Assembly (NCBI GenBank): GCA_016296065.1
Contig: JAEDKA010000001.1
Location: 68,591-132,590, forward strand
DNA: 64,000 nt
Direction: 5' to 3'
DNA from: Kiritimatiellia bacterium
GTDB taxonomy: Bacteria > Verrucomicrobiota > Kiritimatiellia > RFP12 > UBA1067
How positions within the stretch are numbered: position 1 is the first letter of the stretch; the number at the start of each line of letters is the position of its first letter. The position numbers and the translations under genes are program-made. This document shows, in pieces, positions 1 to 64,000 of the stretch. Under the pieces are notes generated by a model. That model was given only the letters and a program-made list of their open reading frames with translations. It did no database searches and had not been told where the DNA came from.

Positions 1-84
1 CCGTTTTCGCGTCATCCGAAAACAGTGGAAAATGAGGAGTGATATTTATTCATTGAGCGCACCAGGGCCACGGCCACGGCTTCT

Positions 85-141
85 GGTGGTGACATCGTGG
101 TGACCATCGAGCAATCTGGATTCAGCGTGAGTATCCGCTTA
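85..141 (+). pseudogene. Orphan 3'-end relic of a giant surface-protein gene (GGDIVVTIEQSGFSVSIR, with TTA where the stop should be)
   Basis: Frame-1 translation of 85-138 is GGDIVVTIEQSGFSVSIR. This matches the last residues of CDS 294-4232 (GDIVVTVVQSGLQVYIR) and CDS 7880-12421 (GDIIITTVQTGFEVRLR). All three forward frames have stops within nt 1-100 (TGA 40-42 in this frame), so no gene body precedes it. The downstream strings caggagt, cgtcatgtct, gaggcg and gtgctt are collinear with 4233-4300. Confidence 0.55.
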
Positions 142-169
142 GGCCACAGGAGTCGACGTCATGTCTTGA

Positions 170-195
170 GGCGGCTGGTGCTTCAGCCAGCCGCC
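170..195 (+). terminator. Stem-loop, weak terminator candidate
   Basis: ggcggctgg (170-178) pairs with ccagccgcc (187-195) around an 8-nt loop. It sits in the same relative position as hairpin 4259-4292. No U-tract follows, so intrinsic termination is uncertain. Confidence 0.3.
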
Positions 196-261
196 CTGCG
201 TAAATTTCACGGTACTTTTTGCGCAATATAGTCGTTTGTGACCTTGGGAATATGATAAAAT
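196..261 (+). promoter_or_regulatory. Promoter module copy 1 (tandem operator units plus extended -10), drives CDS 294-4232
   Basis: Unit 1 is CTGCGTAAATTTCACG (196-211) and unit 2 is TTGCGCAATATAGTCG (219-234). There are 32 nt between GCG (221-223) and TAAAAT (256-261), which is preceded by TGa (253-255). The ATG at 294 is about 26 nt from the predicted TSS, with GGGAG upstream of it. Confidence 0.6.
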
Positions 262-293
262 AACTTCAAACAAATATGCAGGGAGTCTAATTT

Positions 294-3200
294 ATGCCCC
301 AAAAAACAATCAAGACCCTTCTTTTCGCAACGTCGTCGGCGTTGTCCTTTGCTGCTTTTTCCGCGCAGATCTACTGGAAATCCACTGTAACAGAAGGATA
401 CATCGACACGACTGGCGACAGCAGTGGCTGGACTGGCGGGGTAGTCCCTGGCAATGGCGATGCAGGCGAATTCAACAACTCGCTGAGCGCGAATACAACA
501 TACACCGTGAAGATTCCGACGGAAGGCGGCTCCTTCACGTTCCCTGCGTCCATAGGCGGGGCGGCCATTCCGCAGGGCACGAAGGTAGTGTTCGACGCAA
601 CCGGGACGAAGTGGGTCATGTCGACTACGCCCGGTACCGCGTGGACGAAGGCCGTTCTTGAATTCAGCGATGCGAGCGGAGATATCTTCGGCATTCAGAA
701 CAGAGATGCGTCAAAGGATAGCGACTACTACGGCCTGAGCCTCGACGACGGCAAGATAAGCTACGAGCACGATGCGGACGGATATGTCGTGAAGCTCGAG
801 AGCGGAACGATCGACGCTTATAATCTTCCCGGCGGCGGAACCTCCCTGCATTCGCTCAGGCTTCTTTATTCGAACGGGAGTTCAAACAACAGGGTCGTGT
901 TCGGCGCAGGCACGAAGTCCGTCTTTCAGAGCGTCGTGATCGGCGGGCGTTCGCAGGGCGGCTATGTCCTCGTCGAGGGCGGCGAGCATAAGATTTACAA
1001 CGGGCTTAAGGTAGGCGGCTGGAACGACGCCCCGAATGCTGAACTGCGCATCACCGGCGGAACACTGTCTGCGATGGCGAGCGGCGGTTCCGTTGATGTC
1101 GGAGGAGCGGCCTGCCCGGCAAGGATCGTAGTCTCCGGAACGGGCGAGTTCACAAACGATGTGGGCTCGGTTTACTGTCCGAACAACAGCGGCGCCAACG
1201 GAACGATTGAACTTTCCGGCAATGCAAAGTGGATTCATGCGCGCGTGTTTGGTCTTGCCCTGGGTCACAGCGGCGGAACTGGCAGCATTTCCATGGGGGA
1301 CAACGCCGTCTTCTTGTCGCCAGGCGGTATCAATGTCGGTGACTCGGCGAACGGCACTGGCAGCATTCTGATCAAGGATGAGGCGGAAATGTCCGTAAGC
1401 ACCATCACCCTCAGCCATGCCGCCAATACGACGTCCGAGCTGACAATGCTCGGCGGCACGCTGAAACTTGCGTCCAATGCTTCCATCACCTCCGGCAACG
1501 GATCGCCGTTCAAGGGCGGCGCGGGCACGGTCAAGTGCCTTTTCGACGGTGGCACGATCATCCCTGGCGGAAACGATTCGCAGACCGTCCAAAGTGTGCC
1601 TGCCGTCGAGCTGGGTGTGAACGGCGTCACTGTCGATACCGGCTCCAATGGCAACGTCAAGTGGAGTGCGAAGACGCAGAACGCGAAGGACTCCCAAAAC
1701 AAGGATGTGGCCGGTCTGTTTGTCAAGGACGGCAGCGGCGTGCTTATCGTCAGAATGTCCGAGACGGACAATTCCGCCGTTGCGCCGTACAACGGACGCC
1801 CGCTCAACTCCGAGCATGCGAACACTTTCGTCAAGACGGGTACGCTTCGCTTCGACAACCAGAACGCGACGGACGGCTACTGCAGGTTCGGCAACAATGT
1901 CACTGTCAACGGAGGGGCGACGCTCAGTACGGAGTACAACGGCTGCACGCGTCTCAAGATGAATACTCTCACGCTCGGCGGAGAGACGGGTACGGCGACA
2001 GTTAAGCTCGACTTCGGTGATGTCGTCGAAATTGACGCAGCCGACGGGCTTGCCGTTGTCGGCTCGGCCCAGGTCGACATCTCCAACTGGACGTCCGCAG
2101 CCGTCGGCAGCGAGTATACCGTATTCAAGTGCGCAGGCTCCGTCCCGCTGGGCGTTCTTTCCAGAATCGTCATTTATGGAGTCTCGAACAGGGACTATGC
2201 CTGGAAGACCGCAACGGACGAGGGCGGCAACACTCTCTGCAACATCTACGTTGCCGAGGAAGGCATGCTACCGCTTACGATCACGTATGCGAACGACGCG
2301 GTGACGACGAACGGGCTCGGCACGGCGGTGACGGCCATCGTCGCCGAGCAGTCAGGGACGCAGGTCGGCGACATAACGCTCGCGCGCGGTACGTCTGTTT
2401 CAGTCGCGGAGGATATGACGCTCAACCTCACCGGCGACATGACAGGCGGCGGCACTTTGCTCACGAAGTCTGGCTCCGGCAAGCTTGTGGTGAGCGGCAA
2501 CAACTCCGGCTTTACCGGCTCGTTTGTCTCGCAGAGCGGAACGCTCGAGGTGAAATCCAGGGACGCGCTTGGTCCGCAGACGCTCACTTCACCTCTCGTC
2601 CTCGGGAATGGAACGTTCAAGTACAGCTCCAGTGATCCAGCCACGTTCAATGCCGCGCTGAAGCTCTCCGGCAATATCGCAGGCAAGGCGGTGATTCTCG
2701 ACAACACAGGCGACCTCACCTTCAACGGGCTGGTACATGAGAAGGGGCTTCTTGTCAAGAAGGGCGCAGGCGCGCTTGCGTTCGACCTCCCTGCCGGAAC
2801 CTACTATCTCGGACACGACAATATTGACGGCGATGGGGGAGAGCACGATGGTGACCTCGTGCTGCCCGAGAGCGGCGACGCACCCGAGACCAATACCGGA
2901 ATGTACGGCGTGACGATTGCCGAAGGTGCCTTGAAGATCAAGGGCACCGGGGCGGACGGAGCGTCGAAGACACAGGTCAACACCGACAATACCATCATAG
3001 TCGGCACCGGTTACGCGGCACAGGTGGCACCTGCGGTTGTCGTCGAGAATGCAAGGATGGAATTCGGCAAGGGAAGCCGTCACGGAACGATCATGGCACG
3101 CTATCCAGTTGCTAGCCCGGTTCCAGAGATACATCTCACCAACGCCTTTTTCCACGCCAACTTCCCGACGTTCGGGCGCCATACATCGACAGGCGGTGTG

Positions 3201-4232
3201 AGCGACATCGGTCCTACGGTCACCATGAGCAATTCCACCATTTCGTGCGAATGGAACTGCACCCTTGGCAGCGCCGGATTCGCGAGCGTAACCCTCGATG
3301 CCGACGACTCCGTGTTCAACATCGAGCGGAACGTCACCATTGCGGCGAGCAAATTCAACGCCGATTTCCACGGGAAAACAGCTGCGTTCTCCGCAAGCTA
3401 CAATTCAGGTTCCGAGGGTGGCTGGATTGCATCCCATAACCATCCGCAGGGCACGATCATGTTCCGTGACGGGGCTTCGATGAAAACGACACTTGGAATC
3501 CGCTTTGCCGGTTCCCAGCTCGAAGTGAAGTTCGACGGCGGCACGTTCGAGATACTTCCGCACAACACGGCGGAATGCAAGACGGCTACATCCACCTGGG
3601 TGAACGCCAACCGCGGCATCGAGACGACCGGAGCCGGAATGTCCGTCAAGATCGCCGAGGGGTCGACGCACGACTTCAACTTCCCGGTGAAGGGAACGGG
3701 TTCCGTGACGAAGACGGGTGCAGGAACGTTCAAGCTCGTCGCGCCGCGCACGGCGGGCGAGAAGCTCCTCCAGTACACGGGCGGTACGGTCGTCTCCAAC
3801 GGCACGCTCGTCGTGGACGGATCGCTTGTCGCGGACGGCGCGAAGTCGTTCGAGGTCGCAGAGGGCGCGACGCTTGACCTTAACGAATCGACGCTTGCAA
3901 GCGCGACAATCTCGGGCGCTGGTGTCGTCACGAACGGCACGCTCTCTGCGGCGACGATCGCCTACGACGCCGATGCGGTGCTCACCTTCGAGGATGTTGC
4001 GTTCAACGGCGCGCTCACGGTGGACTTCGGCTGCACGGCGGAGAATCCTCTCGACAGTGATGCCGGCAGAGCGGGCATCACCGTCGCGCACTACACCGGT
4101 GGGGCGCCGGTCATCGCGAAGGTCGTTCCGGCCAACACCGGCATTGTCCGCGCCAAGGCGAAGGTGGAGTGCAACGAAGGCGATATTGTCGTGACCGTCG
4201 TGCAGAGTGGACTGCAGGTGTACATCCGCTGA
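294..4232 (+). CDS. Giant secreted beta-helical surface protein with autotransporter-associated (PATR-type) beta-strand repeats and a GLQVYIR-stop tail
   Basis: Uninterrupted 1312-aa ORF. The signal peptide is MPQKTIKTLLFATSSALSFAAFSAQ. The sequence is rich in G/T/N/S repeats, including GGGTLLTKSGSGKLVVSGNNSGFTGSFVSQSGTLEV and GTGSVTKTGAGTFKLV...YTGGTVVSNGTLVVDG. The C-terminal half is collinear with CDS 7880-12421 (shared EGSTHDFNFPV and YTGGTVVSNGT). Confidence 0.85.
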   Translation: MPQKTIKTLLFATSSALSFAAFSAQIYWKSTVTEGYIDTTGDSSGWTGGVVPGNGDAGEFNNSLSANTTYTVKIPTEGGSFTFPASIGGAAIPQGTKVVFDATGTKWVMSTTPGTAWTKAVLEFSDASGDIFGIQNRDASKDSDYYGLSLDDGKISYEHDADGYVVKLESGTIDAYNLPGGGTSLHSLRLLYSNGSSNNRVVFGAGTKSVFQSVVIGGRSQGGYVLVEGGEHKIYNGLKVGGWNDAPNAELRITGGTLSAMASGGSVDVGGAACPARIVVSGTGEFTNDVGSVYCPNNSGANGTIELSGNAKWIHARVFGLALGHSGGTGSISMGDNAVFLSPGGINVGDSANGTGSILIKDEAEMSVSTITLSHAANTTSELTMLGGTLKLASNASITSGNGSPFKGGAGTVKCLFDGGTIIPGGNDSQTVQSVPAVELGVNGVTVDTGSNGNVKWSAKTQNAKDSQNKDVAGLFVKDGSGVLIVRMSETDNSAVAPYNGRPLNSEHANTFVKTGTLRFDNQNATDGYCRFGNNVTVNGGATLSTEYNGCTRLKMNTLTLGGETGTATVKLDFGDVVEIDAADGLAVVGSAQVDISNWTSAAVGSEYTVFKCAGSVPLGVLSRIVIYGVSNRDYAWKTATDEGGNTLCNIYVAEEGMLPLTITYANDAVTTNGLGTAVTAIVAEQSGTQVGDITLARGTSVSVAEDMTLNLTGDMTGGGTLLTKSGSGKLVVSGNNSGFTGSFVSQSGTLEVKSRDALGPQTLTSPLVLGNGTFKYSSSDPATFNAALKLSGNIAGKAVILDNTGDLTFNGLVHEKGLLVKKGAGALAFDLPAGTYYLGHDNIDGDGGEHDGDLVLPESGDAPETNTGMYGVTIAEGALKIKGTGADGASKTQVNTDNTIIVGTGYAAQVAPAVVVENARMEFGKGSRHGTIMARYPVASPVPEIHLTNAFFHANFPTFGRHTSTGGVSDIGPTVTMSNSTISCEWNCTLGSAGFASVTLDADDSVFNIERNVTIAASKFNADFHGKTAAFSASYNSGSEGGWIASHNHPQGTIMFRDGASMKTTLGIRFAGSQLEVKFDGGTFEILPHNTAECKTATSTWVNANRGIETTGAGMSVKIAEGSTHDFNFPVKGTGSVTKTGAGTFKLVAPRTAGEKLLQYTGGTVVSNGTLVVDGSLVADGAKSFEVAEGATLDLNESTLASATISGAGVVTNGTLSAATIAYDADAVLTFEDVAFNGALTVDFGCTAENPLDSDAGRAGITVAHYTGGAPVIAKVVPANTGIVRAKAKVECNEGDIVVTVVQSGLQVYIR

Positions 4233-4258
4233 TGCGTCAGGAGTTGCCGTCATGTCTG

Positions 4259-4292
4259 GAGGCGCCGTGTGCTTAATTTGCGCCGGCGCCTC
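4259..4292 (+). terminator. Stem-loop after the giant-protein gene, weak terminator candidate
   Basis: gaggcgccg (4259-4267) pairs with cggcgcctc (4284-4292). The 16-nt loop is long and only atgttt follows. Confidence 0.35.
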
Positions 4293-4296
4293 ATGT

Positions 4297-4362
4297 TTGC
4301 GCAAAATTCACGGTTATTTGTGCGTTTTGTTCACGGCGAGGGTGGTGGAAAAATTGTATAAT
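4297..4362 (+). promoter_or_regulatory. Promoter module copy 2, drives CDS 4428-7658
   Basis: Unit 1 is TTGCGCAAAATTCACG (4297-4312) and unit 2 is GTGCGTTTTGTTCACG (4319-4334). There are 32 nt between GCG (4322-4324) and TATAAT (4357-4362). The predicted leader is about 59 nt. Confidence 0.6.
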
Positions 4363-4427
4363 GTTAGCGTAAATCCGAGGTGTAGGATTTGCATTGCGTT
4401 TTAAACATAAAAACGAAAGGTCGAATA

Positions 4428-7400
4428 ATGAAACGAACGATGGCAGCTGTCGGTATGTCGCTCATGGCGATATCGGCTTTTGCGGCGCTCGACGAAATCG
4501 AGCTCAAGGACTGGATGCTTCAGGACGCAACGGTCGTCGAGGCGCAGGCGAAGAAGGAGGGTTGGTTCAAGTACAACTCCGCCTGCCAGACGACCGAGGG
4601 CGAGAAGCTGTCGCTGAACGGATACGACGCGAAGGGCTGGTACAAGGCGACCGTTCCCGGAACGGTCCTCACCACGCTCGTCGACAACGGAGTCTATCCC
4701 GAGCCCACGTACGGCGAGAACAACCGCCCCGAGATCATCCCCGACGACCTCTGCAGGAAGGACTGGTGGTACCGCACGAAGGTCCGCGTTCCGGACAGCT
4801 TCAAGGACAAGACCGTCTGGCTGAACTTCGACGGCATCAACTACCACGCCGAGATATGGGTGAACGGACGCATCACCGGCCGCATGACGGGCGCGTTCAA
4901 GCGCGCGTCGTTCGACCTCGCGAAGAGCGGCGACGCAAAGGCGGGGAAGGACATCTCCATCGCCGTCAGAATCTCGCCGCAGCCGACGGTCGGCGTGCCG
5001 AGCGAGCACACGATGGGCACGACGGGCGGACCGTGCGGAGGCGTCGCGCGCCTTGACGGTCCCACTTTCGGGTGCTGCGTCGGCTGGGACTGGCTCAGCG
5101 GAGTCCGCGACCGCGAGGCGGGGCTCTGGCGCAAGGTGACGCTTTCCGCGACCGGCGACGCGAAGATTCTCGATCCGCAGGTCGTGACGGACCTCCCTGC
5201 GCTTCCGAAGCTCGACACGGCGACGGTGTGCGTTAACGTTCCTGTCAGGAACCTTTCCGAGAAGCCTCTCGAAGGGACGGTCACCGTTGCGTTCGACGAC
5301 GTTAAGATCTCCAAGAAGGTCGCGCTTGGGCCCTCCGAGACGAAGACGGTCGCGTTCGCTCCTGCCGAGTTCGCCGCGCTCAACGTGAAGAATCCGAAGC
5401 TGTGGTGGCCCAACGGACTCGGCGAGCCCGCGCTCCACGATATGAAGATATCGCTTTCCGCGGCTGGGAAGGACAGCGACGAGAAGTCCCTCAAGTTCGG
5501 CATCCGCAAGTTCGACTACTTCGCCGGGAACAAGCCAGAGTTCGCGCTCGCCGTAAACGGTGTGAGGGTGTTCATGAAGGGCGGCAACTGGGGCCTTGAC
5601 GAGATGCTCAAGCGCATCCGCCGCGACAGGATCGACGCGCAGGTCCGGCTCCACCGCGAGGAGAACTTCAACATGATCCGCGACTGGGGCGGGATGAGCC
5701 AGAGCGAAGAGCTCGCCGACGCGTGCGACAAGTACGGCATCATGCTCTGGGAGGACTTCTGGCAGTTCAACTCGATCGATCCCGTAAACACGGACTTCTA
5801 CTTCACGCACGTGAAGGACACCATCCTCAGGTTCCGCAACCACGCATCGCTCGTTCTCTGGTGCTCGCGCAACGAGGCGACGCCTCCGAAGTACCTTGAC
5901 GACGAGATGCGCTTCCTCCTGAAGGAGCTCGATCCGACGCGCCACTACCAGGCCAATTCCGGCGGCGGATACGGTTTCAACTCCGGAGGTCCGTACGACT
6001 GGGCGCCGCCCGCGCGCTTCTCGCGCTTCATGGATGATCCGTCCTGGAAGAAGCAGGAGACGTTCAAGACCGAGATCGGCGGCGTGTCGATTCCGACGAT
6101 CGAGTCCCTCATGTCGATGTTCCCGAAGGAGGACTGGGAGGGCTTCACGGACGCGTGGGGCGAGCACAACATGTGCGCCGGCGGCGGCAGGAAGTATCCG
6201 CGCTTCATGGCCACGCGCTACGGCGAGATCCGTAACTTCGCCGACTTCGCCCGCAAGGCGCAGCTCATGAACTACGAGACGCACCGCGCGATCTACGAGG
6301 GGCGCATCGGACGCATGTTCGAGCCGATGGAGGGTGCTCTCCTGTGGATGAGCATCCCGGCGCAGCCGAGCCTCATCTGGCAGTCGTTTACCTACGACCT
6401 CGACACGCACGCAACGTACTTCGGCATCAAGAAGGGCTGCGAGCCGCGCCATGTGTTCTTCAACGAGTCGGCCGAGGGTGGAATGGTCCAGGCGGTCAAC
6501 CATGGCCGCACGCCGTTCGAGGGCAAGGCCAAGTTCTCGATCTACAACCTCGACGCGACGCTTGTCGGAACGCAGGAGTTCGCCGTGAAGCTCGGCCCTG
6601 CGCAGAAGATGAAGCTCGGTGACGTCAAGTGGCCGGAGAACCTCTCGAAGGTCCACTTCATGAAGGCGGAGCTCTTCGACGCCGCCGGTAAGCTCGTCAC
6701 CGACAACTTCTACTGGCACAACCGCGCGTGCAACCCCGCGAAGGCTGACGAGCTGCGCGACGACAACAAGATTGTCCGCTACGACGACCTCAAGGACCTC
6801 GATACGCTTCCGAATGTTACGCTCGAGGCCAAGGCGAAGTCCGCCGTGCGCGAGGGCAAGACGCTCGTCGCTGTCGAGCTCAGGAATCCGTCCAAGTCCG
6901 TGGCGCTTATGGCGCACATCCAGCTCCGCGGCGCGAAGACGGCCAAGCGCGTCCTTCCGACGACGTACTCCGACAACTACGTGTCGCTCCTTCCTGGTGA
7001 GACGAAGAGGCTCGTCGCGCAGTGCGACACCGTGCAGCTCAACGGCGAGCAGCCGTTCGTGACGGTCGACGGATGGAACGTCACAGTCGCGAAGAGCGAC
7101 ATGGTGGGTCCGAACGAGATCGCCTCTCCCGACGCGAAGGAGTGGGCGCACCAGAAGGGCTTCGGGTTCCTTCCAAAGCCTCTCGTCGCGAAGAAAGTCG
7201 TGCGCATCAACTGCGGCGGATACAACCGCGGAAACTTTGAGAAGGACCCTGGCTTCCTCGAGGCGCCGGTAGGGTTCCGCACCGAGCCCATGGACCTCTC
7301 CGATTGCCCAGACGCCGGACCCGAAGACATGTACCGCACGGTCCGCTGGGGCGAGTCGGTCTACTCCAACCTCCTCTCCAAGGCAAACGCGCCGTACACG

Positions 7401-7658
7401 GTCCGTCTCCACTTCGCGGAGAGCGAGAAGTCCAAGTGCGACGGAAAGAATATGATGGACGTCCTTGCGAACGGCGAGCCGATCCTCACGAACTTCGATC
7501 CCGCTTTCGCAGGACTCTACAAGGCCGGCGTCAAGGAGGTCAAGCACGTCAAGTCCGACGCGAAGGGCTACGTGAACCTCTCGTTCGTGAAGGGCAAGAA
7601 GGTCGGCAACGAGTCGCGTGATCCGCGCATCAACGGATACGAGATCATACCCGAGTGA
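4428..7658 (+). CDS. GH2-family glycosidase (beta-mannosidase / exo-beta-glucosaminidase-like) with a C-terminal malectin-type carbohydrate-binding domain
   Basis: The ORF-track start at 4389 is TTG. ATG 4428 gives the signal peptide MKRTMAAVGMSLMAISAFAAL. GH2 hallmarks are VDNGVYPEPTYGENNR, NFNMIRDWGG and WCSRNEATPP. The C-terminus reads RINCGG...YTVRLHFAE...INGYEI, which is a malectin-like pattern. Confidence 0.9.
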   Translation: MKRTMAAVGMSLMAISAFAALDEIELKDWMLQDATVVEAQAKKEGWFKYNSACQTTEGEKLSLNGYDAKGWYKATVPGTVLTTLVDNGVYPEPTYGENNRPEIIPDDLCRKDWWYRTKVRVPDSFKDKTVWLNFDGINYHAEIWVNGRITGRMTGAFKRASFDLAKSGDAKAGKDISIAVRISPQPTVGVPSEHTMGTTGGPCGGVARLDGPTFGCCVGWDWLSGVRDREAGLWRKVTLSATGDAKILDPQVVTDLPALPKLDTATVCVNVPVRNLSEKPLEGTVTVAFDDVKISKKVALGPSETKTVAFAPAEFAALNVKNPKLWWPNGLGEPALHDMKISLSAAGKDSDEKSLKFGIRKFDYFAGNKPEFALAVNGVRVFMKGGNWGLDEMLKRIRRDRIDAQVRLHREENFNMIRDWGGMSQSEELADACDKYGIMLWEDFWQFNSIDPVNTDFYFTHVKDTILRFRNHASLVLWCSRNEATPPKYLDDEMRFLLKELDPTRHYQANSGGGYGFNSGGPYDWAPPARFSRFMDDPSWKKQETFKTEIGGVSIPTIESLMSMFPKEDWEGFTDAWGEHNMCAGGGRKYPRFMATRYGEIRNFADFARKAQLMNYETHRAIYEGRIGRMFEPMEGALLWMSIPAQPSLIWQSFTYDLDTHATYFGIKKGCEPRHVFFNESAEGGMVQAVNHGRTPFEGKAKFSIYNLDATLVGTQEFAVKLGPAQKMKLGDVKWPENLSKVHFMKAELFDAAGKLVTDNFYWHNRACNPAKADELRDDNKIVRYDDLKDLDTLPNVTLEAKAKSAVREGKTLVAVELRNPSKSVALMAHIQLRGAKTAKRVLPTTYSDNYVSLLPGETKRLVAQCDTVQLNGEQPFVTVDGWNVTVAKSDMVGPNEIASPDAKEWAHQKGFGFLPKPLVAKKVVRINCGGYNRGNFEKDPGFLEAPVGFRTEPMDLSDCPDAGPEDMYRTVRWGESVYSNLLSKANAPYTVRLHFAESEKSKCDGKNMMDVLANGEPILTNFDPAFAGLYKAGVKEVKHVKSDAKGYVNLSFVKGKKVGNESRDPRINGYEIIPE

Positions 7659-7692
7659 CATCGGCGAAACTCATTCCGGGTGCATAATGCGT

Positions 7693-7727
7693 CCGCGCGG
7701 CACATCTGCCGCGCGGGCGCTTTTTTT
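7693..7727 (+). terminator. Rho-independent terminator (twin of 54524-54560)
   Basis: A perfect 10-bp stem, ccgcgcggca (7693-7702) with tgccgcgcgg (7707-7716), encloses the loop catc. It is followed by gcgc and then T7 (7721-7727). It lies 35 nt after the stop of CDS 4428-7658. Confidence 0.85.
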
Positions 7728-7784
7728 CTGCATTCAGATCTGAATTTTCCGGTTGGTGATAGGCATTTTCCGGAAAAGATTCTG

Positions 7785-7850
7785 TTGCGCAAATTTCACG
7801 ATTGTTTTTGCGCGAAATTCGTTCTTTGCCTGCGGCTGTTTTGTTACAAT
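7785..7850 (+). promoter_or_regulatory. Promoter module copy 3, drives CDS 7880-12421 and 12445-15090
   Basis: Unit 1 is TTGCGCAAATTTCACG (7785-7800) and unit 2 is TTGCGCGAAATTCGTT (7807-7822). A 32-nt spacer leads to TGtTACAAT (7842-7850). Confidence 0.6.
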
Positions 7851-7879
7851 ATAGGCGATCATTGACCAAGGAGGATCGA

Positions 7880-10800
7880 ATGAAACTTGCATCTAGCAAA
7901 TCATATATTAAATCCATCTCGTCCATGAGATGCCTTGCGGCGGCGGCAGTAGCTGGCGTTGCGGCGTTTTCCGCCAACGCAACCGAGAGAACTTGGCAGC
8001 CGCAGGGCGGCTCCACCGACATCAGCGCACAGAGCAACTGGGGCGGAACGCTTCCCGGCAACGGAGACAGGAAAAAATTCGCGGACGGTGGATACGCAAG
8101 CGACTATACGGTAACTATTCCGGCGGCCACGGCGGAGAACCCGTATCGCGACTATGCCGGACTTGTATTTGACGCCGTCACCGACGGACAGACCGTGACG
8201 CTGGACGCGACAGGTACGTCGTGGGTGCAGATGGGCGATGCGGGCCAGGCGTGGCAGGACAATGTTCCGTTCCGCGTCCGCTCTTGGGACCACATCTTCG
8301 ACATCGACAACGCGCACAACACGGAGAACCCCGCGAACAACTTCGGCTTTTCGCTTACGGACGGAACGATCTCGTTCAAGCGCGACTTGACGAATGGCTC
8401 CGTGCTGACCTTCAACGGCGACTTCAACATGGCGGTCGCCCCCGATGGCACGGAGAATGCGCACAGGACGGTTCTCTTCCATGATACAAACGCCAACAGC
8501 AAGAATTCCAAGATCATCTTTCACAGCGGCGAGTCGACGCTGCGGTGGATACAGTTTCGCGGCAAGACGGAGGGCAACGAGTTCCGCGTCGACGGAGGAA
8601 CCCTCCATGTCCTGAGCGGACTCGCAATCAACGAAGACTCGACAGGCGTCGATACAGATGCGTACATGCACGTGACGGACGACGGCCAGGTGTCCCTTGA
8701 TTCCGGCTCGCTGTGGATCGGCCGCAACAACGACGGGCGCGGCGTGCTGCGAATCGACGGGAACGGCAAGTTCACGATAAACAGCGGGACTACAGCCACT
8801 TATTTCCCCGATGGTTCTGCGCAGACAGGCCTTCTTTCCATCGGAGGGAACGGCGAGTGGAATTCGGTGAAGGACATGAATGTCGGCCATAACGGCGGCA
8901 CCGCCGACATTCTTGTCGAGGGGAACGGCGTCTTCAACCATTCCGGGGCGTTGAACTTCGGCGCCGGAAACGGATGTTCCGTCTCGCTTACTATGCAGGA
9001 CGACGCATACGCCGTTTTGCCGGCCGTTTCGATGATGCGGGACATAGCAGCCGACCAGCAGCGCACGGGCGTCATCACGCTAAAGGACGACGCGGTTCTC
9101 GATATCATGGTGCGGTTCGGAAACTGGGTCAACGGCGCAAGTGGAGACCTCACCATCAACATGTCGGACAACGCAAAGCTCCGTGCGAGCCAGAACGACG
9201 GAAACAACTGGATTCGGTTCGGTGACAACAACACCTCGAAGTTTACTCTCAATCTTGCCGGTGGCACGATCGAGAAGTTCGGCGGCGGTGAACTCGTTCA
9301 TTTCCAGCTCAAGGGCGGGGCGGAGAGCGAGTACAACTTCGCCGGCGTGACGCTTGACACTCAGAACTTCGCAATCGAAGGCAAGGCGGATACGTCCGCT
9401 CCGGATGCCTGGCATATCGCCCATCAGACGGCTGGTACTATCAATGTCCGCTGGCATGGCTCGGGCGACGGTCTCGACATCCGCGGCGGAAACGGGCGCA
9501 ACTGCATGTACCTTCTCGAGGGCGGTACGCTCAACGTCGGCAACATGATGCGCGTCGGACATGGCAATACCGACAGCAGCAAACAGTGGCGCTCAGTGTT
9601 CCGCCAGACTGGCGGTCAGGCGAACATCAGCGCGAATGTCAATATGTGCGACTCCGCTACGATGGCCGAATTCGAGCTTCTCGGCGGGCGTACGCGTCTT
9701 ACTTCCCTGCGCGGCTGGAACCAGAGCGTTGCGCGCAACGCCAACGGTGCCTGGGCGACGGCGCTCTTCGACGGCGGCACCATCGAGCCGTGGGCGGATG
9801 GATATGAAGTCATCTACACGATGCCGGAGCTTCGTCTCGGTGCGAAGGGGTTGACGATCGACACTGTCGGATATGCTGAGACGCGCATCGCGGCGAAGTT
9901 CCAGAACGAGGGCGAGGGGACGGAAGACGAAGTTGACGGACTGTTCGTCAAGACCGGTGCAGGCACCCTCAAGGCCAAGATGGTCGAGACAAACGGACTT
10001 TATGTCAACCGTGATCTGCGTAGCTATCATGCCTTCACGCGCGTCGATCAAGGCACGCTTCTTCTATCTGACGCCGCCGATGCCGCATTTGGCAAGAACA
10101 TCATCGTGAAGGGCGGCGCGACGCTCTCGCTCGCGGGCACTGCCCAGACGCTCACGGTCGATACGCTCACGCTCGGCGACGGGAACGGAGTGGCGGCCCT
10201 GGCTCTTGATGCCGGCGACAAGATAGTCGTCAATGCCGAAAACGGACTTTCGGTGAACGCTGCGATGGTTGATTTCTCGTCTGTGACGGTTAACGACATC
10301 TATCCCGTCTTCGTCTGCGCCGGTGCCGTCGATATTGCGGCGGTGAGCGACATCAACATCATTCCGAACGCGGACCATGACTGCGAGTGGACCAGCTCCT
10401 ATGACGATGGAACCGGCGTCACGACGTTTTCGATCCACGTTGCCGCCGCAGGGACGATCGGCAAGACCATCACATACGGCAATGGATCCGTCACCACGAA
10501 CGGAGAAGGCCGCGTCGCCAGGCTCATCGCGAACGAGACAGGCACGCAGTACGGCCAGCTCGACCTGACGAGCGCCGCTGCCGCGACAGTCGATGCAGGC
10601 GCCACGCTGACGCTCGGCGGCGATCTTCACATCCCCGCAGGCGGAACTCTTTCGAAGCGCGGCTCCGGCAAGCTCGTCGTCAACGGTGACAATTCCGCTT
10701 TCTCCGGGTCCTTCGCTTCGCATGGCGGAACACTTGAAGTCAGCGACGTGGATGCGCTCGGAAAAGACCCGCTCTCCTTCCCGCTCGTCCTCGGCAACGG

Positions 10801-12421
10801 CACGTTCAAGTACACGGGCGATGCCGTCACGTTCAACGCGGCGCTCAAGTTCCAGGGCGAGACGGCCGGCAAGTCCGTGATTCTCGAGAATGACGGCGAC
10901 ATGACGTTCCCCGACGTCCAGCACGTGAGCGGAACCTTCGTCAAGAAGGGCGTCGGCGCGCTTACGCTCGATCTCCCCGCGGGTTCGTTCAAGCTCGGCA
11001 ACGACGCGGTTGACGGGGATTATGGAATCCAGGACGGGATCGTTGAATTCCCGGCGAGCGGCGATGCACCGGAGTCCAAGACCGGACTCTGCGGCGTGAC
11101 AATCGCCGAGGGTACGCTGAAGGTCAAGGGACAGGGCGTCGACAAGACGACTGTGTCCACCGAGAACACGTCTCTCCTCGGCACAGGCTACGCCGCCAAG
11201 GCCGCGCCTATCCTTGAAGTCGAGGACGCGCGCGTCAACTTCGGCAAGGGTTCCCGCCATAGCCGTATCATGTCGCGGTATCCTGCCGGTGCGCCCGTTC
11301 CGGAGATACGCCTCAAGAACGCCATCTTCAACACGAACAGCGGTTATGTAGGGGCCAGCTCCGACGCGTCCGACCGCCGTGGTCCGATCATCACGATGAA
11401 GGACTCCGTATTCTTGGGCGACTACAACACCTATCTCGGCGTTGCCGGCTTCGCCAGCCCTGAGGTCGATGCGGACAACTCGAGCTTCATCACCGAGGGA
11501 GCGCTTGGAATCACCATCGCAGCCGCGAAGCTGACGGCCGACTTCTACGGAACGAACGCGGTGTTCGGATCGTATTCGAAGATCGAGGCTGGGGCGAACT
11601 ACGGCGGACGCATCGCCTCCCAGAACCACGTTACCGGCGAGGTGAAGATCCGCGACGGCGCGCGTATGAAGACGACCCGCGGAATCGACTTCGCATTCGG
11701 TTCCTTGTCCGTTGTGTTCGACGGCGGCATCTTCGAGATCGTCTCGCACAATGTTGAATCACAGCGCGCCTGCACGTCGGTCTGGCAAAAGGCGGGAACG
11801 GCATTCACGACGCAGGGCAAGGGCCTTGAGATCCTCATCGCCGAAGGCTCCACGCACGACTTCAACTTCCCCGTCGTCGGCGAAGGCAGGGTCGTCAAGA
11901 CGGGCGAGGGCACGTTCAAGCTCGTCGAGGCGCGCGCTGAGGGCGAGAAGCTCATCCAGTACACGGGCGGAACGGTCGTCTCGAACGGAACGTTCGTCGT
12001 CGACGGATCGCTCGTTGCGGACGGCGCCAAGTCGTTCGAGATATGCGCTGGCGCTGTCCTCGACCTGAACGGCTCTGTGCTCACGAACGCAACGATCGCT
12101 GGCGCGGGACGGGTTGTGAACGGGACGCTCGTGAACTCGACGCTCGCCTACGACGCCGATGCGCTCACTACATTCGACGGAGTTGAGTTCGACGGTGTGC
12201 TCTTCGTCGACTTCGGACGAACGGCGGAGGATCCGCTCGACAGGACCGAGGCCAAGGCGGGAATCCTCGTCGCGCACTATGCGGAGGGCACTGTCCCCGA
12301 GTTCATGAAGGTCAAGGCGCTCAACACGGGCATTCCACGCGCGAAGGCAGGCGTGAGCTGCGTTGACGGCGACATTATCATCACAACGGTCCAGACCGGA
12401 TTCGAAGTGCGCCTTCGCTGA
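7880..12421 (+). CDS. Giant secreted beta-helical surface protein (PATR-type repeats), paralog of 294-4232, with a GFEVRLR-stop tail
   Basis: The ORF-track start at 7802 is TTG and runs through the promoter module. ATG 7880 lies 5 nt after AAGGAGG (7868-7874). The signal peptide is MKLASSKSYIKSISSMRCLAAAAVAGVAAFSANA. A PATR-like repeat reads GGTLSKRGSGKLVVNGDNSAFSGSFASHGGTLEV. Long blocks are collinear with CDS 294-4232. Confidence 0.85.
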   Translation: MKLASSKSYIKSISSMRCLAAAAVAGVAAFSANATERTWQPQGGSTDISAQSNWGGTLPGNGDRKKFADGGYASDYTVTIPAATAENPYRDYAGLVFDAVTDGQTVTLDATGTSWVQMGDAGQAWQDNVPFRVRSWDHIFDIDNAHNTENPANNFGFSLTDGTISFKRDLTNGSVLTFNGDFNMAVAPDGTENAHRTVLFHDTNANSKNSKIIFHSGESTLRWIQFRGKTEGNEFRVDGGTLHVLSGLAINEDSTGVDTDAYMHVTDDGQVSLDSGSLWIGRNNDGRGVLRIDGNGKFTINSGTTATYFPDGSAQTGLLSIGGNGEWNSVKDMNVGHNGGTADILVEGNGVFNHSGALNFGAGNGCSVSLTMQDDAYAVLPAVSMMRDIAADQQRTGVITLKDDAVLDIMVRFGNWVNGASGDLTINMSDNAKLRASQNDGNNWIRFGDNNTSKFTLNLAGGTIEKFGGGELVHFQLKGGAESEYNFAGVTLDTQNFAIEGKADTSAPDAWHIAHQTAGTINVRWHGSGDGLDIRGGNGRNCMYLLEGGTLNVGNMMRVGHGNTDSSKQWRSVFRQTGGQANISANVNMCDSATMAEFELLGGRTRLTSLRGWNQSVARNANGAWATALFDGGTIEPWADGYEVIYTMPELRLGAKGLTIDTVGYAETRIAAKFQNEGEGTEDEVDGLFVKTGAGTLKAKMVETNGLYVNRDLRSYHAFTRVDQGTLLLSDAADAAFGKNIIVKGGATLSLAGTAQTLTVDTLTLGDGNGVAALALDAGDKIVVNAENGLSVNAAMVDFSSVTVNDIYPVFVCAGAVDIAAVSDINIIPNADHDCEWTSSYDDGTGVTTFSIHVAAAGTIGKTITYGNGSVTTNGEGRVARLIANETGTQYGQLDLTSAAAATVDAGATLTLGGDLHIPAGGTLSKRGSGKLVVNGDNSAFSGSFASHGGTLEVSDVDALGKDPLSFPLVLGNGTFKYTGDAVTFNAALKFQGETAGKSVILENDGDMTFPDVQHVSGTFVKKGVGALTLDLPAGSFKLGNDAVDGDYGIQDGIVEFPASGDAPESKTGLCGVTIAEGTLKVKGQGVDKTTVSTENTSLLGTGYAAKAAPILEVEDARVNFGKGSRHSRIMSRYPAGAPVPEIRLKNAIFNTNSGYVGASSDASDRRGPIITMKDSVFLGDYNTYLGVAGFASPEVDADNSSFITEGALGITIAAAKLTADFYGTNAVFGSYSKIEAGANYGGRIASQNHVTGEVKIRDGARMKTTRGIDFAFGSLSVVFDGGIFEIVSHNVESQRACTSVWQKAGTAFTTQGKGLEILIAEGSTHDFNFPVVGEGRVVKTGEGTFKLVEARAEGEKLIQYTGGTVVSNGTFVVDGSLVADGAKSFEICAGAVLDLNGSVLTNATIAGAGRVVNGTLVNSTLAYDADALTTFDGVEFDGVLFVDFGRTAEDPLDRTEAKAGILVAHYAEGTVPEFMKVKALNTGIPRAKAGVSCVDGDIIITTVQTGFEVRLR

Positions 12422-12444
12422 CGGGCATAAAGGGTAACGGAAAC

Positions 12445-15090
12445 ATGAATAGGCCCTTAGCGATATTTGGTATCCTGTCCATCACCGGTGCGGCCTTGGC
12501 CGCACCGTTCTCCGAACGCGACTCGGTGCTGGTCGGCGGAGAGTGGACGATGGGAAGGGAGGCGGCGCTCTCCGTGTCCGGGCGCGCCGTCTCGTCCGCG
12601 GGGTTCGACGACTCCAAGTGGCTCCCGGCCAAGGTGCCGGGAACCGTCTTGGACAACATGGTGCGCAACGGACTCCTCCCCGACCCGTACTATGGCCTCA
12701 ACAACCGCCGCAAGCTAAAGACGATCCCCGACCTCAACGACGTAGACCCGGAATACTACACCGCGTGGTTCCGCACGACGTTCGACGTGCCGGCGGACTA
12801 CAAGGGCAAGAACGTGTGGCTCGCCCCAGAGGGCATCAACTACCGCGGCGAGATATGGATCAACGGACAGGCCGTCGGCAAGACGGCCGGCATGTTCAGG
12901 CGGCAGGTGTTCGACGTTACGGACTTCGTCAAGCCGGGGGAGAAGAACGTCCTCGCCGTAAAGGTGTCGCCTGTGGACGTTCCCGGCGATCCGCATCCGC
13001 AGGCGAACGGCAAGACGTGGGGCGCGTCGGGCGAGTGGCGCAACGGCGGCGACGGGCAGATCGGCAAGAACGTGACGATGCTCATGTCCATCGGCTGGGA
13101 CTTCACGTTCTCGGACGGAATCCGCGACCGCAACACCGGCATCTGGCGTCCGATCAGACTCTTCGCGACCGGCCCCACGCGCCTCGCCAACCCGTTCATC
13201 CGCACGAAGTTCCTCGACCCAGCACACAAGCAGGTTGAGATAGTGGCCGACATCGAGGTCGACAACTATGCTGGCCGCAGGGGCATGGGCCAGTTCATCG
13301 AGTTCACGGTCGAGGGCACGAGCATAAAGCAGCGCACCCACATCGGCGTGACACGCGGCGAATACGGCATGCGCACGTTCAAGGTCAAGCTCGACAATCC
13401 GAAGCTCTGGTGGCCGCGCAACAAGGGCGAGCAGAACCTGTATACCGCGGTGTTCACGTCCTACTGCGACCAGAAGGGGCGAGAGAACGAGGTCTACGAC
13501 CAGGTGAGGGTGCGCTTCGGCGTACGCGAAATCACGAGCGACGGCGGGAAGGGGCCAGACGGCAAGGAGCGCGACCGCCAGTTCTACGTGAACGGACGCA
13601 AGATGTTCGTGCGCGGCACGAACTGGATTCCCGAGGCGATGCTGAAATCGGACGACGCGCGCATGGAGGCGGAGATACGTCTCCTCGCCGAGTCGGGCGT
13701 AAACTTCGTCCGCCTCTGGGGCGGCGGCATCATCGAGAGCGACTACTTCTACGACCTCTGCGACAAGTACGGACTCGTCGTGTGGCAGGAGTTCTTCATG
13801 ACGGGCGACACGGCGCATCCCCAGGACCGCGAGCTGTACCTCGCGAACGTCGCGGACTCCGTGAAGCACATCCGCAACCACGCGTCGCTCGGGCACTATG
13901 TCTGCTCCAACGAGTCCTCCGAGACGCCCGGCATCCGCGAGCTCATCGCGAAGCTCGATCCAACTCACGCCTACATGCCTTCCTCGGAGACGTTCGGCGT
14001 CCACGACGGCAGCCCCTACAAGATCGTTAACCCCATGCGCTACTACGAAGACACGGCGTCCGACCGCGGCAGCCGCGCATACGGCTTCAACCCCGAGTAC
14101 GGCACGTGCGCGCTTCCGGACGCGGAGTACCTCCGCACGTTCATGCCCGAGAAGATGCTCTGGCCGATGGACCGCGAGGCGTGGCGCTACCGCGAAGGCG
14201 GCGGTTTTGACGACATGACGACGGTGCACGACGTGATGGTGAACGCCTACGGACGCTCCAAGTCGATCGACGAATACTGCCGCAAGTCCGAGGCCGTCGA
14301 CGCGATGAACCACCGTGCGCTCTGGGAGGTGTGGAACCGCGCCTCCGCAACGCGCAAGGCGACGGGCGTCCTTTTCTGGTACGCGAACACGCCGGTGCCG
14401 AAGATCGGCTCGCACGCGTGGGACCACTCGCTCGGGCTCACCTCCGCCTTCTTTGCGCAGAAGAGCGCGCTCGCGCCGCTCCATGCGCAGTTCGACTACC
14501 TCGACAACATGGTGTCCGTCATGAACGACACGGTCGCCGACAGGTCGGTCGAAGTCGTCGCGCAGGTCTACGACTTCTCCTCGCGCAAGATCGCCGAGAA
14601 GAAGGTGTCCGCCAAGGCTCCCGCCGAGACGTGCACCGACCTCTTCGCGCTCGAGTTTCCGGCGGAGCTCACGCCGATCCACTTCATCAGGCTTGCGCTT
14701 CTCGAGAACGGCAGGGAGATCGACTCGACCGTGTACTGGCGCTCGACGAGCAAGTACACCGGGCCGAAGAAGATGGACGGTCCGACGACGGCTGGATTCG
14801 AGACGATGGACTCGCTCGCCAAGACGACTCTGGAAGCGCGCGCCGAGAAGGGCGCGAAGGGCATGGTTGTTACGGTCAGGAACACGGGCAAGTCAATTGC
14901 CTTCATGGTAAAGCTCCTCGCCCGAGACGCGAAGGGCCGCAACCTGAAGCCGACGTTCTACTCGGACAACTGGTTCTCGCTGATGCCCGGCGAAACGAAG
15001 CAGGTCCTCGTCGAGCCACCGGCCGGCGCTGCGTCCTGGACAGCCGAGGCGTGGAACGCGCCCTGCGTCACGGGAAGCCTTGCACGGTAG
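12445..15090 (+). CDS. GH2-family glycosidase (beta-mannosidase-like)
   Basis: 881-aa ORF starting 23 nt after the upstream stop. The signal peptide is MNRPLAIFGILSITGAALAAP. Motifs are NGLLPDPYYGLNNR, VNFVRLWGGG and VCSNESSE. It is a paralog of CDS 4428-7658. Confidence 0.9.
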   Translation: MNRPLAIFGILSITGAALAAPFSERDSVLVGGEWTMGREAALSVSGRAVSSAGFDDSKWLPAKVPGTVLDNMVRNGLLPDPYYGLNNRRKLKTIPDLNDVDPEYYTAWFRTTFDVPADYKGKNVWLAPEGINYRGEIWINGQAVGKTAGMFRRQVFDVTDFVKPGEKNVLAVKVSPVDVPGDPHPQANGKTWGASGEWRNGGDGQIGKNVTMLMSIGWDFTFSDGIRDRNTGIWRPIRLFATGPTRLANPFIRTKFLDPAHKQVEIVADIEVDNYAGRRGMGQFIEFTVEGTSIKQRTHIGVTRGEYGMRTFKVKLDNPKLWWPRNKGEQNLYTAVFTSYCDQKGRENEVYDQVRVRFGVREITSDGGKGPDGKERDRQFYVNGRKMFVRGTNWIPEAMLKSDDARMEAEIRLLAESGVNFVRLWGGGIIESDYFYDLCDKYGLVVWQEFFMTGDTAHPQDRELYLANVADSVKHIRNHASLGHYVCSNESSETPGIRELIAKLDPTHAYMPSSETFGVHDGSPYKIVNPMRYYEDTASDRGSRAYGFNPEYGTCALPDAEYLRTFMPEKMLWPMDREAWRYREGGGFDDMTTVHDVMVNAYGRSKSIDEYCRKSEAVDAMNHRALWEVWNRASATRKATGVLFWYANTPVPKIGSHAWDHSLGLTSAFFAQKSALAPLHAQFDYLDNMVSVMNDTVADRSVEVVAQVYDFSSRKIAEKKVSAKAPAETCTDLFALEFPAELTPIHFIRLALLENGREIDSTVYWRSTSKYTGPKKMDGPTTAGFETMDSLAKTTLEARAEKGAKGMVVTVRNTGKSIAFMVKLLARDAKGRNLKPTFYSDNWFSLMPGETKQVLVEPPAGAASWTAEAWNAPCVTGSLAR

Positions 15091-15113
15091 GCCTGTTTTT
15101 ACAATCTCCCCTC

Positions 15114-15147
15114 ACGCACCGCCGCATAGCGGCGGTGCGTGTTTTTT
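15114..15147 (+). terminator. Rho-independent terminator
   Basis: A perfect 12-bp stem, acgcaccgccgc (15114-15125) with gcggcggtgcgt (15129-15140), encloses the loop ata. It is followed by g and T6 (15142-15147). Confidence 0.85.
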
Positions 15148-15181
15148 CGTTAGGGAAGCTGGCAAAGCTGTTTGAATCGCC

Positions 15182-15247
15182 TTGCGTAAATTTCACGGTA
15201 TATTTTGCGTATAATTCTCGCACATGGAATGCCTTCTGTGATATTAT
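15182..15247 (+). promoter_or_regulatory. Promoter module copy 4, predicted leaderless start for CDS 15254-16723
   Basis: Unit 1 is TTGCGTAAATTTCACG (15182-15197) and unit 2 is TTGCGTATAATTCTCG (15204-15219). A 32-nt spacer leads to TGaTATTAT (15239-15247). The 6-nt spacer attaac follows, so the A of the ATG (15254) falls at the predicted +1. There is no Shine-Dalgarno sequence. Confidence 0.6.
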
Positions 15248-15253
15248 ATTAAC

Positions 15254-16723
15254 ATGAAAACGATAGGACTCAGACTTTGTGCTTCAGTTTTTGTTTCCGC
15301 AGCGGCCCTTTCGGCTTATGCGGTTGTCAGGCCCGCCGCTGTCTTCACCGACGGCGCCGTGCTTCAGGCTAAGCGCGCCGTGCCCGTCTGGGGCATGGCC
15401 GATCCGGGCGAGAAAGTCGTCGTCAAGTTCGCCGGGCAGACGAAGACGGTAAAGGCTGGCGCGGACGGCAAGTGGCGCGTCGCTCTCGATCCGATGGAGT
15501 ATTCTTCCGTCGGCCGCGAGCTCGTCGTCGGTTCGACGAAGTTCTCCGACGTCCTGGTCGGGGAGGTGTGGCTCGGCATCGGCCAGTCGAACATGGAGTT
15601 CTCCTTCGACATCTGCGAGGAGGGCAAGGTCGCGTCCAAGGGCGGGGTGATTCCGACGACCGTCAGGTACTTCCACCTGCCCAAGGACGGCGACGAGAAG
15701 CCGCGCGACATGTTCGCCGTGCCGGAGGGCGTCAAGTGGCGCGCCTACACGAAGGAGAACGAGAAGGAGAACAAGCGCTCGTCGATGCTGTTGGCGCTGA
15801 TCGCGCAGAGGCTCTCCGCCGCGCTGGACGTGCCGATCGGCGTAATCGGCGCGGCTGTGGGCGGCGCGAACCTCGAGACGTGGATGAGCGAGGCGGCGAT
15901 CGCCGAGGCTGGGACGCAGGAGGAGGCGGCGAAGCTCCTCAAGATGTGCGAGGGCTGGCACCAGAACGACATCAAGCGCTGGGAGAACCGTCCCGAGAGC
16001 GAGAAGAACAGGCCGTTCCCGAAGATCAACTACGAGAGCCGTCCGACGCAGGTGTGGAACGCGATGGTCCCTCCGCTCGCGCCGTACGCCGTGCGCGGCA
16101 TGATCTGGTACCAGGGCGAGATGAACTCCGGATGGCAGAAGTACGAGAAGCAGTTCCCGTTTTTCGTGAAGCACCTGCGCGCGGCCTTCGGCGTCACGGA
16201 CCAGCCGCTCTACATCGTGCAGCTGCCCGACTTCAAGCAGGATCACTGGGTGCGCATCCGCGACGTGCAGCGCAAGATGAGCGAGACCGTCTCCAACTGC
16301 GAACTCGCCGTGACGATCGACGGCAACGAGCTCGAGCTGCATCCGAGGGACAAGACGAAGCTCGCCACGCGCCTTGCAAACCTCGCGCTCGCGGGATGCT
16401 ACGGACGCAAGATGCTTGCGCGCTCGCCGGCGCCCGAAAAGGCCGCCGCCAAGGGCTGGAAGGTGCGCGTCGCGTTCAAGAACTGTGGAGAGGGACTCAA
16501 GCTGACCGAGGGCGCCGCGCCGCGCACGTTTGAACTCGTGGAGAAGGGCGACAAGGGAGTCCCGGTCGAGGCCAAGCTCGTCGGGAAGAACACGGTCGAG
16601 CTGACCGTTCCCGAGGGGATGGGCGCGCCGACGCGCGTCAGGTACGCCTGGTCTCCGGATCCGGACGTAAACCTCGTCAATTCCGCCGACCTCCCCGCCA
16701 CCCCGTTCGAGATCGAGCTATAG
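15254..16723 (+). CDS. SASA/DUF303-type carbohydrate O-acetylesterase (sialate O-acetylesterase-like)
   Basis: 489-aa ORF with the signal peptide MKTIGLRLCASVFVSAAALSAYA. Motifs GEVWLGIGQSNMEF and GMIWYQGEMN are typical of the SASA esterase family. Confidence 0.8.
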   Translation: MKTIGLRLCASVFVSAAALSAYAVVRPAAVFTDGAVLQAKRAVPVWGMADPGEKVVVKFAGQTKTVKAGADGKWRVALDPMEYSSVGRELVVGSTKFSDVLVGEVWLGIGQSNMEFSFDICEEGKVASKGGVIPTTVRYFHLPKDGDEKPRDMFAVPEGVKWRAYTKENEKENKRSSMLLALIAQRLSAALDVPIGVIGAAVGGANLETWMSEAAIAEAGTQEEAAKLLKMCEGWHQNDIKRWENRPESEKNRPFPKINYESRPTQVWNAMVPPLAPYAVRGMIWYQGEMNSGWQKYEKQFPFFVKHLRAAFGVTDQPLYIVQLPDFKQDHWVRIRDVQRKMSETVSNCELAVTIDGNELELHPRDKTKLATRLANLALAGCYGRKMLARSPAPEKAAAKGWKVRVAFKNCGEGLKLTEGAAPRTFELVEKGDKGVPVEAKLVGKNTVELTVPEGMGAPTRVRYAWSPDPDVNLVNSADLPATPFEIEL

Positions 16724-16788
16724 GCGCTGACAGTTGCGGAATGACATTTCTCCCACGCTGAGTTTTCAACGACATACAGGAACACCCC

Positions 16789-19700
16789 ATGAAGACAAAA
16801 CTCCTTGCGATTGCGGCCGCCGCCGCGTCAGTTGGATTCGGGGCCGCGCAGCCGGCCTACCTCGACACGTCGCTCTCCTTCGAGGAGCGCGCCGCTGATC
16901 TCGTCTCGCGAATGACGCTCGACGAGAAATGCGACCAGCTGGGACGCACGACAAAGGCGGTGCCGCGTCTCGGCGTCGCGCGATACGACTTCTGGAACGA
17001 GGCGCTGCACGGAATCCAGAACGGAACAGGCGAGGGCACGAGCTTCCCGATGCCGCTTTCGCTTGCGTGCACGTGGGACGAGGCGTTCATCCGCCGCGTC
17101 GCGGACGCGATCGCGGACGAATGCCGCGGGCATTCGCAGCCGGTCGAAGAGGGCGGACGCGGACGCGGACTCTCCTACTGGTGCCCGACGATCAACCTCG
17201 CGCGCCATCCTCTCTGGGGCCGCACGAACGAGGCGTGGGGCGAAGACCCGTATGTCGCCGGCATGCTTTCGAGTGCGTTCGTCGAAGGCATGAAGGGCGG
17301 CGACGCAAAGTACCTCAAGACAGTCCCGACGATCAAGCACTACGCGCTCAACGACCACGAGAACCAGCGCGGCTCGACGTCGTCCGATGCAAGCGAGGCC
17401 GACATCCGCGACTACTACGCGCGCGTCTACCGCTATGTCGTGGAGCGCACGGACGTTCCGTCGCTCATGAGCGCGTACAACGCCGTCAACTTCACCCCCT
17501 CGTCAGGAAACCCGTTCCTGCTTACGACGCTTCTCAGGGACACCTTCGGCTTCACGGGCTTCGTCGTCTCCGACTGCGGCGCAATCGACAACCTCGAGCG
17601 CCAGCAGAAGTGGCAGCCCGACAGGAACACTGTGCAGCCGAAGAACTACCGCATGGCGGACGGCAAGGCGCTCTCCGACTATGTCGATCCCAACGGCGTC
17701 GTGACGAAGCCGGGCTCGGTTGCGCTCGCGCTAATGGCCGGATGCGACATGGACTGCAACGGCGACGTCTATCCCGCCAACGCGCGCCGCGCCGTCGCTG
17801 CTGGACTTGTCACCGAAAGCCAGATCGACCTCAACGTCTACCGCAGCGTCCTCGCGCGCTTCAGGCTCGGCGAGTTTGACCCCGTCGAGAAGGTGGCGTG
17901 GCGCGGCGACAAGTACTCGTTTGCAAACACGGTCGAGACGAAGGAACACCGAGCGCTCGCCGACGAGGCCGCCGCACGCGGCGTGGTGCTCCTCAAGAAC
18001 GAGGGCTCGTTCCTCCCGCTCGACGCCCGCAAGCTTCGCAAGGTCGTTGTTGTGGGCGACAGGGCGGACACGTGCTTCCTCGGCAACTACCACGGAAAGC
18101 CCAAGGAGAAGAACCGCATCTCGTGCTACGCAGGCATCGACGACTACCTTTTCGTCCACAACCGCGCGACCGAGCTCAAGCTCGTCGACACGTTCGGCGA
18201 GGATGGCGAGATCCGGGAAGAGGACAAGGCAGTGATCTCGGCTGCCGACGTCGTGATCATCGTTGCCGCCGACGAGCATGACGACTCGAGCGAGGGCAAG
18301 GACCGCGAGGTGCTTCGCCTCACGCGCAACCAGGACAAGATCGCCGCGAACGTCGCGAAGCTCAACAAAAACGCCGTTGTGTTCCTGCAGACTTCCAATG
18401 TCGTCGAACTCGGTCTCTTCAAGGACGCCGTCAAGTCCATACTCTGGTCGTCGCAGAACGGACAGGGACAGGGCGTCGGACTTGCCCGCCAGCTCTTCGG
18501 CGACGTGAATCCCTGCGGAAAGCTCGTGTTCACGTGGTACGCGAAGGAAAGCGACCTTCCCGGGATTCGCCAGTACGGACTCAAGGAGAAGTTCCTTCCC
18601 GAGGAGAAGGACTATCCCGCTGGCGGATACACATACCAGTATTTCAAGGGTGCGGTCGACTATCCGTTCGGCTACGGACTCAGCTACACGACGTTCAAGT
18701 ACGCGAACGCCAAGGCCAGCGCGAAGAAGGCCGACGCGAACGGCAAGGTCTCGCTTTCCGTCGATGTCACCAACACGGGGAAGCGCGAGGGCTCCGAAAT
18801 CGTCCAGGCGTATGTCGTCTATCCGAAGGGCAGGGGGCTCCCCGCGAAGCAGATCATGGGCTTCGCGAAGGTCGATTTGAAGCCGGGCGAGACGAAGACG
18901 GCGAACATCGACATCGACGTATCCGACTGCGCGTTCTGGAACGGAACCAAGAAGGTCGTCCCCAACGGCGACTGGACGCTTGAGGTCGCGGCTTCCGCGA
19001 CGGACGTCAAGGCCAGCTTCCCGCTCGCTGTTTCCGGCGCGCTTGCCGAGACGGTTTCCGTCGTTACGGCGAATCCGCGCGACGTCGTTGTTCATGTCGG
19101 CAAGACAGTCGCCTCGGATGTCCGATTCTCGCTCAAGGACGACCGCATCCTCCCGGCCTCCGCCGCGAAGGTTTCGTATTCGTCCTCCGATCCCTCTGTC
19201 GCCACCGTGTGCGAGAAGGGTGTTGTTTCCGGCGTAAAGCCTGGTGTCGCGACGATCACGGCGAAGGTTGACTACAAGGGGTCCGTGAAGTCCGCGTCGT
19301 TCCCGATCGCCGTCACGGACGGAACGCCCGACACGACGGACATCTCGAAGTCCGCTCCAGCTGCGAAGGCGCCGCGCGCCGTCGAGAAGCCGAAGGCCGC
19401 GCTGTACGACCGCGACGCGCTCGAGGAGGCGATCAGGATCAAGGTGTCTGGAGACGACTACGATCCGGAGACGCTCGCCGCGTACCAGGCCGGTATACAG
19501 AAGGCGCGCGAGGTGTTCTTTGACGAGGACGCGACCGCCGCGCAGATCGACAAGGCGTGCCGCGAGCTTCTCGCCGTCAAGGCCAACCTGCGCGACTACA
19601 GGTACCTTGTCGCTGACTTCCGCTCTGCCAACAAGCTCTGGCACTTCAACGCAGGCAAGAGCATCTGGGTCAACTGGTCGCGCATCCGCGACGCCGCCGG

Positions 19701-21090
19701 ACGCGAGGTGGAGAGCGACTTTACGTCGCACGATCCGAAGAAGCTGGAGCTGCGCTTCACGATAACGCTCGAGCCTTCCGACTACCGCACTCCGTTTGCC
19801 AACGCCATAGCCGGCGGATCGTGGATCAAGCTGCGCTCGCGCGACGTCGCGCAGAAGGACAACGACCCCGACCTCCAGGTGTTTGGAGGGAGACTCACCG
19901 ACAACAACGAGCACAACTATGGCTGGAACGTGTGCGACTACATCAAGGACTGGGGCCGCACCGAGGTCGTGATTCCGCTCGCCGTGGTGAATCCCGACGG
20001 CACGACGGGACTGCCGTTCATCGACAAGGGCTTCCGTGCGCAGGAGCCCGCGCACATGTCGCGCGGCAAGATCGACTGGGCGACCATCGACCGCATCTTC
20101 ATGAACTTCAACTTCCAGGACAAGTTCAAGAAGTCCGCCTCGGTGACGGCGAAGATCGAGAACTGCCGCGTCGTCGACGTCACGCTCGAGGAGGAGCGCG
20201 AGAAGGTCGCGGCGATGCTTGACGAGAAGCTTTCGGGCTCGTGCGACTGCCCTGACAGGATTGCACTGCACGACCGCGCGGCGAAGGCCGCCCGCGAGGC
20301 GATCGCCGGCGAGAACGTCGTTGCGCTCCGCCGCGCCGCCGCGGCGCTTCTCGAGGCGCGCGCGAACGCCGGATACCACGCGAGCGTCAACAAGGATGCG
20401 CTGCGCAAGGCGATCGAGGGGCGGGTCCGCGACTTCTCGCGCTACACCGCCGAGTCCACGGACGAGTACAAGGGCCTCTTCCGCAAGGCCGCGGCCGTCT
20501 ACGCGGACAAGGAGGCGACGCAGCTGGAGGTGAACCGCGCGGTCAGATCGCTCGAAGGGTCCGCCGAAATCCTCAAGGTGCGCCGCGTCGAGCCGCATCC
20601 GATCTCCACGCTCCTCGAGGGAGAGAAGTCGGTCGAGTCGCACGGACTCATGTTCGGCGTAGACTGCGACGTCGATCTCTCCGGACAGGAGGACTATGAC
20701 GTGACGGTGCGCTACGAGATCAAGGTCGAGGCGACACATCCGAATCCGCCCAGGGGCAACGCTTGGCTAAAGTACATCGTGAACGGCAACGCGCGCGTGT
20801 GGGGCGAGGGTTCGAAGAAGAGCGAGGACGCCGTGCGCATCGCCGCCATGAGCTGCCTCAGGGACAGCCCGATGGCCGCGTACGAGAGGCCGGGCGAGTG
20901 GATGACGATGACTCACAAGATTCCGTCCGCCAGGCTGAATGGCGCGAGGCTTACGCGCTTCGAGACGTACATGTTCAACGACTCGAAGGGCTATGTGCCT
21001 GATCCGCCGGACGGAAACACATGGAACAACGACACTGGCGTGAAGATGACCGTGCGCGACGTTCGGGTGTACACCGACAGGCCAGAATAG
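16789..21090 (+). CDS. Multidomain GH3 beta-glycosidase: GH3 core, Big_2-like Ig domain, helical FIVAR-like linkers and repeated uncharacterised C-terminal beta-sandwich-like domains
   Basis: 1433-aa ORF. GH3 motifs are FWNEALHGI and GFTGFVVSDCGAI. A Big_2-like stretch reads SSSDPSVATVCEKGVVSGVKPGVATITAKV. The last ~170 aa are homologous to the stand-alone CDS 58016-58567. Confidence 0.9.
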   Translation: MKTKLLAIAAAAASVGFGAAQPAYLDTSLSFEERAADLVSRMTLDEKCDQLGRTTKAVPRLGVARYDFWNEALHGIQNGTGEGTSFPMPLSLACTWDEAFIRRVADAIADECRGHSQPVEEGGRGRGLSYWCPTINLARHPLWGRTNEAWGEDPYVAGMLSSAFVEGMKGGDAKYLKTVPTIKHYALNDHENQRGSTSSDASEADIRDYYARVYRYVVERTDVPSLMSAYNAVNFTPSSGNPFLLTTLLRDTFGFTGFVVSDCGAIDNLERQQKWQPDRNTVQPKNYRMADGKALSDYVDPNGVVTKPGSVALALMAGCDMDCNGDVYPANARRAVAAGLVTESQIDLNVYRSVLARFRLGEFDPVEKVAWRGDKYSFANTVETKEHRALADEAAARGVVLLKNEGSFLPLDARKLRKVVVVGDRADTCFLGNYHGKPKEKNRISCYAGIDDYLFVHNRATELKLVDTFGEDGEIREEDKAVISAADVVIIVAADEHDDSSEGKDREVLRLTRNQDKIAANVAKLNKNAVVFLQTSNVVELGLFKDAVKSILWSSQNGQGQGVGLARQLFGDVNPCGKLVFTWYAKESDLPGIRQYGLKEKFLPEEKDYPAGGYTYQYFKGAVDYPFGYGLSYTTFKYANAKASAKKADANGKVSLSVDVTNTGKREGSEIVQAYVVYPKGRGLPAKQIMGFAKVDLKPGETKTANIDIDVSDCAFWNGTKKVVPNGDWTLEVAASATDVKASFPLAVSGALAETVSVVTANPRDVVVHVGKTVASDVRFSLKDDRILPASAAKVSYSSSDPSVATVCEKGVVSGVKPGVATITAKVDYKGSVKSASFPIAVTDGTPDTTDISKSAPAAKAPRAVEKPKAALYDRDALEEAIRIKVSGDDYDPETLAAYQAGIQKAREVFFDEDATAAQIDKACRELLAVKANLRDYRYLVADFRSANKLWHFNAGKSIWVNWSRIRDAAGREVESDFTSHDPKKLELRFTITLEPSDYRTPFANAIAGGSWIKLRSRDVAQKDNDPDLQVFGGRLTDNNEHNYGWNVCDYIKDWGRTEVVIPLAVVNPDGTTGLPFIDKGFRAQEPAHMSRGKIDWATIDRIFMNFNFQDKFKKSASVTAKIENCRVVDVTLEEEREKVAAMLDEKLSGSCDCPDRIALHDRAAKAAREAIAGENVVALRRAAAALLEARANAGYHASVNKDALRKAIEGRVRDFSRYTAESTDEYKGLFRKAAAVYADKEATQLEVNRAVRSLEGSAEILKVRRVEPHPISTLLEGEKSVESHGLMFGVDCDVDLSGQEDYDVTVRYEIKVEATHPNPPRGNAWLKYIVNGNARVWGEGSKKSEDAVRIAAMSCLRDSPMAAYERPGEWMTMTHKIPSARLNGARLTRFETYMFNDSKGYVPDPPDGNTWNNDTGVKMTVRDVRVYTDRPE

Positions 21091-21100
21091 CGAGGAAACC

Positions 21101-23770
21101 ATGACTTGCGCATCATTCATCGTCTTGGCGGCAGTTCGCATCGCGCAGCCCTCGCCCGGCCTCGCGGTGGACGACCTGATAGTGTACACCCACGATGTGA
21201 CCGAGTTTGGCGCAGACAGGCAAGGAAGCAAGGACTCGACGTCCGCCATCCAGTCCGCACTAGACGCCGCGGCGAAGGAGAAGGGCGGGACGGTGTATCT
21301 TCCTGCCGGGCGCTACAAGGTCGATGGACGGCTCAAGGTTTCTGGGGGCGTCACCCTCCGCGGCGAATGGCTCGCGCCCGACAGTGGCGGGCTCGGACGA
21401 GGGACGATACTCATGGCATACTCGGGACGCGGCGAGGAGAAGCCCGATTCGGGCGCGTTTCTCGATGTTTCGTCCGGTGCGTGCCTGAGGGATGTCGGCA
21501 TATGGTATCCGGAGCAGAAGGCCGACGCCCCGGTGCCTTATCCGGCGGCCATACGCGGCCACGGACACAGCACCGTCTTCAACGTCACGCTCTACAACGC
21601 GTGGACGGGCTTTTGGAACAACGACTGTTCCTCGATGCTTATCCGCAGGATGTACGGCACGCCGCTCAAGCTCGGCGTCCACGGTGCGTACGCCTACGAC
21701 ATTCCCCGCATCGAACACGTCGCGTTCTCGCCGAAGTACTGGTCAGAGTCCGGACTTCCCGGCGCACCGAAGGGTGCTGCGCTCGCCAAGCTCAAGTCGT
21801 TTCTTGTGAAGAACCTGACGTGTATACAGGGCGGAGAGCAGGACTGGGGCTACTGGTGGGACCTCGACCTGGAGTACTGCCAGAAGGGGCTGTTCCTGAC
21901 GGCGATTCCCGACGACGAGGGAAAGAAGGTCGTTCCGGGGAACATCTGCGCCGGAAACGTGAAGGTTCGCAACGCGGGGGTAGGCGTCTTTATCGAGAAC
22001 GCCGGCTATCCCGGGTTCATGCTTACGTACGGCGACATATCCGCGAAGACGTGCCCCGTATACTTTGCGGACAAGCCGGACTACTCGAAGTACGAGGAGA
22101 TGGGCATAAGGCCGTCATACCAGAGGACATCCTCGCTGCTCTTCACGGGGGTCGCCTTCAAGGGCGGGAAGTATTCGATCGCCTCCGCCAAGACGGGGCC
22201 GTACGGAATCAACGTCGCCGACTGCACCTTCACCGGATACGAGCGCGCGGCGCTCCGGTCCGCCACGGGGAGCATCACTGTCTCGAAGTGCGGCTTCATG
22301 CAGAAGAGGCAGCCGGCTTTCGAGCTGACGGACAAGGTCGACCAGCTTGTGCTGGTTGGAAACTCGTTTTCCGGTCCGTCCGACGTCAGGGGCTGGGAAA
22401 AGGACGACAGGCGCATCATCCGGGAGGACAGGATGGCGAAGGTCATTCCGTCGATCTCGTACAGCTTCAACCACGTCCCGAGGCGTCGTCCGCAGGGTAG
22501 GGGCATATGGGACGTCTGCGACTTCGGTGCGGCGCGCGGAACGCTTGAAGCCATACCGAGCGAAGACTCCACCGCCGCGTTTCAGAAGGCGCTTGACGCG
22601 GCGGCGAGGGAAAAGGGCGGCACGGTGTATGTTCCTGCCGGGATATACCGCCTCGAAGGTGCGCTGAAGGTTCCGACAGGCGTCGAGCTTCGCGGCTCTT
22701 TCGAAGGCGCGCATTACGGCAACTCGACCTCCGCGGGGACGCAGCTCTGGGTCTACGGCGGGAAGGACCGTCCGTCCGGGCAGCCGCTGGTGACGCTTTC
22801 GAAGGGGTCGGGATTCAAGGGCTTCACGGTGTTTTATCCGGAGCAGGGATGGATTGACAGCCCCGGCGCGATGGAGGCCGAGCGCGTCAAGAAATATCCG
22901 CCGACCGTCAGGACCGCCCCGAACTGCTGGGTGCAGAACTGCACCATCGTGTGCTGCTGGACTGCCATCGACGCGATGACTCATAAGAGCGACAACATCG
23001 AGATAGTGGACGTCACGGGCGCTGCGATGAAGACGACGCTCGAAATAGGCCACGGCACGACGGGCGGAGTCGTTCGCGACCTCCACTTCAACTATTCCAA
23101 CTGGACGCACCAGGGGCGCTTCCCGAACAGGCCAAAGGCGGTGGACGGGAAGGACGGACTCGTAGAGTACACCAACCGCGAGGTCAACGGACTCGTCCTA
23201 GGCGATGTGTCGAAGGTCGACTTCTTCTCGTGCTTCAACATCCTCGTCTCCGACCAGATCGTCCTGGAGCGCGACAGGTTCACCGGCGGGTCGTTCCGCG
23301 GCAAGATGTGGGGCGTCGCGTTCGACGCTGCGCACAACGGAGTCGTGGGGCGCGCGGGATGCAACGCGGTAATCGGGCTTGTCGCGTCCATGGGCGTCTT
23401 CAACCAGCGCGGCGGCGGACACTATGCCGTGACCGATCCCGAGTTCCGCGGGCGGATCGTCTTCTCCAACGCGGACCTCTGGGGCGGCAGTTCGAAGATA
23501 TCCGATGTCAACGGAGGCTCCGTCACGTTCTCGCAGCTTCTGTCGTGGTGCAACCTGGAGGCAGTGTGCCGCAAGGGCGGCGAGCTGAACATGCTCTCCA
23601 GCACCTACGTCGGCGACCATGTCGGGCACAACGATAAGCGCGACTGCATAAGGTTCGAGGCCGGATCGAAGGGAATGGCCGTCGGAAACCTCGACTGCCG
23701 GAAACGGCTCAAGACGACGTTTGACCCGTCCGCCGATGTGGCGCGCTCCGCAAACGGATTCTTCGAGTGA
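21101..23770 (+). CDS. Two-lobed right-handed beta-helix glycosidase, GH55-like (tandem Pectate_lyase_3-type domains)
   Basis: 889-aa ORF. Two copies of the motif typical of Pectate_lyase_3 / GH55 N-lobes are present: VTEFGADRQGSKDSTSAIQSALDAAAKEKGGTVYLPAGRY and CDFGAARGTLEAIPSEDSTAAFQKALDAAAREKGGTVYVPAGIY. The GH55 family assignment is inference. Confidence 0.75.
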   Translation: MTCASFIVLAAVRIAQPSPGLAVDDLIVYTHDVTEFGADRQGSKDSTSAIQSALDAAAKEKGGTVYLPAGRYKVDGRLKVSGGVTLRGEWLAPDSGGLGRGTILMAYSGRGEEKPDSGAFLDVSSGACLRDVGIWYPEQKADAPVPYPAAIRGHGHSTVFNVTLYNAWTGFWNNDCSSMLIRRMYGTPLKLGVHGAYAYDIPRIEHVAFSPKYWSESGLPGAPKGAALAKLKSFLVKNLTCIQGGEQDWGYWWDLDLEYCQKGLFLTAIPDDEGKKVVPGNICAGNVKVRNAGVGVFIENAGYPGFMLTYGDISAKTCPVYFADKPDYSKYEEMGIRPSYQRTSSLLFTGVAFKGGKYSIASAKTGPYGINVADCTFTGYERAALRSATGSITVSKCGFMQKRQPAFELTDKVDQLVLVGNSFSGPSDVRGWEKDDRRIIREDRMAKVIPSISYSFNHVPRRRPQGRGIWDVCDFGAARGTLEAIPSEDSTAAFQKALDAAAREKGGTVYVPAGIYRLEGALKVPTGVELRGSFEGAHYGNSTSAGTQLWVYGGKDRPSGQPLVTLSKGSGFKGFTVFYPEQGWIDSPGAMEAERVKKYPPTVRTAPNCWVQNCTIVCCWTAIDAMTHKSDNIEIVDVTGAAMKTTLEIGHGTTGGVVRDLHFNYSNWTHQGRFPNRPKAVDGKDGLVEYTNREVNGLVLGDVSKVDFFSCFNILVSDQIVLERDRFTGGSFRGKMWGVAFDAAHNGVVGRAGCNAVIGLVASMGVFNQRGGGHYAVTDPEFRGRIVFSNADLWGGSSKISDVNGGSVTFSQLLSWCNLEAVCRKGGELNMLSSTYVGDHVGHNDKRDCIRFEAGSKGMAVGNLDCRKRLKTTFDPSADVARSANGFFE

Positions 23771-23808
23771 GCCTTGTCGTCGCCGTGATTGGCAGACGGA
23801 TTTCTTCG

Positions 23809-23874
23809 TTGCGTATTTTTCACGATTAATTTTGCGAAAAATTCGCGCAATGCTTGTCTGCCTTGTGGTATAAT
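23809..23874 (+). promoter_or_regulatory. Promoter module copy 5, predicted leaderless start for CDS 23881-26034
   Basis: Unit 1 is TTGCGTATTTTTCACG (23809-23824) and unit 2 is TTGCGAAAAATTCGCG (23831-23846). A 32-nt spacer leads to TGgTATAAT (23866-23874). The spacer ctaaac is followed by ATG 23881, with no Shine-Dalgarno sequence. Confidence 0.6.
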
Positions 23875-23880
23875 CTAAAC

Positions 23881-26034
23881 ATGAAAAAGAGAATGTATAC
23901 TTTTGTCGCTGTTGTTGCGGTGAGCTGTTCCGTCTTCGGACGCGATCCCGTCGACTGGGTAAACACGGAGATCGGCACGATCAGCCACATGCTGGTGCCG
24001 TGCTTCCAGACGACTCAGCTCCCTAACGCCATGCTGCGCGTACTGCCGCCGTACCGCGACTACACGGACGACCGCGTCTCCGCGATCTTCCTTCAGACCC
24101 CCGACCACCGCGGGCAGCAGGTCTTCGCGGTGCATCCGTTCTCGGGCGACGCCGGGCGGCTCGGCGCGCGCTGGAGCGGCACGTGGGATTCCCCCCACTC
24201 GACGCCGTATTCATACGACGTGACGTTCGACTCCGAGTGCGTGAAGTTCTCGATCGTTCCCGCGCGGCAGAGCGCGCTTGCGTCGTTCGAGTTCCGCCGC
24301 GGCGACGCCGTGCATGCCGTCGTCTTCACAGGACGCGACGCCGAGGTGAGGCTCGACGGCGCGCGCGTGGTCGCGAAGGACGTGAGGCGCGGCAAATACG
24401 CCGCGAGCGACGTATGGCTCGCGGGCGAGTTTAGTCCGGCGCCGGTGGAGCTCCGCCGCGTCAACGACGGCTTTGCGCTCGTCTTCGCGCCAGAGGCGAA
24501 GTCGGTGATGCTGAAGTACGGCATCTCCTACATCGACGCAGAGCAGGCGGCGCGCAACTGCGCGCGGGAGATTTCGGGCTGGGACATGGCGGCGCTTGCC
24601 GCCGCGGGCCGCAGGGCGTGGAACGAGAAGCTCTCGAAGATCGAGGTCGAGGGCGGCACCGATGCCGAGAAGACGGTTTTCTACTCCTCGCTCTGGCGCT
24701 GCTACGAACGCATGGTCAACGTCACTGAAGACGGGCGCTACCGCGGATGGGACGGCAAGGTGCACGAGACCGACGGAGTGGACCAGTATACCGACGACTG
24801 GATCTGGGACACGTACCGCGCGCACCATCCGCTCATGGTGATCCTCGAGCCGAAGGCCGAGGCGGCGAAGCTCACGAGCTACATCCGCATGGCCGCCGAG
24901 AACAAGGAGAAGTGGATGCCCACGTTTCCGGGGATCAACTGCGACCAGCACTGCATGATCAACCACCATGCGGCCATCTCGTTCTACGACGCCTGGGTGA
25001 AGGGCGTGAGGGGCTTCGACCTCGCGGCCGCGTTCAAGGCGCTCGACTATACTGAGAAGACCGAGTCGCTCGTGCCGTGGTTCCGCGGTCCGCTCACGGA
25101 GCTCGACCGGTTCTACGTCGAGAAGGGTTACATGCCGGCGCTCAACCCCGGCGACAAGGAGACGTGCTCCGCCGTCGACCAGAACTGGGAGAACCGCCAG
25201 ACGGTCTCCGTGACGCAGGGTTCTAGCTATGACGCATGGGCGATGTCGAAAATCGCCGCAATCGTAGGCGACGCGGAGGGCGTTAAGGAATATGAACGCC
25301 GCTCGAAGTTCTACCGCAACCTGTGGGATCCGAAGACGAAGTTCTTCCGCCCCAGGAACGCCGCGGGCGAATTCGTGGAGCCGTTCGATCCGATAATCTG
25401 CGGCGGGAAGGGCGCGCGCAGCTACTACACCGAGAACAATGCGTGGACGTACATCTGGGACGTGCAGCACGACATCCCCCAGCTGCTCGAGTACCTCGGC
25501 GGGCCCGCCGGCATGGCGCGCAGACTTGACGAGATGCTCAACACTTCCTGCGGCAACCGCTTCCGATACACGGCCGAGATGCCGGACGGTGCGACGGGCA
25601 TGATGGGCATGTTCACGATGGCGAACGAGCCTTCGTTCCACATCCCGTACCTCTACAACTACGCCGGCCAGCCGCGCAAGACGCAGAAATTCGTCCGCAA
25701 GACGCTGGAGGCCTGGTTCCGCAACGACAAGATGGGCATGTGCGGAGACGAAGACGGCGGCGGAATGTGCGCCTACGCGGTGTTCTCGATGATGGGCTTT
25801 TATCCCGTGACGCCGGGTCTCCCCGAGTACCAGCTAGGCTCCCCTGTGTTCTCGAAGATAACGATTCGCCAGGAGAACGGAAAGTCGTTCGTCGTCGACG
25901 CGCCCAAGGCGAGCCGCGACGCGAAGTACGTCGCCTCCGCGACGATCGGAGGCAGGCCGCTTGCGGGCACGGCGATTCCGCACGCCGCGGTGGTGTCCGG
26001 CGAGACGCTCCGCCTTGAGATGACGGCTGAGTGA
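23881..26034 (+). CDS. GH92-like alpha-mannosidase
   Basis: The ORF-track start at 23854 is TTG and lies inside the promoter. ATG 23881 gives MKKRMYTFVAVVAVSCSVFG, a signal peptide or possible lipoprotein signal. The C-terminal block MCGDEDGGGMCAYAVFSMMGFYPVTPGLPEYQLGSPVF matches the GH92 signature context. The N-terminal VNTEIGT is a diverged form of the GH92 VNPFIGT motif. Confidence 0.8.
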   Translation: MKKRMYTFVAVVAVSCSVFGRDPVDWVNTEIGTISHMLVPCFQTTQLPNAMLRVLPPYRDYTDDRVSAIFLQTPDHRGQQVFAVHPFSGDAGRLGARWSGTWDSPHSTPYSYDVTFDSECVKFSIVPARQSALASFEFRRGDAVHAVVFTGRDAEVRLDGARVVAKDVRRGKYAASDVWLAGEFSPAPVELRRVNDGFALVFAPEAKSVMLKYGISYIDAEQAARNCAREISGWDMAALAAAGRRAWNEKLSKIEVEGGTDAEKTVFYSSLWRCYERMVNVTEDGRYRGWDGKVHETDGVDQYTDDWIWDTYRAHHPLMVILEPKAEAAKLTSYIRMAAENKEKWMPTFPGINCDQHCMINHHAAISFYDAWVKGVRGFDLAAAFKALDYTEKTESLVPWFRGPLTELDRFYVEKGYMPALNPGDKETCSAVDQNWENRQTVSVTQGSSYDAWAMSKIAAIVGDAEGVKEYERRSKFYRNLWDPKTKFFRPRNAAGEFVEPFDPIICGGKGARSYYTENNAWTYIWDVQHDIPQLLEYLGGPAGMARRLDEMLNTSCGNRFRYTAEMPDGATGMMGMFTMANEPSFHIPYLYNYAGQPRKTQKFVRKTLEAWFRNDKMGMCGDEDGGGMCAYAVFSMMGFYPVTPGLPEYQLGSPVFSKITIRQENGKSFVVDAPKASRDAKYVASATIGGRPLAGTAIPHAAVVSGETLRLEMTAE

Positions 26035-26059
26035 TTTCTCAAATCAACGGAGAAGCAAA

Positions 26060-28291
26060 ATGAGAGACATAAATTCGTTGCTGGGTTGCGCTTTCCTGTT
26101 TGGCGCGATCTCCTTTGCCCTTGCCGCAAACGCGGCGGATGTCGAAGTGACGTTCTATGCGCCATCGATCGCGCGAATCGTGCGCGCTCCAAGCGGCGAG
26201 GTCGTCAAGAAGGCCGACATCGTCACGGCAAAGCCGCAGAAGGTGAAGATGTCCGTGCTGGAGAACGACGACGCCAAGACCTGGAAGAGCGCTGCGCTTT
26301 CCGTGCGGCTCGACAAGAAGACGGGTGCGCTCTCTTTCCTCGGCGCGGACGGCTCGGTCATGCTCGAAGAAGCTGGTCCCGCCAAGTTCAAGCAGGAAAC
26401 GTACAAGGGCGGCTACACGGCGACGAAGGTCTCTCAGAAGTGGAAGATCGCGAAGGACGCGCCTGTGTACGGACTCGGCAGCGTGCAGAACGGACGCCTC
26501 GACCAGCGCAACGCCGGCCGCTTGAGGCTGCAGCCCGAGAACTGCGACGACGGCATTCCGTTCCTCTGCGGCATCGGCGGATGGGGCGTGTACTGGGACA
26601 ACGTGTCCGTGACTTGGTATTCGACGGATGCGACGAGCGTCGGCTTCTCGAGCGACGTCGGCGACGCGGAGGACTACTACTTCATCGCGGGCGGCTCGCT
26701 CGACGGCGTCGTAGGCGCGATGCGACATCTGACGGGGAAGGTTCCGATGAACGCGCTCTGGAGCTACGGCTTCTGGCAGAGCCGCGAGCGCTACACCGAC
26801 TGCGGCAAGCTCCTCGAGGTCCTGCGCCGCTACAGGAAGGACGGAGTGCCGATGGACGGAATCATCCAGGACTGGCAGTACTGGGGCGACAACGCCCATT
26901 GGAACGCGATGGCGTTCCTCAATCCGGGCTTCGCGGACGCGCAGGCGATGATTGACGAGGTGCATGCCTCGAACTGCCACTTCATCATCTCCATCTGGTG
27001 CAGCTTCGGACCCGAGACGGCGGCCTATGCCGACCTTGAGAAGGCGGGTGCGCTCCTCGACCTGCCTACATACCCGGACAAGTCGAAGCCCTACGACTGC
27101 TACAGCGCGGAGGCGCGCGAGATCTGCTGGAAGCACGCCGCGAAGCTCTACGGCTACGGACTCGACGGCTGGTGGATGGACTCGACCGAGCCGGAGCCGT
27201 GGGGGCAGGGTGAGCACCACAACGACATCCCGTGTTCGCTCGGTCGCTACCGCGACGTCAGGCTCGCCTATCCATTCTACGCAATCCGCAACATCCACGA
27301 CCACACCAAGGCCGCGCGTCCCGACCGCCGCGTGTTCATCCTTACGCGCTCCGCCTCGGCCGGACTCCAGCGCACCGGTGCGCACACGTGGAGCGGCGAC
27401 ACCAAGTGCACGTGGGAGGCGCTCAGGAAGCAGATTCCGTGCGGACTCAACTTCGCGCTTTCCGGAAACCCCAACTGGAGCGGCGACCTCGGCGGCTTCA
27501 GCGGTCCGAAGCGCGAGACTTTCGGCGAGCTCTACGCGCGCTGGATGCAGTACGGCGTCTTCCAGCCGATGATGCGCAGCCACGGCTCGGGCATGGCGCG
27601 CGAACTCTATTTCTTCGGCAAACCGGGCGAGCCGCTCTACGATTCGCTTCTTGCGTCCGTGAAGCTCCGCTACCGCCTACTCCCGCGCATCTATTCGATC
27701 GCGCACGAGGCGTATGCGTCGAACATGTCGTTCATGCGTCCGCTCGTGGCCGAGTTTCCGGAGGACCGCCGCACATGGGACGAGAAGGGCTCTTTCCTCT
27801 TCGGACGCGACATCCTCGTCGCGCCGGTAACGTCCTCGAATGTAACGTCCGTCGCGACGTACCTGCCGCAGGGCGCGAACTGGTACAACTACTTCACGGG
27901 CGAGCGCGTGAAGGGCGGTGCGGAGCACGAGATGAAGACCGACCTCTCGAACTTCCCGTTGTATGTCCGCGCCGGCGCGATTCTCGTCGACGGACCTGAC
28001 GTGCAGTATGTCGGCGAGAAGCCGTGGAATGATCTCGCGGTTACGGTCTATCCGGGCGCGAACGGATCCTTCGAACTCTACGAGGACGCGGGCGATGGGT
28101 ACAAGTACGAGAAGGGCGAGTTCACGACGATCGGCTTCTCGTGGAATGACAAGACCAAGACATTGACCATCGGCGCGTGCAAGGGTGCCTATCCCGGCAT
28201 GCTCAAGGCCCGGACTTTCCGCGTGAAGACTCTCGGCGGTGCCGAGAAGACCGTGAAGTACAGCGGGAAGGCCGTCAAGGTTTCATTGTAA
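26060..28291 (+). CDS. GH31 alpha-glucosidase / alpha-xylosidase
   Basis: 743-aa ORF with a signal peptide. Motifs are KVPMNALWSYGFWQSRERY, GIIQDWQYWG, GWWMDSTEPE and FILTRSASAGLQR. Confidence 0.9.
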   Translation: MRDINSLLGCAFLFGAISFALAANAADVEVTFYAPSIARIVRAPSGEVVKKADIVTAKPQKVKMSVLENDDAKTWKSAALSVRLDKKTGALSFLGADGSVMLEEAGPAKFKQETYKGGYTATKVSQKWKIAKDAPVYGLGSVQNGRLDQRNAGRLRLQPENCDDGIPFLCGIGGWGVYWDNVSVTWYSTDATSVGFSSDVGDAEDYYFIAGGSLDGVVGAMRHLTGKVPMNALWSYGFWQSRERYTDCGKLLEVLRRYRKDGVPMDGIIQDWQYWGDNAHWNAMAFLNPGFADAQAMIDEVHASNCHFIISIWCSFGPETAAYADLEKAGALLDLPTYPDKSKPYDCYSAEAREICWKHAAKLYGYGLDGWWMDSTEPEPWGQGEHHNDIPCSLGRYRDVRLAYPFYAIRNIHDHTKAARPDRRVFILTRSASAGLQRTGAHTWSGDTKCTWEALRKQIPCGLNFALSGNPNWSGDLGGFSGPKRETFGELYARWMQYGVFQPMMRSHGSGMARELYFFGKPGEPLYDSLLASVKLRYRLLPRIYSIAHEAYASNMSFMRPLVAEFPEDRRTWDEKGSFLFGRDILVAPVTSSNVTSVATYLPQGANWYNYFTGERVKGGAEHEMKTDLSNFPLYVRAGAILVDGPDVQYVGEKPWNDLAVTVYPGANGSFELYEDAGDGYKYEKGEFTTIGFSWNDKTKTLTIGACKGAYPGMLKARTFRVKTLGGAEKTVKYSGKAVKVSL

Positions 28292-28309
28292 TCAGACAAA
28301 AGGGACATC

Positions 28310-30496
28310 ATGAGAAAAACTGCAGTTGTGTTGGCGGTGGCGGCGGTTGCCGCCGGCGTTGGTGCCGTTCCGAACGACGCGCGTCGCGCGGAGGCGGAGA
28401 AGGAGGCGAGGGCCGTTCTCGAAAAGCTGACGCCGGATGAGAAGGTCCAGATGCTCATGATGGACAATCCCGAGATCAAGCGCATCGGCATCCCGCGCTT
28501 CCACTGGTGGAGCGAGGCGCTGCACGGGTACGCGCGGAGCGGACTCGCGACGGTGTTCCCGCAGGCGATCGGCGCGGCGGCGACGTTCGACGACGAGCTC
28601 GAGCTAAGGATGGCGGATGCGATTTCGACCGAGGCGCGCGCTAAGGTGAACCTGTACCGCGCCCAGGGCGAGCGCGGCGGGAACCACTGCCTTTCGCTGT
28701 GGAGCCCGAACGTCAACATGGACCGCGATCCGCGATGGGGGCGCGGGCAGGAGACGTTCGGCGAGGACCCATACCTCACCTCGCGCATGGGCGTCGCGTT
28801 CGTGAAGGGCATTCAGGGCGACGATCCGAAGTACCTGAAGGCCGTCGCGTGCGCGAAGCACTACGCCGTCCACTCCGGTCCCGAGAAGAAGCGCCACGAG
28901 TTCAACGTGAACCTCGACGACCGCGATCTCTACGAATACTACCTCCCGGCGTTCAAGGCGCTCGTGAAGGAGGCGAAGGTCGAGAGCGTGATGGGCGCGT
29001 ATTCGGCGGTCAACGGCGTCCCGTGCTGCGCGAACAAGCGGCTTCTCGTCGACATCCTGCGCGGCGAGTGGGGCTTCCGGGGAACCGTCGTCAGCGATGT
29101 CGGAGCAGTCGACGACATCTGGAAGAACCACAAGTACAGGAAGAACGCGGTCGAGGGCGACCTTGCGGCGATCGAAGGCGGACTCGACCTCTGCAGCGAG
29201 GCCACGTACCACCACATGCGCGGCCCTGTAAAAGAGGGCAAGATCGACCCCGCGATCTTCGACAAGCCGCTCATGCACATCCTCACCACGCGCGCGCTGC
29301 TCGGCGACCTCGACCCCAAGGCGAAGACGCCATGGGACAACCTCGGCGAGAAGGACGTCAACAACGCGAAGCACAAGGCCATCGCGCTCGAGTGCGCGGA
29401 GAAGTCGATCGTGCTTTTGAAGAACGACGGCGTGCTGCCCCTCGACGCCTCCAAGCTCAAGCGCCTCGACGTCACCGGGCGCTCTCGCGAGGAGCACATC
29501 CTCATGGGCAACTACAACGGCGAGCCGGCCGACGCCGTGACGATTCTCAAGGGCTTCCTGCGCGAACTCGGGTCGGGCGTGTTCATCGACACGACGAGCG
29601 ACTCCGATCCGCTCGTGCGCGTCATCGGACTCTGCCCGATCGACGAAGGCGAAGACCGCGACCGCAAGGACATCGGCATGTGGCCGCAGCAGCTCAAGGA
29701 ACTGCGCAGGGACCGCCAGCGCCGTCCCGAGAGGAAGATCATCGCCGTTGTTCCCGGCGGCAGCGCGATGGACCTGCGCGAAGTGTGCGAACTCTGCGAC
29801 GCGGTCCTCGTATGCTGGTATCCGGGCGAGCTCGGCGGCACCGCGGTCGCGCGCACCGTCGTCGGAAAGAACAATCCATCCGGCAGGCTCCCAGTCACGT
29901 TCTACCGCAACCCCGGCAAGATGCCCGACTTCGAGGACTACACCCTGCCCGGGCGCACCTACCTCTACACCGACCAGAACGTGCTGTATCCGTTCGGCTA
30001 CGGGCTCAGCTACACTACGTTCGCCTACAATGGCATAAAGGCGGACACGCGCAACCTTCCCAAGACCACGGCGGCGGTGGAGATAGACCCCGACTTCTCG
30101 ATTCGCCGCGACGAGGCGGGGCAGAGCCAGTCCGACGCCGGCGAGAAGCGTCCGAAGCAGGCCGCCGCTCCCGTGGCGCCCTCCGCCCCGATGCTGACGG
30201 TCTCGATCGACGTCGAGAACACCGGCGCCGTTGCGGGCGACGAAGTCGTGCAGCTCTACGTCCGCTCGCCCGAGGATTCCGGCGACCGCCGCATCCACCA
30301 CCTCGAGGGCTTCAAGCGCGTCTCGCTCAAGCCCGGCGAGAAGAAGCGTGTGTCGTTCGCGCTCACGGCCGGACAGCTGGCGCAGTTCGGAAAGGACGGA
30401 CGCCAGACACTTGCGAAGGGCGTCTACCGCATATTCGTCGGCGGCGGGCAGCCAGGGTACTGCGACAACACGAAGTGCATCATGGTAGAACTGTAA
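28310..30496 (+). CDS. GH3 beta-glucosidase / beta-xylosidase (BglX-like), paralog set member 1
   Basis: 728-aa ORF. Motifs are PRFHWWSEALHGYARSGLATVFPQAIG, RDPRWGRGQETFGEDP, GTVVSDVGAV and FPFGYGLSYTTF. It carries a low-complexity insert of about 45 aa (about 30045-30190) that the three paralogs lack. Confidence 0.92.
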   Translation: MRKTAVVLAVAAVAAGVGAVPNDARRAEAEKEARAVLEKLTPDEKVQMLMMDNPEIKRIGIPRFHWWSEALHGYARSGLATVFPQAIGAAATFDDELELRMADAISTEARAKVNLYRAQGERGGNHCLSLWSPNVNMDRDPRWGRGQETFGEDPYLTSRMGVAFVKGIQGDDPKYLKAVACAKHYAVHSGPEKKRHEFNVNLDDRDLYEYYLPAFKALVKEAKVESVMGAYSAVNGVPCCANKRLLVDILRGEWGFRGTVVSDVGAVDDIWKNHKYRKNAVEGDLAAIEGGLDLCSEATYHHMRGPVKEGKIDPAIFDKPLMHILTTRALLGDLDPKAKTPWDNLGEKDVNNAKHKAIALECAEKSIVLLKNDGVLPLDASKLKRLDVTGRSREEHILMGNYNGEPADAVTILKGFLRELGSGVFIDTTSDSDPLVRVIGLCPIDEGEDRDRKDIGMWPQQLKELRRDRQRRPERKIIAVVPGGSAMDLREVCELCDAVLVCWYPGELGGTAVARTVVGKNNPSGRLPVTFYRNPGKMPDFEDYTLPGRTYLYTDQNVLYPFGYGLSYTTFAYNGIKADTRNLPKTTAAVEIDPDFSIRRDEAGQSQSDAGEKRPKQAAAPVAPSAPMLTVSIDVENTGAVAGDEVVQLYVRSPEDSGDRRIHHLEGFKRVSLKPGEKKRVSFALTAGQLAQFGKDGRQTLAKGVYRIFVGGGQPGYCDNTKCIMVEL

Positions 30497-30509
30497 GGAG
30501 CTTCTGAAA

Positions 30510-32561
30510 ATGAACAAGATTGCCATTTCCGTTTCCGTCGCCGCGGCTGCGGCGCAGCTTCTCGCGGTTCCGTCCGACGCGCGACGCGACGAGTGCGAGG
30601 CCCGTGCGCGGGAAATCGTCGCGCAACAGACGGCGATGGACTGCGTCGCCTTCCTCGGGGGATGCCCTCCGGCGAGGCCGCAGTTCGGTATTCCGCGCTA
30701 TTCGTTCTGGAACGAGGCGCTCCACGGCATCGCGAGGTGCGGACTCGCCACGGTCTTCCCGCAGACGATCGGCCGCGCGGCGACATTCGACACGGCGCTG
30801 GAGCGTGAGGTGGCGGATGCCATCGCGATAGAGGCGCGCGCGAAGTACAACCTCTTCCGCGCGAAGGAGCTCTTCGATCTCTACACGGGCCTCACGCTGT
30901 GGAGTCCTAACGTCAACATGTTCCGCGACCCTCGCTGGGGCCGCGGACAGGAGACGTTCGGCGAGGACCCGTACCTCGCCGCGCGCATGGGCGTCGAGTT
31001 CGTGAAGGGGCTTCAGGGCGACGATCCCAACTTCCTGATGACCGCAGCCTGCGCGAAGCACTACGCCGTCCATTCAGGCCCAGAGGCGAAGCGTCACGGC
31101 TTCAACGTCAACATCGACAAGCGCGACCTCTACGAGTACTACCTCCCCGCGTTCAAGGCGCTCGTCCAGGAGGCGAAGGTCGAGAGCGTGATGGGCGCGT
31201 ACTCGGCGGTCAACGGCGTTCCGTGCTGCGCGAGCAAGTATCTTCTCAGGGACATCCTCCGCGACGAGTGGGGCTTTAGGGGGCACGTCGTGAGCGACGT
31301 CGGCGCGTGCACCGACGTCTGGACGCAGCACAAGTACACAAAGGACGCGCTCTCCGCCGCGCTTGCGTGCATCGACGGCGGACTCGACCTCTGCAACGAC
31401 GGCACGTACGGTCCGCTTCGCCCGGCCATCGAGCGCGGCGAGGTGAAGAAGGAAAGGCTTGAGCAGCCCGTCGTGAACCTCCTCACGACGCGGCTGCTGC
31501 TCGGGAACATCGGCAACGCGAAGACGCCGTGGGACGGCCTCGGCGAGAAGGACATCGCGACGAAGGAGCACATAGACCTCGCGCTAAGGTGCGCGGAGAA
31601 GTCGTTCGTGCTCCTCAAGAACAACGGCGTCCTTCCGCTCGACCGCGCCAAGTGCCGCCGCATTCAGATGTGGGGCCGCTACAAGGACGAGACGGCGCTT
31701 CTCGGCAACTACAACGGACAGCCCGGCGACCCGCTGTCGATCTACCGCGCCTTCCTGCGCGAGCTCGGCCCTGGCGCGCTCGTCGAGGAGGGACACGGCG
31801 GAGACGTGACGCTCGCCTGCATCGGGCTCACGCCCGCAGACGAGGGCGAGGGCGGGGACCGCAAGCACATCAACCTCAAGGACGACCAGCTCAAGACGCT
31901 CAGGAAGGACCGCAAGGAGCGTCCGAACCAGAAGATCGTCTCCATCGTGTTCGGCGGCAGCTGCGTCGACCTGCGCGAAGTCGCCGAGCTTTCGGACGCG
32001 GTGCTGTTCATCTGGTATCCGGGCGAGCAGTGCGGCAAGGCGGTGTACAGGACGCTCTTCGGGATGAACAACCCGGGCGGACGTCTCCCCGTCACTTTCT
32101 ACGCGGACAACGCGAAGCTCCCCGACTTCGAGGACTACAAGCTCCCCGGACACACGTACCTCTACGGAGAGGAGAACGTGTTCTATCCGTTCGGCTACGG
32201 GCTCAGCTACACGACGTTCGGGTATGACGGACTCAAGGTCGCGAAGTCGAACGGCGGCGTCACGGCAACGGTCAAGGTCACGAACACCGGAAAGGTTGCG
32301 GGCGACGAAGTGGTGCAGCTATATGTCCGCTCGCCCAAGAATTCCGGCGACCGCCGCCGCCATCATCTCGAGGGCTTCAAGCGCGTGAGCCTCAAGCCTG
32401 GCGAGTCGAAGACTGTCTCGTTTACGCTCAAGCCCGAGCAGCTGATGCAGTTCGGCATGGACGGAAAGCAGTCGCTCGCGAAGGGCGAGTACGAGTTCTT
32501 CGTCGGCGGCGGACAGCCCGGCTTCACCGACGGCGTCCAGTCGGCCAGACTGAACTTCTGA
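30510..32561 (+). CDS. GH3 beta-glucosidase / beta-xylosidase (BglX-like), paralog set member 2
   Basis: 683-aa ORF starting 13 nt after the previous stop. It has the same motif set (SFWNEALHGIARCGLATVFPQTIG, RDPRWGRGQETFGEDP, HVVSDVGAC). Confidence 0.92.
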   Translation: MNKIAISVSVAAAAAQLLAVPSDARRDECEARAREIVAQQTAMDCVAFLGGCPPARPQFGIPRYSFWNEALHGIARCGLATVFPQTIGRAATFDTALEREVADAIAIEARAKYNLFRAKELFDLYTGLTLWSPNVNMFRDPRWGRGQETFGEDPYLAARMGVEFVKGLQGDDPNFLMTAACAKHYAVHSGPEAKRHGFNVNIDKRDLYEYYLPAFKALVQEAKVESVMGAYSAVNGVPCCASKYLLRDILRDEWGFRGHVVSDVGACTDVWTQHKYTKDALSAALACIDGGLDLCNDGTYGPLRPAIERGEVKKERLEQPVVNLLTTRLLLGNIGNAKTPWDGLGEKDIATKEHIDLALRCAEKSFVLLKNNGVLPLDRAKCRRIQMWGRYKDETALLGNYNGQPGDPLSIYRAFLRELGPGALVEEGHGGDVTLACIGLTPADEGEGGDRKHINLKDDQLKTLRKDRKERPNQKIVSIVFGGSCVDLREVAELSDAVLFIWYPGEQCGKAVYRTLFGMNNPGGRLPVTFYADNAKLPDFEDYKLPGHTYLYGEENVFYPFGYGLSYTTFGYDGLKVAKSNGGVTATVKVTNTGKVAGDEVVQLYVRSPKNSGDRRRHHLEGFKRVSLKPGESKTVSFTLKPEQLMQFGMDGKQSLAKGEYEFFVGGGQPGFTDGVQSARLNF

Positions 32562-32574
32562 TTATGTCGTTGAC

Positions 32575-35340
32575 ATGGAAGTCCAGTGCCGTAAGTTCAG
32601 GTTTCTCCATTGGCATGTGGCTCTCGCCCTATTGCCGTTCCTGCTACCAGCGGCAGTGGCCGCCACTGCCGAGCCGCGGATTCAGGCTCGCGTGGCAGTT
32701 CCGTCGGCGGGAATGGCGTCTGACGACCTGATCGTCTACACGGCCGACGCATGCGAATTCGGCGCGGACCGGACGGGCGCAAAGGACTCGACGGAGGCGA
32801 TAAAGTCCGCGATAAAGGCCTGCCACGAGGCGCAGGGCGGCACGGTGTTCCTTCCGGCGGGACGCTACCGCGTGGAGGGGACGCTGGAGCTTCCCGATGG
32901 CGTAACGCTCCGCGGCGAGTGGATGCGCCCCGACAAGGGCGGCGCGGGGAAGGGCACGATCCTCATGGCGTATTCGGGGCGCGGAACGGAGAAGCCGGAC
33001 GACGGCGCGTTCATAACGGTGCGCGGTGCGACGACGCTGCGCGACCTGTCGATATGGTATCCTGAGCAGAAGGCCGACGCGCCGGTACCGTATCCCGCGA
33101 CGATCCGCGGACGCGGACATTCCACGGTCTACAACATTACGCTCTACAATTCCTGGACGGGCTTCTGGAACAACAACTGCTCGTCCATGCTCGTCAGGCG
33201 GCTCTACGGAACGGCGCTGAAGCTCGGCGTGCATGGCGCGTACGCATACGACGTACCGCGAATCGAACACGTTTCGCTTTCGCCGAAGTACTGGTCCGAA
33301 AGCGGGCTCCCCGGCGCGCCGAAGGGCACGACGCTAGCAAATCTGAAGACGTACCTGCAGAAGAACCTCGTCGGAATCATGTGCGGTGAGCAGGACTGGG
33401 GTTACTGGTGGGATATCGACATAGACTGGTGCCAGAAGGGCCTGCTCATAACCGCAGTCCCGTCCGACGATGGAAAGCTCCTCAACACCGGCAACGTTGC
33501 GGCTGGAAATGTGCGGATACGCAATGCGGGAGTCGGCGTGTTTCTCGAGAACCCTGGATATCCCTGCTTTATGCTCACCGGAAGCGACGTGTCGGCGCGG
33601 GTGTGTCCGATTTACTTCGGGGCGAAGCCCGATTATTCCGAGGCGATTGCGCGCGGCGTAAAGCCGTGGTACCAGTCCGATACCTCGCTTGTCGTCTCGG
33701 ACACTGTTCTCAGGGGCGGAAAGTACTCCGTCGGCTCCGCGAAGATCGGACCCTACGCAATCAGCCTGAAGGACTGCACTTTCACTGGTTACGCGAATGC
33801 AGCAGTGAGGTCTGCGGCCGGAAACATCGTCGTCGCGCGCTGCCGCTTCGACGAGCAAAAGGCCGCGGCCTACGAGATGGGCGAGAAGGTCGATCAGCTT
33901 GTGCTTTCTGGGAATTCCTACAAGGGGCCGTCCGCCGTCGGCGGATGGGAGGCGGACGATCCGCGCATAATCCGCGACGAGCCGTCGAAGGCCGTCCCCG
34001 CCGCTATTAAGTACGCCTTCGACCACACGCCGCACGGGAAGCCCGCTTCGTCGAAGATATGGGACGTCACCGATTTCGGTGCGGCGCGCGGAACTTTCAG
34101 GGAACTTCCGAAGGAGGACTCCACCGCGGCGTTCCAGAAGGCGCTCGACGCGGCTGGCGCGGCGAAGGGCGGCACGGTGTATGTTCCGTCCGGATCGTAC
34201 AAGCTCTTCGGCGGCGTGAAGGTTCCGCCTGGCGTGGAGCTGCGCGGATCCTTCGAAGGCGCGCACTACGGAAACGCGACGATGCGCGGAACGATGCTCT
34301 GGGCGATAGGCGGGAAGGACAAGCCGGACGACGCACCGCTCGTGACGCTATCGCGCGGCTCGGGTGTGAGGGGAATCACCGTGTACTATCCGCACCAGGG
34401 ATGGAGTGACCTGCCCGAAGTCGAGGACCGCATCCGCGTCAAGAAGTATCCGCCCACCGTCCGCGCCGCCGCGCAGTCGTGGATTCGCGACTGCACGTTC
34501 ATCGGCTCGTGGACCGCGATCGACGCGATGACGGCGAAGTGCGACGGAATCGAAATCGCGGACGTGACGGGCGCGGCGCTCGGAACGACGCTCGAGATCG
34601 GACACGGCACGACGGGCGGAACGGTCCGCGACCTGCACTTCAACTTCTCCGGCTGGGGGCACCAGGGCGGATTCCCCAACCACCCCGGCAACAAGACCGA
34701 GGGCGAGCGGCTCTGCGACTTCTCGTCGCGCGTCACGCGCGGAATAGTCCTGGGCGACGTGAAGAAGTGCGACTTCTTCTCCTGCTTCAACATCAACGTT
34801 GCCGAGCAGCTCGTCCTGGAACGCGACCGGTACACTGGCGGATCGTTCCGCGGCAAGATGTGGGGCGTCGCGTTCGACGCTGCGCGGGACGGCGTAATAG
34901 GACGCGCGGGAAGCGACGCGGTGATAGGGCTCGTCGCGTCGATGGGCGTCTTCTTCCGCCAGGGCGGAGGACATTATGCCGTGACGGAGCCGGGCTTTCG
35001 CGGGCGCATAGTGTTCGACGTGGCGGACGTGTGGTCTCCGGCGTCGAAGATCGCCGATGTCCGCGGCGGATCGGTTGCGTTCAATCAGCTCATATCGTGG
35101 TGCTGCTACGAGGCGTCCGCGGAGAAGGGCGGCGATCTTTCCGTTTTTGCGAGTGCGTTCGTCGGCGACCATATGCGTCTTGACAACAAGCTTCCCTGCA
35201 TGCGATTCGGCCTGGGCTCGAAAGGCTCCGCCGCGGCAAACGTCGAGTGCCGGAAGATTCTCACGATAGAATCTGATCCGTCGGCCGACGTCAAAATCGG
35301 CATCAACGGAATCATGAAACAGGCAACCGCAGAAAGATAA
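32575..35340 (+). CDS. Two-lobed beta-helix glycosidase, GH55-like, paralog of 21101-23770
   Basis: 921-aa ORF. It shares long identical runs with CDS 21101-23770 (WYPEQKADAPVPYP, LKLGVHGAYAYD, SPKYWSESGLPGAPKG) and has the same duplicated FGA.R...STAA.QKALDAA...GGTVYVP motif. Confidence 0.8.
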   Translation: MEVQCRKFRFLHWHVALALLPFLLPAAVAATAEPRIQARVAVPSAGMASDDLIVYTADACEFGADRTGAKDSTEAIKSAIKACHEAQGGTVFLPAGRYRVEGTLELPDGVTLRGEWMRPDKGGAGKGTILMAYSGRGTEKPDDGAFITVRGATTLRDLSIWYPEQKADAPVPYPATIRGRGHSTVYNITLYNSWTGFWNNNCSSMLVRRLYGTALKLGVHGAYAYDVPRIEHVSLSPKYWSESGLPGAPKGTTLANLKTYLQKNLVGIMCGEQDWGYWWDIDIDWCQKGLLITAVPSDDGKLLNTGNVAAGNVRIRNAGVGVFLENPGYPCFMLTGSDVSARVCPIYFGAKPDYSEAIARGVKPWYQSDTSLVVSDTVLRGGKYSVGSAKIGPYAISLKDCTFTGYANAAVRSAAGNIVVARCRFDEQKAAAYEMGEKVDQLVLSGNSYKGPSAVGGWEADDPRIIRDEPSKAVPAAIKYAFDHTPHGKPASSKIWDVTDFGAARGTFRELPKEDSTAAFQKALDAAGAAKGGTVYVPSGSYKLFGGVKVPPGVELRGSFEGAHYGNATMRGTMLWAIGGKDKPDDAPLVTLSRGSGVRGITVYYPHQGWSDLPEVEDRIRVKKYPPTVRAAAQSWIRDCTFIGSWTAIDAMTAKCDGIEIADVTGAALGTTLEIGHGTTGGTVRDLHFNFSGWGHQGGFPNHPGNKTEGERLCDFSSRVTRGIVLGDVKKCDFFSCFNINVAEQLVLERDRYTGGSFRGKMWGVAFDAARDGVIGRAGSDAVIGLVASMGVFFRQGGGHYAVTEPGFRGRIVFDVADVWSPASKIADVRGGSVAFNQLISWCCYEASAEKGGDLSVFASAFVGDHMRLDNKLPCMRFGLGSKGSAAANVECRKILTIESDPSADVKIGINGIMKQATAER

Positions 35341-35407
35341 GGTTCTTCAAAGAATTTAGTGGAACAGCATGACTCTACGAAATATAGACTCCGAGCGTTT
35401 GGGCTCC

Positions 35408-35572
35408 CGCTACCGCTCCGCAGCTTCGCACCACTCAACGATTGTATATGTGCCAGGGTAAGCATTTTGGGATGCGACTGCGTCGCATAAATCGGCCGAA
35501 GGCCGCTCTAAACACTGAAAAACTGCGACACCTGATTGTGGTTGAAAAGCGCGAAGCAGTGAAGCGGTAGCG
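35408..35572. ncRNA. Candidate structured RNA or MITE-like inverted-repeat element (unclassified)
   Basis: The outer arms cgctaccgct..gcttcgc (35408-35429) and gcgaagc..agcggtagcg (551-572) pair over about 19 of 21 positions. Inside are tcaac (35435-39) with gttga (35541-45), hairpin atgcgac-tgc-gtcgcat (35472-35488) and hairpin cggcc-gaa-ggccg (35493-35505). An extra gcgac (35525-29) could pair alternatively with gtcgc (35482-86). The element sits in a 308-nt low-GC gap with no convincing ORF. Confidence 0.3.
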
Positions 35573-35597
35573 TGAACCCTAACCGTCGGAGTTATTC

Positions 35598-35603
35598 TAT
35601 AAT
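35598..35603 (+). promoter_or_regulatory. Possible -10 (TATAAT) for CDS 35649-37538, the only operon start lacking the tandem-operator module
   Basis: TATAAT lies at 35598-35603, 45 nt upstream of the ATG, and AAGGAG lies at 35635-35640. There is no TTGCGY/TTCACG unit at the expected -73 to -35 positions. Confidence 0.3.
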
Positions 35604-35648
35604 ACACCACTAATAACTACGAAGAGCCAAAGATAAGGAGATACAGTT

Positions 35649-37538
35649 ATGCACATCAGCACCGGAAAACCGGCATTTGTTCTCGCGCTTGCCATCGCCC
35701 TGACGCTTGCCGGAACGGCTGAGGCGACGCGTCTCGGCGAGATACGTACGAATCAGTACCGCGACCTCCAGGCGCGCATCTGCCGCGGATGGAACACGTG
35801 GTACAACAACAGCATGACGGCGCACACTTTTCTCCCAGACGGCTTCACGGTCAACTTCGGCGTCTCGCTGCACAACGGAAAGGAATACCGCCGCGAGTTT
35901 CTCAAGAACGGAAGATCAAGGACAGGCGTCATTCCGGGGCTGAGGTCCGATGACGGACGCTACACGAGCGTCGAGATAGTCCAGAACCAGTTCGCCCTCA
36001 CGCTCGAGACTGCGGCTGACGGAGAAGACCTCGTCGCGCTTGTGACGCCTTCGAACAAATGCGGGCATCTCGTCATAGCGGACGTATTCTATCCGTGGGA
36101 GCGCGACGGGACCGTCGGACGCGCGGGCGATCAGCTCTTCGGGACGCGCGGCGGGCGCAGGTTCACCGTCTCGACGACGGCGGCTCCTGCGAAGATGCCG
36201 TACATGCCGTCCGGCTCTCCGCGGCTCGCCGTGCGGCTCCAGGGGAAGATCGGCTTCTATACCGGCAGGGCGCGCACGCTCGAGGAGATCGAGAAGCTCA
36301 TCGGCGAGCGCCGCGCCGAACAGGAGAAGCGCGTCGCGTCGTGGGGCGAGCATGCCGATTCGTTCCAGGGCATGCAGACGATCCTCGCGTGGAACACAAT
36401 CTACGACGCGCCCAACGGAAGGGCGATCGCTCCGGTGAGCCGGAACTGGAACTACAACTGGGAGGGATGGGTCCTTTTCGACTGGGACACCTACTTCGCG
36501 GCATGGATGCTCTCGTCGTTCAACCGCGACCTCGCCTTCGCAAACGCCGTCGAGATCACGAAGAGTGTGACGGGAGAGGGGTTCGTCCCCAACTACAAGT
36601 CCGCAACCCATGCTTCCGTCGACCGCTCGCAGCCTCCCGTTGGCAGCCGGACGATTCTCGAAATTTACAGGCGGTATCCCGAACGTTGGTTCCTCGAGGA
36701 GACGTATGACGAACTTGTCGCCTGGAACCGCTGGTGGCCTAAAGCCCGCACGTGCGGCGACGGGTTCCTCGCGTGGGGCACGCACAGCTGGAACAAAGAC
36801 GGCACGCGGCGAGTCGGCGGACTGCAGCTTGCGAAGTACGAGTCCGGACTAGACAACTCCCCCATGTTCGACGAGGCGAAGATGATGCCCGATACGTGCA
36901 CGATGGACCAGGCGGACGTCGGGCTGATGGCGATGTATGTGATGGACTGCAAATGCCTGGCCGAAATCGCCGGCATCCTCGACAGGCGCGCCGACCGCGA
37001 GGAGCTTCTCGCACGGGCGAAGGAGTATGACGAGAGACTTAAGACGATGTGGGACGAGAAGACCGGCATCTACCGCAACTTCAGGGTCGGGTCAAGGCAG
37101 TTCCTCGACGTCCTCTCTCCGTGCAACTTCTACGCGCTGCTATCCGGAACGGCGACGAATGAGCAGGCCGACCGCATGATAAACGAGCACTATTTCAATC
37201 CGGAGGAGTTCTACGGCGAGTTCGTGATGCCTGCGAGCGCGCGCAATGCGAGGGGCTTCAAGGACAACAACTACTGGCGCGGACGCATCTGGGCACCGCT
37301 GAACTTCCTTGTCTACATCGGCATGAAGGACTACAGGACGCCGACGGTTGACAAGGCTCGCGCAGACCTCGTGGAGCGCTCGCGCAATTTGCTGATGAAG
37401 AATTGGAAGGAAAACGGCGGGATATACGAGAACTACAATTCCGTGACCGGTGCGGGCGGAGACGCAGGCGCGTCGGACGCCTTCTACCACTGGGGTGCGC
37501 TTCTCACCTTCATCGGAATCCTCGACAGCGGCAGGTAG
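35649..37538 (+). CDS. (alpha/alpha)6-barrel glycosidase, GH63 / trehalase-like
   Basis: 629-aa ORF with the signal peptide MHISTGKPAFVLALAIALTLAGTAEA. The C-terminal motifs NYWRGRIWAPLNFLVYIG and FYHWGALL are typical of GH63/GH37-type (alpha/alpha)6 enzymes. The family call is inference. Confidence 0.75.
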   Translation: MHISTGKPAFVLALAIALTLAGTAEATRLGEIRTNQYRDLQARICRGWNTWYNNSMTAHTFLPDGFTVNFGVSLHNGKEYRREFLKNGRSRTGVIPGLRSDDGRYTSVEIVQNQFALTLETAADGEDLVALVTPSNKCGHLVIADVFYPWERDGTVGRAGDQLFGTRGGRRFTVSTTAAPAKMPYMPSGSPRLAVRLQGKIGFYTGRARTLEEIEKLIGERRAEQEKRVASWGEHADSFQGMQTILAWNTIYDAPNGRAIAPVSRNWNYNWEGWVLFDWDTYFAAWMLSSFNRDLAFANAVEITKSVTGEGFVPNYKSATHASVDRSQPPVGSRTILEIYRRYPERWFLEETYDELVAWNRWWPKARTCGDGFLAWGTHSWNKDGTRRVGGLQLAKYESGLDNSPMFDEAKMMPDTCTMDQADVGLMAMYVMDCKCLAEIAGILDRRADREELLARAKEYDERLKTMWDEKTGIYRNFRVGSRQFLDVLSPCNFYALLSGTATNEQADRMINEHYFNPEEFYGEFVMPASARNARGFKDNNYWRGRIWAPLNFLVYIGMKDYRTPTVDKARADLVERSRNLLMKNWKENGGIYENYNSVTGAGGDAGASDAFYHWGALLTFIGILDSGR

Positions 37539-37560
37539 TCCCTGCCCGGACGGCACTCGT

Positions 37561-37643
37561 GGTCCGTCGCGGAGCGACGGACCCCCTGAGCGCGGCTTCT
37601 TCGTGCGTTTTGCCCAGGGGATTCCGTCGCTCCGCGACGGAAC
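37561..37643. repeat. Large imperfect palindrome built from two mutually reverse-complementary hairpins (REP-like, possible 3'-end stabiliser or terminator)
   Basis: Hairpin 1 is ggtccgtcgc-gga-gcgacggacc (37561-37583). Hairpin 2 is ttccgtcgc-tcc-gcgacggaa (37622-37642). The core tccgtcgcggagcgacgga (563-581) is the exact reverse complement of 623-641. The flanking ccccctg and cagggg extend the long-range pairing. No U-tract follows. Confidence 0.5.
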
Positions 37644-37674
37644 ATTGCCGAGGCAATTGACATCCATCAGACCA

Positions 37675-37740
37675 TTGCGCATTTTTCACGAAAATTTTTG
37701 CGCTGTCGTCACTTGTTGCAACGGTAAAATATGATATAAT
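37675..37740 (+). promoter_or_regulatory. Promoter module copy 6, drives CDS 37763-39670
   Basis: Unit 1 is TTGCGCATTTTTCACG (37675-37690) and unit 2 is TTGCGCTGTCGTCACT (37697-37712). A 32-nt spacer leads to TGaTATAAT (37732-37740). Confidence 0.6.
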
Positions 37741-37925
37741 AGCAACAAACAAAGGAGGTTCTATGGTCATGAAGTCGTTGCATCGCATGGCTGCTAAGTC
37801 GCTGTGGTTTGTGTTGGCGTTCGCCGCTGTGTCGGCGCTTGCCGACGACATGCCGGCGAACTACACGCGGCTCGACTGGATCGAGTCGGACGCCACGAAT
37901 CAGCAGTGGATCGACTCTGGGTACA
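37675..37925 (+). repeat. Duplicated promoter / 5'UTR / signal-peptide cassette, copy A
   Basis: Near-identical to 39725-39975. Shared runs include caaaggaggttctatggtcatgaagtcgttgcatcgcatgg, ctgtggtttgtgttggcgttcgccgctgtgtcggcg and ccggcgaactacacgcg.ctcgactggatcgagtcggacgc. Confidence 0.85.
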
Positions 37926-39670
37926 GTCCTAATACGGCCACAATAATCAACGTTTCATTACTTGCGCGAAGCCCGAAGGACGCATGGGCAGTGTTTTTTG
38001 GTGTGATCGAAGGATCAACCTCTGCAACATCGGTGAGATTTCGCTACGACGGCAATTCCCATCTTCAGGGACTGTTTGGTAACTCAAACGCATCTGAAGG
38101 ACAAATTGACTCCGTTAAAGACGGCGAATATCAGATTGAATTGAAGTCCGGCTGTTTTAACATTACTCGTGCTGGATCGGATCCGGTATCGAAACAACTA
38201 ACTTCCGGCACAACCATCGTAAATGCGCCGATGTACATTTTCTGCCAGAACGAATATACGAGCGCTACGGGCAAATCGGCGCCGAGCCGCTATCAGCCCA
38301 TGCGTCTTTATTCAATGGCGATAAGAGAAGGTGACACGCCGAAGCGCGACTTCATCCCCTGCATGGACGACAAAGGTATCTGCGGTCTGTGGGATAATGT
38401 AGAAGGGAAGTTTTACACGAACAAGGGCACTGGAGCAGGATTTACGGGAGGGGTCACTGTCGCGGCGGGGGCGACTCTTGCAATCCCCGCAAGCAAGAAT
38501 ATTCTTACAGAATCCGAGATCGACGCCATGACGAGCAAAATTGCGCGCTTCGACCCGGACTGCGAAGCTGACATAGATTTCAACAACGATAAAACGATGG
38601 TTCATGCTGTGTTTGATCACGGCAAGATGGCAGTGGACGGGACCCCGTATATTCACGCAACTTACGCAATCGGAGGTGATCGCCGTCCTACCTATTCTCG
38701 CCAGGCGAGAGGCTACGGTCCAGTCCGTGGTTGGATGGATCTTCATGCTGATTCGGATTCCGGCACAAAGAAAGGCAATAATCTTCGCGTCAAGACAGAC
38801 CACTCTTTGAAACATGGCAATGATTCTGGTAGTGTTCCTCTTGGCGTCAAGACCGCATTTATAGTTATGGACAGCAGCTACGGCGGAGGTCTTCCAATTA
38901 TCGACGCAATAAATCCAGGAAACATTGTAAAGGCGCGTACATATAGTGACTTTACGTCTCCGATCTGGGGTAGCGGAACCTCGTCTATCCTCACAGGCGG
39001 AGAGACGAGACTCAACGGCATTGCAGTTAGCGGCACGACAACTGGTTTCACAGGCGCGCCGGAGCTTTTCTCTTTTACAACCGATGGCCATGAATTCAAT
39101 GCCGCTTTCTTCGGTTATTACAACGCCGGTGGTGATCAGGCCTACGAAGTCCTAGGCGAGATCGTTCTGTTCAGCGAAGTGCTTGATGCTGATACGCGCG
39201 GCGGTGTCGAGGCGTATCTTATGAAGAAGTGGCTTGGCACGCTGCCGCCAGGATATGCGGACTGGACGGGCGCGACTGTAAGCGGCGCAGGAACAGTGAC
39301 TGCCGCAGAACCGAAAGGGCTGCCGCAGTTTGACAACTTCACTGGAACGCTCGAGTTTTCGCAGGAGTCCCTTGATTTCACGATCGACTGCGTCAACGGA
39401 ACTGTCGCCGAGGCGTTCGACATCGGCAGTGCGACGCTGAAACTTGCGGATGAAGGTGTTTTCAATCTTTCCTTCAAGGACGGCATCGTTCAGCCGGGGA
39501 CATACATACTCGGCTCATTCGGAACGGTTGACGGAGCCGGGGTGTCTTGCTGGGCAGTGACGCCGGAGTATACGGCAGATGACAGGTACAGGATAAAGGT
39601 CGTTGCCACTACCGATGCCGAACTCGTCGCGAAAGTTATGCCCTTCGGCATGCTGTTCATCGTGCGGTGA
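37763..39670 (+). CDS. Secreted jelly-roll / LamG-type surface protein with an FGMLFIVR-stop tail
   Basis: 635-aa ORF. GGAGG at 37754-37758 precedes ATG 37763; an alternative ATG lies at 37769. The signal peptide is MVMKSLHRMAAKSLWFVLAFAAVSALA. The N-terminal module contains NYTRLDWIESD...RLYSMAI...FIPC. A LamG-like block reads YEVLGEIVLFSEVLDADTRGGVEAYLMKKWLG. The C-terminal ~400 aa are collinear with the end of CDS 39813-43148. Confidence 0.85.
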   Translation: MVMKSLHRMAAKSLWFVLAFAAVSALADDMPANYTRLDWIESDATNQQWIDSGYSPNTATIINVSLLARSPKDAWAVFFGVIEGSTSATSVRFRYDGNSHLQGLFGNSNASEGQIDSVKDGEYQIELKSGCFNITRAGSDPVSKQLTSGTTIVNAPMYIFCQNEYTSATGKSAPSRYQPMRLYSMAIREGDTPKRDFIPCMDDKGICGLWDNVEGKFYTNKGTGAGFTGGVTVAAGATLAIPASKNILTESEIDAMTSKIARFDPDCEADIDFNNDKTMVHAVFDHGKMAVDGTPYIHATYAIGGDRRPTYSRQARGYGPVRGWMDLHADSDSGTKKGNNLRVKTDHSLKHGNDSGSVPLGVKTAFIVMDSSYGGGLPIIDAINPGNIVKARTYSDFTSPIWGSGTSSILTGGETRLNGIAVSGTTTGFTGAPELFSFTTDGHEFNAAFFGYYNAGGDQAYEVLGEIVLFSEVLDADTRGGVEAYLMKKWLGTLPPGYADWTGATVSGAGTVTAAEPKGLPQFDNFTGTLEFSQESLDFTIDCVNGTVAEAFDIGSATLKLADEGVFNLSFKDGIVQPGTYILGSFGTVDGAGVSCWAVTPEYTADDRYRIKVVATTDAELVAKVMPFGMLFIVR

Positions 39671-39724
39671 GGCATGGGATAAACCTGTCGCTGATTCCCG
39701 GGTGAGTTGGCGTGCAACGCGGTA

Positions 39725-39790
39725 TTGCGCGATTTTCACGAAAAATTTTGCGCTGACTTCACTTGTTACAACGCTAAAATATGCTATAAT
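39725..39790 (+). promoter_or_regulatory. Promoter module copy 7, drives CDS 39813-43148 and the downstream operon
   Basis: Unit 1 is TTGCGCGATTTTCACG (39725-39740) and unit 2 is TTGCGCTGACTTCACT (39747-39762). A 32-nt spacer leads to TGcTATAAT (39782-39790). Confidence 0.6.
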
Positions 39791-39975
39791 TACCATAAAC
39801 AAAGGAGGTTCTATGGTCATGAAGTCGTTGCATCGCATGGTTGCTGAGGCTCTGTGGTTTGTGTTGGCGTTCGCCGCTGTGTCGGCGTTTGCCGTTGACC
39901 TGCCGGCGAACTACACGCGTCTCGACTGGATCGAGTCGGACGCGGCTGGTCTTCAGTGGATTGATTCGGGGTACC
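39725..39975 (+). repeat. Duplicated promoter / 5'UTR / signal-peptide cassette, copy B
   Basis: See 37675-37925. The layout is the same: module, a predicted 16-nt leader containing AAAGGAGG, and MVMKSLHRM....LWFVLAFAAVSA.A....PANYTRLDWIESDA. Confidence 0.85.
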
Positions 39976-42900
39976 AGCCGCAGGCGACGACTGTCGTCCG
40001 CGCCTCGATCCTCGCAAGGGCGAGAAGAGTCGACTGGGCGGCGTTCTTCGGCATCATGAGCGACGACAAACCGAACTATTCGGTCGTCTTCCGCTATTTC
40101 AACAACTCTAATTTCAACGGCATCTTCTGCAACTCCGACTATACGGAAGCCGGCATCCCGTCCACGGCGAACCTGGAGTATGATGTAGAGCTAAAAAGCG
40201 GCTCTCTGACGGTCACCGGCAGTGCGGCGACAACGAAGACGATAACCACTGTCAACAGTCCGGCTGCCGCGCCAATCTACATTTTCTGCCAAAACAACTA
40301 TGCATCGTCATCTGGAACGTCGTCGGCGAACCGCCATCAGCCAATGCGCCTCTATTCGATGACGATAAGCGAGGGGAACGTGCCGAAGCGCGAATTCATC
40401 CCCTGCATCGACCCCGACGGGGCATACGGGCTCTGGGATACAGTCGAAGGCGTGTTCTACGGCAACAAAGGTACGAAGGGTGACTTCACAGGCGGTGTCA
40501 TATACAATGCCGCGGCGAACGAGAGGCTTACGATCCCGAGCGCAGCTGGCACAGTCGAACTGCGCGGCGCAAATGCCGCGACATCAGAGTTTGAGATCGA
40601 GTCCGCCGAGGCGGGGACTCTTGTATACGTCATGAATAATTCAAAGGGCGTCACGATTGATTCCGTTGGCGAAGGAGTGAACATCATCGTCCGCAAGATT
40701 CCGTCCTCCGACACTCCCGTGACGCTCGCTCTTCCCGCTGGACAGATGATCGATTCGCTTACGATCGAGGATGGGGTGACAGTATATCTCGAGTCCGGGT
40801 CTGTCGGCTCTTTCGAAGGTACTGGCAAACTCGTTGTACAGGGAGTTGTTGGCTACGGCACGATTTCAGACGGCATCGACGTCAAGATCGAGGCGGACGC
40901 GTCGATGTCGAACATTCTTGACGATGCGCTCGCGTCGGCGCTTGGAGACATTCCCGCGCTCTGGCTCGACGCTTCGGACGAGACGACATTGCAGGAGTAT
41001 TCGTACAATGGGCACACTGTTCCCGACGGGACTTTCCCCGGAATCGTCGTCCGCCGTTGGGATGACGTTCGCGGTGGCTCGGATCGTCTCTATGCCGTGA
41101 ACGCCCGTTCGTCGACAGGCTCTACCGACGGTGGCTACATACGGACGATGCCGTATTCCGTCACGAACGAACTTAACGGGCTGACTGTTGTCTCTTTCGG
41201 AACCTCCGGCGGAAATGTCGGTGGCGCGCAGAACTCGATAGACGCGAACGGCAATCCTGCGACCGACTCGCGGGCGGAGCAGCGCCGTATGGTTTTCAAC
41301 CAGCCGATTGCGTCTAAGACGATCGTGATGGTCTACGGCTCGCAGGACGGCGGCGGCATGGCGCTTGTGGGCGGTTGGAAGAGCGGGCAGACCGGCGAGG
41401 CGCAGAATCCTCTTCCCGGCGAGACGATCGCTGCTTCTGGACAACCAACGTACTACAACCGCAATGCGGCGAACATCGAGTCTACGACAATAGCGAATGG
41501 CCGCAAGAATGTCCCTTGCTGGGTCGATGGTACGGCGATAGTGCCGAACGAGACGGCTGCACTTGACGGTGGGTACCAGATTATCTCACTAGGCGTCGCG
41601 CCGGGCGATTCGCCGAGCGTGCGCTCGCTCGGCATGTCAGACGAGTATCAGAATGCCGGCGGACAGCGTTACGGCGAAATACTCATTTTCACCAACGAGC
41701 TGACAACCGTGCAGCGCAAGGCCGTCGAGTTCTATCTCGCGAAGAAGTGGGGCCTGACCGAAGGGTACAGTGCAGGTGGACGTCCGCGTTCCCTCGAAAT
41801 AGCGGATGGAGGTTCGTTTGAGACGGTCGACTCCACGATCGACATTTCGCACAGCGGCGGAACCATCTCGGTATGCGGCGCGCTCGAGGCAGGCGGTGTT
41901 GCTGTCGGAAGTGTTTCCATCGCCGAAGGTGCTTCCCTTACTCTCCCGGCCGCGGATCCGTTCACTGAAGAGCAGGTGGATGCCGTTGATGGCAGGATTG
42001 CGCGCTTTGACCCCGACTGCACTGATGACATTTTCTTCAACAACCAGAATGACCAGGGGATCCGGTTGATATGCGACCACGGCAAAGGCGGTGTGGAAGA
42101 CGCGACTTGCCTCTATGCCTACTACACTGGTACTGGAAACGACAGGCGTCCTGTCTGGTCGAAGTCGGCCAGGGGCTTCGGACCTGAACGTGGCTGGATG
42201 GATTTCTACGCTTGGGCGACGTCCAGCGATGTCAAGGGCGACAATCTGCGTTTTACGACGTCAGGGAATTCCGTCCGGAACACAAGCGCCAACAACAATC
42301 CTACAGCTGTCGCCAAGTCCATCAAGACCGCGTTTATCGTGATGGACAGCTGCTATGGCGGCGGACTTCCCATCATCGACAAGGTTTCTCCCGACGGTGG
42401 CAGCATAGTCAGAGGACGTTCTTCGTACACAGACCCGACCGCGCCGATCTGGGGCAGCGGTACATCGCAGATCCTGACCGGGGGCGAGACCAGGATTAAC
42501 GGAATGGCTGTTGATGGTACAAAAACAGGCTTCACGGGTGCGCCCGAGCTCTTCTCGTTCACGACGAACGGTGACGATTTCAACGCATCCTATTTCGGTC
42601 TCTACAACGCCGGTAATCCAGAGCGGTCTTATGAAGTCCTTGGCGAGATCGTTGTGTTCAGCAATGTGCTTGACGATGAGACGCGCGGCGGGATCGAGGC
42701 GTATCTCATGAAGAAGTGGCTTAACATGCTGCCGCCAGGATATGCGGACTGGACCGGCGCGACTGTAAGCGGAGCGGGAACGGTGAAGGCGCAGCGTCCG
42801 AAGGACCTTCCTCAGTTCGAGAACTTCTCCGGCACGCTTGAGTTCACGGCGGCGACACTTCCGTTCACTCTTGACGGCGAGACGAAGACGGCCCTCGACG

Positions 42901-43148
42901 CGTTCGACATTGGCGACGCGACGCTGAAACTCCCTGCGGAAGGCGAGATAGTCATTTCGTTCGCCGGGCGCGCACGGATAGGCACCTACACGCTCGGCAC
43001 ATTCGGCTCGCTCGTCGCGCCAGGCATCGCGGACTGGACCTGTACGCCGTGCACTGCGGACGGCAGGTATAAGATCAGAGTTAAGGTGCAGCACGGTTCG
43101 CTCATTGCGGACGTCGTCTCCTCGGGCCTTAACGTGCGAATTCGCTAA
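39813..43148 (+). CDS. Giant secreted jelly-roll / double-LamG-type surface protein with a GLNVRIR-stop tail
   Basis: The ORF-track start at 39603 is TTG and overlaps the previous gene and the promoter. ATG 39813 follows GGAGG (39804-39808) and gives the same signal peptide as CDS 37763. There are two LamG-like blocks (GEILIFTNELTTVQRKAVEFYLAKKWGL and YEVLGEIVVFSNVLDDETRGGIEAYLMKKWLN). Confidence 0.85.
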   Translation: MVMKSLHRMVAEALWFVLAFAAVSAFAVDLPANYTRLDWIESDAAGLQWIDSGYQPQATTVVRASILARARRVDWAAFFGIMSDDKPNYSVVFRYFNNSNFNGIFCNSDYTEAGIPSTANLEYDVELKSGSLTVTGSAATTKTITTVNSPAAAPIYIFCQNNYASSSGTSSANRHQPMRLYSMTISEGNVPKREFIPCIDPDGAYGLWDTVEGVFYGNKGTKGDFTGGVIYNAAANERLTIPSAAGTVELRGANAATSEFEIESAEAGTLVYVMNNSKGVTIDSVGEGVNIIVRKIPSSDTPVTLALPAGQMIDSLTIEDGVTVYLESGSVGSFEGTGKLVVQGVVGYGTISDGIDVKIEADASMSNILDDALASALGDIPALWLDASDETTLQEYSYNGHTVPDGTFPGIVVRRWDDVRGGSDRLYAVNARSSTGSTDGGYIRTMPYSVTNELNGLTVVSFGTSGGNVGGAQNSIDANGNPATDSRAEQRRMVFNQPIASKTIVMVYGSQDGGGMALVGGWKSGQTGEAQNPLPGETIAASGQPTYYNRNAANIESTTIANGRKNVPCWVDGTAIVPNETAALDGGYQIISLGVAPGDSPSVRSLGMSDEYQNAGGQRYGEILIFTNELTTVQRKAVEFYLAKKWGLTEGYSAGGRPRSLEIADGGSFETVDSTIDISHSGGTISVCGALEAGGVAVGSVSIAEGASLTLPAADPFTEEQVDAVDGRIARFDPDCTDDIFFNNQNDQGIRLICDHGKGGVEDATCLYAYYTGTGNDRRPVWSKSARGFGPERGWMDFYAWATSSDVKGDNLRFTTSGNSVRNTSANNNPTAVAKSIKTAFIVMDSCYGGGLPIIDKVSPDGGSIVRGRSSYTDPTAPIWGSGTSQILTGGETRINGMAVDGTKTGFTGAPELFSFTTNGDDFNASYFGLYNAGNPERSYEVLGEIVVFSNVLDDETRGGIEAYLMKKWLNMLPPGYADWTGATVSGAGTVKAQRPKDLPQFENFSGTLEFTAATLPFTLDGETKTALDAFDIGDATLKLPAEGEIVISFAGRARIGTYTLGTFGSLVAPGIADWTCTPCTADGRYKIRVKVQHGSLIADVVSSGLNVRIR

Positions 43149-43160
43149 GAAACCAGAAAC

Positions 43161-46100
43161 ATGAAAACACTACTCAGACAACTGCTGGCCACGGCCGCTG
43201 TCTTTGCGACTGCTGTCGCGTGCGCCGACGGCGGAGTGCAACCGCTCGACCTCTCCGACATCGCGGCATCGCGCTGCATCGCCGGCAACACTGCGGCGGG
43301 AACGCCGTCGACCTACAACAACCGCGGCGCGGTGTGCGCATTCAACGGAAGCGGAATCGCCGCGGACGGCACTTGCGACGTGACTGCGGACAACGAGATG
43401 TTCATGCTGTCATCGAACGCTTCTGGATCATTCCCGTGGTACATTCAGGTCGATCTCGGCAAAGTCGTCCGTCTCGACGGCGTGAGGCTCTACAACTTCA
43501 ACTTTGCAAAGAATGGGACGACCTTCACGGAGCGTGGAGTCAGGGAGTTCAAGCTGTATGTCTCCACTGGCGACGGATGGAAGACGTCGGCAGCCGACAT
43601 CCAGTCGAACTATTCGCTCGTCCTCTCCAACCGCCTCGCGCGTGCAACCGGCACGGACGACTACGCGGGCGAATACTTCCAGTTCGACAGGCCCGCCGCC
43701 GCTCGTTATGTCGCGCTCGTCGCGCTTGACGACTGGGATGACGGAAAGGCTGTGCTGAACTACAACGGCATTTCCGAGATTCAGCTCTTCCCAGCGGAGG
43801 ATCTGCCGCGCTTCTCCGTCTGCTGCGTCGGCGACTCGATAACGGAGGGTGCGAACTATGCCGGAGCGGCGCACAAGTGGACGTACCGCACGTACCTTTC
43901 CGCAATGATCGCCGAGAGCGGATTCGGCGACGTCGAATGGAAGGGCTCGCATGTTTCGCCTAATTCCGGCAACGATCTTCCGAACGAAGGCTGGAGCGGA
44001 AAGAACGCGGCGGAAATTGCCTCGCAATACATTGCAAACGCAGAAAACGATAGGGCGGATGTCCTTCTCCTCCATGCCGGACACAACTACAACGTCGATC
44101 CAGATACTGCCAATCCTGCGTACAGGCCAGAAACGGAGATAATCGCCGCCGCGACGAACGCTCACGCGCGCATCATAGCCGCTGCTCGCGCGCAGAATCC
44201 GAATGTCACGGTTCTTTATGCGAAGGTGATTACGAGTGGAAAGCTCCCCAAGTACAGCTACATTCCCGCGCTCAACGACGCAATAGGCGCGCTTGCCGCC
44301 GAACTGAACACTGCTGCCTCGCCGGTACGCGTCGTAGACATGGCGGACGGATGGGACTGGACAGTTCACTGCATCGACGACAAGGTTCATCCGACGGAGA
44401 CCGGAGCGCGGCTCATGGCGTCGAAGTGGTTTGCCGCGCTTGCAGCGTCGCCGTTCATGAGCGGAACGGATGCGCTCGTCGAGGCGGAGTCGTTTGCGGC
44501 GAAGGGTGGATGGGTTGTCGATCCGCAGTTCGTCGACGTGATGGGCTCGCCGTATCTTCTCGCGCACGGTATGGGCGAACCTGTCGCAGATGCGGCGACG
44601 AGTGTCGAGTTCGGCTTCGGCGGACTCGTCCGCGCATGGGTTCGTACCCGCGACTGGACTCCAGACTGGGATGGCGAGAAGCCAGGGCGCTTCCGCCTCT
44701 CCGTCGGCGGAGCTACGCTTCCCTCTACACTCGGCGTATCCCCTACCGACTGGGGATGGGTTGATGCGGGGATCATTCGCGTCGCGGCAGGTCCGCAGAC
44801 TGTCTCTCTTAAGGACCTCACGGGATTCGAGGGACGCTGCGACGCCGTGTACTTCACGTCCGTCGCCGCGACGAATCCGCCGCCGAACGATGCCGCCTCG
44901 CTCGCCGCGTGGCGCGCGGAGAAGCGCGGCGAATCCGCCGCGCCCGAAGATGTCGTCAATGCCGATCTCGTTGTCGTAGGAGGAGGAATCGCCGGCGTGT
45001 GCGCTGCAATCGCGGCGGCGGATGCGGGACTCTCTGTCGCAATCGTGCACGATCGCCCGATGCTCGGCGGAAACGCTAGCGACGAAATCCGCGTAAGAAC
45101 GGAGAACGAAGGCGACGAGTTTCACTGGATCGTGAAGGCCGTTAGGAACAACACGGTAAACGCTGCGGACAAGAAAGCCGACGACGCCAACAGACTTGCT
45201 GTCGTCGAGTCGTACGGCATCGCCTCGCACCTCGGCTGGCGCGCGTACGGAGTCGAGACGAACGCGCAGCGGAAGATTGTCGCGGTTGATGCACGGAACA
45301 TCGAAACTGGCGCGAGGCGCAGGTTCGTCGCGCCGCTCTACGTGGACTCGACGGGCGACGGTTGGATCGGATACTGGGCGGGAGCTGAATATATGCTCGG
45401 ACGCGAGGCGAAGACGGAGTTCGACGAGCCGACGCACGGACAGGACGTTGCGGACACGAGCACGATGGGCAACAGCCTCCTCTGGACGACAAAAACGGGC
45501 GAGACGGATTATGTGTTTCCGTCCGTCCCCTGGGCGACGAAGGTGAGCGGAAACCGTGCGGACACCGCAGGTGGCTGGCAGTGGGAGGCCGGGCTTGATC
45601 CAGAGGAAGACACGATCTACGACGCCGAGATGCTGCGCGACAGGCTTTTCCGCGCGATCTACGGAAGCTTCTCCAACACGAAGGCGAAGGCCGGGAACGA
45701 GAAGCTCGTCTTCAACTGGGTGCCGTATATCGCAGGCAAGCGCGAGTCACGCCGCATAGTCGGCGACTACGTCGTCCGCGAGAAGGACGTAATCGATCAC
45801 CGCCAGTTCGAGGACGCGATTGGAATCGCAACATGGTCCGTCGACCTTCACCGCAAGGACGGAAACTCGGGATTCATCGCCGCGACGACGCACTACAGGT
45901 ACGGCAGGTGGTGGATGCCCTATCGTTCGCTTTGCTGCCGCGACGTGCCGAACCTGTTTCTTGCCGGACGCTGCGCAAGCTACACTCACGTCGCCTTCGG
46001 GTCGAGCCGCGTGATGCACGCGGGCGGACAGCAGGGCGTCGCTGCGGGATATGCTGCTTCGCTCTGCAAGAAGTACGCGTGCTTCCCAAGCGAAATCTAC

Positions 46101-46997
46101 CGCGACGCCGCGAAGACCGTCGAGCTCCAGGCGCTCATCAACAAGAAGAACGAATATACATGGCCGAAGGTGGAGACTTCGAGGGAGGTTGCGTCCGTCA
46201 TCGTGGACAATGCGGATGCGTCGGGCGTTGAGATTTCCGGCGAGTGGCCGGTAAGCAACTACAACTCCGACCGCTATGGAGCGGACTATCTCCACAACAA
46301 TAAGATCGCGTCGAACGATCTGTGGGTCAGGTTCACTCCGGAGATACCGTCGAACGCGACTTATGTCGTGTCGCTTTTCTGGAACGGAGGCGACTCGCGC
46401 GGATCGGCTGTTCCAGTCGAAATTGTCTATGACGGAGGCGTCGCGACCAATTTAGTCGACATGACGCGAAAGTCGTCTGTCTGGAACGCGATCGGCAGAT
46501 GGCCGTTCAAGAAGGGGAATTCGGGATCTGTACGGATTCTAACCAACGGACAGAAGGACAAGACAGTCATCGCCGATGCGGTTAAGTTCGCGATCGTGGA
46601 GGAGCTCGATCCGCAGGACATCGACGGGAACGGTTTGCCCGATGCGTGGGAGCGCAGGCATTTTCTCCAGAACGGCGGAGTCGACCCTGAGGCTGATCCG
46701 GACGGCGACGGATTCTCGAACCGCGAGGAGTATCTTTCGGGGACGGATCCGAACGACGCGGGGTCGCCGCTTTATCTTTCGGATTTCGGTGCGTCCGGAA
46801 CGGAAATATCGATCACGTGGAAGGGCCTCGCGGGGCGGACCTACCGCGTGTACAGTTCTGAAACGCTTGATCTCGCGTCGTTCAAGCCTTATGGCGGATT
46901 TGTCGAAGGGACGAACGGGGAGATGAAGATTTCGCTGCAGTCAGCTTCGCCTTCGGCATTCTTCCGCGTCCGCGACGAGACGACGGCAATTGAATAA
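43161..46997 (+). CDS. Multidomain secreted protein: discoidin-like, SGNH hydrolase, CBM-like, FAD-dependent oxidoreductase (FAD_oxidored type), golvesin-C-like, TSP3-type Ca-binding repeats and a terminal beta-sandwich
   Basis: 1278-aa ORF. The signal is MKTLLRQLLATAAVFATAVAC (possible lipobox). SGNH motifs are CCVGDSITEG and DDKVHPTETG. The dinucleotide-binding motif is DLVVVGGGIAGVCAAIAAADAG. TSP3-like repeats read DIDGNGLPDAWE...DPDGDGFSNREEYLSGTDPND. The protein ends ...SAFFRVRDETTAIE. Confidence 0.85.
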   Translation: MKTLLRQLLATAAVFATAVACADGGVQPLDLSDIAASRCIAGNTAAGTPSTYNNRGAVCAFNGSGIAADGTCDVTADNEMFMLSSNASGSFPWYIQVDLGKVVRLDGVRLYNFNFAKNGTTFTERGVREFKLYVSTGDGWKTSAADIQSNYSLVLSNRLARATGTDDYAGEYFQFDRPAAARYVALVALDDWDDGKAVLNYNGISEIQLFPAEDLPRFSVCCVGDSITEGANYAGAAHKWTYRTYLSAMIAESGFGDVEWKGSHVSPNSGNDLPNEGWSGKNAAEIASQYIANAENDRADVLLLHAGHNYNVDPDTANPAYRPETEIIAAATNAHARIIAAARAQNPNVTVLYAKVITSGKLPKYSYIPALNDAIGALAAELNTAASPVRVVDMADGWDWTVHCIDDKVHPTETGARLMASKWFAALAASPFMSGTDALVEAESFAAKGGWVVDPQFVDVMGSPYLLAHGMGEPVADAATSVEFGFGGLVRAWVRTRDWTPDWDGEKPGRFRLSVGGATLPSTLGVSPTDWGWVDAGIIRVAAGPQTVSLKDLTGFEGRCDAVYFTSVAATNPPPNDAASLAAWRAEKRGESAAPEDVVNADLVVVGGGIAGVCAAIAAADAGLSVAIVHDRPMLGGNASDEIRVRTENEGDEFHWIVKAVRNNTVNAADKKADDANRLAVVESYGIASHLGWRAYGVETNAQRKIVAVDARNIETGARRRFVAPLYVDSTGDGWIGYWAGAEYMLGREAKTEFDEPTHGQDVADTSTMGNSLLWTTKTGETDYVFPSVPWATKVSGNRADTAGGWQWEAGLDPEEDTIYDAEMLRDRLFRAIYGSFSNTKAKAGNEKLVFNWVPYIAGKRESRRIVGDYVVREKDVIDHRQFEDAIGIATWSVDLHRKDGNSGFIAATTHYRYGRWWMPYRSLCCRDVPNLFLAGRCASYTHVAFGSSRVMHAGGQQGVAAGYAASLCKKYACFPSEIYRDAAKTVELQALINKKNEYTWPKVETSREVASVIVDNADASGVEISGEWPVSNYNSDRYGADYLHNNKIASNDLWVRFTPEIPSNATYVVSLFWNGGDSRGSAVPVEIVYDGGVATNLVDMTRKSSVWNAIGRWPFKKGNSGSVRILTNGQKDKTVIADAVKFAIVEELDPQDIDGNGLPDAWERRHFLQNGGVDPEADPDGDGFSNREEYLSGTDPNDAGSPLYLSDFGASGTEISITWKGLAGRTYRVYSSETLDLASFKPYGGFVEGTNGEMKISLQSASPSAFFRVRDETTAIE

Positions 46998-47018
46998 GTC
47001 CATCAACAAGACAACATA

Positions 47019-49085
47019 ATGAACACCATGAAGACAAAAATGATTCTCGGCACGGCCGCTCTGGCCGCAACGCAGCTCTATGCAGTTCCGACGGCCGCGC
47101 GCCGTGCGGAGGCTGTCGCTGAGGCGACGAAGATATACGAACAGCTCACGCCGGACGAGACCGTCCAGATGGCTATGATGGACAACCCCGAGATCAAGCG
47201 ACTGGGGCTTCCGCGCTTCCACTGGTGGAGCGAGGCGCTGCACGGATACGCACGCGCCGGGCTCGCGACCGTGTTCCCACAGGCGATAGGAGCTGGCGCG
47301 ACGTTTGACGCCGATCTTGAATTCCGCATGGCAGACGCCATATCGACAGAGGCGCGCGCAAAGGCGAATCTCTTCCGCGCGCGCAACCAGCGCGGCGGCA
47401 ACAGGTGCCTCTCGCTGTGGAGCCCGAACGTCAATATGTTCCGCGATCCGCGCTGGGGGCGCGGACAGGAGACGTTCGGCGAGGATCCGTATCTTTCCGG
47501 CGTGATGGGTTCGGCGTTCGTTAGGGGCATCCAGGGGGACGACCCGAAGTACTTCAAGGCTGTCGCGTGCGCGAAGCACTATGCCGTTCACTCTGGCCCC
47601 GAGAAGAAGCGCCACGAGTTCAACGTAAATGTCGACAAGCGCGATCTATACGAATACTATCTGCCCGCATTCAAGGCGCTCGTCTGCGATGCGGAAGTTG
47701 AAAGCGTGATGGGCGCGTATTCCGCAGTTAACGGCGAGCCGTGCTGCGCGAACTCGATGCTTCTAAAGGACATTCTCCGCAAGGAGTGGGGCTTCAAGGG
47801 GACCGTTGTGAGCGATGTCGGAGCCGTGGAGGACATTTCCGCAAAGCACCATTTCAAGGCCGACAAGGTCGAGGCGAGCCTTGCGACTATCGCGGGCGGA
47901 CTCGATCTCTGCAGCGAGGGAACGTACCACCAGCTGCGCGGTCCGATGAAGGAGGGGAAGATCAAGAAGGACCTTCTCAAGGACGCCGTCGTAAACATTC
48001 TCACGACGCGCGCGCTTCTCGGCGATCTCGACCAGAATGCAAAGACTCCGTGGGACAACCTCGGAGCGAAGGACATCGCCTCTCCGGCGCACAAGGCGCT
48101 TGCGCTTGAGGTCGCGGACAAGTCGCTCGTGCTTGTCAAGAACAACGGAATACTTCCGCTCGACATGTCGAAGATCAACACAATCGGCGTGTGGGGACGC
48201 GCGAGGGACACGAACGTCCTCATGGGCAACTACAACGGCGAGACGGACGATCCGGTGTCCGTGCTTTCGGGCTTCCTCCGCGAGGTTGGGCCTGAAATCG
48301 TCGTCGAGGAGGGTCATGGAGGAAACGTCACGATCGCCTGCCTCGGCATTTGCCCGAGCGACGAAGGCGAGGAGCACGACAAGAAGAGCCTCGCGATGTG
48401 GAGCAACCTTTCGAACCAGCTCAGGTCCGACCGCCAGAAGAATCCGAACAAGAAGATCGTCGGCGTCGTGTTCGGCGGAAGCGCGATCGACCTGCGCGAG
48501 GCGGCGGAGTTCTGCGACGCGCTTATCATCGCATGGTATCCTGGCGAGCAGGGCGGACGCGCGATTGCGCGCGCGATTCTCGGCAAGACGAATCCGGGCG
48601 GACGCCTTCCGATCACATACTGCAAGGACCCCGATCAGCTTCCCGACTTCGAGGACTACCGTCTTCCCGGACACAGCTACCGCTACATGGACTCCAATGT
48701 CCTCTTTCCGTTTGGCTACGGACTCTCCTACACGACGTTCGCCTATTCCGACATCCGCATGAAGAAGGGCGCGGACGGCTCGGTGAAGGTCGGCGCGAAG
48801 GTCACCAACACCGGCAAGATGGCGGGCGACGAAGTGGTGCAGCTCTATGTTCGCTCGCCGAAGTCTTCAGGCGACCGCCGTATTCACCATCTCGAAGGCT
48901 TCAAGCGCATCACGCTCAAGCCCGGAGAGACGAAGAACGCCGTCTTCACGCTTACGAAGGAGCAGCTTATGCAGTTCGGGATGGACGGCAAGCAGTCGCT
49001 CGCGAAGGGCACGTACGAACTCTTCGTCGGCGGCGGACAGCCCGGATGCACCGAAAATGTCCTAAGCGCAAAGGTTGACATGTAA
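47019..49085 (+). CDS. GH3 beta-glucosidase / beta-xylosidase (BglX-like), paralog set member 3
   Basis: 688-aa ORF. Motifs are PRFHWWSEALHGYARAGLATVFPQAIG, RDPRWGRGQETFGEDP and GTVVSDVGAV. Its TAA (49083-49085) abuts the next ATG (49086), giving TAAATG, which suggests translational coupling. Confidence 0.92.
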   Translation: MNTMKTKMILGTAALAATQLYAVPTAARRAEAVAEATKIYEQLTPDETVQMAMMDNPEIKRLGLPRFHWWSEALHGYARAGLATVFPQAIGAGATFDADLEFRMADAISTEARAKANLFRARNQRGGNRCLSLWSPNVNMFRDPRWGRGQETFGEDPYLSGVMGSAFVRGIQGDDPKYFKAVACAKHYAVHSGPEKKRHEFNVNVDKRDLYEYYLPAFKALVCDAEVESVMGAYSAVNGEPCCANSMLLKDILRKEWGFKGTVVSDVGAVEDISAKHHFKADKVEASLATIAGGLDLCSEGTYHQLRGPMKEGKIKKDLLKDAVVNILTTRALLGDLDQNAKTPWDNLGAKDIASPAHKALALEVADKSLVLVKNNGILPLDMSKINTIGVWGRARDTNVLMGNYNGETDDPVSVLSGFLREVGPEIVVEEGHGGNVTIACLGICPSDEGEEHDKKSLAMWSNLSNQLRSDRQKNPNKKIVGVVFGGSAIDLREAAEFCDALIIAWYPGEQGGRAIARAILGKTNPGGRLPITYCKDPDQLPDFEDYRLPGHSYRYMDSNVLFPFGYGLSYTTFAYSDIRMKKGADGSVKVGAKVTNTGKMAGDEVVQLYVRSPKSSGDRRIHHLEGFKRITLKPGETKNAVFTLTKEQLMQFGMDGKQSLAKGTYELFVGGGQPGCTENVLSAKVDM

Positions 49086-52000
49086 ATGAAGAAAAGCCTG
49101 TTCCTCATGATGTGCGTCCCTGCGTTCGCGGCTGTTGCCGCGGCGGGGGATGCGGCGCAGCCCGAACCGTGGGCCGACACGTCCGTAAATTCGATAAACC
49201 GTCTCCCGGCCGCGGCGTTTCTGCCGCCGCTTGCGGACGAGAAGGCGGCGCTTTCGGACGCGCTCGTCCCGGAGACACCGTACGTCAAGTCGCTCAACGG
49301 CGACTGGCGCTTCAAGTGGGTCGGCGATCCGGCGCGGCGTCCGCTCGACTTCTGGAAGGAGGATTTCGACGACTCGACATGGGGAACGATCGACGTTCCG
49401 TCCTGCGTCGAAATGCGCGGGTATGGAGTTCCGATGTACACGAACATCCGCTACCCGCACAAGATAACGCCGCCGAAGATACTCGACCGCGACACAGGAC
49501 GGGCGGACTACAATCCCGTGTCAAGCTACCGCACGACGTTCACCGTTCCGTCGGACTGGAAAGGCCGCGACGTCATCCTCCGCTTTGACGGCGTCTACTC
49601 GGCGTACACCGTCTGGGTCAACGGAAAGCGCGTCGGCTATGCCGAAGACTCCAAGCTACCATCCGAATTCGACGTCACGCCATACCTGAATGGGACCACC
49701 AATCGCCTCTGTGTTCAAAGTTTCCGCTGGTGCGACGGCAGCTATCTCGAAGACCAAGACATGTTCCGATTCTCCGGTATCTTCCGCGACGTCTCCATCT
49801 ATGCGCGCCCGAAGGATGGAATACGCGATGTCCTTGCTAGTACAAAGCTGAAAATTGAAAATGGAAAATGCAAAGAGGCTTCCATTACGTTAAAAGGCAT
49901 CGATGGGGATTGGAGCGCGACGCTGTATGACGCGGCTGGAAAGTCTATTGCATCTCTCAACTCTCAACTCTCGACTTTCAACTTTCAGCCTTCTTCTCTG
50001 CCCCGCCTCTGGAGCGCCGAGGATCCGTACCTGTACACCCTCGTCGTGAAGAAGGGTGATGACATCCGCTCGCTCAAGGTCGGCTTCAAGGAGCAGAAGG
50101 TCGTCGGGCACACGTTCATGGTAAACGGAATGCCGGTGAAGCTCAAGGGCGTTAACAGGCACGAGACGAATCCCGAGAACGGACGCACCGTTTCGCTCGA
50201 GGACATGGTGCGCGACATCACGCTGATGAAGCGCTACAACATCAACACCGTAAGGACGTCGCACTATCCGAACCACCATCTCTGGTACGATCTATGCGAC
50301 CGCTACGGACTTTACGTCGTCGCGGAGGCGAATGTAGAGGGGCACGAGCCAGCGTACGGCGACAACGGGCTAGGACGCAAGCCTGAGTGGGATCATACGA
50401 TCGTTGAGCGCAACGTCAGGCAGGTGCTTTTCTACCGCAACCATCCGTCCATCACGATGTGGTCGATGGGCAACGAGACAGGACACGGCGACTGCTTTGT
50501 CCATGCGATAGACGCAGTGCGCAAGCTCGATCCGGGGCGCCTCATCCACTGGGAGCGCGGCAACACGCTTGCGGACGTCGACTCGCGCATGTATCCCGAC
50601 GTCGACTGGGTGGACAAGAAGGGCAAGCTAGGCGACGGGCCGGCGAACGGCGAGACGATGGAGGACAAATACAGCCGCCCCGAGTCCGCGTATTCCGCAG
50701 GCAAGCCGTTCTTCATGTGCGAATACGCGCATGCGATGGGCAACGCGCTCGGAAACTTCCAGGAGTACTGGGACGTCATCTACAAGCACGAGTCTCTTGT
50801 CGGCGGCTGCATCTGGGATTGGATCGACCAGGCGATCTGGAAGGAGACGGACCGCATCGGACCCGATGGCAGGCCTGTGCGCGTTCTTGCGTACGGCGGC
50901 GATTTCGACGAACAGCCGAACGACGGTCCGTTCTGCGTGAACGGAGTCATCGATCCGGAGCGCAACGTCACGCCGAAGCTTCTCGAGGTCGGACAGGTCC
51001 ACCGCAATCTCATCGTGACGAAGCGCGACGACGGATCGTTCGAACTCCTGAACCGCAACTGCTTTACGGACGCAAATGCGTTCGACGGAAGCTGGGAGCT
51101 GATCGCGGACGGGCTGCCCGTCGCGAAGGGCGCGGTTAAGGTTCCGTCCGTTGCTCCGCTTGCGCGCGGCACGATCGAGGCCGTCGGACTTGCCGATGCC
51201 GTCGCTCGCCGTTCGAAGACGGAGGAGCTCTTCGTCAACTTCTCCTTCGCGACTCGGACAGACGCGCCGTGGGCAAAGGCAGGGTGGATCGTCGCTTGCG
51301 ACCAGATACAGCTGAGCGCCGGAGAGCGGAAGGCGAAATCTGTAGCCGCAGACGCTTCTGCCGTCCGCTTCGATTCAACCGACGACGCGCTTACCGTCAG
51401 CTGTGGAAAGACAGTCGCGACGTTCTCGCGAAGGACGGGCACGCTTTCGAAGCTCGTGATGGACGGGATGGCGATACTTTCCGATGCCGCTCCTGGGTTT
51501 GCGTCGGGTCCGCGGCTCACGTGTGCGCGCGGATTCACGGACAACGACAAGTGGATCGCGACGGGCGATTCGTGGCGCAACGAGAGATCGCGCAGCTTCT
51601 TCGGCTCGGGGCTCTCGCAGCTGCGCTACCATCCAGAGCCGCTAGTCGTCTCGAACGACACGGTGACGGCAGTAGTAGACGTCGCCGGCGCGAAGGGGTG
51701 CGGTTTCAGGCACACGACGAGCTGGACGTTCAATGCGGACGGATCAATCGACGTCGCCAACAAGTCCGAGCCGTACGGAAAGCTTCCCGTCCTGGCGCGT
51801 CTCGGCGTTTCTCTCAGGCTTTCGCCGGCGCTGGAGCGGATGAAGTTCTACGGACGCGGACCGCAGGAGAACTACATCGACCGCAAGACGTCCGCCTTCC
51901 TCGGCGTCTGGGAGTCGACAGTCACGGACAGGTTCGTGAGCTATGTGCGTCCGCAGGACAGCGGCATGGCGTGCGACGTGCGCTGGGCCGAGTTCACCGA

Positions 52001-52277
52001 CGAATCGGGACGCGGCGTTCGCGTGACTGGTCCGGAGCCTCTTTTCGTGCAGGCGCTGCACTACACCTGGGAGGACCTCTGGTTCGCTGCGTTCAAGAAC
52101 GGCGAGGACCGCTATCGCGCGGCGCTTGTGCCGCGTCCGGAGGTGTGCCTCAACATCGACGCTCGCCAGACTGGACTTGGCGGCGCCTCTTGCGGCCCCG
52201 GGCCGATGTGGAAGTACCGCTTCGATTCGTCTAAGCCCGTCAGCTGGACGTATCGGCTCGAGAGCGTCGCCCGGTGA
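49086..52277 (+). CDS. GH2 beta-galactosidase (LacZ-type architecture)
   Basis: 1063-aa ORF. Motifs are NRHETNPENGR, VRTSHYPNHHLWYDLCDRYGLYV, WSMGNETG, FMCEYAHAMGNALGN and GGCIWDWIDQ. The C-terminal small-chain-like domain reads VRPQDSGMACDVRWAEF. Confidence 0.92.
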   Translation: MKKSLFLMMCVPAFAAVAAAGDAAQPEPWADTSVNSINRLPAAAFLPPLADEKAALSDALVPETPYVKSLNGDWRFKWVGDPARRPLDFWKEDFDDSTWGTIDVPSCVEMRGYGVPMYTNIRYPHKITPPKILDRDTGRADYNPVSSYRTTFTVPSDWKGRDVILRFDGVYSAYTVWVNGKRVGYAEDSKLPSEFDVTPYLNGTTNRLCVQSFRWCDGSYLEDQDMFRFSGIFRDVSIYARPKDGIRDVLASTKLKIENGKCKEASITLKGIDGDWSATLYDAAGKSIASLNSQLSTFNFQPSSLPRLWSAEDPYLYTLVVKKGDDIRSLKVGFKEQKVVGHTFMVNGMPVKLKGVNRHETNPENGRTVSLEDMVRDITLMKRYNINTVRTSHYPNHHLWYDLCDRYGLYVVAEANVEGHEPAYGDNGLGRKPEWDHTIVERNVRQVLFYRNHPSITMWSMGNETGHGDCFVHAIDAVRKLDPGRLIHWERGNTLADVDSRMYPDVDWVDKKGKLGDGPANGETMEDKYSRPESAYSAGKPFFMCEYAHAMGNALGNFQEYWDVIYKHESLVGGCIWDWIDQAIWKETDRIGPDGRPVRVLAYGGDFDEQPNDGPFCVNGVIDPERNVTPKLLEVGQVHRNLIVTKRDDGSFELLNRNCFTDANAFDGSWELIADGLPVAKGAVKVPSVAPLARGTIEAVGLADAVARRSKTEELFVNFSFATRTDAPWAKAGWIVACDQIQLSAGERKAKSVAADASAVRFDSTDDALTVSCGKTVATFSRRTGTLSKLVMDGMAILSDAAPGFASGPRLTCARGFTDNDKWIATGDSWRNERSRSFFGSGLSQLRYHPEPLVVSNDTVTAVVDVAGAKGCGFRHTTSWTFNADGSIDVANKSEPYGKLPVLARLGVSLRLSPALERMKFYGRGPQENYIDRKTSAFLGVWESTVTDRFVSYVRPQDSGMACDVRWAEFTDESGRGVRVTGPEPLFVQALHYTWEDLWFAAFKNGEDRYRAALVPRPEVCLNIDARQTGLGGASCGPGPMWKYRFDSSKPVSWTYRLESVAR
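49954..49988 (+). repeat. Five tandem imperfect heptamers (ctctcaa ctctcaa ctctcga ctttcaa ctttcag) inside the beta-galactosidase CDS
   Basis: Read directly at 49954-49988. The repeat lies in a locally low-GC patch (about 49835-49995) and encodes ...SLNSQLSTFNFQ... Confidence 0.8.
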
Positions 52278-52296
52278 AGGCGCCTGCTTTTTTGCC

Positions 52297-52362
52297 TTGC
52301 GTAAATTTCACGATATTTTCTGCGTTGTGTTCACGCAGCAGAAATGTGCTATATGCTATAAT
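52297..52362 (+). promoter_or_regulatory. Promoter module copy 8, predicted leaderless start for CDS 52369-54423
   Basis: Unit 1 is TTGCGTAAATTTCACG (52297-52312) and unit 2 is CTGCGTTGTGTTCACG (52319-52334). A 32-nt spacer leads to TGcTATAAT (52354-52362). The spacer gaaaac is followed by ATG 52369, with no Shine-Dalgarno sequence. Confidence 0.6.
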
Positions 52363-52368
52363 GAAAAC

Positions 52369-54423
52369 ATGAAAACTGTAAAAATCATGTTGGCGGGCGC
52401 GGCGGCTGTAGCTGTTGCGCAGGTTGTTGCGATGCCGGGCGCATCCCGGCGCGCAGAGGCGGAGGCCCAGGCCAAGGCGATCTTCGAGAAGCTTGCGCCC
52501 AACGACGCGGTCTCGCTGCTGATGATGGACAATCTCGAGATCAAGGACCCGGCGATTCCCCGTCACCACTGGTGGAACGAGGGACTTCACGGCGTAGCGC
52601 GCGCGGGCCTCGCGACGATGTTCCCGCAGACGATCGGGCGCGCCGCGACGTTTGACGCAGAACTGGAGCACAAGGTCGGAGACGTGGTATCCACCGAGGC
52701 GCGCGCCAAGCACAACCTCTTCCGCGCGAAGGGACTTCGCGGAATCTACACCGGCCTCACGTACTGGAGCCCCAACGTAAACATGTTCCGCGACGCCCAC
52801 TGGGGCCGCGGACAGGAGACTTTCGGCGAGGACCCGTACCTCGCCGGCGTCATGGGCACGGAGTTCGTCAAGGGCCTCCAGGGCGACGACCCGAAGTTCA
52901 TCAAGATCGCCGCGTGCGCCAAGCACTACGCCGTCCACTCGGGCCCCGAGAAGCTGCGCCACGAGTTCAACGTCGACCTCGACATGCGCGACCTCTACGA
53001 GTACTACCTTCCCGCGTTCAAGATGCTCGTCGTCGACGGGAAGTGCGAGCAGGTCATGGGAGCCTACTCGGCTGTCAACGGAATCCCGTGCTGCGCGAGC
53101 AAGTTTCTCCTCAGGGACGTCCTCCGCGGCGAGTGGGGCTTCCGCGGCACGGTCGTTAGCGACGTTGGCGCGGTCAACGACGTGTCCGCGAACCACAAGT
53201 ACACCAAGACCAAGGTCGAGGGGTGCCTCGCGACGATCGCGGGCGGACTCGACATCTGCAGCGAGGGCACGTACGACTGCCTGCGCGCCGAGGTGCGCGA
53301 GGGACGCGTCACGAAGGAGCAGCTGCGCGAGCCAGTGCTGAACATCCTCACGACTCGCATCCTTCTCGGCAACATCGGCGACGTGGAGACGCCGTGGGAC
53401 GGCCTCGGCGAAAATGACGTCGCGACGCCCGAGAACAAGGCGCTTGCGCTCCAGTGCGCCGACGAGTCGATGGTCCTCCTCAAGAACGACGGAATCCTCC
53501 CGCTCGATGTCTCCAAGCTCAAGGCAGTCCGCGTCTGGGGCCGAGAGGACGACGTCAAGCCGCTCGTCGGCAACTACGAGGGCTCCGCGAGCGTCTACAT
53601 GACGGCGCGCGCCGGCCTTGCCGCCGAGCTCGGTGCAGGCGTCGCCATCGAGGGCGACCACGCCGAATACAGCATCATGATCGCCGGACTCACCCCCGGC
53701 GATGAAGGCGAAGGGCACGACAAGCGTGACTGCAGCATGCACAAGAACCATCTGGAGCAGTTGAGGAAGTGGCAGGGCGAGCGCAAGCGCCGTCCGATCA
53801 TCACCGTCCTCTACGGCGGCAGCCCGATCGAGATCAAGGAGGTCTGCGAGCTTTCCGACGCGGTCATCTTCGCGTGGTATCCGGGCGAACAGGGCGGACG
53901 TGCCATCGCGCGCGTGATCACCGGAAAGGTCAATCCTGCGGGACGCCTTCCGATCACGTTCATGGAGAACTACGCGGAAGAGGCCGACCTCACGGACTAC
54001 AAGCTCCCCGGCCGCACCTACCTCTACGCGACGAAGAAGCCGCTCTTCCCGTTCGGCTACGGACTCAGCTACACGACATTCGGCTACGACGGGCTCAGGG
54101 TCTACAAGACGAAGGACGGAGTCGCCGCCACGGTCAAGGTGACGAACACCGGCAAGGTCGCCGGCGATGAAGTCGTCCAGCTCTACGTCCGTTCGCCCGA
54201 AGGCTCCGGCGACCGCCGTCTCCATCACCTCGAGGGCTTCAAGCGCGTGAGCCTCAAGCCGGGCGAGACGAAGAACGTGCCCTTCGCGCTCAAGCCCGAG
54301 CAGCTGATGCAGTTCGGCATGGACGGGAAGCAGTCGCTCGCGAAGGGCGAGTATACCGTATTCGTCGGCGGTGGCCAGCCCGGCTTCGCCGAGGGTGTTC
54401 TGTCCGCCAACCTCTCGTTCTAA
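52369..54423 (+). CDS. GH3 beta-glucosidase / beta-xylosidase (BglX-like), paralog set member 4
   Basis: The ORF-track start at 52126 is TTG, overlaps the previous CDS and runs through the promoter. ATG 52369 gives MKTVKIMLAGAAAVAVAQVVAMPGASRRAEAEAQ, which is collinear with the N-termini of the paralogs. Motifs are HHWWNEGLHGVARAGLATMFPQTIG and GTVVSDVGAV. Confidence 0.9.
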   Translation: MKTVKIMLAGAAAVAVAQVVAMPGASRRAEAEAQAKAIFEKLAPNDAVSLLMMDNLEIKDPAIPRHHWWNEGLHGVARAGLATMFPQTIGRAATFDAELEHKVGDVVSTEARAKHNLFRAKGLRGIYTGLTYWSPNVNMFRDAHWGRGQETFGEDPYLAGVMGTEFVKGLQGDDPKFIKIAACAKHYAVHSGPEKLRHEFNVDLDMRDLYEYYLPAFKMLVVDGKCEQVMGAYSAVNGIPCCASKFLLRDVLRGEWGFRGTVVSDVGAVNDVSANHKYTKTKVEGCLATIAGGLDICSEGTYDCLRAEVREGRVTKEQLREPVLNILTTRILLGNIGDVETPWDGLGENDVATPENKALALQCADESMVLLKNDGILPLDVSKLKAVRVWGREDDVKPLVGNYEGSASVYMTARAGLAAELGAGVAIEGDHAEYSIMIAGLTPGDEGEGHDKRDCSMHKNHLEQLRKWQGERKRRPIITVLYGGSPIEIKEVCELSDAVIFAWYPGEQGGRAIARVITGKVNPAGRLPITFMENYAEEADLTDYKLPGRTYLYATKKPLFPFGYGLSYTTFGYDGLRVYKTKDGVAATVKVTNTGKVAGDEVVQLYVRSPEGSGDRRLHHLEGFKRVSLKPGETKNVPFALKPEQLMQFGMDGKQSLAKGEYTVFVGGGQPGFAEGVLSANLSF

Positions 54424-54428
54424 GGAAA

Positions 54429-54500
54429 ATGAAAACGAGTCGCCTGTCCACTATCGTCGTGGCTGTCAAGCAGTCCGGATTCGAAGTCCGCATTCGCTGA
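54429..54500 (+). pseudogene. 23-codon minigene MKTSRLSTIVVAVKQSGFEVRIR-stop: apparent collapsed giant surface-protein gene (start fused to C-terminal tail)
   Basis: ATG 54429 lies 5 nt after the GH3 stop and AAGGA lies at 54422-54426. The last 30 nt (ccggattcgaagtccgcattcgctgacgga) differ at only 3 of 30 positions from the 3' end of CDS 7880-12421 (ccggattcgaagtgcgccttcgctgacggg). A strong terminator follows. Confidence 0.5.
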
Positions 54501-54523
54501 CGGACTCAAGCAGAAGGGGAAAC

Positions 54524-54560
54524 CGGCCGCGCGGCACATTTGCCGCGCGGCCGTATTTTT
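54524..54560 (+). terminator. Rho-independent terminator (twin of 7693-7727)
   Basis: A perfect 13-bp stem, cggccgcgcggca (54524-54536) with tgccgcgcggccg (54541-54553), encloses the loop catt and is followed by tattttt. It shares the 24-nt core CCGCGCGGCACATnTGCCGCGCGG with 7693-7716. Confidence 0.85.
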
Positions 54561-54645
54561 GTACGCGGCGTTGAAAATCGCGCAGCACGAAGGGAGGCAT
54601 TGCTGCGCCCAAGTCCGGTGATGTGTCAAAGTCGGCAGCTTGGCA

Positions 54646-54711
54646 CGGCGTATTTTTCACGGTGGATTTTGCGCAGAATTCACTGTTCCAGCTTCGCTCT
54701 TATGGTATAAT
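54646..54711 (+). promoter_or_regulatory. Promoter module copy 9, drives CDS 54741-57998 and the downstream operon
   Basis: Unit 1 is CGGCGTATTTTTCACG (54646-54661) and unit 2 is TTGCGCAGAATTCACT (54668-54683). A 32-nt spacer leads to TGgTATAAT (54703-54711). AAGGAG at 54727-54732 precedes ATG 54741. Confidence 0.6.
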
Positions 54712-54740
54712 CAAAGCAAAGAACAAAAGGAGCATTCATC

Positions 54741-57700
54741 ATGGGTAGAATTGACATTGCGGCGCTCGCGGCGCTCGCGGCGCTTCCGGTCATGGCGGGT
54801 TCTGTCGTGGACTTGTCCGGCAAAGGCTGGACGTGCGAGCAGAACGGGGTGACGAAGGAGGTGTCCGTTCCGGCGGACGTCGAGGAGTACTTCGCGGACA
54901 TGTCCGCGTACGCCGCGCCGAGGATCGACGCAAGCCAGCACGGATCGTGGATCGTCAGGCAGTGGCTCAAGTGCAAGGGCGAGTCGACATGGCGCAGGAA
55001 GTTCACCCTGAAATCCAAGCCGGCCGGCAAGCGCATCGTCCTCATGTTCGAGTCCACGAGGTATTTCGCCGACATCTTCGTGAACGGGAAGTTCGTGCAC
55101 CACGACGAGGCTCCTGACACGCCGTACGAGGTCGACATCACGGACGCGGCGAAGTCAGGCGAGAACGAACTCCTCGTCAAGATCGTCAACCCCGAAGGCG
55201 GCGACTACGACTGGCGGGACTTCAACACCTGCAAGTGGGAGGGCAAGCAAATCCCCGGCGGACGCGCAATGGGCGGACTCTCCGGACGCGTGAAACTCGA
55301 CGTGCGCGACATCGTCTCGATCGACGACGTATTCGTCCAGAACACGCCGGCGATCAGCGAGGTCGAGGTGTTCGTGTCCATCACCAATGCGGGAACCAAG
55401 GCGGAAAAGCGTCTGGTCAGGCTCGAGGTTGAGCCCAAAGGCGTCGTATTCTCGAAGGAGATGACGCTCCAGCCGGGACTTACGGTCGTGAGCGAAAAGG
55501 CGTCCGCTCCGGAGGCGAAGCTCTGGGACCTCGATAATCCCAACCTCTACAATGCAGTCGCGACGGCCGGCGGCGAAACCTTCCGGCGCGAGTTCGGCTA
55601 CCGCTGGATCGCGCCGGAGGGAATCGGAACCAACGCAGTCCTCCGGCTCAACGGAAAGCGAATAGTCGTCCGCACCGCCATCGGCTGGGGGTGGTATATG
55701 GGAAGCGGAACCGTCCCAAGCGACGAAGACGCGCGCCGCGAAGTCGCGACGGCCAAGGCTCTCGGACAGAACGGAATAAGCTTCCACCGGCACAACGGCC
55801 AGGAGAACATCCTCCGCGAGGCCGATCGCAACGGCCTTCTCATATACGCGGAACCAGGCGCCTTCCAGGGCGGCCGGCATTCGGATATCGGACGGCGCAT
55901 AGCGCTTGAGCGCGTGCGCAGGTGGGTGAAGGCGTTCCGCAGCCATCCCTCGCTCTTCCACTACAACCTCATCAACGAGTTCAGCGACACGTGCGACGAC
56001 GCGACGCGCAAGTTCTTCCTTGACGGCGTGAGGCTCGTCCATGAGCTCGATCCTTCACGCACGGTGACGCTCATGAGCGCGTGGGGCAAAGACGGCATCA
56101 ACGTCAGGCATTTCCCGAAGACCCACATGCGCCCGTTCGATCCGGAGCTGTACGAGTCCGGCTGGCGCGACTTCCATCGCGCAGGCGGACCGGTGATCGG
56201 CTGGAGCGCCGGAGCGTACCGCAACAAGGACGCGTACAACAACAGGTCCTCGAACCTCGAGGAGATAGTGTACTGGGGTGAGGAGAGTGCCTTTACGGCT
56301 CCGCCGCGGCTGCAGCTCATCGTCGACGAACTTGACCGCCGCGGGCGCGACGGAACGGACGGCAGGGTGTTCCGCGTCTGGGCGGACATGGTGAACAAGT
56401 ACCTCGACAGAAAGGGGCTGCGGGGGACGTATCCCACGCTCGACGCTTTCTGCCTCGACCTCGGGCGGCAGAGCCTGCTGCACCAGGGCCGCAACATCGA
56501 GCTAGTCCGGATGGACGACGTTGCGGACGGCTACGCAATCAACGGCTGGGAGTCGATGGTCGTGGAGAACAACTCCGGCATCGTCGACACGATGCGCAAT
56601 CCCAAGGGCGAGCCGAAGTGGCTTGCCAAGTACAATGCTCCGCTCAAACTCTGCGTCAATTCCAACCAGTCGAGGGTGAGAAAGGGCCAGAACATTTCGG
56701 TGGACGTCCACATAATCAACGAGGTCGACCTCAAGGGGCCCCAGAAACTCGTCGTGGAGCTGTGGAATCTCGATGGCGGGGAACGCAAACTCGCCGAGGA
56801 GCGGCGCGACGTCTCGGTGACTGGCGGAGAGCGCTTCGGGGAATTCCTCTCCGAAAAGATATCGTTCAACGTTCCGTTCGCCGGCGAGGGCGAGGTGCGC
56901 GCGCACCTGGAAGGCGTGAAGGATGCGACGGGCGACTTCCCGTTCACTTCGTTCGACCTCGCCATTCCCGAATTCCCCGCCGGATACAAAATCGCCGTGG
57001 CCGAGGCTGGAGACACCATTCTCAAATGGCTCCGCGGACAGAAGCTTCCGTGCGAAACCTACAAGCCCGGAGTAAAGGCCGACGTCGTGATCGTCTCCCG
57101 CCCGCCCGGCGCGCTGCCGGCGGTTCCGGACGCACAAAGCCTCGTTGGACAGCGCGGCACGCCGGGCGTGGTCGACGTCAGGTGGTACGTGGGCGAGAAG
57201 CTGGCGGCGGAGGATACCCGGAATTCTCTCGAAGTGGAATTTCCGCAGGGGGTTCCGCCCGCGAAAGGCGTAGATCTTACGACCGGTTATTCCGTCTGCG
57301 TCGCTGGCTGCTACGTCGCGAGGTGGGACGGACGCTACCGCTTCAGGATCGAAGGGCCCGACCGCAACGCCGACAAGCTAAAGTTCTTCTGGAACGGCGA
57401 TGACGTGAAGTTCGACAGCGACGGCTACATGTCGGTTGAACTCAAGGCGGGAGATTCGATTCCGTTCTACATTACCATGACACAGCGGCGCGCGAAGAAA
57501 CTGAGCGTCATCGCCGAGACCCCGGAGCCGGTCGAGGACTTTAATCCCGACGAGCTTGTCGCATGCGCAAAGAACGACGGCGCGCGGGTCGTGTTCGTCG
57601 ACAACGTCAAGGTGTGGATGCCTGTTGTCGCAGACCTGGTCGGCGTCAAGTACGACGGATGGTTCCATATCGGGCAGAGCTGGCTCGGCGGCGCGTTCTT

Positions 57701-57998
57701 CAAGAAGAAAGGCGATCCTCTCCTGGCTGGCTTCCCCACAGGAGCCGTCAACGAGGCCTACGAGGAGATTGCCGGGCACGGCAGCCGCTACGGACTCTTC
57801 CTCGAAGGCGAGGATCTCGCGATGGGAGCGTGGCAGTGCGAGAACTGCAAACTCGGCACCGTCGTGGGACGCATTCCCTGCGGCAAGGGCGAGGTTGTCG
57901 TTTCCACGCTGAATCTGGTCAAAAGCCTCAATACATACGGCGGCACGCGCTATTTCTACAATCTTCTCACGCGCTCCGGCGCCGTTTCGCGCAAGTAA
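54741..57998 (+). CDS. GH2-like glycosidase with a PA14-like insert and a C-terminal amidotransferase-like fold domain
   Basis: 1085-aa ORF with the signal MGRIDIAALAALAALPVMAGS. The GH2 sugar-binding-domain pattern is RKFTLKSKPAGKRIVLMFESTRYFADIFVNGKFV...YEVDITD. A TIM-barrel stretch reads GISFHRHNGQENILREADRNGLLIYAEPG. A PA14-like stretch reads YRFRIEGPDRNADKLKFFWNGDDV. Subfamily and specificity are unknown. Confidence 0.8.
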   Translation: MGRIDIAALAALAALPVMAGSVVDLSGKGWTCEQNGVTKEVSVPADVEEYFADMSAYAAPRIDASQHGSWIVRQWLKCKGESTWRRKFTLKSKPAGKRIVLMFESTRYFADIFVNGKFVHHDEAPDTPYEVDITDAAKSGENELLVKIVNPEGGDYDWRDFNTCKWEGKQIPGGRAMGGLSGRVKLDVRDIVSIDDVFVQNTPAISEVEVFVSITNAGTKAEKRLVRLEVEPKGVVFSKEMTLQPGLTVVSEKASAPEAKLWDLDNPNLYNAVATAGGETFRREFGYRWIAPEGIGTNAVLRLNGKRIVVRTAIGWGWYMGSGTVPSDEDARREVATAKALGQNGISFHRHNGQENILREADRNGLLIYAEPGAFQGGRHSDIGRRIALERVRRWVKAFRSHPSLFHYNLINEFSDTCDDATRKFFLDGVRLVHELDPSRTVTLMSAWGKDGINVRHFPKTHMRPFDPELYESGWRDFHRAGGPVIGWSAGAYRNKDAYNNRSSNLEEIVYWGEESAFTAPPRLQLIVDELDRRGRDGTDGRVFRVWADMVNKYLDRKGLRGTYPTLDAFCLDLGRQSLLHQGRNIELVRMDDVADGYAINGWESMVVENNSGIVDTMRNPKGEPKWLAKYNAPLKLCVNSNQSRVRKGQNISVDVHIINEVDLKGPQKLVVELWNLDGGERKLAEERRDVSVTGGERFGEFLSEKISFNVPFAGEGEVRAHLEGVKDATGDFPFTSFDLAIPEFPAGYKIAVAEAGDTILKWLRGQKLPCETYKPGVKADVVIVSRPPGALPAVPDAQSLVGQRGTPGVVDVRWYVGEKLAAEDTRNSLEVEFPQGVPPAKGVDLTTGYSVCVAGCYVARWDGRYRFRIEGPDRNADKLKFFWNGDDVKFDSDGYMSVELKAGDSIPFYITMTQRRAKKLSVIAETPEPVEDFNPDELVACAKNDGARVVFVDNVKVWMPVVADLVGVKYDGWFHIGQSWLGGAFFKKKGDPLLAGFPTGAVNEAYEEIAGHGSRYGLFLEGEDLAMGAWQCENCKLGTVVGRIPCGKGEVVVSTLNLVKSLNTYGGTRYFYNLLTRSGAVSRK

Positions 57999-58015
57999 AG
58001 AAAGGAGAACGAGAC

Positions 58016-58567
58016 ATGAAATTCCGCAAAGCAGTTCTTTCCGCGTTGATTGCCGCCGCAGCCTCTGCGGCGGCGGCGGACCAGGCCTCGCCGCGCCTCA
58101 TCGGGCGCTTTTTCAGCGAGAAGAGCTCCCGGGAGGAGCACAGGCTCGGCATCGCCGCGTTCGCGGACATAGACCTTTCCGGCGAGAGCGAGGATTCGCT
58201 TGAACTCGCCGGGGAGATCAGGGTCGATTGTCTGCATCCGAATGCGCCCAAGGACTCCGCCTGGATGAAAAAGATATGCAACGGCAGCTTCTCCATCGCC
58301 GGGACGGACGGCAAGTATATGCGGGTCGCGCCGATGGGGTGCGGCTTCGGCGTGCTCGCCGGATGCGACATGGCCGGCGAGTGGTTTCCCGTCAGCCTCA
58401 AGATCCCCCTGTCGCAGCTGAAAGGCTCGAGAATCACTAAACTCGAATTATTCATGTACAACGATACCGCGGCGTACGCGCAGCATGCGGACGACGGCAA
58501 CAAGTGGAACAACGGTTCCGGAATAAAGCTGCGTGCGCGCAATTTCCGCGTGCAGGCGGTCAGGTAA
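58016..58567 (+). CDS. Small secreted protein consisting of one copy of the uncharacterised domain found at the C-terminus of GH3 16789-21090
   Basis: ATG 58016 follows AAAGGAG (57999-58005). The signal peptide is MKFRKAVLSALIAAAASAAAA. It aligns with residues of 20578-21087: DLSGESED vs DLSGQEDY, HPNAPKDSAWMKKICNG vs HPNPPRGNAWLKYIVNG, GEWFPVSLKIPLSQLKGSRITKLELFMYND vs GEWMTMTHKIPSARLNGARLTRFETYMFND, and DGNKWNNGSGIK vs DGNTWNNDTGVK. The ORF-track 5' extension to 57563 overlaps the previous CDS. Confidence 0.8.
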   Translation: MKFRKAVLSALIAAAASAAAADQASPRLIGRFFSEKSSREEHRLGIAAFADIDLSGESEDSLELAGEIRVDCLHPNAPKDSAWMKKICNGSFSIAGTDGKYMRVAPMGCGFGVLAGCDMAGEWFPVSLKIPLSQLKGSRITKLELFMYNDTAAYAQHADDGNKWNNGSGIKLRARNFRVQAVR

Positions 58568-58612
58568 AGTCAACTGGGTGCCATTGCGAACAGTGATAGC
58601 ACGGGGAGCTCT

Positions 58613-60634
58613 ATGGAAACGAAGACGATTTGCGCCGGGATGCTTCCGCTCGGCCTGGTTGGCCTTGCCTCGCTGAGGCTGCTAGCTGCGGAGCCGCGCG
58701 TCATAGAGTTTGCGTCCGGCGTGACGCGGCTTGACGCGCCGATCGTCCTCGGTCCGGAAGACTCGGGGACGATCCTGCGCGGCGCGGCCGACGGCTCGAG
58801 CGTCGTCTCCGGCGCGCGGGAACTGAAGGGCCTCGTCTTCGCGCCTGACGGACGCGGCGCATTTGCCGCGCCGTGCGAGGAAGGGCCGACGGATCAGCTG
58901 TTCGTGGACGGAGTCAGGTATGACATGGCACGATTTCCGAACAGGACAGAGGGGAAGAATGTATACGGGACGTGGTCGCTCGACGAGAGCCGCGCGTATG
59001 CGCCCGAGAAGGACGCGCTTCTCCCCGGTCGCGTTGCGAAATGGGCTCGTCCCGAGACAGGCTGGCTCCATGCGATGCATGAAGCCCTCTGGGGCGACAT
59101 GCACTGGAAGATCGACGGCGTCGGCGAAGACGGAAAGCTCAAGCTGACCGGCGGGTGGCAGAACAACCGAAGCTCTGCCCCCCATAAGGTGTTCAGGTAC
59201 GTGGAGAACATCCGCGAGGAACTGGACAGCCCCGGCGAGTGGTTCTACGATGCCGCTGAAAGAAAGCTCCACGTCGTTCCTCTCCCCGGCACAGACCTGG
59301 CGAAGGCCCGCATAGAGTCTGTGGAGCTGCGCTCCCTCGTCGTCGCGAGGGGAAACGAAGGCAGACCGGTGCGCGGAATCGTCGTCGAGAATTTGTGCTT
59401 CACCGGAGCGGCCCGGACATTCATGGAGAACAGGGAGCCGCTTCTCAGGAGCGACTGGACGCTCTGCCGCGAGGCGGCGGTGACGTTTGAGAATGCCGAG
59501 GACTGTCATGTCCGGAACTGCTCGTTCCGCAGTCTTGGCGGAAACGCCGTGCTTGTGGACGGCCATGCGAAGAACGTGTCCGTAACAGGCGCGACGTTTG
59601 AGGACATCGGCGCGAGCGGCGTCATTTTCGCCGGCCGGCCCGACTGCGTGAGAAGCCCGCTGTTCAACTACTCCTCTGCATACAACGCCTCGAAGATGGA
59701 TCTGGCCGTGCGCGGTCCGAAGAGCGAGAGTTATCCGCGCGACTGCCACGTTGAGTCGTGTCGCTTCCTGCGCACCGGTCGCGACGAGAAGCAGACTGCG
59801 GCCGTTCAGATCACGATGGCGGCGAGGATATCAGTGCTCAGGTGCTTCATCCGCCGCACGCCCCGCGCGGCGATAAACATCGGCGACGGATGCTTCGGCG
59901 GACACTTGATCGAGGGGTGCGACGTCGCGGAGACGGTGCTTGAGACAGGCGACCACGGTGCGTTCAACAGCTGGGGACGCGACCGCTACTGGCAGCCTAG
60001 CATCCCGAACTTCGAGAAGGAGGTTCTGAAGAACACGGAGCTTCCCTTCCTCGACGCGGTGGAGCCGACGGTCATAAGGGGCAACAGGTGGCGGTGCGAC
60101 CACGGCTGGGACGTCGATCTCGACGACGGCTCGTCAAACTACATAATCGAGGACAACGACTTTCTCGCCGGCGGCCTCAAGCTGCGGGAAGGGTATCGGC
60201 GCATAGTTCGCAGCAACCGCGCGCTGTCCAACACGCTGCACCGCCACTGCTGGCCGGCAAAGTGCGGCGACGTCGTCGTCTCGAACGTGTTCGCGCGTCC
60301 GTTCGCGGACATCGGGCTTCGCTGTGCGGAAGGAGACGCGACGATCAGGGACAACATCTTCCTGTCGGGCGAGCGCCGCGGCGCCAAGCCGACGTTCGAG
60401 TGGAAGGGCGGACGCGTCCGCGAGTTCGACGGCCCGTTCGAGTTCTCTGCCTTCGGCGTGACTCCGGAGACGGTCGGAATCGTCGTCGTAGTGCCGCCTG
60501 CCGGAACTCCGTTCGAAGCTGGCGACCTTATTCCCGACGTAACGCGCGAGACGCTGCCGGAGATTCCGCTGAAGGGCGGTGTAGAGGTCGTCCGAACGCA
60601 GAGACGCCTTGTGTTGCGCGATTTTCACGATTGA
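58613..60634 (+). CDS. Secreted right-handed parallel beta-helix protein (pectin-lyase fold, glycosidase or lyase candidate)
   Basis: 673-aa ORF. GGGGAG precedes the ATG and a signal-like N-terminus is present. Beta-helix repeat stretches read VENLCFTGAART, NCSFRSLGGNAVLVDG and VTGATFEDIGASGVIF. Its last codons (LRDFHD-stop) overlap promoter module copy 10. Confidence 0.8.
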   Translation: METKTICAGMLPLGLVGLASLRLLAAEPRVIEFASGVTRLDAPIVLGPEDSGTILRGAADGSSVVSGARELKGLVFAPDGRGAFAAPCEEGPTDQLFVDGVRYDMARFPNRTEGKNVYGTWSLDESRAYAPEKDALLPGRVAKWARPETGWLHAMHEALWGDMHWKIDGVGEDGKLKLTGGWQNNRSSAPHKVFRYVENIREELDSPGEWFYDAAERKLHVVPLPGTDLAKARIESVELRSLVVARGNEGRPVRGIVVENLCFTGAARTFMENREPLLRSDWTLCREAAVTFENAEDCHVRNCSFRSLGGNAVLVDGHAKNVSVTGATFEDIGASGVIFAGRPDCVRSPLFNYSSAYNASKMDLAVRGPKSESYPRDCHVESCRFLRTGRDEKQTAAVQITMAARISVLRCFIRRTPRAAINIGDGCFGGHLIEGCDVAETVLETGDHGAFNSWGRDRYWQPSIPNFEKEVLKNTELPFLDAVEPTVIRGNRWRCDHGWDVDLDDGSSNYIIEDNDFLAGGLKLREGYRRIVRSNRALSNTLHRHCWPAKCGDVVVSNVFARPFADIGLRCAEGDATIRDNIFLSGERRGAKPTFEWKGGRVREFDGPFEFSAFGVTPETVGIVVVVPPAGTPFEAGDLIPDVTRETLPEIPLKGGVEVVRTQRRLVLRDFHD

Positions 60635-60678
60635 TTTTGCGTTATTCTGCGCTCAAGCGCAGATTTCTTTGGTATAAT
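60614..60678 (+). promoter_or_regulatory. Promoter module copy 10 (overlaps the 3' end of CDS 58613-60634), drives CDS 60717-62030 and the downstream operon
   Basis: Unit 1 is TTGCGCGATTTTCACG (60614-60629) and unit 2 is TTGCGTTATTCTGCGC (60636-60651). A 31-nt spacer leads to TGgTATAAT (60670-60678). The stop codon of the upstream CDS (60632-60634) lies between the two units. Confidence 0.55.
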
Positions 60679-60716
60679 GTTCCCATAAACTAAAAAAATG
60701 GGATCGGAGAGTCCAC

Positions 60717-62030
60717 ATGACAAACACGACAAGAAGGCAGTTCATCGCCTCCGCCGCGGCGGCGGGAGTGATGGCGAAGCTCGGCGTCGCCGCGCCGTCG
60801 GCTAGGCAGGGCAGGCTCGTCAAGGGCCGCAAGATCAACATCGCGTGCGTGGGATGCGGCGGGAAGGGCGCGGACGACGTGCGCCAGTTCTCCGGCGAGA
60901 ACATCGTTGCGCTATGCGACGTGGACCTCGCGCGCGCCTCGCAGGCGGTGCTTTCGCACCCCAAGGCGAAGCTCTTCCGCGACTGGCGCGAGATGCTCGC
61001 GGTGATGGACGGCGAGATCGACGCCGTCGTTGTGTCTACTCCGGACCACATGCACTTTCCGATAGCGCTGCGCGCGATTGAGATGGGCAAGCACGTGTAC
61101 GTCCAGAAGCCGCTCACCCACACCGTCAAGGAGGCGCGCCTGCTGCTAGAGGCGGCGCGCCGCCACAACGTCGTCACGCAGATGGGCAACCAGGGGCACT
61201 CGAACGAGAGCACGCGCCTGTTCAAGGAAATGCTCGATGCGGACGCGATAGGCGACGTTACGGAGGTCAAGATATGGACGAACCGTCCGGTCTGGCCGCA
61301 GGACAAGGAGTTGCCGAAGGGCGAGATGGCAGTTCCGGCGACGCTCGACTGGAACCTCTGGCTCGGCGTCGCGCCGTGGCGTCCGTACAACCGCGCGTAC
61401 ATGCCGTTCGACTGGCGCGGATGGTGGGACTACGGCTCGGGCGCGATCGGCGACATGGGCTGCCACACGATGGATGCGGCTTTCTGGGGACTCCAGCTCG
61501 GCGCGCCCGATAGCGTCTCCGCCGAGGTCGTCGGAGGAAGCGAGTTCTCGTGTCCGAAGGGCTCTGTAGTCACCTACAAGTTCCCGGCGCGCGGAAAGCG
61601 TCCGCCGGTGACGCTGAAGTGGTATGACGGATGCTGCAAGCCCGAACGCCCCGCAGTCCTGCCAGAAGGCGAGGCGATGCCGGGCTCGGGCCAGCTGTTC
61701 ACAGGGACGAAGGGCTTCATATTCTGCCCCGGCGACTACTGCGACTCGGCGAGGCTTCTCCCGAAGAGCCTTGCGGACTCGTTCAAGCGTCCGCCGAAGA
61801 CGCTCCCGCGCATTGCGAACGGACACTACCAGAACTGGCTGGACGGAATACGCGGCGTCGTGGACGCGCCGTGCTCTAATTTCGAGCATGCTGTCCCGCT
61901 CACTGAAATCGCGCTCCTCGGCGCGGTCGCAGTGCGCGCCCGAGGTTCCTTCAAATGGGATGCGGCGGCGCTCAAGTGCGACAATCCCGACGCGCAGCGC
62001 TACATCTCGAAGGTGTACCGCATGTTCTGA
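60717..62030 (+). CDS. TAT-exported Gfo/Idh/MocA-family NAD(P)-dependent oxidoreductase
   Basis: 437-aa ORF. The twin-arginine signal is MTNTTRRQFIASAAAAGVMAKLGVAAPSA. The Rossmann start is KINIACVGCGGKGADD. The stretch VVVSTPDHMHFPIALRAIEMGKHVYVQKPL is typical of the family. Confidence 0.9.
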   Translation: MTNTTRRQFIASAAAAGVMAKLGVAAPSARQGRLVKGRKINIACVGCGGKGADDVRQFSGENIVALCDVDLARASQAVLSHPKAKLFRDWREMLAVMDGEIDAVVVSTPDHMHFPIALRAIEMGKHVYVQKPLTHTVKEARLLLEAARRHNVVTQMGNQGHSNESTRLFKEMLDADAIGDVTEVKIWTNRPVWPQDKELPKGEMAVPATLDWNLWLGVAPWRPYNRAYMPFDWRGWWDYGSGAIGDMGCHTMDAAFWGLQLGAPDSVSAEVVGGSEFSCPKGSVVTYKFPARGKRPPVTLKWYDGCCKPERPAVLPEGEAMPGSGQLFTGTKGFIFCPGDYCDSARLLPKSLADSFKRPPKTLPRIANGHYQNWLDGIRGVVDAPCSNFEHAVPLTEIALLGAVAVRARGSFKWDAAALKCDNPDAQRYISKVYRMF

Positions 62031-62056
62031 GGAACGGACACGAAAGGACAGATGAA

Positions 62057-63406
62057 ATGAAAAGGCTTGTTTTCTGTTTTGCGCTCGCGGGATCGCTTTC
62101 CGCGCTTGCCGCCGACCTGAGGCTCTCGCTCCAGGCGTACACGTTCCGCGACCGTTCGTTCGTCGAGACGGTCGAGACGGCCGCTCGCCTCGGCTACACG
62201 AACATCGAGGCGTATCCCGGCCAGCGCCTCGGCGGCGGCATGGAGGGGTCGACAGACTACCACATGAAGCCCGAGACCTTCGCTCAGCTTAAGGAGTATC
62301 TCGCCAAGGCTCCGGTGAAGGTCGTCTCGTACGGCGTCACCGGTGCGGGCGGGGACGACGAATGGCGCAAGCTGCTGACGTTCTGCCGCGACCTTGGCAT
62401 CGAGATCGTGCAGATAGAGGTCGGGCCGGACCACAACCGCCTCGTGCACATCGCGTCGCTCGCGAAGGAGTACGGCGTGCGCGTCGGACTCCACAACCAC
62501 CGGCAGGAGTCCGGACGCCCCGAGAAGGTCCTTGAGGCGCTTGGCGACTGCGATCCGATCGTTGGCTCGAGCGCGGACATCGGTCACTGGCACAACTCAG
62601 GCGTCGATCCGGTCGAAGGCGTCAAGGCGCTCAAGGGGCGCTTCCACTGCATCCACGCGATCGACTCGTCCGCGAAGCAGGGCGGAAAGGACGTCGCGCT
62701 CGGGTCAGGCGTCATGGACGTCAAGGGTGTGCTCGATCTCCTCAAGGAGAACGAGAAGGGCGTCGTGTATGTCACCGTCGAGGACGAGTGGCAGCATGCG
62801 GACCTTGAGGAGGCCGTCGCCGCGAGCGCGCGCTGGTTCAAGGCGTGGGAGCGTGGCGAGCTGACGCCGTGCGGACGCATCGGGGTGTCGTCGATCGATT
62901 CCCTGTGGAAAGACGTCGACGGGAAGAATCCGCTTTTGTGGGACGTGTCCATCGTCGGAGGCGAGAACATCGAGGAGAAGGTCTCGCAGATGCGCAAAAT
63001 CGGCCTTGAGGAAGGCTCGCTCAAGTCCGACGAGAAGGGCATGAACGACCGTGAGGACGTCGCGAGCGCGTTCGCGGGCGAAGACGCGAAGTTCTGCCGT
63101 CCGTGGAAGGAGAAGGCGTACGTCTCGTGCCGTACGACGTTCCTCGTTGCGGCGAACTACTACACCGTCGCGTCGGCGAACGATGATCCGGGGCGCGATC
63201 CAGTGTCGTGGGTGCTCTACGGTTCTAAGGACGGCGGACCGTGGGTCGAGCTCGACAGGCGCGAGAACCAGAAGTTCCCGCTCAGGAAGCAGCTGCGCGG
63301 ATACGAGATCAAGAATCCGCAAATGTCCCGCGACTACAAGATCGAGTTCCTGAAGAACAACGGAGGGAAACTCATCCAGTTCAGCCGCATCGCTTTCTAC
63401 GAATAG
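62057..63406 (+). CDS. Secreted xylose-isomerase-like TIM-barrel (sugar phosphate isomerase/epimerase family) protein with a C-terminal discoidin (F5/8 type C)-like domain
   Basis: The ORF-track start at 61955 overlaps the previous CDS. ATG 62057 gives the signal MKRLVFCFALAGSLSALAA. The TIM-barrel start is LRLSLQAYTFRDRSFVETVETAARLGYTNIEAY. The C-terminus YYTVASANDDPGRDPVSWVLYGSKDGGPWVELD is discoidin-like. Confidence 0.85.
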   Translation: MKRLVFCFALAGSLSALAADLRLSLQAYTFRDRSFVETVETAARLGYTNIEAYPGQRLGGGMEGSTDYHMKPETFAQLKEYLAKAPVKVVSYGVTGAGGDDEWRKLLTFCRDLGIEIVQIEVGPDHNRLVHIASLAKEYGVRVGLHNHRQESGRPEKVLEALGDCDPIVGSSADIGHWHNSGVDPVEGVKALKGRFHCIHAIDSSAKQGGKDVALGSGVMDVKGVLDLLKENEKGVVYVTVEDEWQHADLEEAVAASARWFKAWERGELTPCGRIGVSSIDSLWKDVDGKNPLLWDVSIVGGENIEEKVSQMRKIGLEEGSLKSDEKGMNDREDVASAFAGEDAKFCRPWKEKAYVSCRTTFLVAANYYTVASANDDPGRDPVSWVLYGSKDGGPWVELDRRENQKFPLRKQLRGYEIKNPQMSRDYKIEFLKNNGGKLIQFSRIAFYE

Positions 63407-63442
63407 ATTCAATCAACCGGTAAAGCACAAGGAAACAAGCTC

Positions 63443-64000
63443 ATGAAGAAACTCGCAGTGATGGCCTGCCTCGCGGCGGCCCTGTCCGCGTCGGCGGAAG
63501 TGATAATCGGCAACGGGGACAGGATCGCCTTCCTCGGCGACTCGATCACCGCCAACGGAAACCGCCCGGCGGGCTATGTCAACATGGTGATGAAGGGGCT
63601 CGAGGTCGCCGGCGTGAAGGCCGAGAAGGTCCCTGCGGGCGTCTCCGGACACAAGTCGAACGAGATGCTCGCGCGTCTCGAAAAGGACGTCCTCTCGAAG
63701 AACGTGAAGTGGATGACGTTCTCGTGCGGCGTGAACGACGTGTGGCACTTCGACTGGAACAAGGGCATTCCGCTCGACGACTACAAGCGCAACTGCTCCG
63801 AGATCTTCGACAAGTGCGCTGCGGCCGGCATAAAGGTGATCGTCCTCACCGCGACGATGATACGCGAGGACGCGTCCAACAAGCAGAACACGATGCTCGT
63901 CCAGTACAACGACTGGCTTAGGGCCGAGGCGAAGCGCCGCTCCCTGCCGCTCGCAGACCTCAACGCCGACATGCAGGCGGAGCTTGCGCGCATACGAGCG
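63443..64000 (+). CDS. SGNH/GDSL-family hydrolase (esterase), 3'-truncated by the window end
   Basis: This gene is not in the ORF track because no stop is reached. My translation from ATG 63443 is MKKLAVMACLAAALSASAEVIIGNGDRIAFLGDSITANG...VSGHKSNEM...FSCGVNDVWH...VIVLTATMIRED..., which contains SGNH blocks I to III. The frame stays open to nt 64000. Confidence 0.8.
   Translation, partial: MKKLAVMACLAAALSASAEVIIGNGDRIAFLGDSITANGNRPAGYVNMVMKGLEVAGVKAEKVPAGVSGHKSNEMLARLEKDVLSKNVKWMTFSCGVNDVWHFDWNKGIPLDDYKRNCSEIFDKCAAAGIKVIVLTATMIREDASNKQNTMLVQYNDWLRAEAKRRSLPLADLNADMQAELARIRA

Follow-up and report, generated by a model that had tools for sequence, protein, structure and literature searches.

Ten promoters in a sugar- and glycan-degrading gene island of an uncultured rumen Kiritimatiellae bacterium carry the same tandem-repeat module, the first 39 nt of which probably constitute the operator of one XylR-type activator of the AraC/XylS family, encoded outside the window (the whole stretch of 64,000 nt that was analysed) and acting by sugar-dependent class II activation. 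The motif has a fixed geometry, occurs in few related genomes ahead of genes for glycan degradation and large exported proteins, and is linked to the gene of a candidate regulator. The original prediction of a tandem direct-repeat site for one activator is supported by this restricted distribution and by the presence of a XylR-type regulator beside modules in seven contigs.

Motif and geometry of the module

Each module consists of unit 1 (TTGCGY-N4-TTCACG), a 7-nt linker, a weaker unit 2 and a TGnTAnAAT element at constant distance, and all ten copies lie on the + strand. A 39-nt matrix trained on 16 sites, exclusively from other genomes, independently placed exactly the ten predicted sites at the top of the window with 33.6-55.8 bits; the next-best position (9.9 bits) is unit 2 of one of these sites, the best match on the - strand reaches 11.1 bits, and the maximum over 20 shuffles was 4.0 bits. 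With at most one mismatch, TTGCGYN4TTCACG matches the window 14 times, always on the + strand, where shuffled windows give 1.3 expected matches and 4 as the largest value; the 14 are the copies of unit 1 and four copies of unit 2 located 23 nt downstream. Unit 1 had been described as nearly invariant, and this pattern stands apart from the deviations CTGCGT at 196 and CGGCGT at 54646. Between the GCG of unit 2 and the -10 hexamer lie, as described before, 32 nt at nine of the ten sites and 31 nt at 60614, and TGn precedes the hexamer at nine sites, with TG directly adjacent at 4297.

Within the operator, the four hexamers start at positions 1, 11, 24 and 34, a 10/13/10 spacing, and all begin with TT. 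Units 1 and 2 are direct repeats in the same orientation with a 23-bp period that require no dyad symmetry, the two hexamers within each unit are consistently unlike each other (TTGCGY versus TTCACG), and the bases between the hexamers are A/T-rich. From the end of unit 2 to the hexamer of TGnTAnAAT there are 21 nt at about 38 of the 39 sites in related loci. The first 39 nt of the module are best described as a putative operator that carries about 40 bits, follows a consensus and has a fixed geometry.

A scan of positions 1-20000 for canonical -35/-10 promoters picked up none of the four module promoters located there, and therefore no canonical -35 is present, in agreement with the original prediction. 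The -10 assignment is supported by the terminators upstream and by several unrelated genes whose ATG follows at exactly 6 nt. If the hexamer occupies -12 to -7, the operator would extend from about -72 to -34, with unit 1 at -72 to -57 and unit 2 at -49 to -34. Unit 2 was rejected as a -35 element, because its hexamers are located 31 and 21 nt away from the -10. A class II CRP/FNR site, a 22-bp palindrome near -41.5, was rejected since the units lack symmetry; TTGCGCAA forms a palindrome at some sites only and is replaced elsewhere by the variants TTGCGTAT and TTGCGCGA.

Promoters and transcription units

The genes assigned to each module are transcription units predicted from sequence. Module 1 (196-261; unit 1 at 196-211, CTGCGT-AAAT-TTCACG; unit 2 at 219-234; -10 TAAAAT at 256-261 after TGA; 39.4 bits) precedes the gene of a 1312-aa PATR-repeat protein (294-4232), and module 2 (4297-4362; unit 1 at 4297-4312; unit 2 at 4320-4335, GTGCGT-TTTG-TTCACG; -10 TATAAT at 4357-4362; 50.2 bits), conserved in L005, L006, L083 and L139, precedes a GH2 gene (4428-7658) with a leader of about 65 nt. 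The genes of a 1513-aa protein (7880-12421) and of a GH2 (12445-15090) follow module 3 (7785-7850; unit 1 at 7785-7800; unit 2 at 7808-7823; -10 TACAAT at 7845-7850; 48.1 bits). At module 4 (15182-15247; -10 TATTAT at 15242-15247; 55.4 bits) an ATG lies 6 nt downstream, the transcript is probably leaderless, and the genes encode a SASA esterase (15254-16723), a GH3 (16789-21090) and a pectate-lyase-like protein (21101-23770). Module 5 (23809-23874; -10 TATAAT at 23869-23874, ATG 6 nt downstream; 52.8 bits), with orthologues in L009 and L010/L140, heads a series of GH92 (23881-26034), GH31, GH3, GH3 and pectate-lyase-like genes reaching to 35340.

Module 6 (37675-37740; 52.3 bits; orthologue in L013) precedes the gene of a 635-aa protein of unknown function (37763-39670), and its paralogue, module 7 (39725-39790; 55.8 bits), the gene at 39813-43148, a GDSL/FAD-oxidoreductase gene (43161-46997), a GH3 gene (47019-49085) and a LacZ-type GH2 gene (49086-52277). 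Module 8 (52297-52362; unit 2 CTGCGT-TGTG-TTCACG; -10 TATAAT with an ATG 6 nt downstream; 50.0 bits) is followed by a GH3 gene (52369-54423), and module 9 (54646-54711; unit 1 CGGCGT-ATTT-TTCACG; unit 2 at 54669-54684; 42.4 bits) by a GH2-like gene (54741-57998), the gene at 58016-58567 and a beta-helix protein gene (58613-60634). Unit 1 of module 10 (60614-60678; 33.6 bits) overlaps the 3' end of the latter gene; the spacing of this module is 1 nt shorter, as also at position 4077 of L011, and its predicted targets are genes for a GFO/IDH/MocA oxidoreductase (60717-62030), a xylose-isomerase-like TIM protein (62057-63406) and a GDSL/3-keto-disaccharide hydrolase (from about 63443).

Strong intrinsic terminators just upstream of modules 3 and 4 (7689-7720 and 15113-15141) and a terminator-like hairpin with a T-run upstream of 54646 fit transcription-unit boundaries at the modules. 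No Rfam families and no tRNA genes were found in the window. Ten of eleven unit starts had been credited with a module; the ten hold, but the eleventh, module-less unit is not an ancestral unit start, because it is created by a 286-nt MITE-like insertion (35343-35628) with a target-site duplication. This recent insertion makes up the sole intergenic region without a module (35341-35648), and in the sister species module 5 also drives the GH63-like gene that occupies 35649-37538 in the window. In effect, no native unit start of the window is without the module.

Such a distribution could also arise if duplication or a mobile element had spread a promoter cassette, without selection on a binding site, and modules 37675 and 39725 indeed belong to a genuine tandem gene duplication, in which leaders and N-termini are nearly identical. 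Beyond this pair, however, neither the flanks nor the stretch of 18-21 nt that separates unit 2 from the -10 can be aligned from site to site, as the original prediction had noted for the intergenic sequences; even orthologues conserve only the hexamers and the -10, and the modules are not flanked by terminal repeats or target duplications, unlike the MITE-like insertion. We consider spreading of a cassette very improbable.

Distribution among genomes

A strict exhaustive scan of 185,579 species genomes, with a pattern that recovers eight of the ten window sites, yielded 12 matching stretches, four of them by chance. The eight true ones belong to four MAGs of rumen Kiritimatiellae, each of which has 1-4, and most of them mark orthologues of the window island. 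Related loci totalling 304 kb contain 39 sites, among which are many orthologous or identical copies, with the register to the -10 kept at about 38 of them. All annotatable genes downstream of the 39 sites encode a glycoside hydrolase, an esterase or a large exported protein; the housekeeping genes within the 304 kb are all without a site. A control count in non-Kiritimatiellae loci, 13 matches of at least 18 bits, is uninformative, as these loci were preselected for 17 motif bases. In a metagenome scan with the units alone, the true sites among the matches listed were seven (L075, two in L083, L098, L122, L125 and L132), the other listed matches being chance hits and one identical human-gut coding sequence present in at least about 35 contigs. 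In a distant Kiritimatiellae relative (L135/L136), with a 29%-identical homologue of the first gene and uvrC and ABC-transporter neighbours, no module was found. The predicted regulon is small.

When orthologous promoters of species with 83-94% nucleotide identity are compared, the alignment collapses directly upstream of unit 1, and units 1 and 2 and the -10 are invariant although the intervening spacer drifts; these phylogenetic footprints therefore support selection on the site.

The original prediction had left room for a general, lineage-specific promoter element read by RNA polymerase itself, as an upstream element or through an alternative sigma factor, instead of a regulon operator. 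The occurrence of the module at every native unit start of the window, its fixed distance to the -10 and the A/T-rich intervening bases, reminiscent of an UP element, would suit such an element; strict matches, on the other hand, come from just four of the 185,579 species at a few stretches per genome, and in module-bearing genomes the promoters of mraZ-rsmH-ftsI (L143 and L147), of efp, the nadC operon and a tRNA (L151) and of a gene for a 1551-aa protein keep TGnTAnAAT but have no module. Moreover, the -10 is of the housekeeping sigma type, and the segment from -72 to -57 is far more information-rich than any known UP element. The general-element reading is effectively refuted, and we hold it to be highly implausible. 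The motif appears to be undescribed: a literature search on it and on Kiritimatiellae promoters retrieved nothing relevant, in line with the earlier remark that it was not recognised as part of a described regulon.

The candidate regulator

The window holds no regulator gene among its genes, as had been predicted, and Logan contigs that extend it by 2.6 kb to the left and 1.3 kb to the right add further CAZyme genes and no regulator. In seven related contigs (L139, L140/L141, L142, L143, L147, L151/L152 and L125), however, a gene for a regulator of 380-390 aa lies divergent from a module at the promoter of a neighbouring GH2 gene, with 44-47 nt from its start codon to unit 1. These proteins share 66-100% mutual identity and combine Peripla_BP_3, a LacI/GalR-type sugar-binding fold, with HTH_18/HTH_AraC, the AraC double HTH; the best PDB match, covering both domains, is E. 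coli XylR (4FE4/4FE7, E = 1.3e-29), and among NCBIfam models no curated equivalog was assigned. L147 derives from Tb.RUG.298, the closest species representative with about 94% nucleotide identity to the window and the same MAG as L002, L005 and L013, and in L140, from the sister species, the regulator is located one gene upstream of the GH92-GH31 operon orthologous to that at 23809. By analogy with these relatives of 91-94% nucleotide identity, the regulator gene likely resides just outside the window in the source genome. The regulator probably autoregulates, because in the relatives its start codon is only 44-47 nt from unit 1 of the divergent module; in modules adjoining that gene, unit 2 is a variant (TTATCGCG...TCACG).

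The adjacency of regulator and module might perhaps reflect mere conserved synteny with the neighbouring GH2 gene. In L144, a regulator of 64% identity has the same recognition helices and the module is degenerate, with no -10 at the canonical distance. L149 encodes a 46%-identical paralogue ahead of a GH2 promoter with matching geometry (TTACGC-N4-CAGGCG-N7-TTGCGT-N4-ACATCT, 31 nt from GCG to TATCAT), which preserves the first hexamer and alters the second, and in the protein the recognition helix of HTH1 is similar and that of HTH2 different. This parallel change, a single case, is suggestive of regulator-operator pairing.

If synteny were the whole explanation, the four hexamers could be bound as two dimers by some other sequence-specific activator, such as an OmpR/PhoB or LytTR-type response regulator. 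Four TT-starting hexamers with 10/13/10 spacing do recall tandem response-regulator boxes, and ComE/AgrA-type direct repeats are located about 35-75 nt upstream of promoters without a -35. The unlike hexamers TTGCGY and TTCACG are nevertheless better explained by one protein whose two HTH motifs differ than by winged-helix domains that are identical, and the single repeated hexamer or heptamer with 10-11-bp period and the nearby two-component genes that characterize OmpR/PhoB sites are not seen at the module. The called genes of the regulator-side loci include no response regulator or histidine kinase, whereas the PBP-AraC regulator is divergent from the module in all seven contigs. Binding by another activator is in our judgement unlikely, although a response regulator encoded at a distance might conceivably do so.

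Proposed mechanism

The candidate binder of each 16-nt unit is one AraC-type DNA-binding domain, because the two hexamers are unlike and start 10 bp apart; its two HTH motifs would occupy successive major grooves, and the two tandem units with their 23-bp period would receive a regulator dimer. We infer from sequence that the regulator binds the module, that it activates rather than represses, that it responds to an inducer and that transcripts start downstream of the assigned hexamers. The operator would end where a -35, itself absent, would normally begin. The strong distal unit 1 may serve as an anchor for the activator, and sugar-dependent filling of the weaker proximal unit 2 would position a subunit beside sigma region 4 or the alpha-CTD, by which RNA polymerase would be recruited to a promoter with an extended -10 alone. 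Ten transcription units with about 24 glycan-degrading genes, all co-directional, would be induced together.

The same protein-DNA pair could act mainly as a repressor or looping operator from which sugar releases the island, since DNA loops between sites can be formed by members of the AraC family, E. coli XylR and AraC among them (PMC3561964), and extended -10 promoters can fire without a -35, so that an activator is not strictly needed. The operator, however, lies wholly upstream of -34 without overlap with the -10 or start site, which is the classic activator position, and about 38 of 39 sites keep operator and -10 in register to the nucleotide, which implies that the bound protein touches RNA polymerase in a stereospecific way, as a repressor would not need to. 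Repression appears quite improbable to us.

Comparison with known systems

In the AraC araI1-araI2 array and in XylS sites at Pm, two direct repeats of about 16-17 bp each comprise two sub-sites one helical turn apart, and the array extends from about -75 to -35 with a strong distal and a weaker promoter-proximal repeat. The predicted layout of the module is comparable, and its strong distal and weak proximal half-sites resemble the logic of araI1/araI2, but its period is 23 bp instead of 21 bp as in araI and the XylS sites; the sensor of the candidate regulator has a periplasmic-binding-protein fold and that of AraC is a cupin, and no upstream O2-like looping site was identified here.

Sites of E. 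coli XylR are about 37 bp in length and consist of two direct repeats adjoining the -35 (PMC3561964). The candidate regulator shares with XylR, which binds the IA and IF operators of xylAB and xylFGH, the architecture of an AraC DNA-binding and a LacI/GalR-type ligand-binding domain. Both operators comprise two direct repeats that total 37-39 bp (39 here) and lie, here according to the putative -10, directly upstream of where a sigma-70-type promoter has its -35; the regulator gene is divergent from a target promoter (here in the relatives), and the targets are sugar-catabolic. In contrast, the operator sequences are unrelated (TTGCGY-N4-TTCACG here, gaAa-a-a-AAT in XylR), at least ten operators are present per genome compared with two in the XylR system, and the targets are secreted glycoside hydrolases, not a pentose pathway; the promoters described here have an extended -10 and no -35, several are apparently leaderless, and no CRP site is evident.

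With regard to function, the system resembles the regulators of Bacteroidota polysaccharide utilization loci, such as hybrid two-component systems with AraC-type output, SusR and ECF sigma/anti-sigma pairs, in the sugar-responsive control of a large CAZyme island in a gut anaerobe, and an AraC-type DNA-binding output is common to both. Unlike the hybrid systems, the candidate is a soluble one-component protein devoid of kinase, receiver or periplasmic sensor modules; the window island has no SusC/SusD genes, and one operator type serves ten promoters where Bacteroidota loci have one or two promoters each. The class of mechanism is familiar, a textbook arrangement of the AraC/XylR type, and the regulon itself is new. 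That one soluble XylR-like sensor directly drives at least ten near-identical class II promoters, several of them leaderless, across a CAZyme island longer than 64 kb with all genes co-directional we regard as an evenly balanced proposition.

Significance

Kiritimatiellae of rumen and hindgut are abundant and uncultured, and we know of nothing reported on the regulation of their very large sets of glycan-degrading enzymes. The combination of an operator, a candidate regulator with a sugar-binding pocket and a target set of about 24 window genes (GH2, GH3, GH31, GH92, GH63-like, esterases and an oxidoreductase/3-keto-glycoside cluster) makes the regulon testable in vitro without cultivation and traceable in metatranscriptomes. 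The results also document a probable promoter style of the lineage: the -10 is extended, the promoters examined show no conserved -35, and leaderless starts are apparently frequent. The parallel change in L149 hints at a simple, readable recognition code in a large family of regulators with members in gut Planctomycetes-Verrucomicrobia-Chlamydiae. The advance concerns annotation and physiology, not concept; if true, control of the island by one such sensor would give the phylum Kiritimatiellota its first defined operator and regulon, and would represent a one-component alternative to the regulators that act locus by locus in Bacteroidota.

Results

The ten modules, each consisting of two TTGCGY-N4-TTCACG-type units joined by a 7-nt linker and followed by a TGnTAnAAT extended -10, were all found exactly as the original prediction had described them, including the restriction to the + strand, as the 14 occurrences of TTGCGYN4TTCACG with at most one mismatch in the window, compared with 1.3 expected, are all on that strand. 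A 39-nt matrix trained on 16 sites, all from other genomes, ranked the ten window sites on top with 33.6-55.8 bits; the next-best position in the window, with 9.9 bits, is unit 2 of one of these sites, and the maximum in shuffled sequence was 4.0. The consensus of 22 sites reads TTGCGyaatTTTCACGrt..tTTTTGCGc....TTCaCg-N19-T.TG.TATAAT. As had also been claimed, the distance from operator to -10 is constant, being 1 nt shorter at 60614 and at the related loci L011 and L122, and a canonical -35 is absent from the window promoters, as judged from a -35/-10 scan of 1-20000 that picked up none of the four modules there. Strong terminators directly 5' of modules 3 (7785) and 4 (15182), a terminator-like hairpin with a T-run on the 5' side of module 9 (54646) and an ATG exactly 6 nt past the -10 hexamer in three modules (15248-15256, 23875-23883, 52363-52371) are in favour of these sites being promoters and point to leaderless transcripts. 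The same ATG distance is seen at several unrelated genes in related loci (L002, L009, L010, L083, L139 at 3031 and the nadC-operon promoter in L151), which implies leaderless mRNAs; other genes of the same regulon possess leaders of 20-65 nt with an AAGGAGG Shine-Dalgarno sequence. In the rumen genome RUG14821 (L011, about 3790-4070), a 40-45-nt unit with CGATTAYGGTDCGGAA, without obvious coding potential, is repeated in tandem approximately eight times directly 5' of a module.

The window (G+C 61.6%) encodes about 24 genes, all on the + strand, with glycan-degrading or large exported proteins as products, namely several GH2 and six GH3 enzymes, GH92, GH31 and a GH63-like enzyme, a SASA esterase, pectate-lyase-like proteins, a GDSL/FAD-oxidoreductase, a GFO/IDH/MocA oxidoreductase, a xylose-isomerase-like TIM protein and PATR-repeat giants. 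Module 10 precedes a GFO/IDH/MocA oxidoreductase, the xylose-isomerase-like TIM-barrel protein and a GDSL/3-keto-disaccharide-hydrolase fusion (window 60717-64000; L001 6421-10547), a trio that also occurs 3' of a GH2 gene in locus L139 and is reminiscent of oxidative (3-keto) glycoside-cleavage pathways. Region 37675-43148 is a tandem duplication: promoter, leader and N-terminus (MVMKSLHRMAAKS...) are nearly the same for genes 37763-39670 and 39813-43148, neither of which has a Pfam match, and the pair is also present in Tb.RUG.298 (L013).

Of the 11 inferred transcription-unit starts, ten were confirmed to carry a module, and the eleventh proved to be a MITE-like insertion. Among the long intergenic regions, only 35341-35648 lacks a module; it contains a 286-nt insertion (35343-35628) with a 10-bp direct duplication, AAAGATAAGG, at both sides (35333-35342, 35629-35638). 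The terminal inverted repeats of the insertion are imperfect, and a further inverted repeat with 52-nt arms lies inside it (35388-35439/35541-35592; fold z-score -3.8). At the orthologous junction in Tb.RUG.298 (L013), which is free of the insertion, the GH63-like gene follows about 16 nt past the preceding gene, so that this gene once belonged to the module 5 operon, which the insertion interrupted. TTCTATAAT in the insertion could be an outward promoter; further copies of the insertion were found neither in the window nor in the fetched loci.

An exhaustive exact scan for units plus -10 in one genome per species (185,579 species) returned only 12 stretches, four of them chance matches in unrelated phyla. 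The eight true matches are in four rumen genomes, Kiritimatiellae Tb.RUG.298, RUG14632 and RUG14821 and "Verrucomicrobia" SRR873601_bin.89, which share 83-94% nucleotide identity with the window, and the majority are orthologous to window promoters. As the pattern recovers 8/10 window sites and 1-4 stretches per genome, the regulon should comprise some ten to twenty promoters. Among the metagenome matches listed, further independent sites are present in L075, L098, L122, L125 and L132, with the -10 at the common distance (L122 one nt shorter), and glycan-type genes follow wherever the downstream gene is annotatable. An identical sequence, TTGCGTCAAGTTCACGTTCGATCTTGCGGATCTGCTGGCTGATGGCC..., which occurs among the matches listed in L020, L025, L027, L034, L037 and about 30 more metagenome loci, was rejected as a fortuitous unit match on human-gut metagenome contigs, having no -10, another G+C content and an apparently coding nature.

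A DNA-binding protein gene is missing from the window, as noted before. Context look-ups in relatives revealed a candidate regulator of 380-390 aa with Peripla_BP_3 and HTH_18/HTH_AraC domains, encoded divergently from a module-bearing GH2 promoter with its start codon 44-47 nt from unit 1. It is present in L139, which carries five modules in 24 kb, in L140/L141 (SRR873601_bin.89 contig), one gene 5' of the GH92-GH31 operon orthologous to window 23809, in L142 and L143, in L147 of Tb.RUG.298, the closest species representative to the window, in L151/L152 (66% identical) and in L125 (68% identical; contig G+C 50%). Its top solved-structure match is E. coli XylR (1.3e-29, both domains covered), and no NCBIfam equivalog covers it. 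Directly 3' of the regulator, L140 (11214-11363) encodes a 49-aa HTH_18 fragment, possibly the remnant of a second regulator. A second full-length PBP-AraC regulator is encoded in L142 (14337-15557), where it adjoins genes for an SSF transporter and an FGGY sugar kinase and may be a true pentose regulator.

Discussion

Is the module an operator, a product of duplication or, as the original prediction alternatively proposed, a general promoter element of the lineage? Alignments of orthologous GH2 promoters and 1500-aa-protein promoters end directly 5' of unit 1, and units and -10 do not vary, in contrast to the drifting spacer between them, a footprint pattern that indicates selection on a binding site and bears out the earlier view that simple duplication is not involved. 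The general element is ruled out by the 1-4 matching stretches per genome and by control promoters, as the module is absent from the mraZ-rsmH-ftsI promoter of module-bearing genomes (L143, L147) and from the efp, nadC-operon and tRNA promoters of L151, though TGnTAnAAT is present. Promoters with an extended -10, often with leaderless starts, thus appear to be the rule in the lineage, and what sets this regulon apart is the tandem repeat 5' of the -10.

A paralogue of the regulator, 46% identical, is encoded in L149 (6001-7301; also L150) and followed by a LacZ-type GH2 gene, the promoter of which shows module-like geometry (TTACGC-N4-CAGGCG-N7-TTGCGT-N4-ACATCT; 31 nt from GCG to TATCAT). Compared with the module, the first hexamer is retained and the second altered; compared with the regulator, the HTH1 recognition helix is similar and HTH2 different. 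As a single case, this apparently parallel change of hexamer 2 and HTH2 is suggestive. The two TT(A/G)CG(C/T) elements of this promoter also form an inverted repeat (TTACGCAAA/TTTGCGTAA).

E. coli XylR sites comprise about 37 bp with two direct repeats adjoining the -35 (PMC3561964), compared with a module operator of 39 bp in the same position. One AraC-type domain would bind each 16-nt unit via two unlike HTH motifs, with a dimer on the two units covering about -72 to -34. Unit 1, distal and nearly invariant, would anchor the protein; once the weaker unit 2, next to the promoter, is filled as well, probably in response to a sugar, a subunit would touch RNA polymerase at the -35-less promoter, a putative class II activation likened to araI, Pm and xylA/xylF. 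At about 38/39 sites, operator and -10 are in a register that is constant to one nucleotide, which suggests a stereospecific polymerase contact and thus favours activation over repression. Footprints, restriction to a regulon and the module-adjoining regulator in relatives together lend comparative support to the tandem direct repeat as the predicted site of one activator. As judged from sequence, the system is a predicted AraC/XylR-type regulon, undescribed in sequence and lineage.

Follow-up and report, generated by a model that had tools for sequence, protein, structure and literature searches.

A gut Kiritimatiellae bacterium encodes four giant secreted proteins, P1 to P4, each with a C-terminal G-x-x-h-x-h-R-stop. 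An unannotated C-terminal domain (CTD) of 110-135 aa is common to all four proteins, with the heptapeptide as its final conserved motif, and a sorting or anchoring role for this domain is plausible. The four genes lie in the 64,000-nucleotide stretch of DNA analysed here, referred to as the window. In guts and sediments, Kiritimatiellae are abundant as degraders of glycans, and they are not known to have the Sus-like and T9SS systems understood in Bacteroidota. Newly defined are a family of 1000-1550 aa proteins without Pfam or NCBIfam annotation and a strictly C-terminal domain whose terminal motif is fixed; together they provide a handle for an annotation HMM.

A C-terminal domain shared by four giant proteins

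The C-termini of P1 to P4 read as the earlier note had reported. P1 ends in GDIVVTVVQSGLQVYIR (4179-4229), followed by a TGA stop at 4230-4232, while P2, P3 and P4 end in ...TGFEVRLR (within 12368-12418), ...FGMLFIVR (within 39629-39667) and ...SGLNVRIR (within 43107-43145), respectively. The tail had also been said to be missing from the 21 enzymes of the window, and indeed none of the other ~20 plus-strand genes ends in this way. The view of a short stand-alone signal on otherwise unrelated bodies, by contrast, has to be given up, since P1-P4 share a CTD of 110-135 aa with several other conserved motifs. The CTDs of a beta-helix protein and a 'LamG' protein are alike by BLASTP (P1 vs P4, E=4e-5). 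At the sequence level, the four tails are homologous and not independent occurrences, because the proteins share the whole of their last 110-135 residues. The coordinates are given in Table 1.

Table 1. Positions of the four proteins, their C-terminal domains and their tails in the window.
Feature	Position	Strand	Basis or remark
P1, giant secreted PATR-type beta-helix protein, 1312 aa	294..4232	+	ORF and signal peptide; PATR repeat PF12951 / TIGR02601
CTD of P1, 112 aa	3894..4229	+	alignments A2/A3/A5; BLASTP vs P4 CTD
P1 tail GLQVYIR	4209-4229	+	
P2, giant secreted PATR-type beta-helix protein, 1514 aa from ATG 7877	7877..12421	+	PF12951 / TIGR02601
CTD of P2, 113 aa	12080..12418	+	63% identity to P1 C-terminal 148 aa; alignment A2
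P2 tail GFEVRLR	12398-12418	+	
P3, secreted 'LamG-like' protein, 635 aa	37763..39670	+	no Pfam match
CTD of P3, 135 aa	39263..39667	+	alignments A2/A5
P3 tail GMLFIVR	39647-39667	+	
P4, secreted 'LamG-like' protein, 1111 aa from ATG 39813	39813..43148	+	49 relatives
CTD of P4, 132 aa	42750..43145	+	AlphaFold-modelled sequence
P4 tail GLNVRIR	43125-43145	+	

Sec-type signal peptides were found on all four proteins, and their true starts are likely those at 294, 7877, 37763 and 39813; the listed ORFs of P2 and P4 begin at TTG codons at 7802 and 39603. In a Pfam and NCBIfam scan of the four full proteins, PATR repeats were matched in the bodies of P1 and P2 only. The LamG label that P3 and P4 had received could not be upheld, with no LamG-type HMM match in either protein (Pfam, NCBIfam) or in six relatives at E<=0.01. 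The 49 relatives of P4 likewise have no Pfam domain in the region matching P4. The sole trace of LamG is a weak Laminin_G_3 match (E=0.0015, below the cut-off) in the distant relative L062. P3 is a shortened paralogue, and its orthologue in a related MAG contig has 1071 aa. No ESPR-type extended signal peptide was matched in the PATR-type members, and phmmer with full-length P1 and P4 gave no match among PDB sequences. No relevant RNA element or terminator overlaps the tail; one terminator-like site ~140 nt downstream of P1 is no better than shuffled sequence.

An exhaustive profile search retrieved the CTD in 143 protein clusters at 50% identity (E<=1e-3), with P0017, a close P3 homologue of 635 aa, as the best match (E=9.5e-50). 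One 90% cluster of the family alone holds 522 member sequences. Exhaustive searching was needed, as word-indexed homologue searches with CTD profiles returned only 16 and 8 fragment matches. A genome-locus search with a narrow alignment gave only two loci. A degenerate DNA pattern for ATVTGAGTV, run against metagenomes, yielded mostly chance matches among those listed, together with at least seven CTD loci. No model in Pfam or NCBIfam matches the CTD, and nothing recurrent appeared when 114 CTDs were compared with both at E<=10.

The carriers are almost always signal-peptide proteins of 1000-1550 aa with the CTD at the extreme C-terminus. It lies within three residues of the C-terminus in 144/155 proteins (local profile; two CTD searches pooled), and signal-peptide-like N-termini are present in 61/64 full-length members. 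Two carrier architectures were recognized, namely PATR beta-helix proteins and 'LamG-like' proteins of ~1100-1400 aa. Carriers are large, Sec-exported, non-catalytic and encoded in glycan-degradation loci, in line with the restriction to giant surface proteins that the earlier note had proposed. Named members are annotated as "hypothetical protein [Kiritimatiellae bacterium]", and all members with a named source, as well as the matching genome record, belong to Kiritimatiellae (PVC superphylum).

The terminal motif

The terminal element is real, and its occurrence is far from random. When the window and four fetched loci were scanned in six frames, the pattern appeared in 10 of 307 ORFs (>=150 aa), all of them CTD or CTD-like. 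In ~970 kb of fetched DNA, a slightly stricter regex matched 20/1791 ORFs, only two of which look spurious, corresponding to a background of ~0.1%. Across the family, Gly occupies position -7 in 142/149 members (95%), and position -4 is I/V/L/F/M in 149/149, with mostly the same residue types at -3 and -2. Arg or Lys occupies position -1 in 131/149 (88%; R 114, K 17, Q 10, Y 3, F 1). The distance from the Gly to the C-terminus is constant in 95% of these 149 highly divergent members, and no C-terminal extension beyond the tail was seen even with a mean column identity of 27%.

Absence from orthologues had been named beforehand as an observation that would speak against a signal. The motif is instead kept in 43/45 relatives of P4 with 30-92% identity, and the remaining two keep its length. 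The tail always forms the very last residues, and none of the refuting observations named beforehand turned up among those open to a check. The description of the tail as amphipathic suits some members, but in most of the wider family the five residues before the Arg are uniformly hydrophobic (GMILLVR, GTVIIVR).

The same tail also ends C-terminal modules that escape the CTD profile (L002 3527-6940, L062, P0258 and P0259), among them those of two of three consecutive genes in L032. Judged by these sequences, the tail is portable across divergent C-terminal modules. Within the CTD, several motifs besides the tail are well conserved, and the tail is not the best conserved of them. The CTD starts with a PATR-like 'A-T-x-S-G-A-G-x-V' rung.

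Predicted fold and possible role of the domain

The CTD is predicted to fold as a short right-handed beta-helix. A deep-MSA AlphaFold (AF2) model of the P4 CTD built on 114 sequences reached a pLDDT of 89.1 and a pTM of 0.76; it was used instead of a shallow model (15 sequences), which was unreliable (pLDDT 72, other four models ~45). The last eight residues of the deep model show no strand pairing, and their pLDDT falls to ~67 and then to 51. By Foldseek, the best structural match is CBM89 (7jvi_A, E=0.01, probability 0.99), with a TM of only ~0.49. Pertactin was also matched (E=0.024), and the model superposes weakly on the passenger helices of pertactin, Hap and Ag43. The best profile match is a beta-helix 'putative adhesin' (3ljy_A, E=3.8e-4, CTD positions 6-122). 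The CTD likely belongs to this beta-helix fold class (3LJY-like, CBM89-like); the match is weak for family membership, and the tail is excluded from both matches. CBM89- and 3LJY-type modules are not known to have a fixed C-terminal motif. Like the CTD, CBM89 is non-catalytic and occurs in a glycan-degradation context (PMC8810776); unlike the CTD, it is located at the N-terminus of an enzyme and comprises 14 turns.

A surface-docking or sorting module is a plausible role for the CTD. Specifically, we lean, tentatively and with less than even confidence, towards docking or retention, with the domain presenting a terminal edge strand to a partner in the envelope. The short beta-helix stalk would present a free and very hydrophobic edge strand of five residues, with an invariant Gly turn before it and the Arg with its free carboxylate after it. 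This strand would bind a cell-envelope partner by beta-strand augmentation; the most plausible candidate for this partner is a beta-barrel of the outer membrane (Omp85, FadL or PorP type). Giant glycan-binding proteins would thereby be held on the cell surface, and the tail may also direct passage across the outer membrane. The CTD would then work like an uncleaved T9SS type B CTD, with its cargo on PorP/SprF barrels, or like an OMP beta-signal on Omp85, as a member of neither family.

Several observations argue for such docking. The CTD is common to the four window proteins and the 143 clusters, its register is fixed relative to the free C-terminus, and its motif is kept in orthologues. The tail lies outside the confident part of the fold and recurs on modules undetected by the profile, the carriers are exported, and T9SS type B CTDs end in the same terminal pattern. 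In other proteins, PATR beta-helix passengers are followed at the C-terminus by either an autotransporter barrel or a PEP-CTERM, so a C-terminal device on a PATR scaffold is normally one for anchoring or sorting. Other observations argue against docking. The CTD is confined to two adhesin-like architectures and is absent from the ~20 secreted enzymes of the window, and thus is not a general secretion tag. The low AF2 confidence for the terminal strand is weak evidence, as the helix end, or an upstream domain outside the model, could provide a packing surface for the tail. The tail is one of several CTD motifs, and the fold neighbours (CBM89 7JVI, adhesin passengers) need no sorting role (PMC8810776). 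The neighbours at nine loci are CAZymes, regulators and unknowns; among them there is no Pfam match to Omp85, PorP or an autotransporter, and no conserved partner gene or machinery was found.

A purely structural tail, which we consider possible but doubtful, is the main alternative to docking. In this case, the CTD would be a small beta-helix module, possibly glycan-binding, and the tail its last partial rung or cap, with the Gly at the final turn and the Arg as a charged 'gatekeeper' against edge-to-edge aggregation, unrecognised by any machinery. The predicted beta-helical fold and its best matches, to xylan-binding CBM89, pertactin and the 3ljy adhesin, fit a cap, as do the location of CTD genes in CAZyme loci and the lack of a partner gene at the nine loci. 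The hydrophobic positions of the tail also vary among I/V/L/F like core strands, and several other CTD motifs are equally conserved. A cap agrees poorly with an AF2 model that leaves the tail unpacked at a pLDDT of 51-67. It is also at odds with the tail being hydrophobic on either face, an uncommon property in a final strand exposed to solvent, with the constant length after the Gly, and with the recurrence of the tail on modules invisible to the CTD profile.

Alternatively, tail-bearing proteins might join to one another through the exposed strand, which would insert by strand exchange or by head-to-tail stacking of beta-helices, so that adjacent paralogues build fibres or a surface layer. 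Tail-bearing genes do adjoin: P3 and P4 are neighbours in the window, a single gene separates P1 from P2, and L002 and L032 contain two and three, respectively. Tandem duplication explains this adjacency equally well, and single-copy CTD loci are many (L003 and L125-L127 among them). By inspection, tails such as GTVIIVR and GMILLVR are strongly prone to beta-aggregation, and the ends of beta-helices are natural stacking surfaces. Neither an acceptor groove nor a matching motif at the N-terminus was recognized, and we regard such self-assembly as improbable.

Should docking have a partner, it would give the PVC superphylum a new route for protein sorting or anchoring; with no partner, the CTD would still be a new beta-helix module family tied to glycan-foraging loci. 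In a broader version, which we think rather unlikely, Kiritimatiellae and perhaps other PVC bacteria would possess their own C-terminal sorting or anchoring system, in which a dedicated outer-membrane partner recognises the beta-helical CTD and its fixed G-h5-R-COOH strand. Such a system would have converged on the type B CTD/PorP mode of anchoring, and it would be a third C-terminal device for PATR-type giants beside the autotransporter barrel and PEP-CTERM. A literature search on Kiritimatiellae with LamG, sorting signals, PEP-CTERM or T9SS found nothing relevant.

Comparison with known C-terminal signals

The CTD proteins are very unlikely to be substrates of a known system, whether through a degenerate PEP-CTERM (exosortase), a true type B signal for T9SS in a PVC bacterium or a BAM beta-signal ending an outer-membrane barrel. 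The closest likeness is to T9SS type B CTDs, which are also strictly C-terminal on very large Sec-exported adhesin-like proteins, measure ~100 aa with several conserved motifs, and have a free C-terminus of G-x-h-x-h-h-R. L056 ends in …GKVTVLR and L091 in …GAVTLLR, and both match TIGR04131 / PF13585. The family tail consensus, including its terminal heptapeptide, matches these two HMM-verified type B ends; the domains are not homologous, and the likeness may be convergent. Type B CTDs remain uncleaved and anchor proteins at the surface on PorP-like barrels (PMC9143113). Five motifs (A-E) are conserved in them, of which B, D and E lie on beta-strands; secretion is lost when any one of the five is mutated, and the terminal-strand motif is needed for it (PMC12618676).

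Membership of the type B family is nevertheless rejected. No match to TIGR04131, TIGR04183 or PF13585 was obtained in 114 CTDs at E<=10, nor any type B HMM match in the four full proteins, and hhalign of CTD alignment A5 against type B CTDs gave a probability of 0.4%. The Kiritimatiellae CTD is predicted to be a right-handed beta-helix, whereas type B CTDs are predicted to form a sheet of four beta-strands (PMC12618676). The Kiritimatiellae CTD has not been found on enzymes, and the neighbouring genes in the window, L003 and L125-L129 include no adjacent PorP/SprF-like gene and no Pfam family of the T9SS core (SprA/Sov, PorKLMN). The literature describes T9SS as confined to Bacteroidota/FCB (PMC11611037, PMC12398890), and none has been described in the PVC lineage. 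The earlier note had thus rightly set T9SS aside, on what are now the grounds of HMM matches, profile homology and lineage. Its own argument, that the tail is too short for a T9SS CTD, is invalid because the tail terminates a shared domain of 110-135 aa.

Like the OMP beta-signal (BamA/Omp85), the tail has a fixed position with respect to the free C-terminus, carries hydrophobic residues at +3 and +5 from a Gly, and consists of a short terminal beta-strand that lends itself to augmentation. G-x-x-h-x-h also fits the generic beta-signal pattern with a shift of one residue. Unlike this signal, the CTD ends in Arg or Lys rather than in Phe, Trp or Tyr, has one extra residue past the pattern, and is a soluble-type beta-helix of 110-135 aa and not a membrane barrel. 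Aromatic ends are rare (F 1, Y 3 of 149), and the tail is not the end of an OMP barrel, in agreement with the earlier note. The exclusion of LPXTG/sortase substrates was likewise correct, since the LPXTG motif, a transmembrane helix and a basic tail are absent from P1-P4.

Like autotransporter and PEP-CTERM PATR proteins (pertactin, Hap, Ag43), P1 and P2 carry PATR repeats, while P3 and P4 do not, and the opening rung of the CTD and its weak superposition on passenger helices add to this resemblance. Unlike them, the CTD proteins stop six residues past the Gly turn. A classical autotransporter (T5aSS) does not fit, as no 12-strand beta-barrel (PF03797) follows the CTD and the proteins end 110-135 aa past the last body domain. 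PEP-CTERM/exosortase membership (TIGR02595) was also rejected, as had been claimed. The tail loosely resembles 'V-x-P-x-G + hydrophobic + R', but it lacks a PEP motif (only 32% have Pro at -9), and there is no poly-Arg or other basic cluster beyond a single basic residue, no TIGR02595 match, and a hydrophobic run of 5 residues against the ~20 of a transmembrane helix. Genuine PEP-CTERM proteins do occur in the same lineage. A canonical one (…PVPEPTSGLLLLVGGALLALRRRRR) is encoded directly upstream of a CTD protein in both L126 (8719-9225) and L029.

A C-terminal domain shared by four giant secreted proteins

Translation of the window confirmed the C-termini that the earlier note had described for two giant PATR beta-helix proteins (P1 and P2) and two 'LamG-like' proteins (P3 and P4). 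All four carry Sec-type signal peptides (4/4) and end in the heptapeptide G-x-x-h-x-h-R-stop; the end of P1 (4179-4229) translates to GDIVVTVVQSGLQVYIR, followed by TGA. The restriction of this tail to the four proteins also held, with the pattern absent from all remaining genes of the window. Six-frame scanning of the window and four fetched loci found the pattern in 10 of 307 ORFs, all of them CTD (see below) or CTD-like proteins, and a slightly stricter regular expression matched 20 of 1791 ORFs of ≥150 aa in approximately 970 kb of fetched DNA, only two of them spurious-looking.

The tail had been regarded as a seven-residue signal on otherwise unrelated proteins, which is not the case. 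Alignment of the last ~150 residues indicated that the similarity among the four proteins reaches back from the tail to a conserved 'A-T-x-S-G-A-G-x-V', 110-135 residues before the end, and P1 (beta-helix) matches P4 ('LamG') over this stretch with a BLASTP E-value of 4e-5. The four tails are therefore homologous ends of one common C-terminal domain (CTD), and the argument that they are too short for a CTD falls. Besides the tail, the CTD contains the conserved motifs GxG, LPxFxxxFxG, F39, GxYxL, and W96. The idea of the earlier note is therefore supported in part: the proposed element and its restriction are real, but it is not a short stand-alone signal.

Coordinates of tail-bearing proteins, T9SS type B proteins with a similar ending, and secreted paralogues
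Feature	Location	Strand	Remarks
P1	window 294-4232	+	C-terminus …SGLQVYIR
P2	window 7877-12421	+	C-terminus …TGFEVRLR
P3	window 37763-39670	+	C-terminus …FGMLFIVR
P4	window 39813-43148	+	C-terminus …SGLNVRIR
T9SS type B protein	L056 2352-5006	-	ends G-x-V-T-[VL]-L-R-stop; TIGR04131 / PF13585 match
T9SS type B protein	L091 2-9667	-	ends G-x-V-T-[VL]-L-R-stop; TIGR04131 / PF13585 match
Four paralogous secreted proteins, ~690-730 aa	window 28310-30496, 30510-32561, 47019-49085, 52126-54423	+	common motifs

Spread, conservation and source lineage

The CTD is shown to be a new beta-helical domain, restricted to one lineage and always placed at the C-terminus. It ends in a fixed G-h5-R-COOH, and its carriers are giant proteins that are exported and non-catalytic. 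Its profile, scored against 1.84 billion representative proteins, retrieved 143 clusters at E≤1e-3. By local profile placement, the CTD lies within three residues of the C-terminus in 144 of 155 proteins from two pooled searches. Full-length members are 900-1550 aa long; signal-peptide-like N-termini were found in 61/64, and their architectures are 'LamG-like' (55/64) or PATR beta-helix (9/64). Among 149 sequences anchored on the C-terminus, position -7 is Gly in 142, -6 is T, L, M or F in 132, and -4 is I, V, L, F or M in all 149; these residue types also prevail at -3 and -2. The last residue is R in 114, K in 17, and Q in 10, and none of the 149 extends beyond the tail. The tail had been described as amphipathic, but across the wider family most tails are hydrophobic throughout their last five residues. 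Among 45 relatives of P4 (30-92% identity), length is kept in all and the motif in 43.

The P4 CTD region is 98% identical to a contig of 'Kiritimatiellae bacterium Tb.RUG.298', which has the same gene order as the window across its fetched part, and the exact proteins of the window are also present in a Logan assembly. Source names, given for few family members, are 'hypothetical protein [Kiritimatiellae bacterium]' or '[bacterium]'. Pfam and NCBIfam gave no recurrent match to the CTD among 114 members, even at E≤10. The 'LamG-like' family has no Pfam match at E≤0.01, so the LamG label is only putative. Its members (among them P4 and relatives P0028, P0033, P0044, P0056, P0066, and P0072) comprise 1000-1400 aa without any Pfam domain, and one 90% cluster holds 522 member sequences. 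The family represents a sizeable unannotated protein space of gut and rumen Kiritimatiellae.

Predicted fold and possible role

AlphaFold prediction of the CTD was unreliable with 15 sequences; with 114 sequences, the P4 CTD gave an all-beta model (pLDDT 89.1, pTM 0.76). No PDB structure matched this model significantly in Foldseek (E≤0.001). Those closest to it, below significance, are right-handed beta-helices, led by the CBM89 domain 7jvi_A (E=0.01, probability 0.99), a xylan-binding domain (PMC8810776), and including pertactin (E=0.024), Hap, and Ag43. A PDB sequence-profile search matched the beta-helix 'putative adhesin' 3ljy_A (E=3.8e-4) over CTD positions 6-122, with the tail outside. 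In the confident P4 model, the last eight residues (SSGLNVRIR) lack strand pairing, and pLDDT drops to ~67, then 51.

The tail also occurs on C-terminal regions undetected by the CTD profile. These include the gene at L002 3527-6940 (…LVLCPNKGLLILVR; no match at E≤10), two genes from a tail-bearing run of three in L032 (…RVPGEGSMLIFR and …LLCPRGTVLTFR), a protein in L062 (…SSVGGTMLLLK), and the PATR proteins P0258 (…LGFMLLVR) and P0259 (…VGFVITIR). This recurrence argues that the heptapeptide is selected in its own right, beyond one fold.

We tentatively propose the CTD as a putative docking or retention module. Its free hydrophobic edge strand would bind an envelope partner via strand augmentation, akin to T9SS type B CTD/PorP anchoring or beta-signal/Omp85 docking. 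The main rival, which we consider only slightly less likely, is a plain structural role: the tail would cap a beta-helix module that may bind glycans, as the beta-helical neighbours might suggest. Self-assembly via the tails is improbable.

True membership among PEP-CTERM, T9SS or BAM substrates is very improbable. The regular expression also caught two unrelated metagenomic proteins of T9SS type B (…GKVTVLR and …GAVTLLR), whose ends follow the pattern of the Kiritimatiellae tail. Type B CTDs are uncleaved, occur on giant adhesins and hold their cargo on PorP/SprF-like barrels of the outer membrane (PMC9143113). Secretion is lost when any one of their five conserved motifs (A-E) is mutated; three of these, B, D, and E, are on beta-strands (PMC12618676). 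Type B CTDs and the Kiritimatiellae CTD are not homologous (hhalign probability 0.4%, no HMM matches, different predicted fold), so the likeness is functional or convergent at most. No PorP-like gene was seen next to CTD genes in the neighbourhoods inspected, and their surroundings have no conserved outer-membrane or translocon gene. The generic OMP beta-signal G-x-x-h-x-h fits the tail shifted by one residue, but the CTD is not a barrel and ends in Arg. As the earlier note had maintained, this identity is rejected, as are PEP-CTERM by anatomy and LPXTG by absence of the motif. No autotransporter barrel follows the CTD.

Genomic setting and other terminal motifs

The window (61.6% G+C), with every plausible gene on the + strand, is one long glycan-degradation locus encoding GH2, GH3, GH28-like, GH63-like, SASA esterase, and other proteins. 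Across 1-64000 it forms a single run of signal-peptide carbohydrate-active enzyme genes, including several GH2, a GH28-like beta-helix, and GH63/MGH1-like enzymes, as well as an FAD-oxidoreductase fused to GDSL lipase and Golvesin_C. No SusC/D-type genes were found in this very large glycan-utilisation locus, and the CTD is absent from all secreted enzymes. Related loci have a similar make-up, with AraC-type or two-component regulators.

P3 is 635 aa long in the window vs 1071 aa for its orthologue in a near-identical MAG contig (L001 3679-6894), and lacks a 433-aa central block (residues 229-661 of the orthologue). Because the short form recurs in P0017, the shortening is probably a genuine deletion or P3/P4 paralogue recombination, not an assembly error. 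The four secreted paralogues share an N-terminal 'VP.DARR.E.E', which the last one does not show when read from its TTG start, and a C-terminal 'SLAKG.Y..FVGGGQPG'.

PATR-type N-termini (window 7877-7990; P0020, P0025, P0027, and P0030) have unusually long signal-peptide n-regions with the loose pattern K.Y.K..SS…GGR.S..Y, recalling the 'extended signal peptides' of type V, but with no match to Pfam ESPR. A canonical PEP-CTERM protein (…PVPEPTSGLLLLVGGALLALRRRRR) is encoded at L126 8719-9225 (also in L029), with P0193, a CTD protein of the most populous cluster (522 members), immediately downstream, which suggests that PEP-CTERM sorting operates in this lineage as well; upstream of it come a protein of >3200 aa and two small secreted ones. 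Another near-C-terminal motif, [FY][FY]R[VI], recurs on other secreted proteins (window 46950-46997; L126 7095-7874 and 1-7052; P0041), with the endings …SAFFRVRDETTAIE, …QFFRVGRNPLN, …YKFYRVDVTVTSAEGN, and …NRFYRIRIK, and could be the sign of a further conserved terminal module in this lineage.
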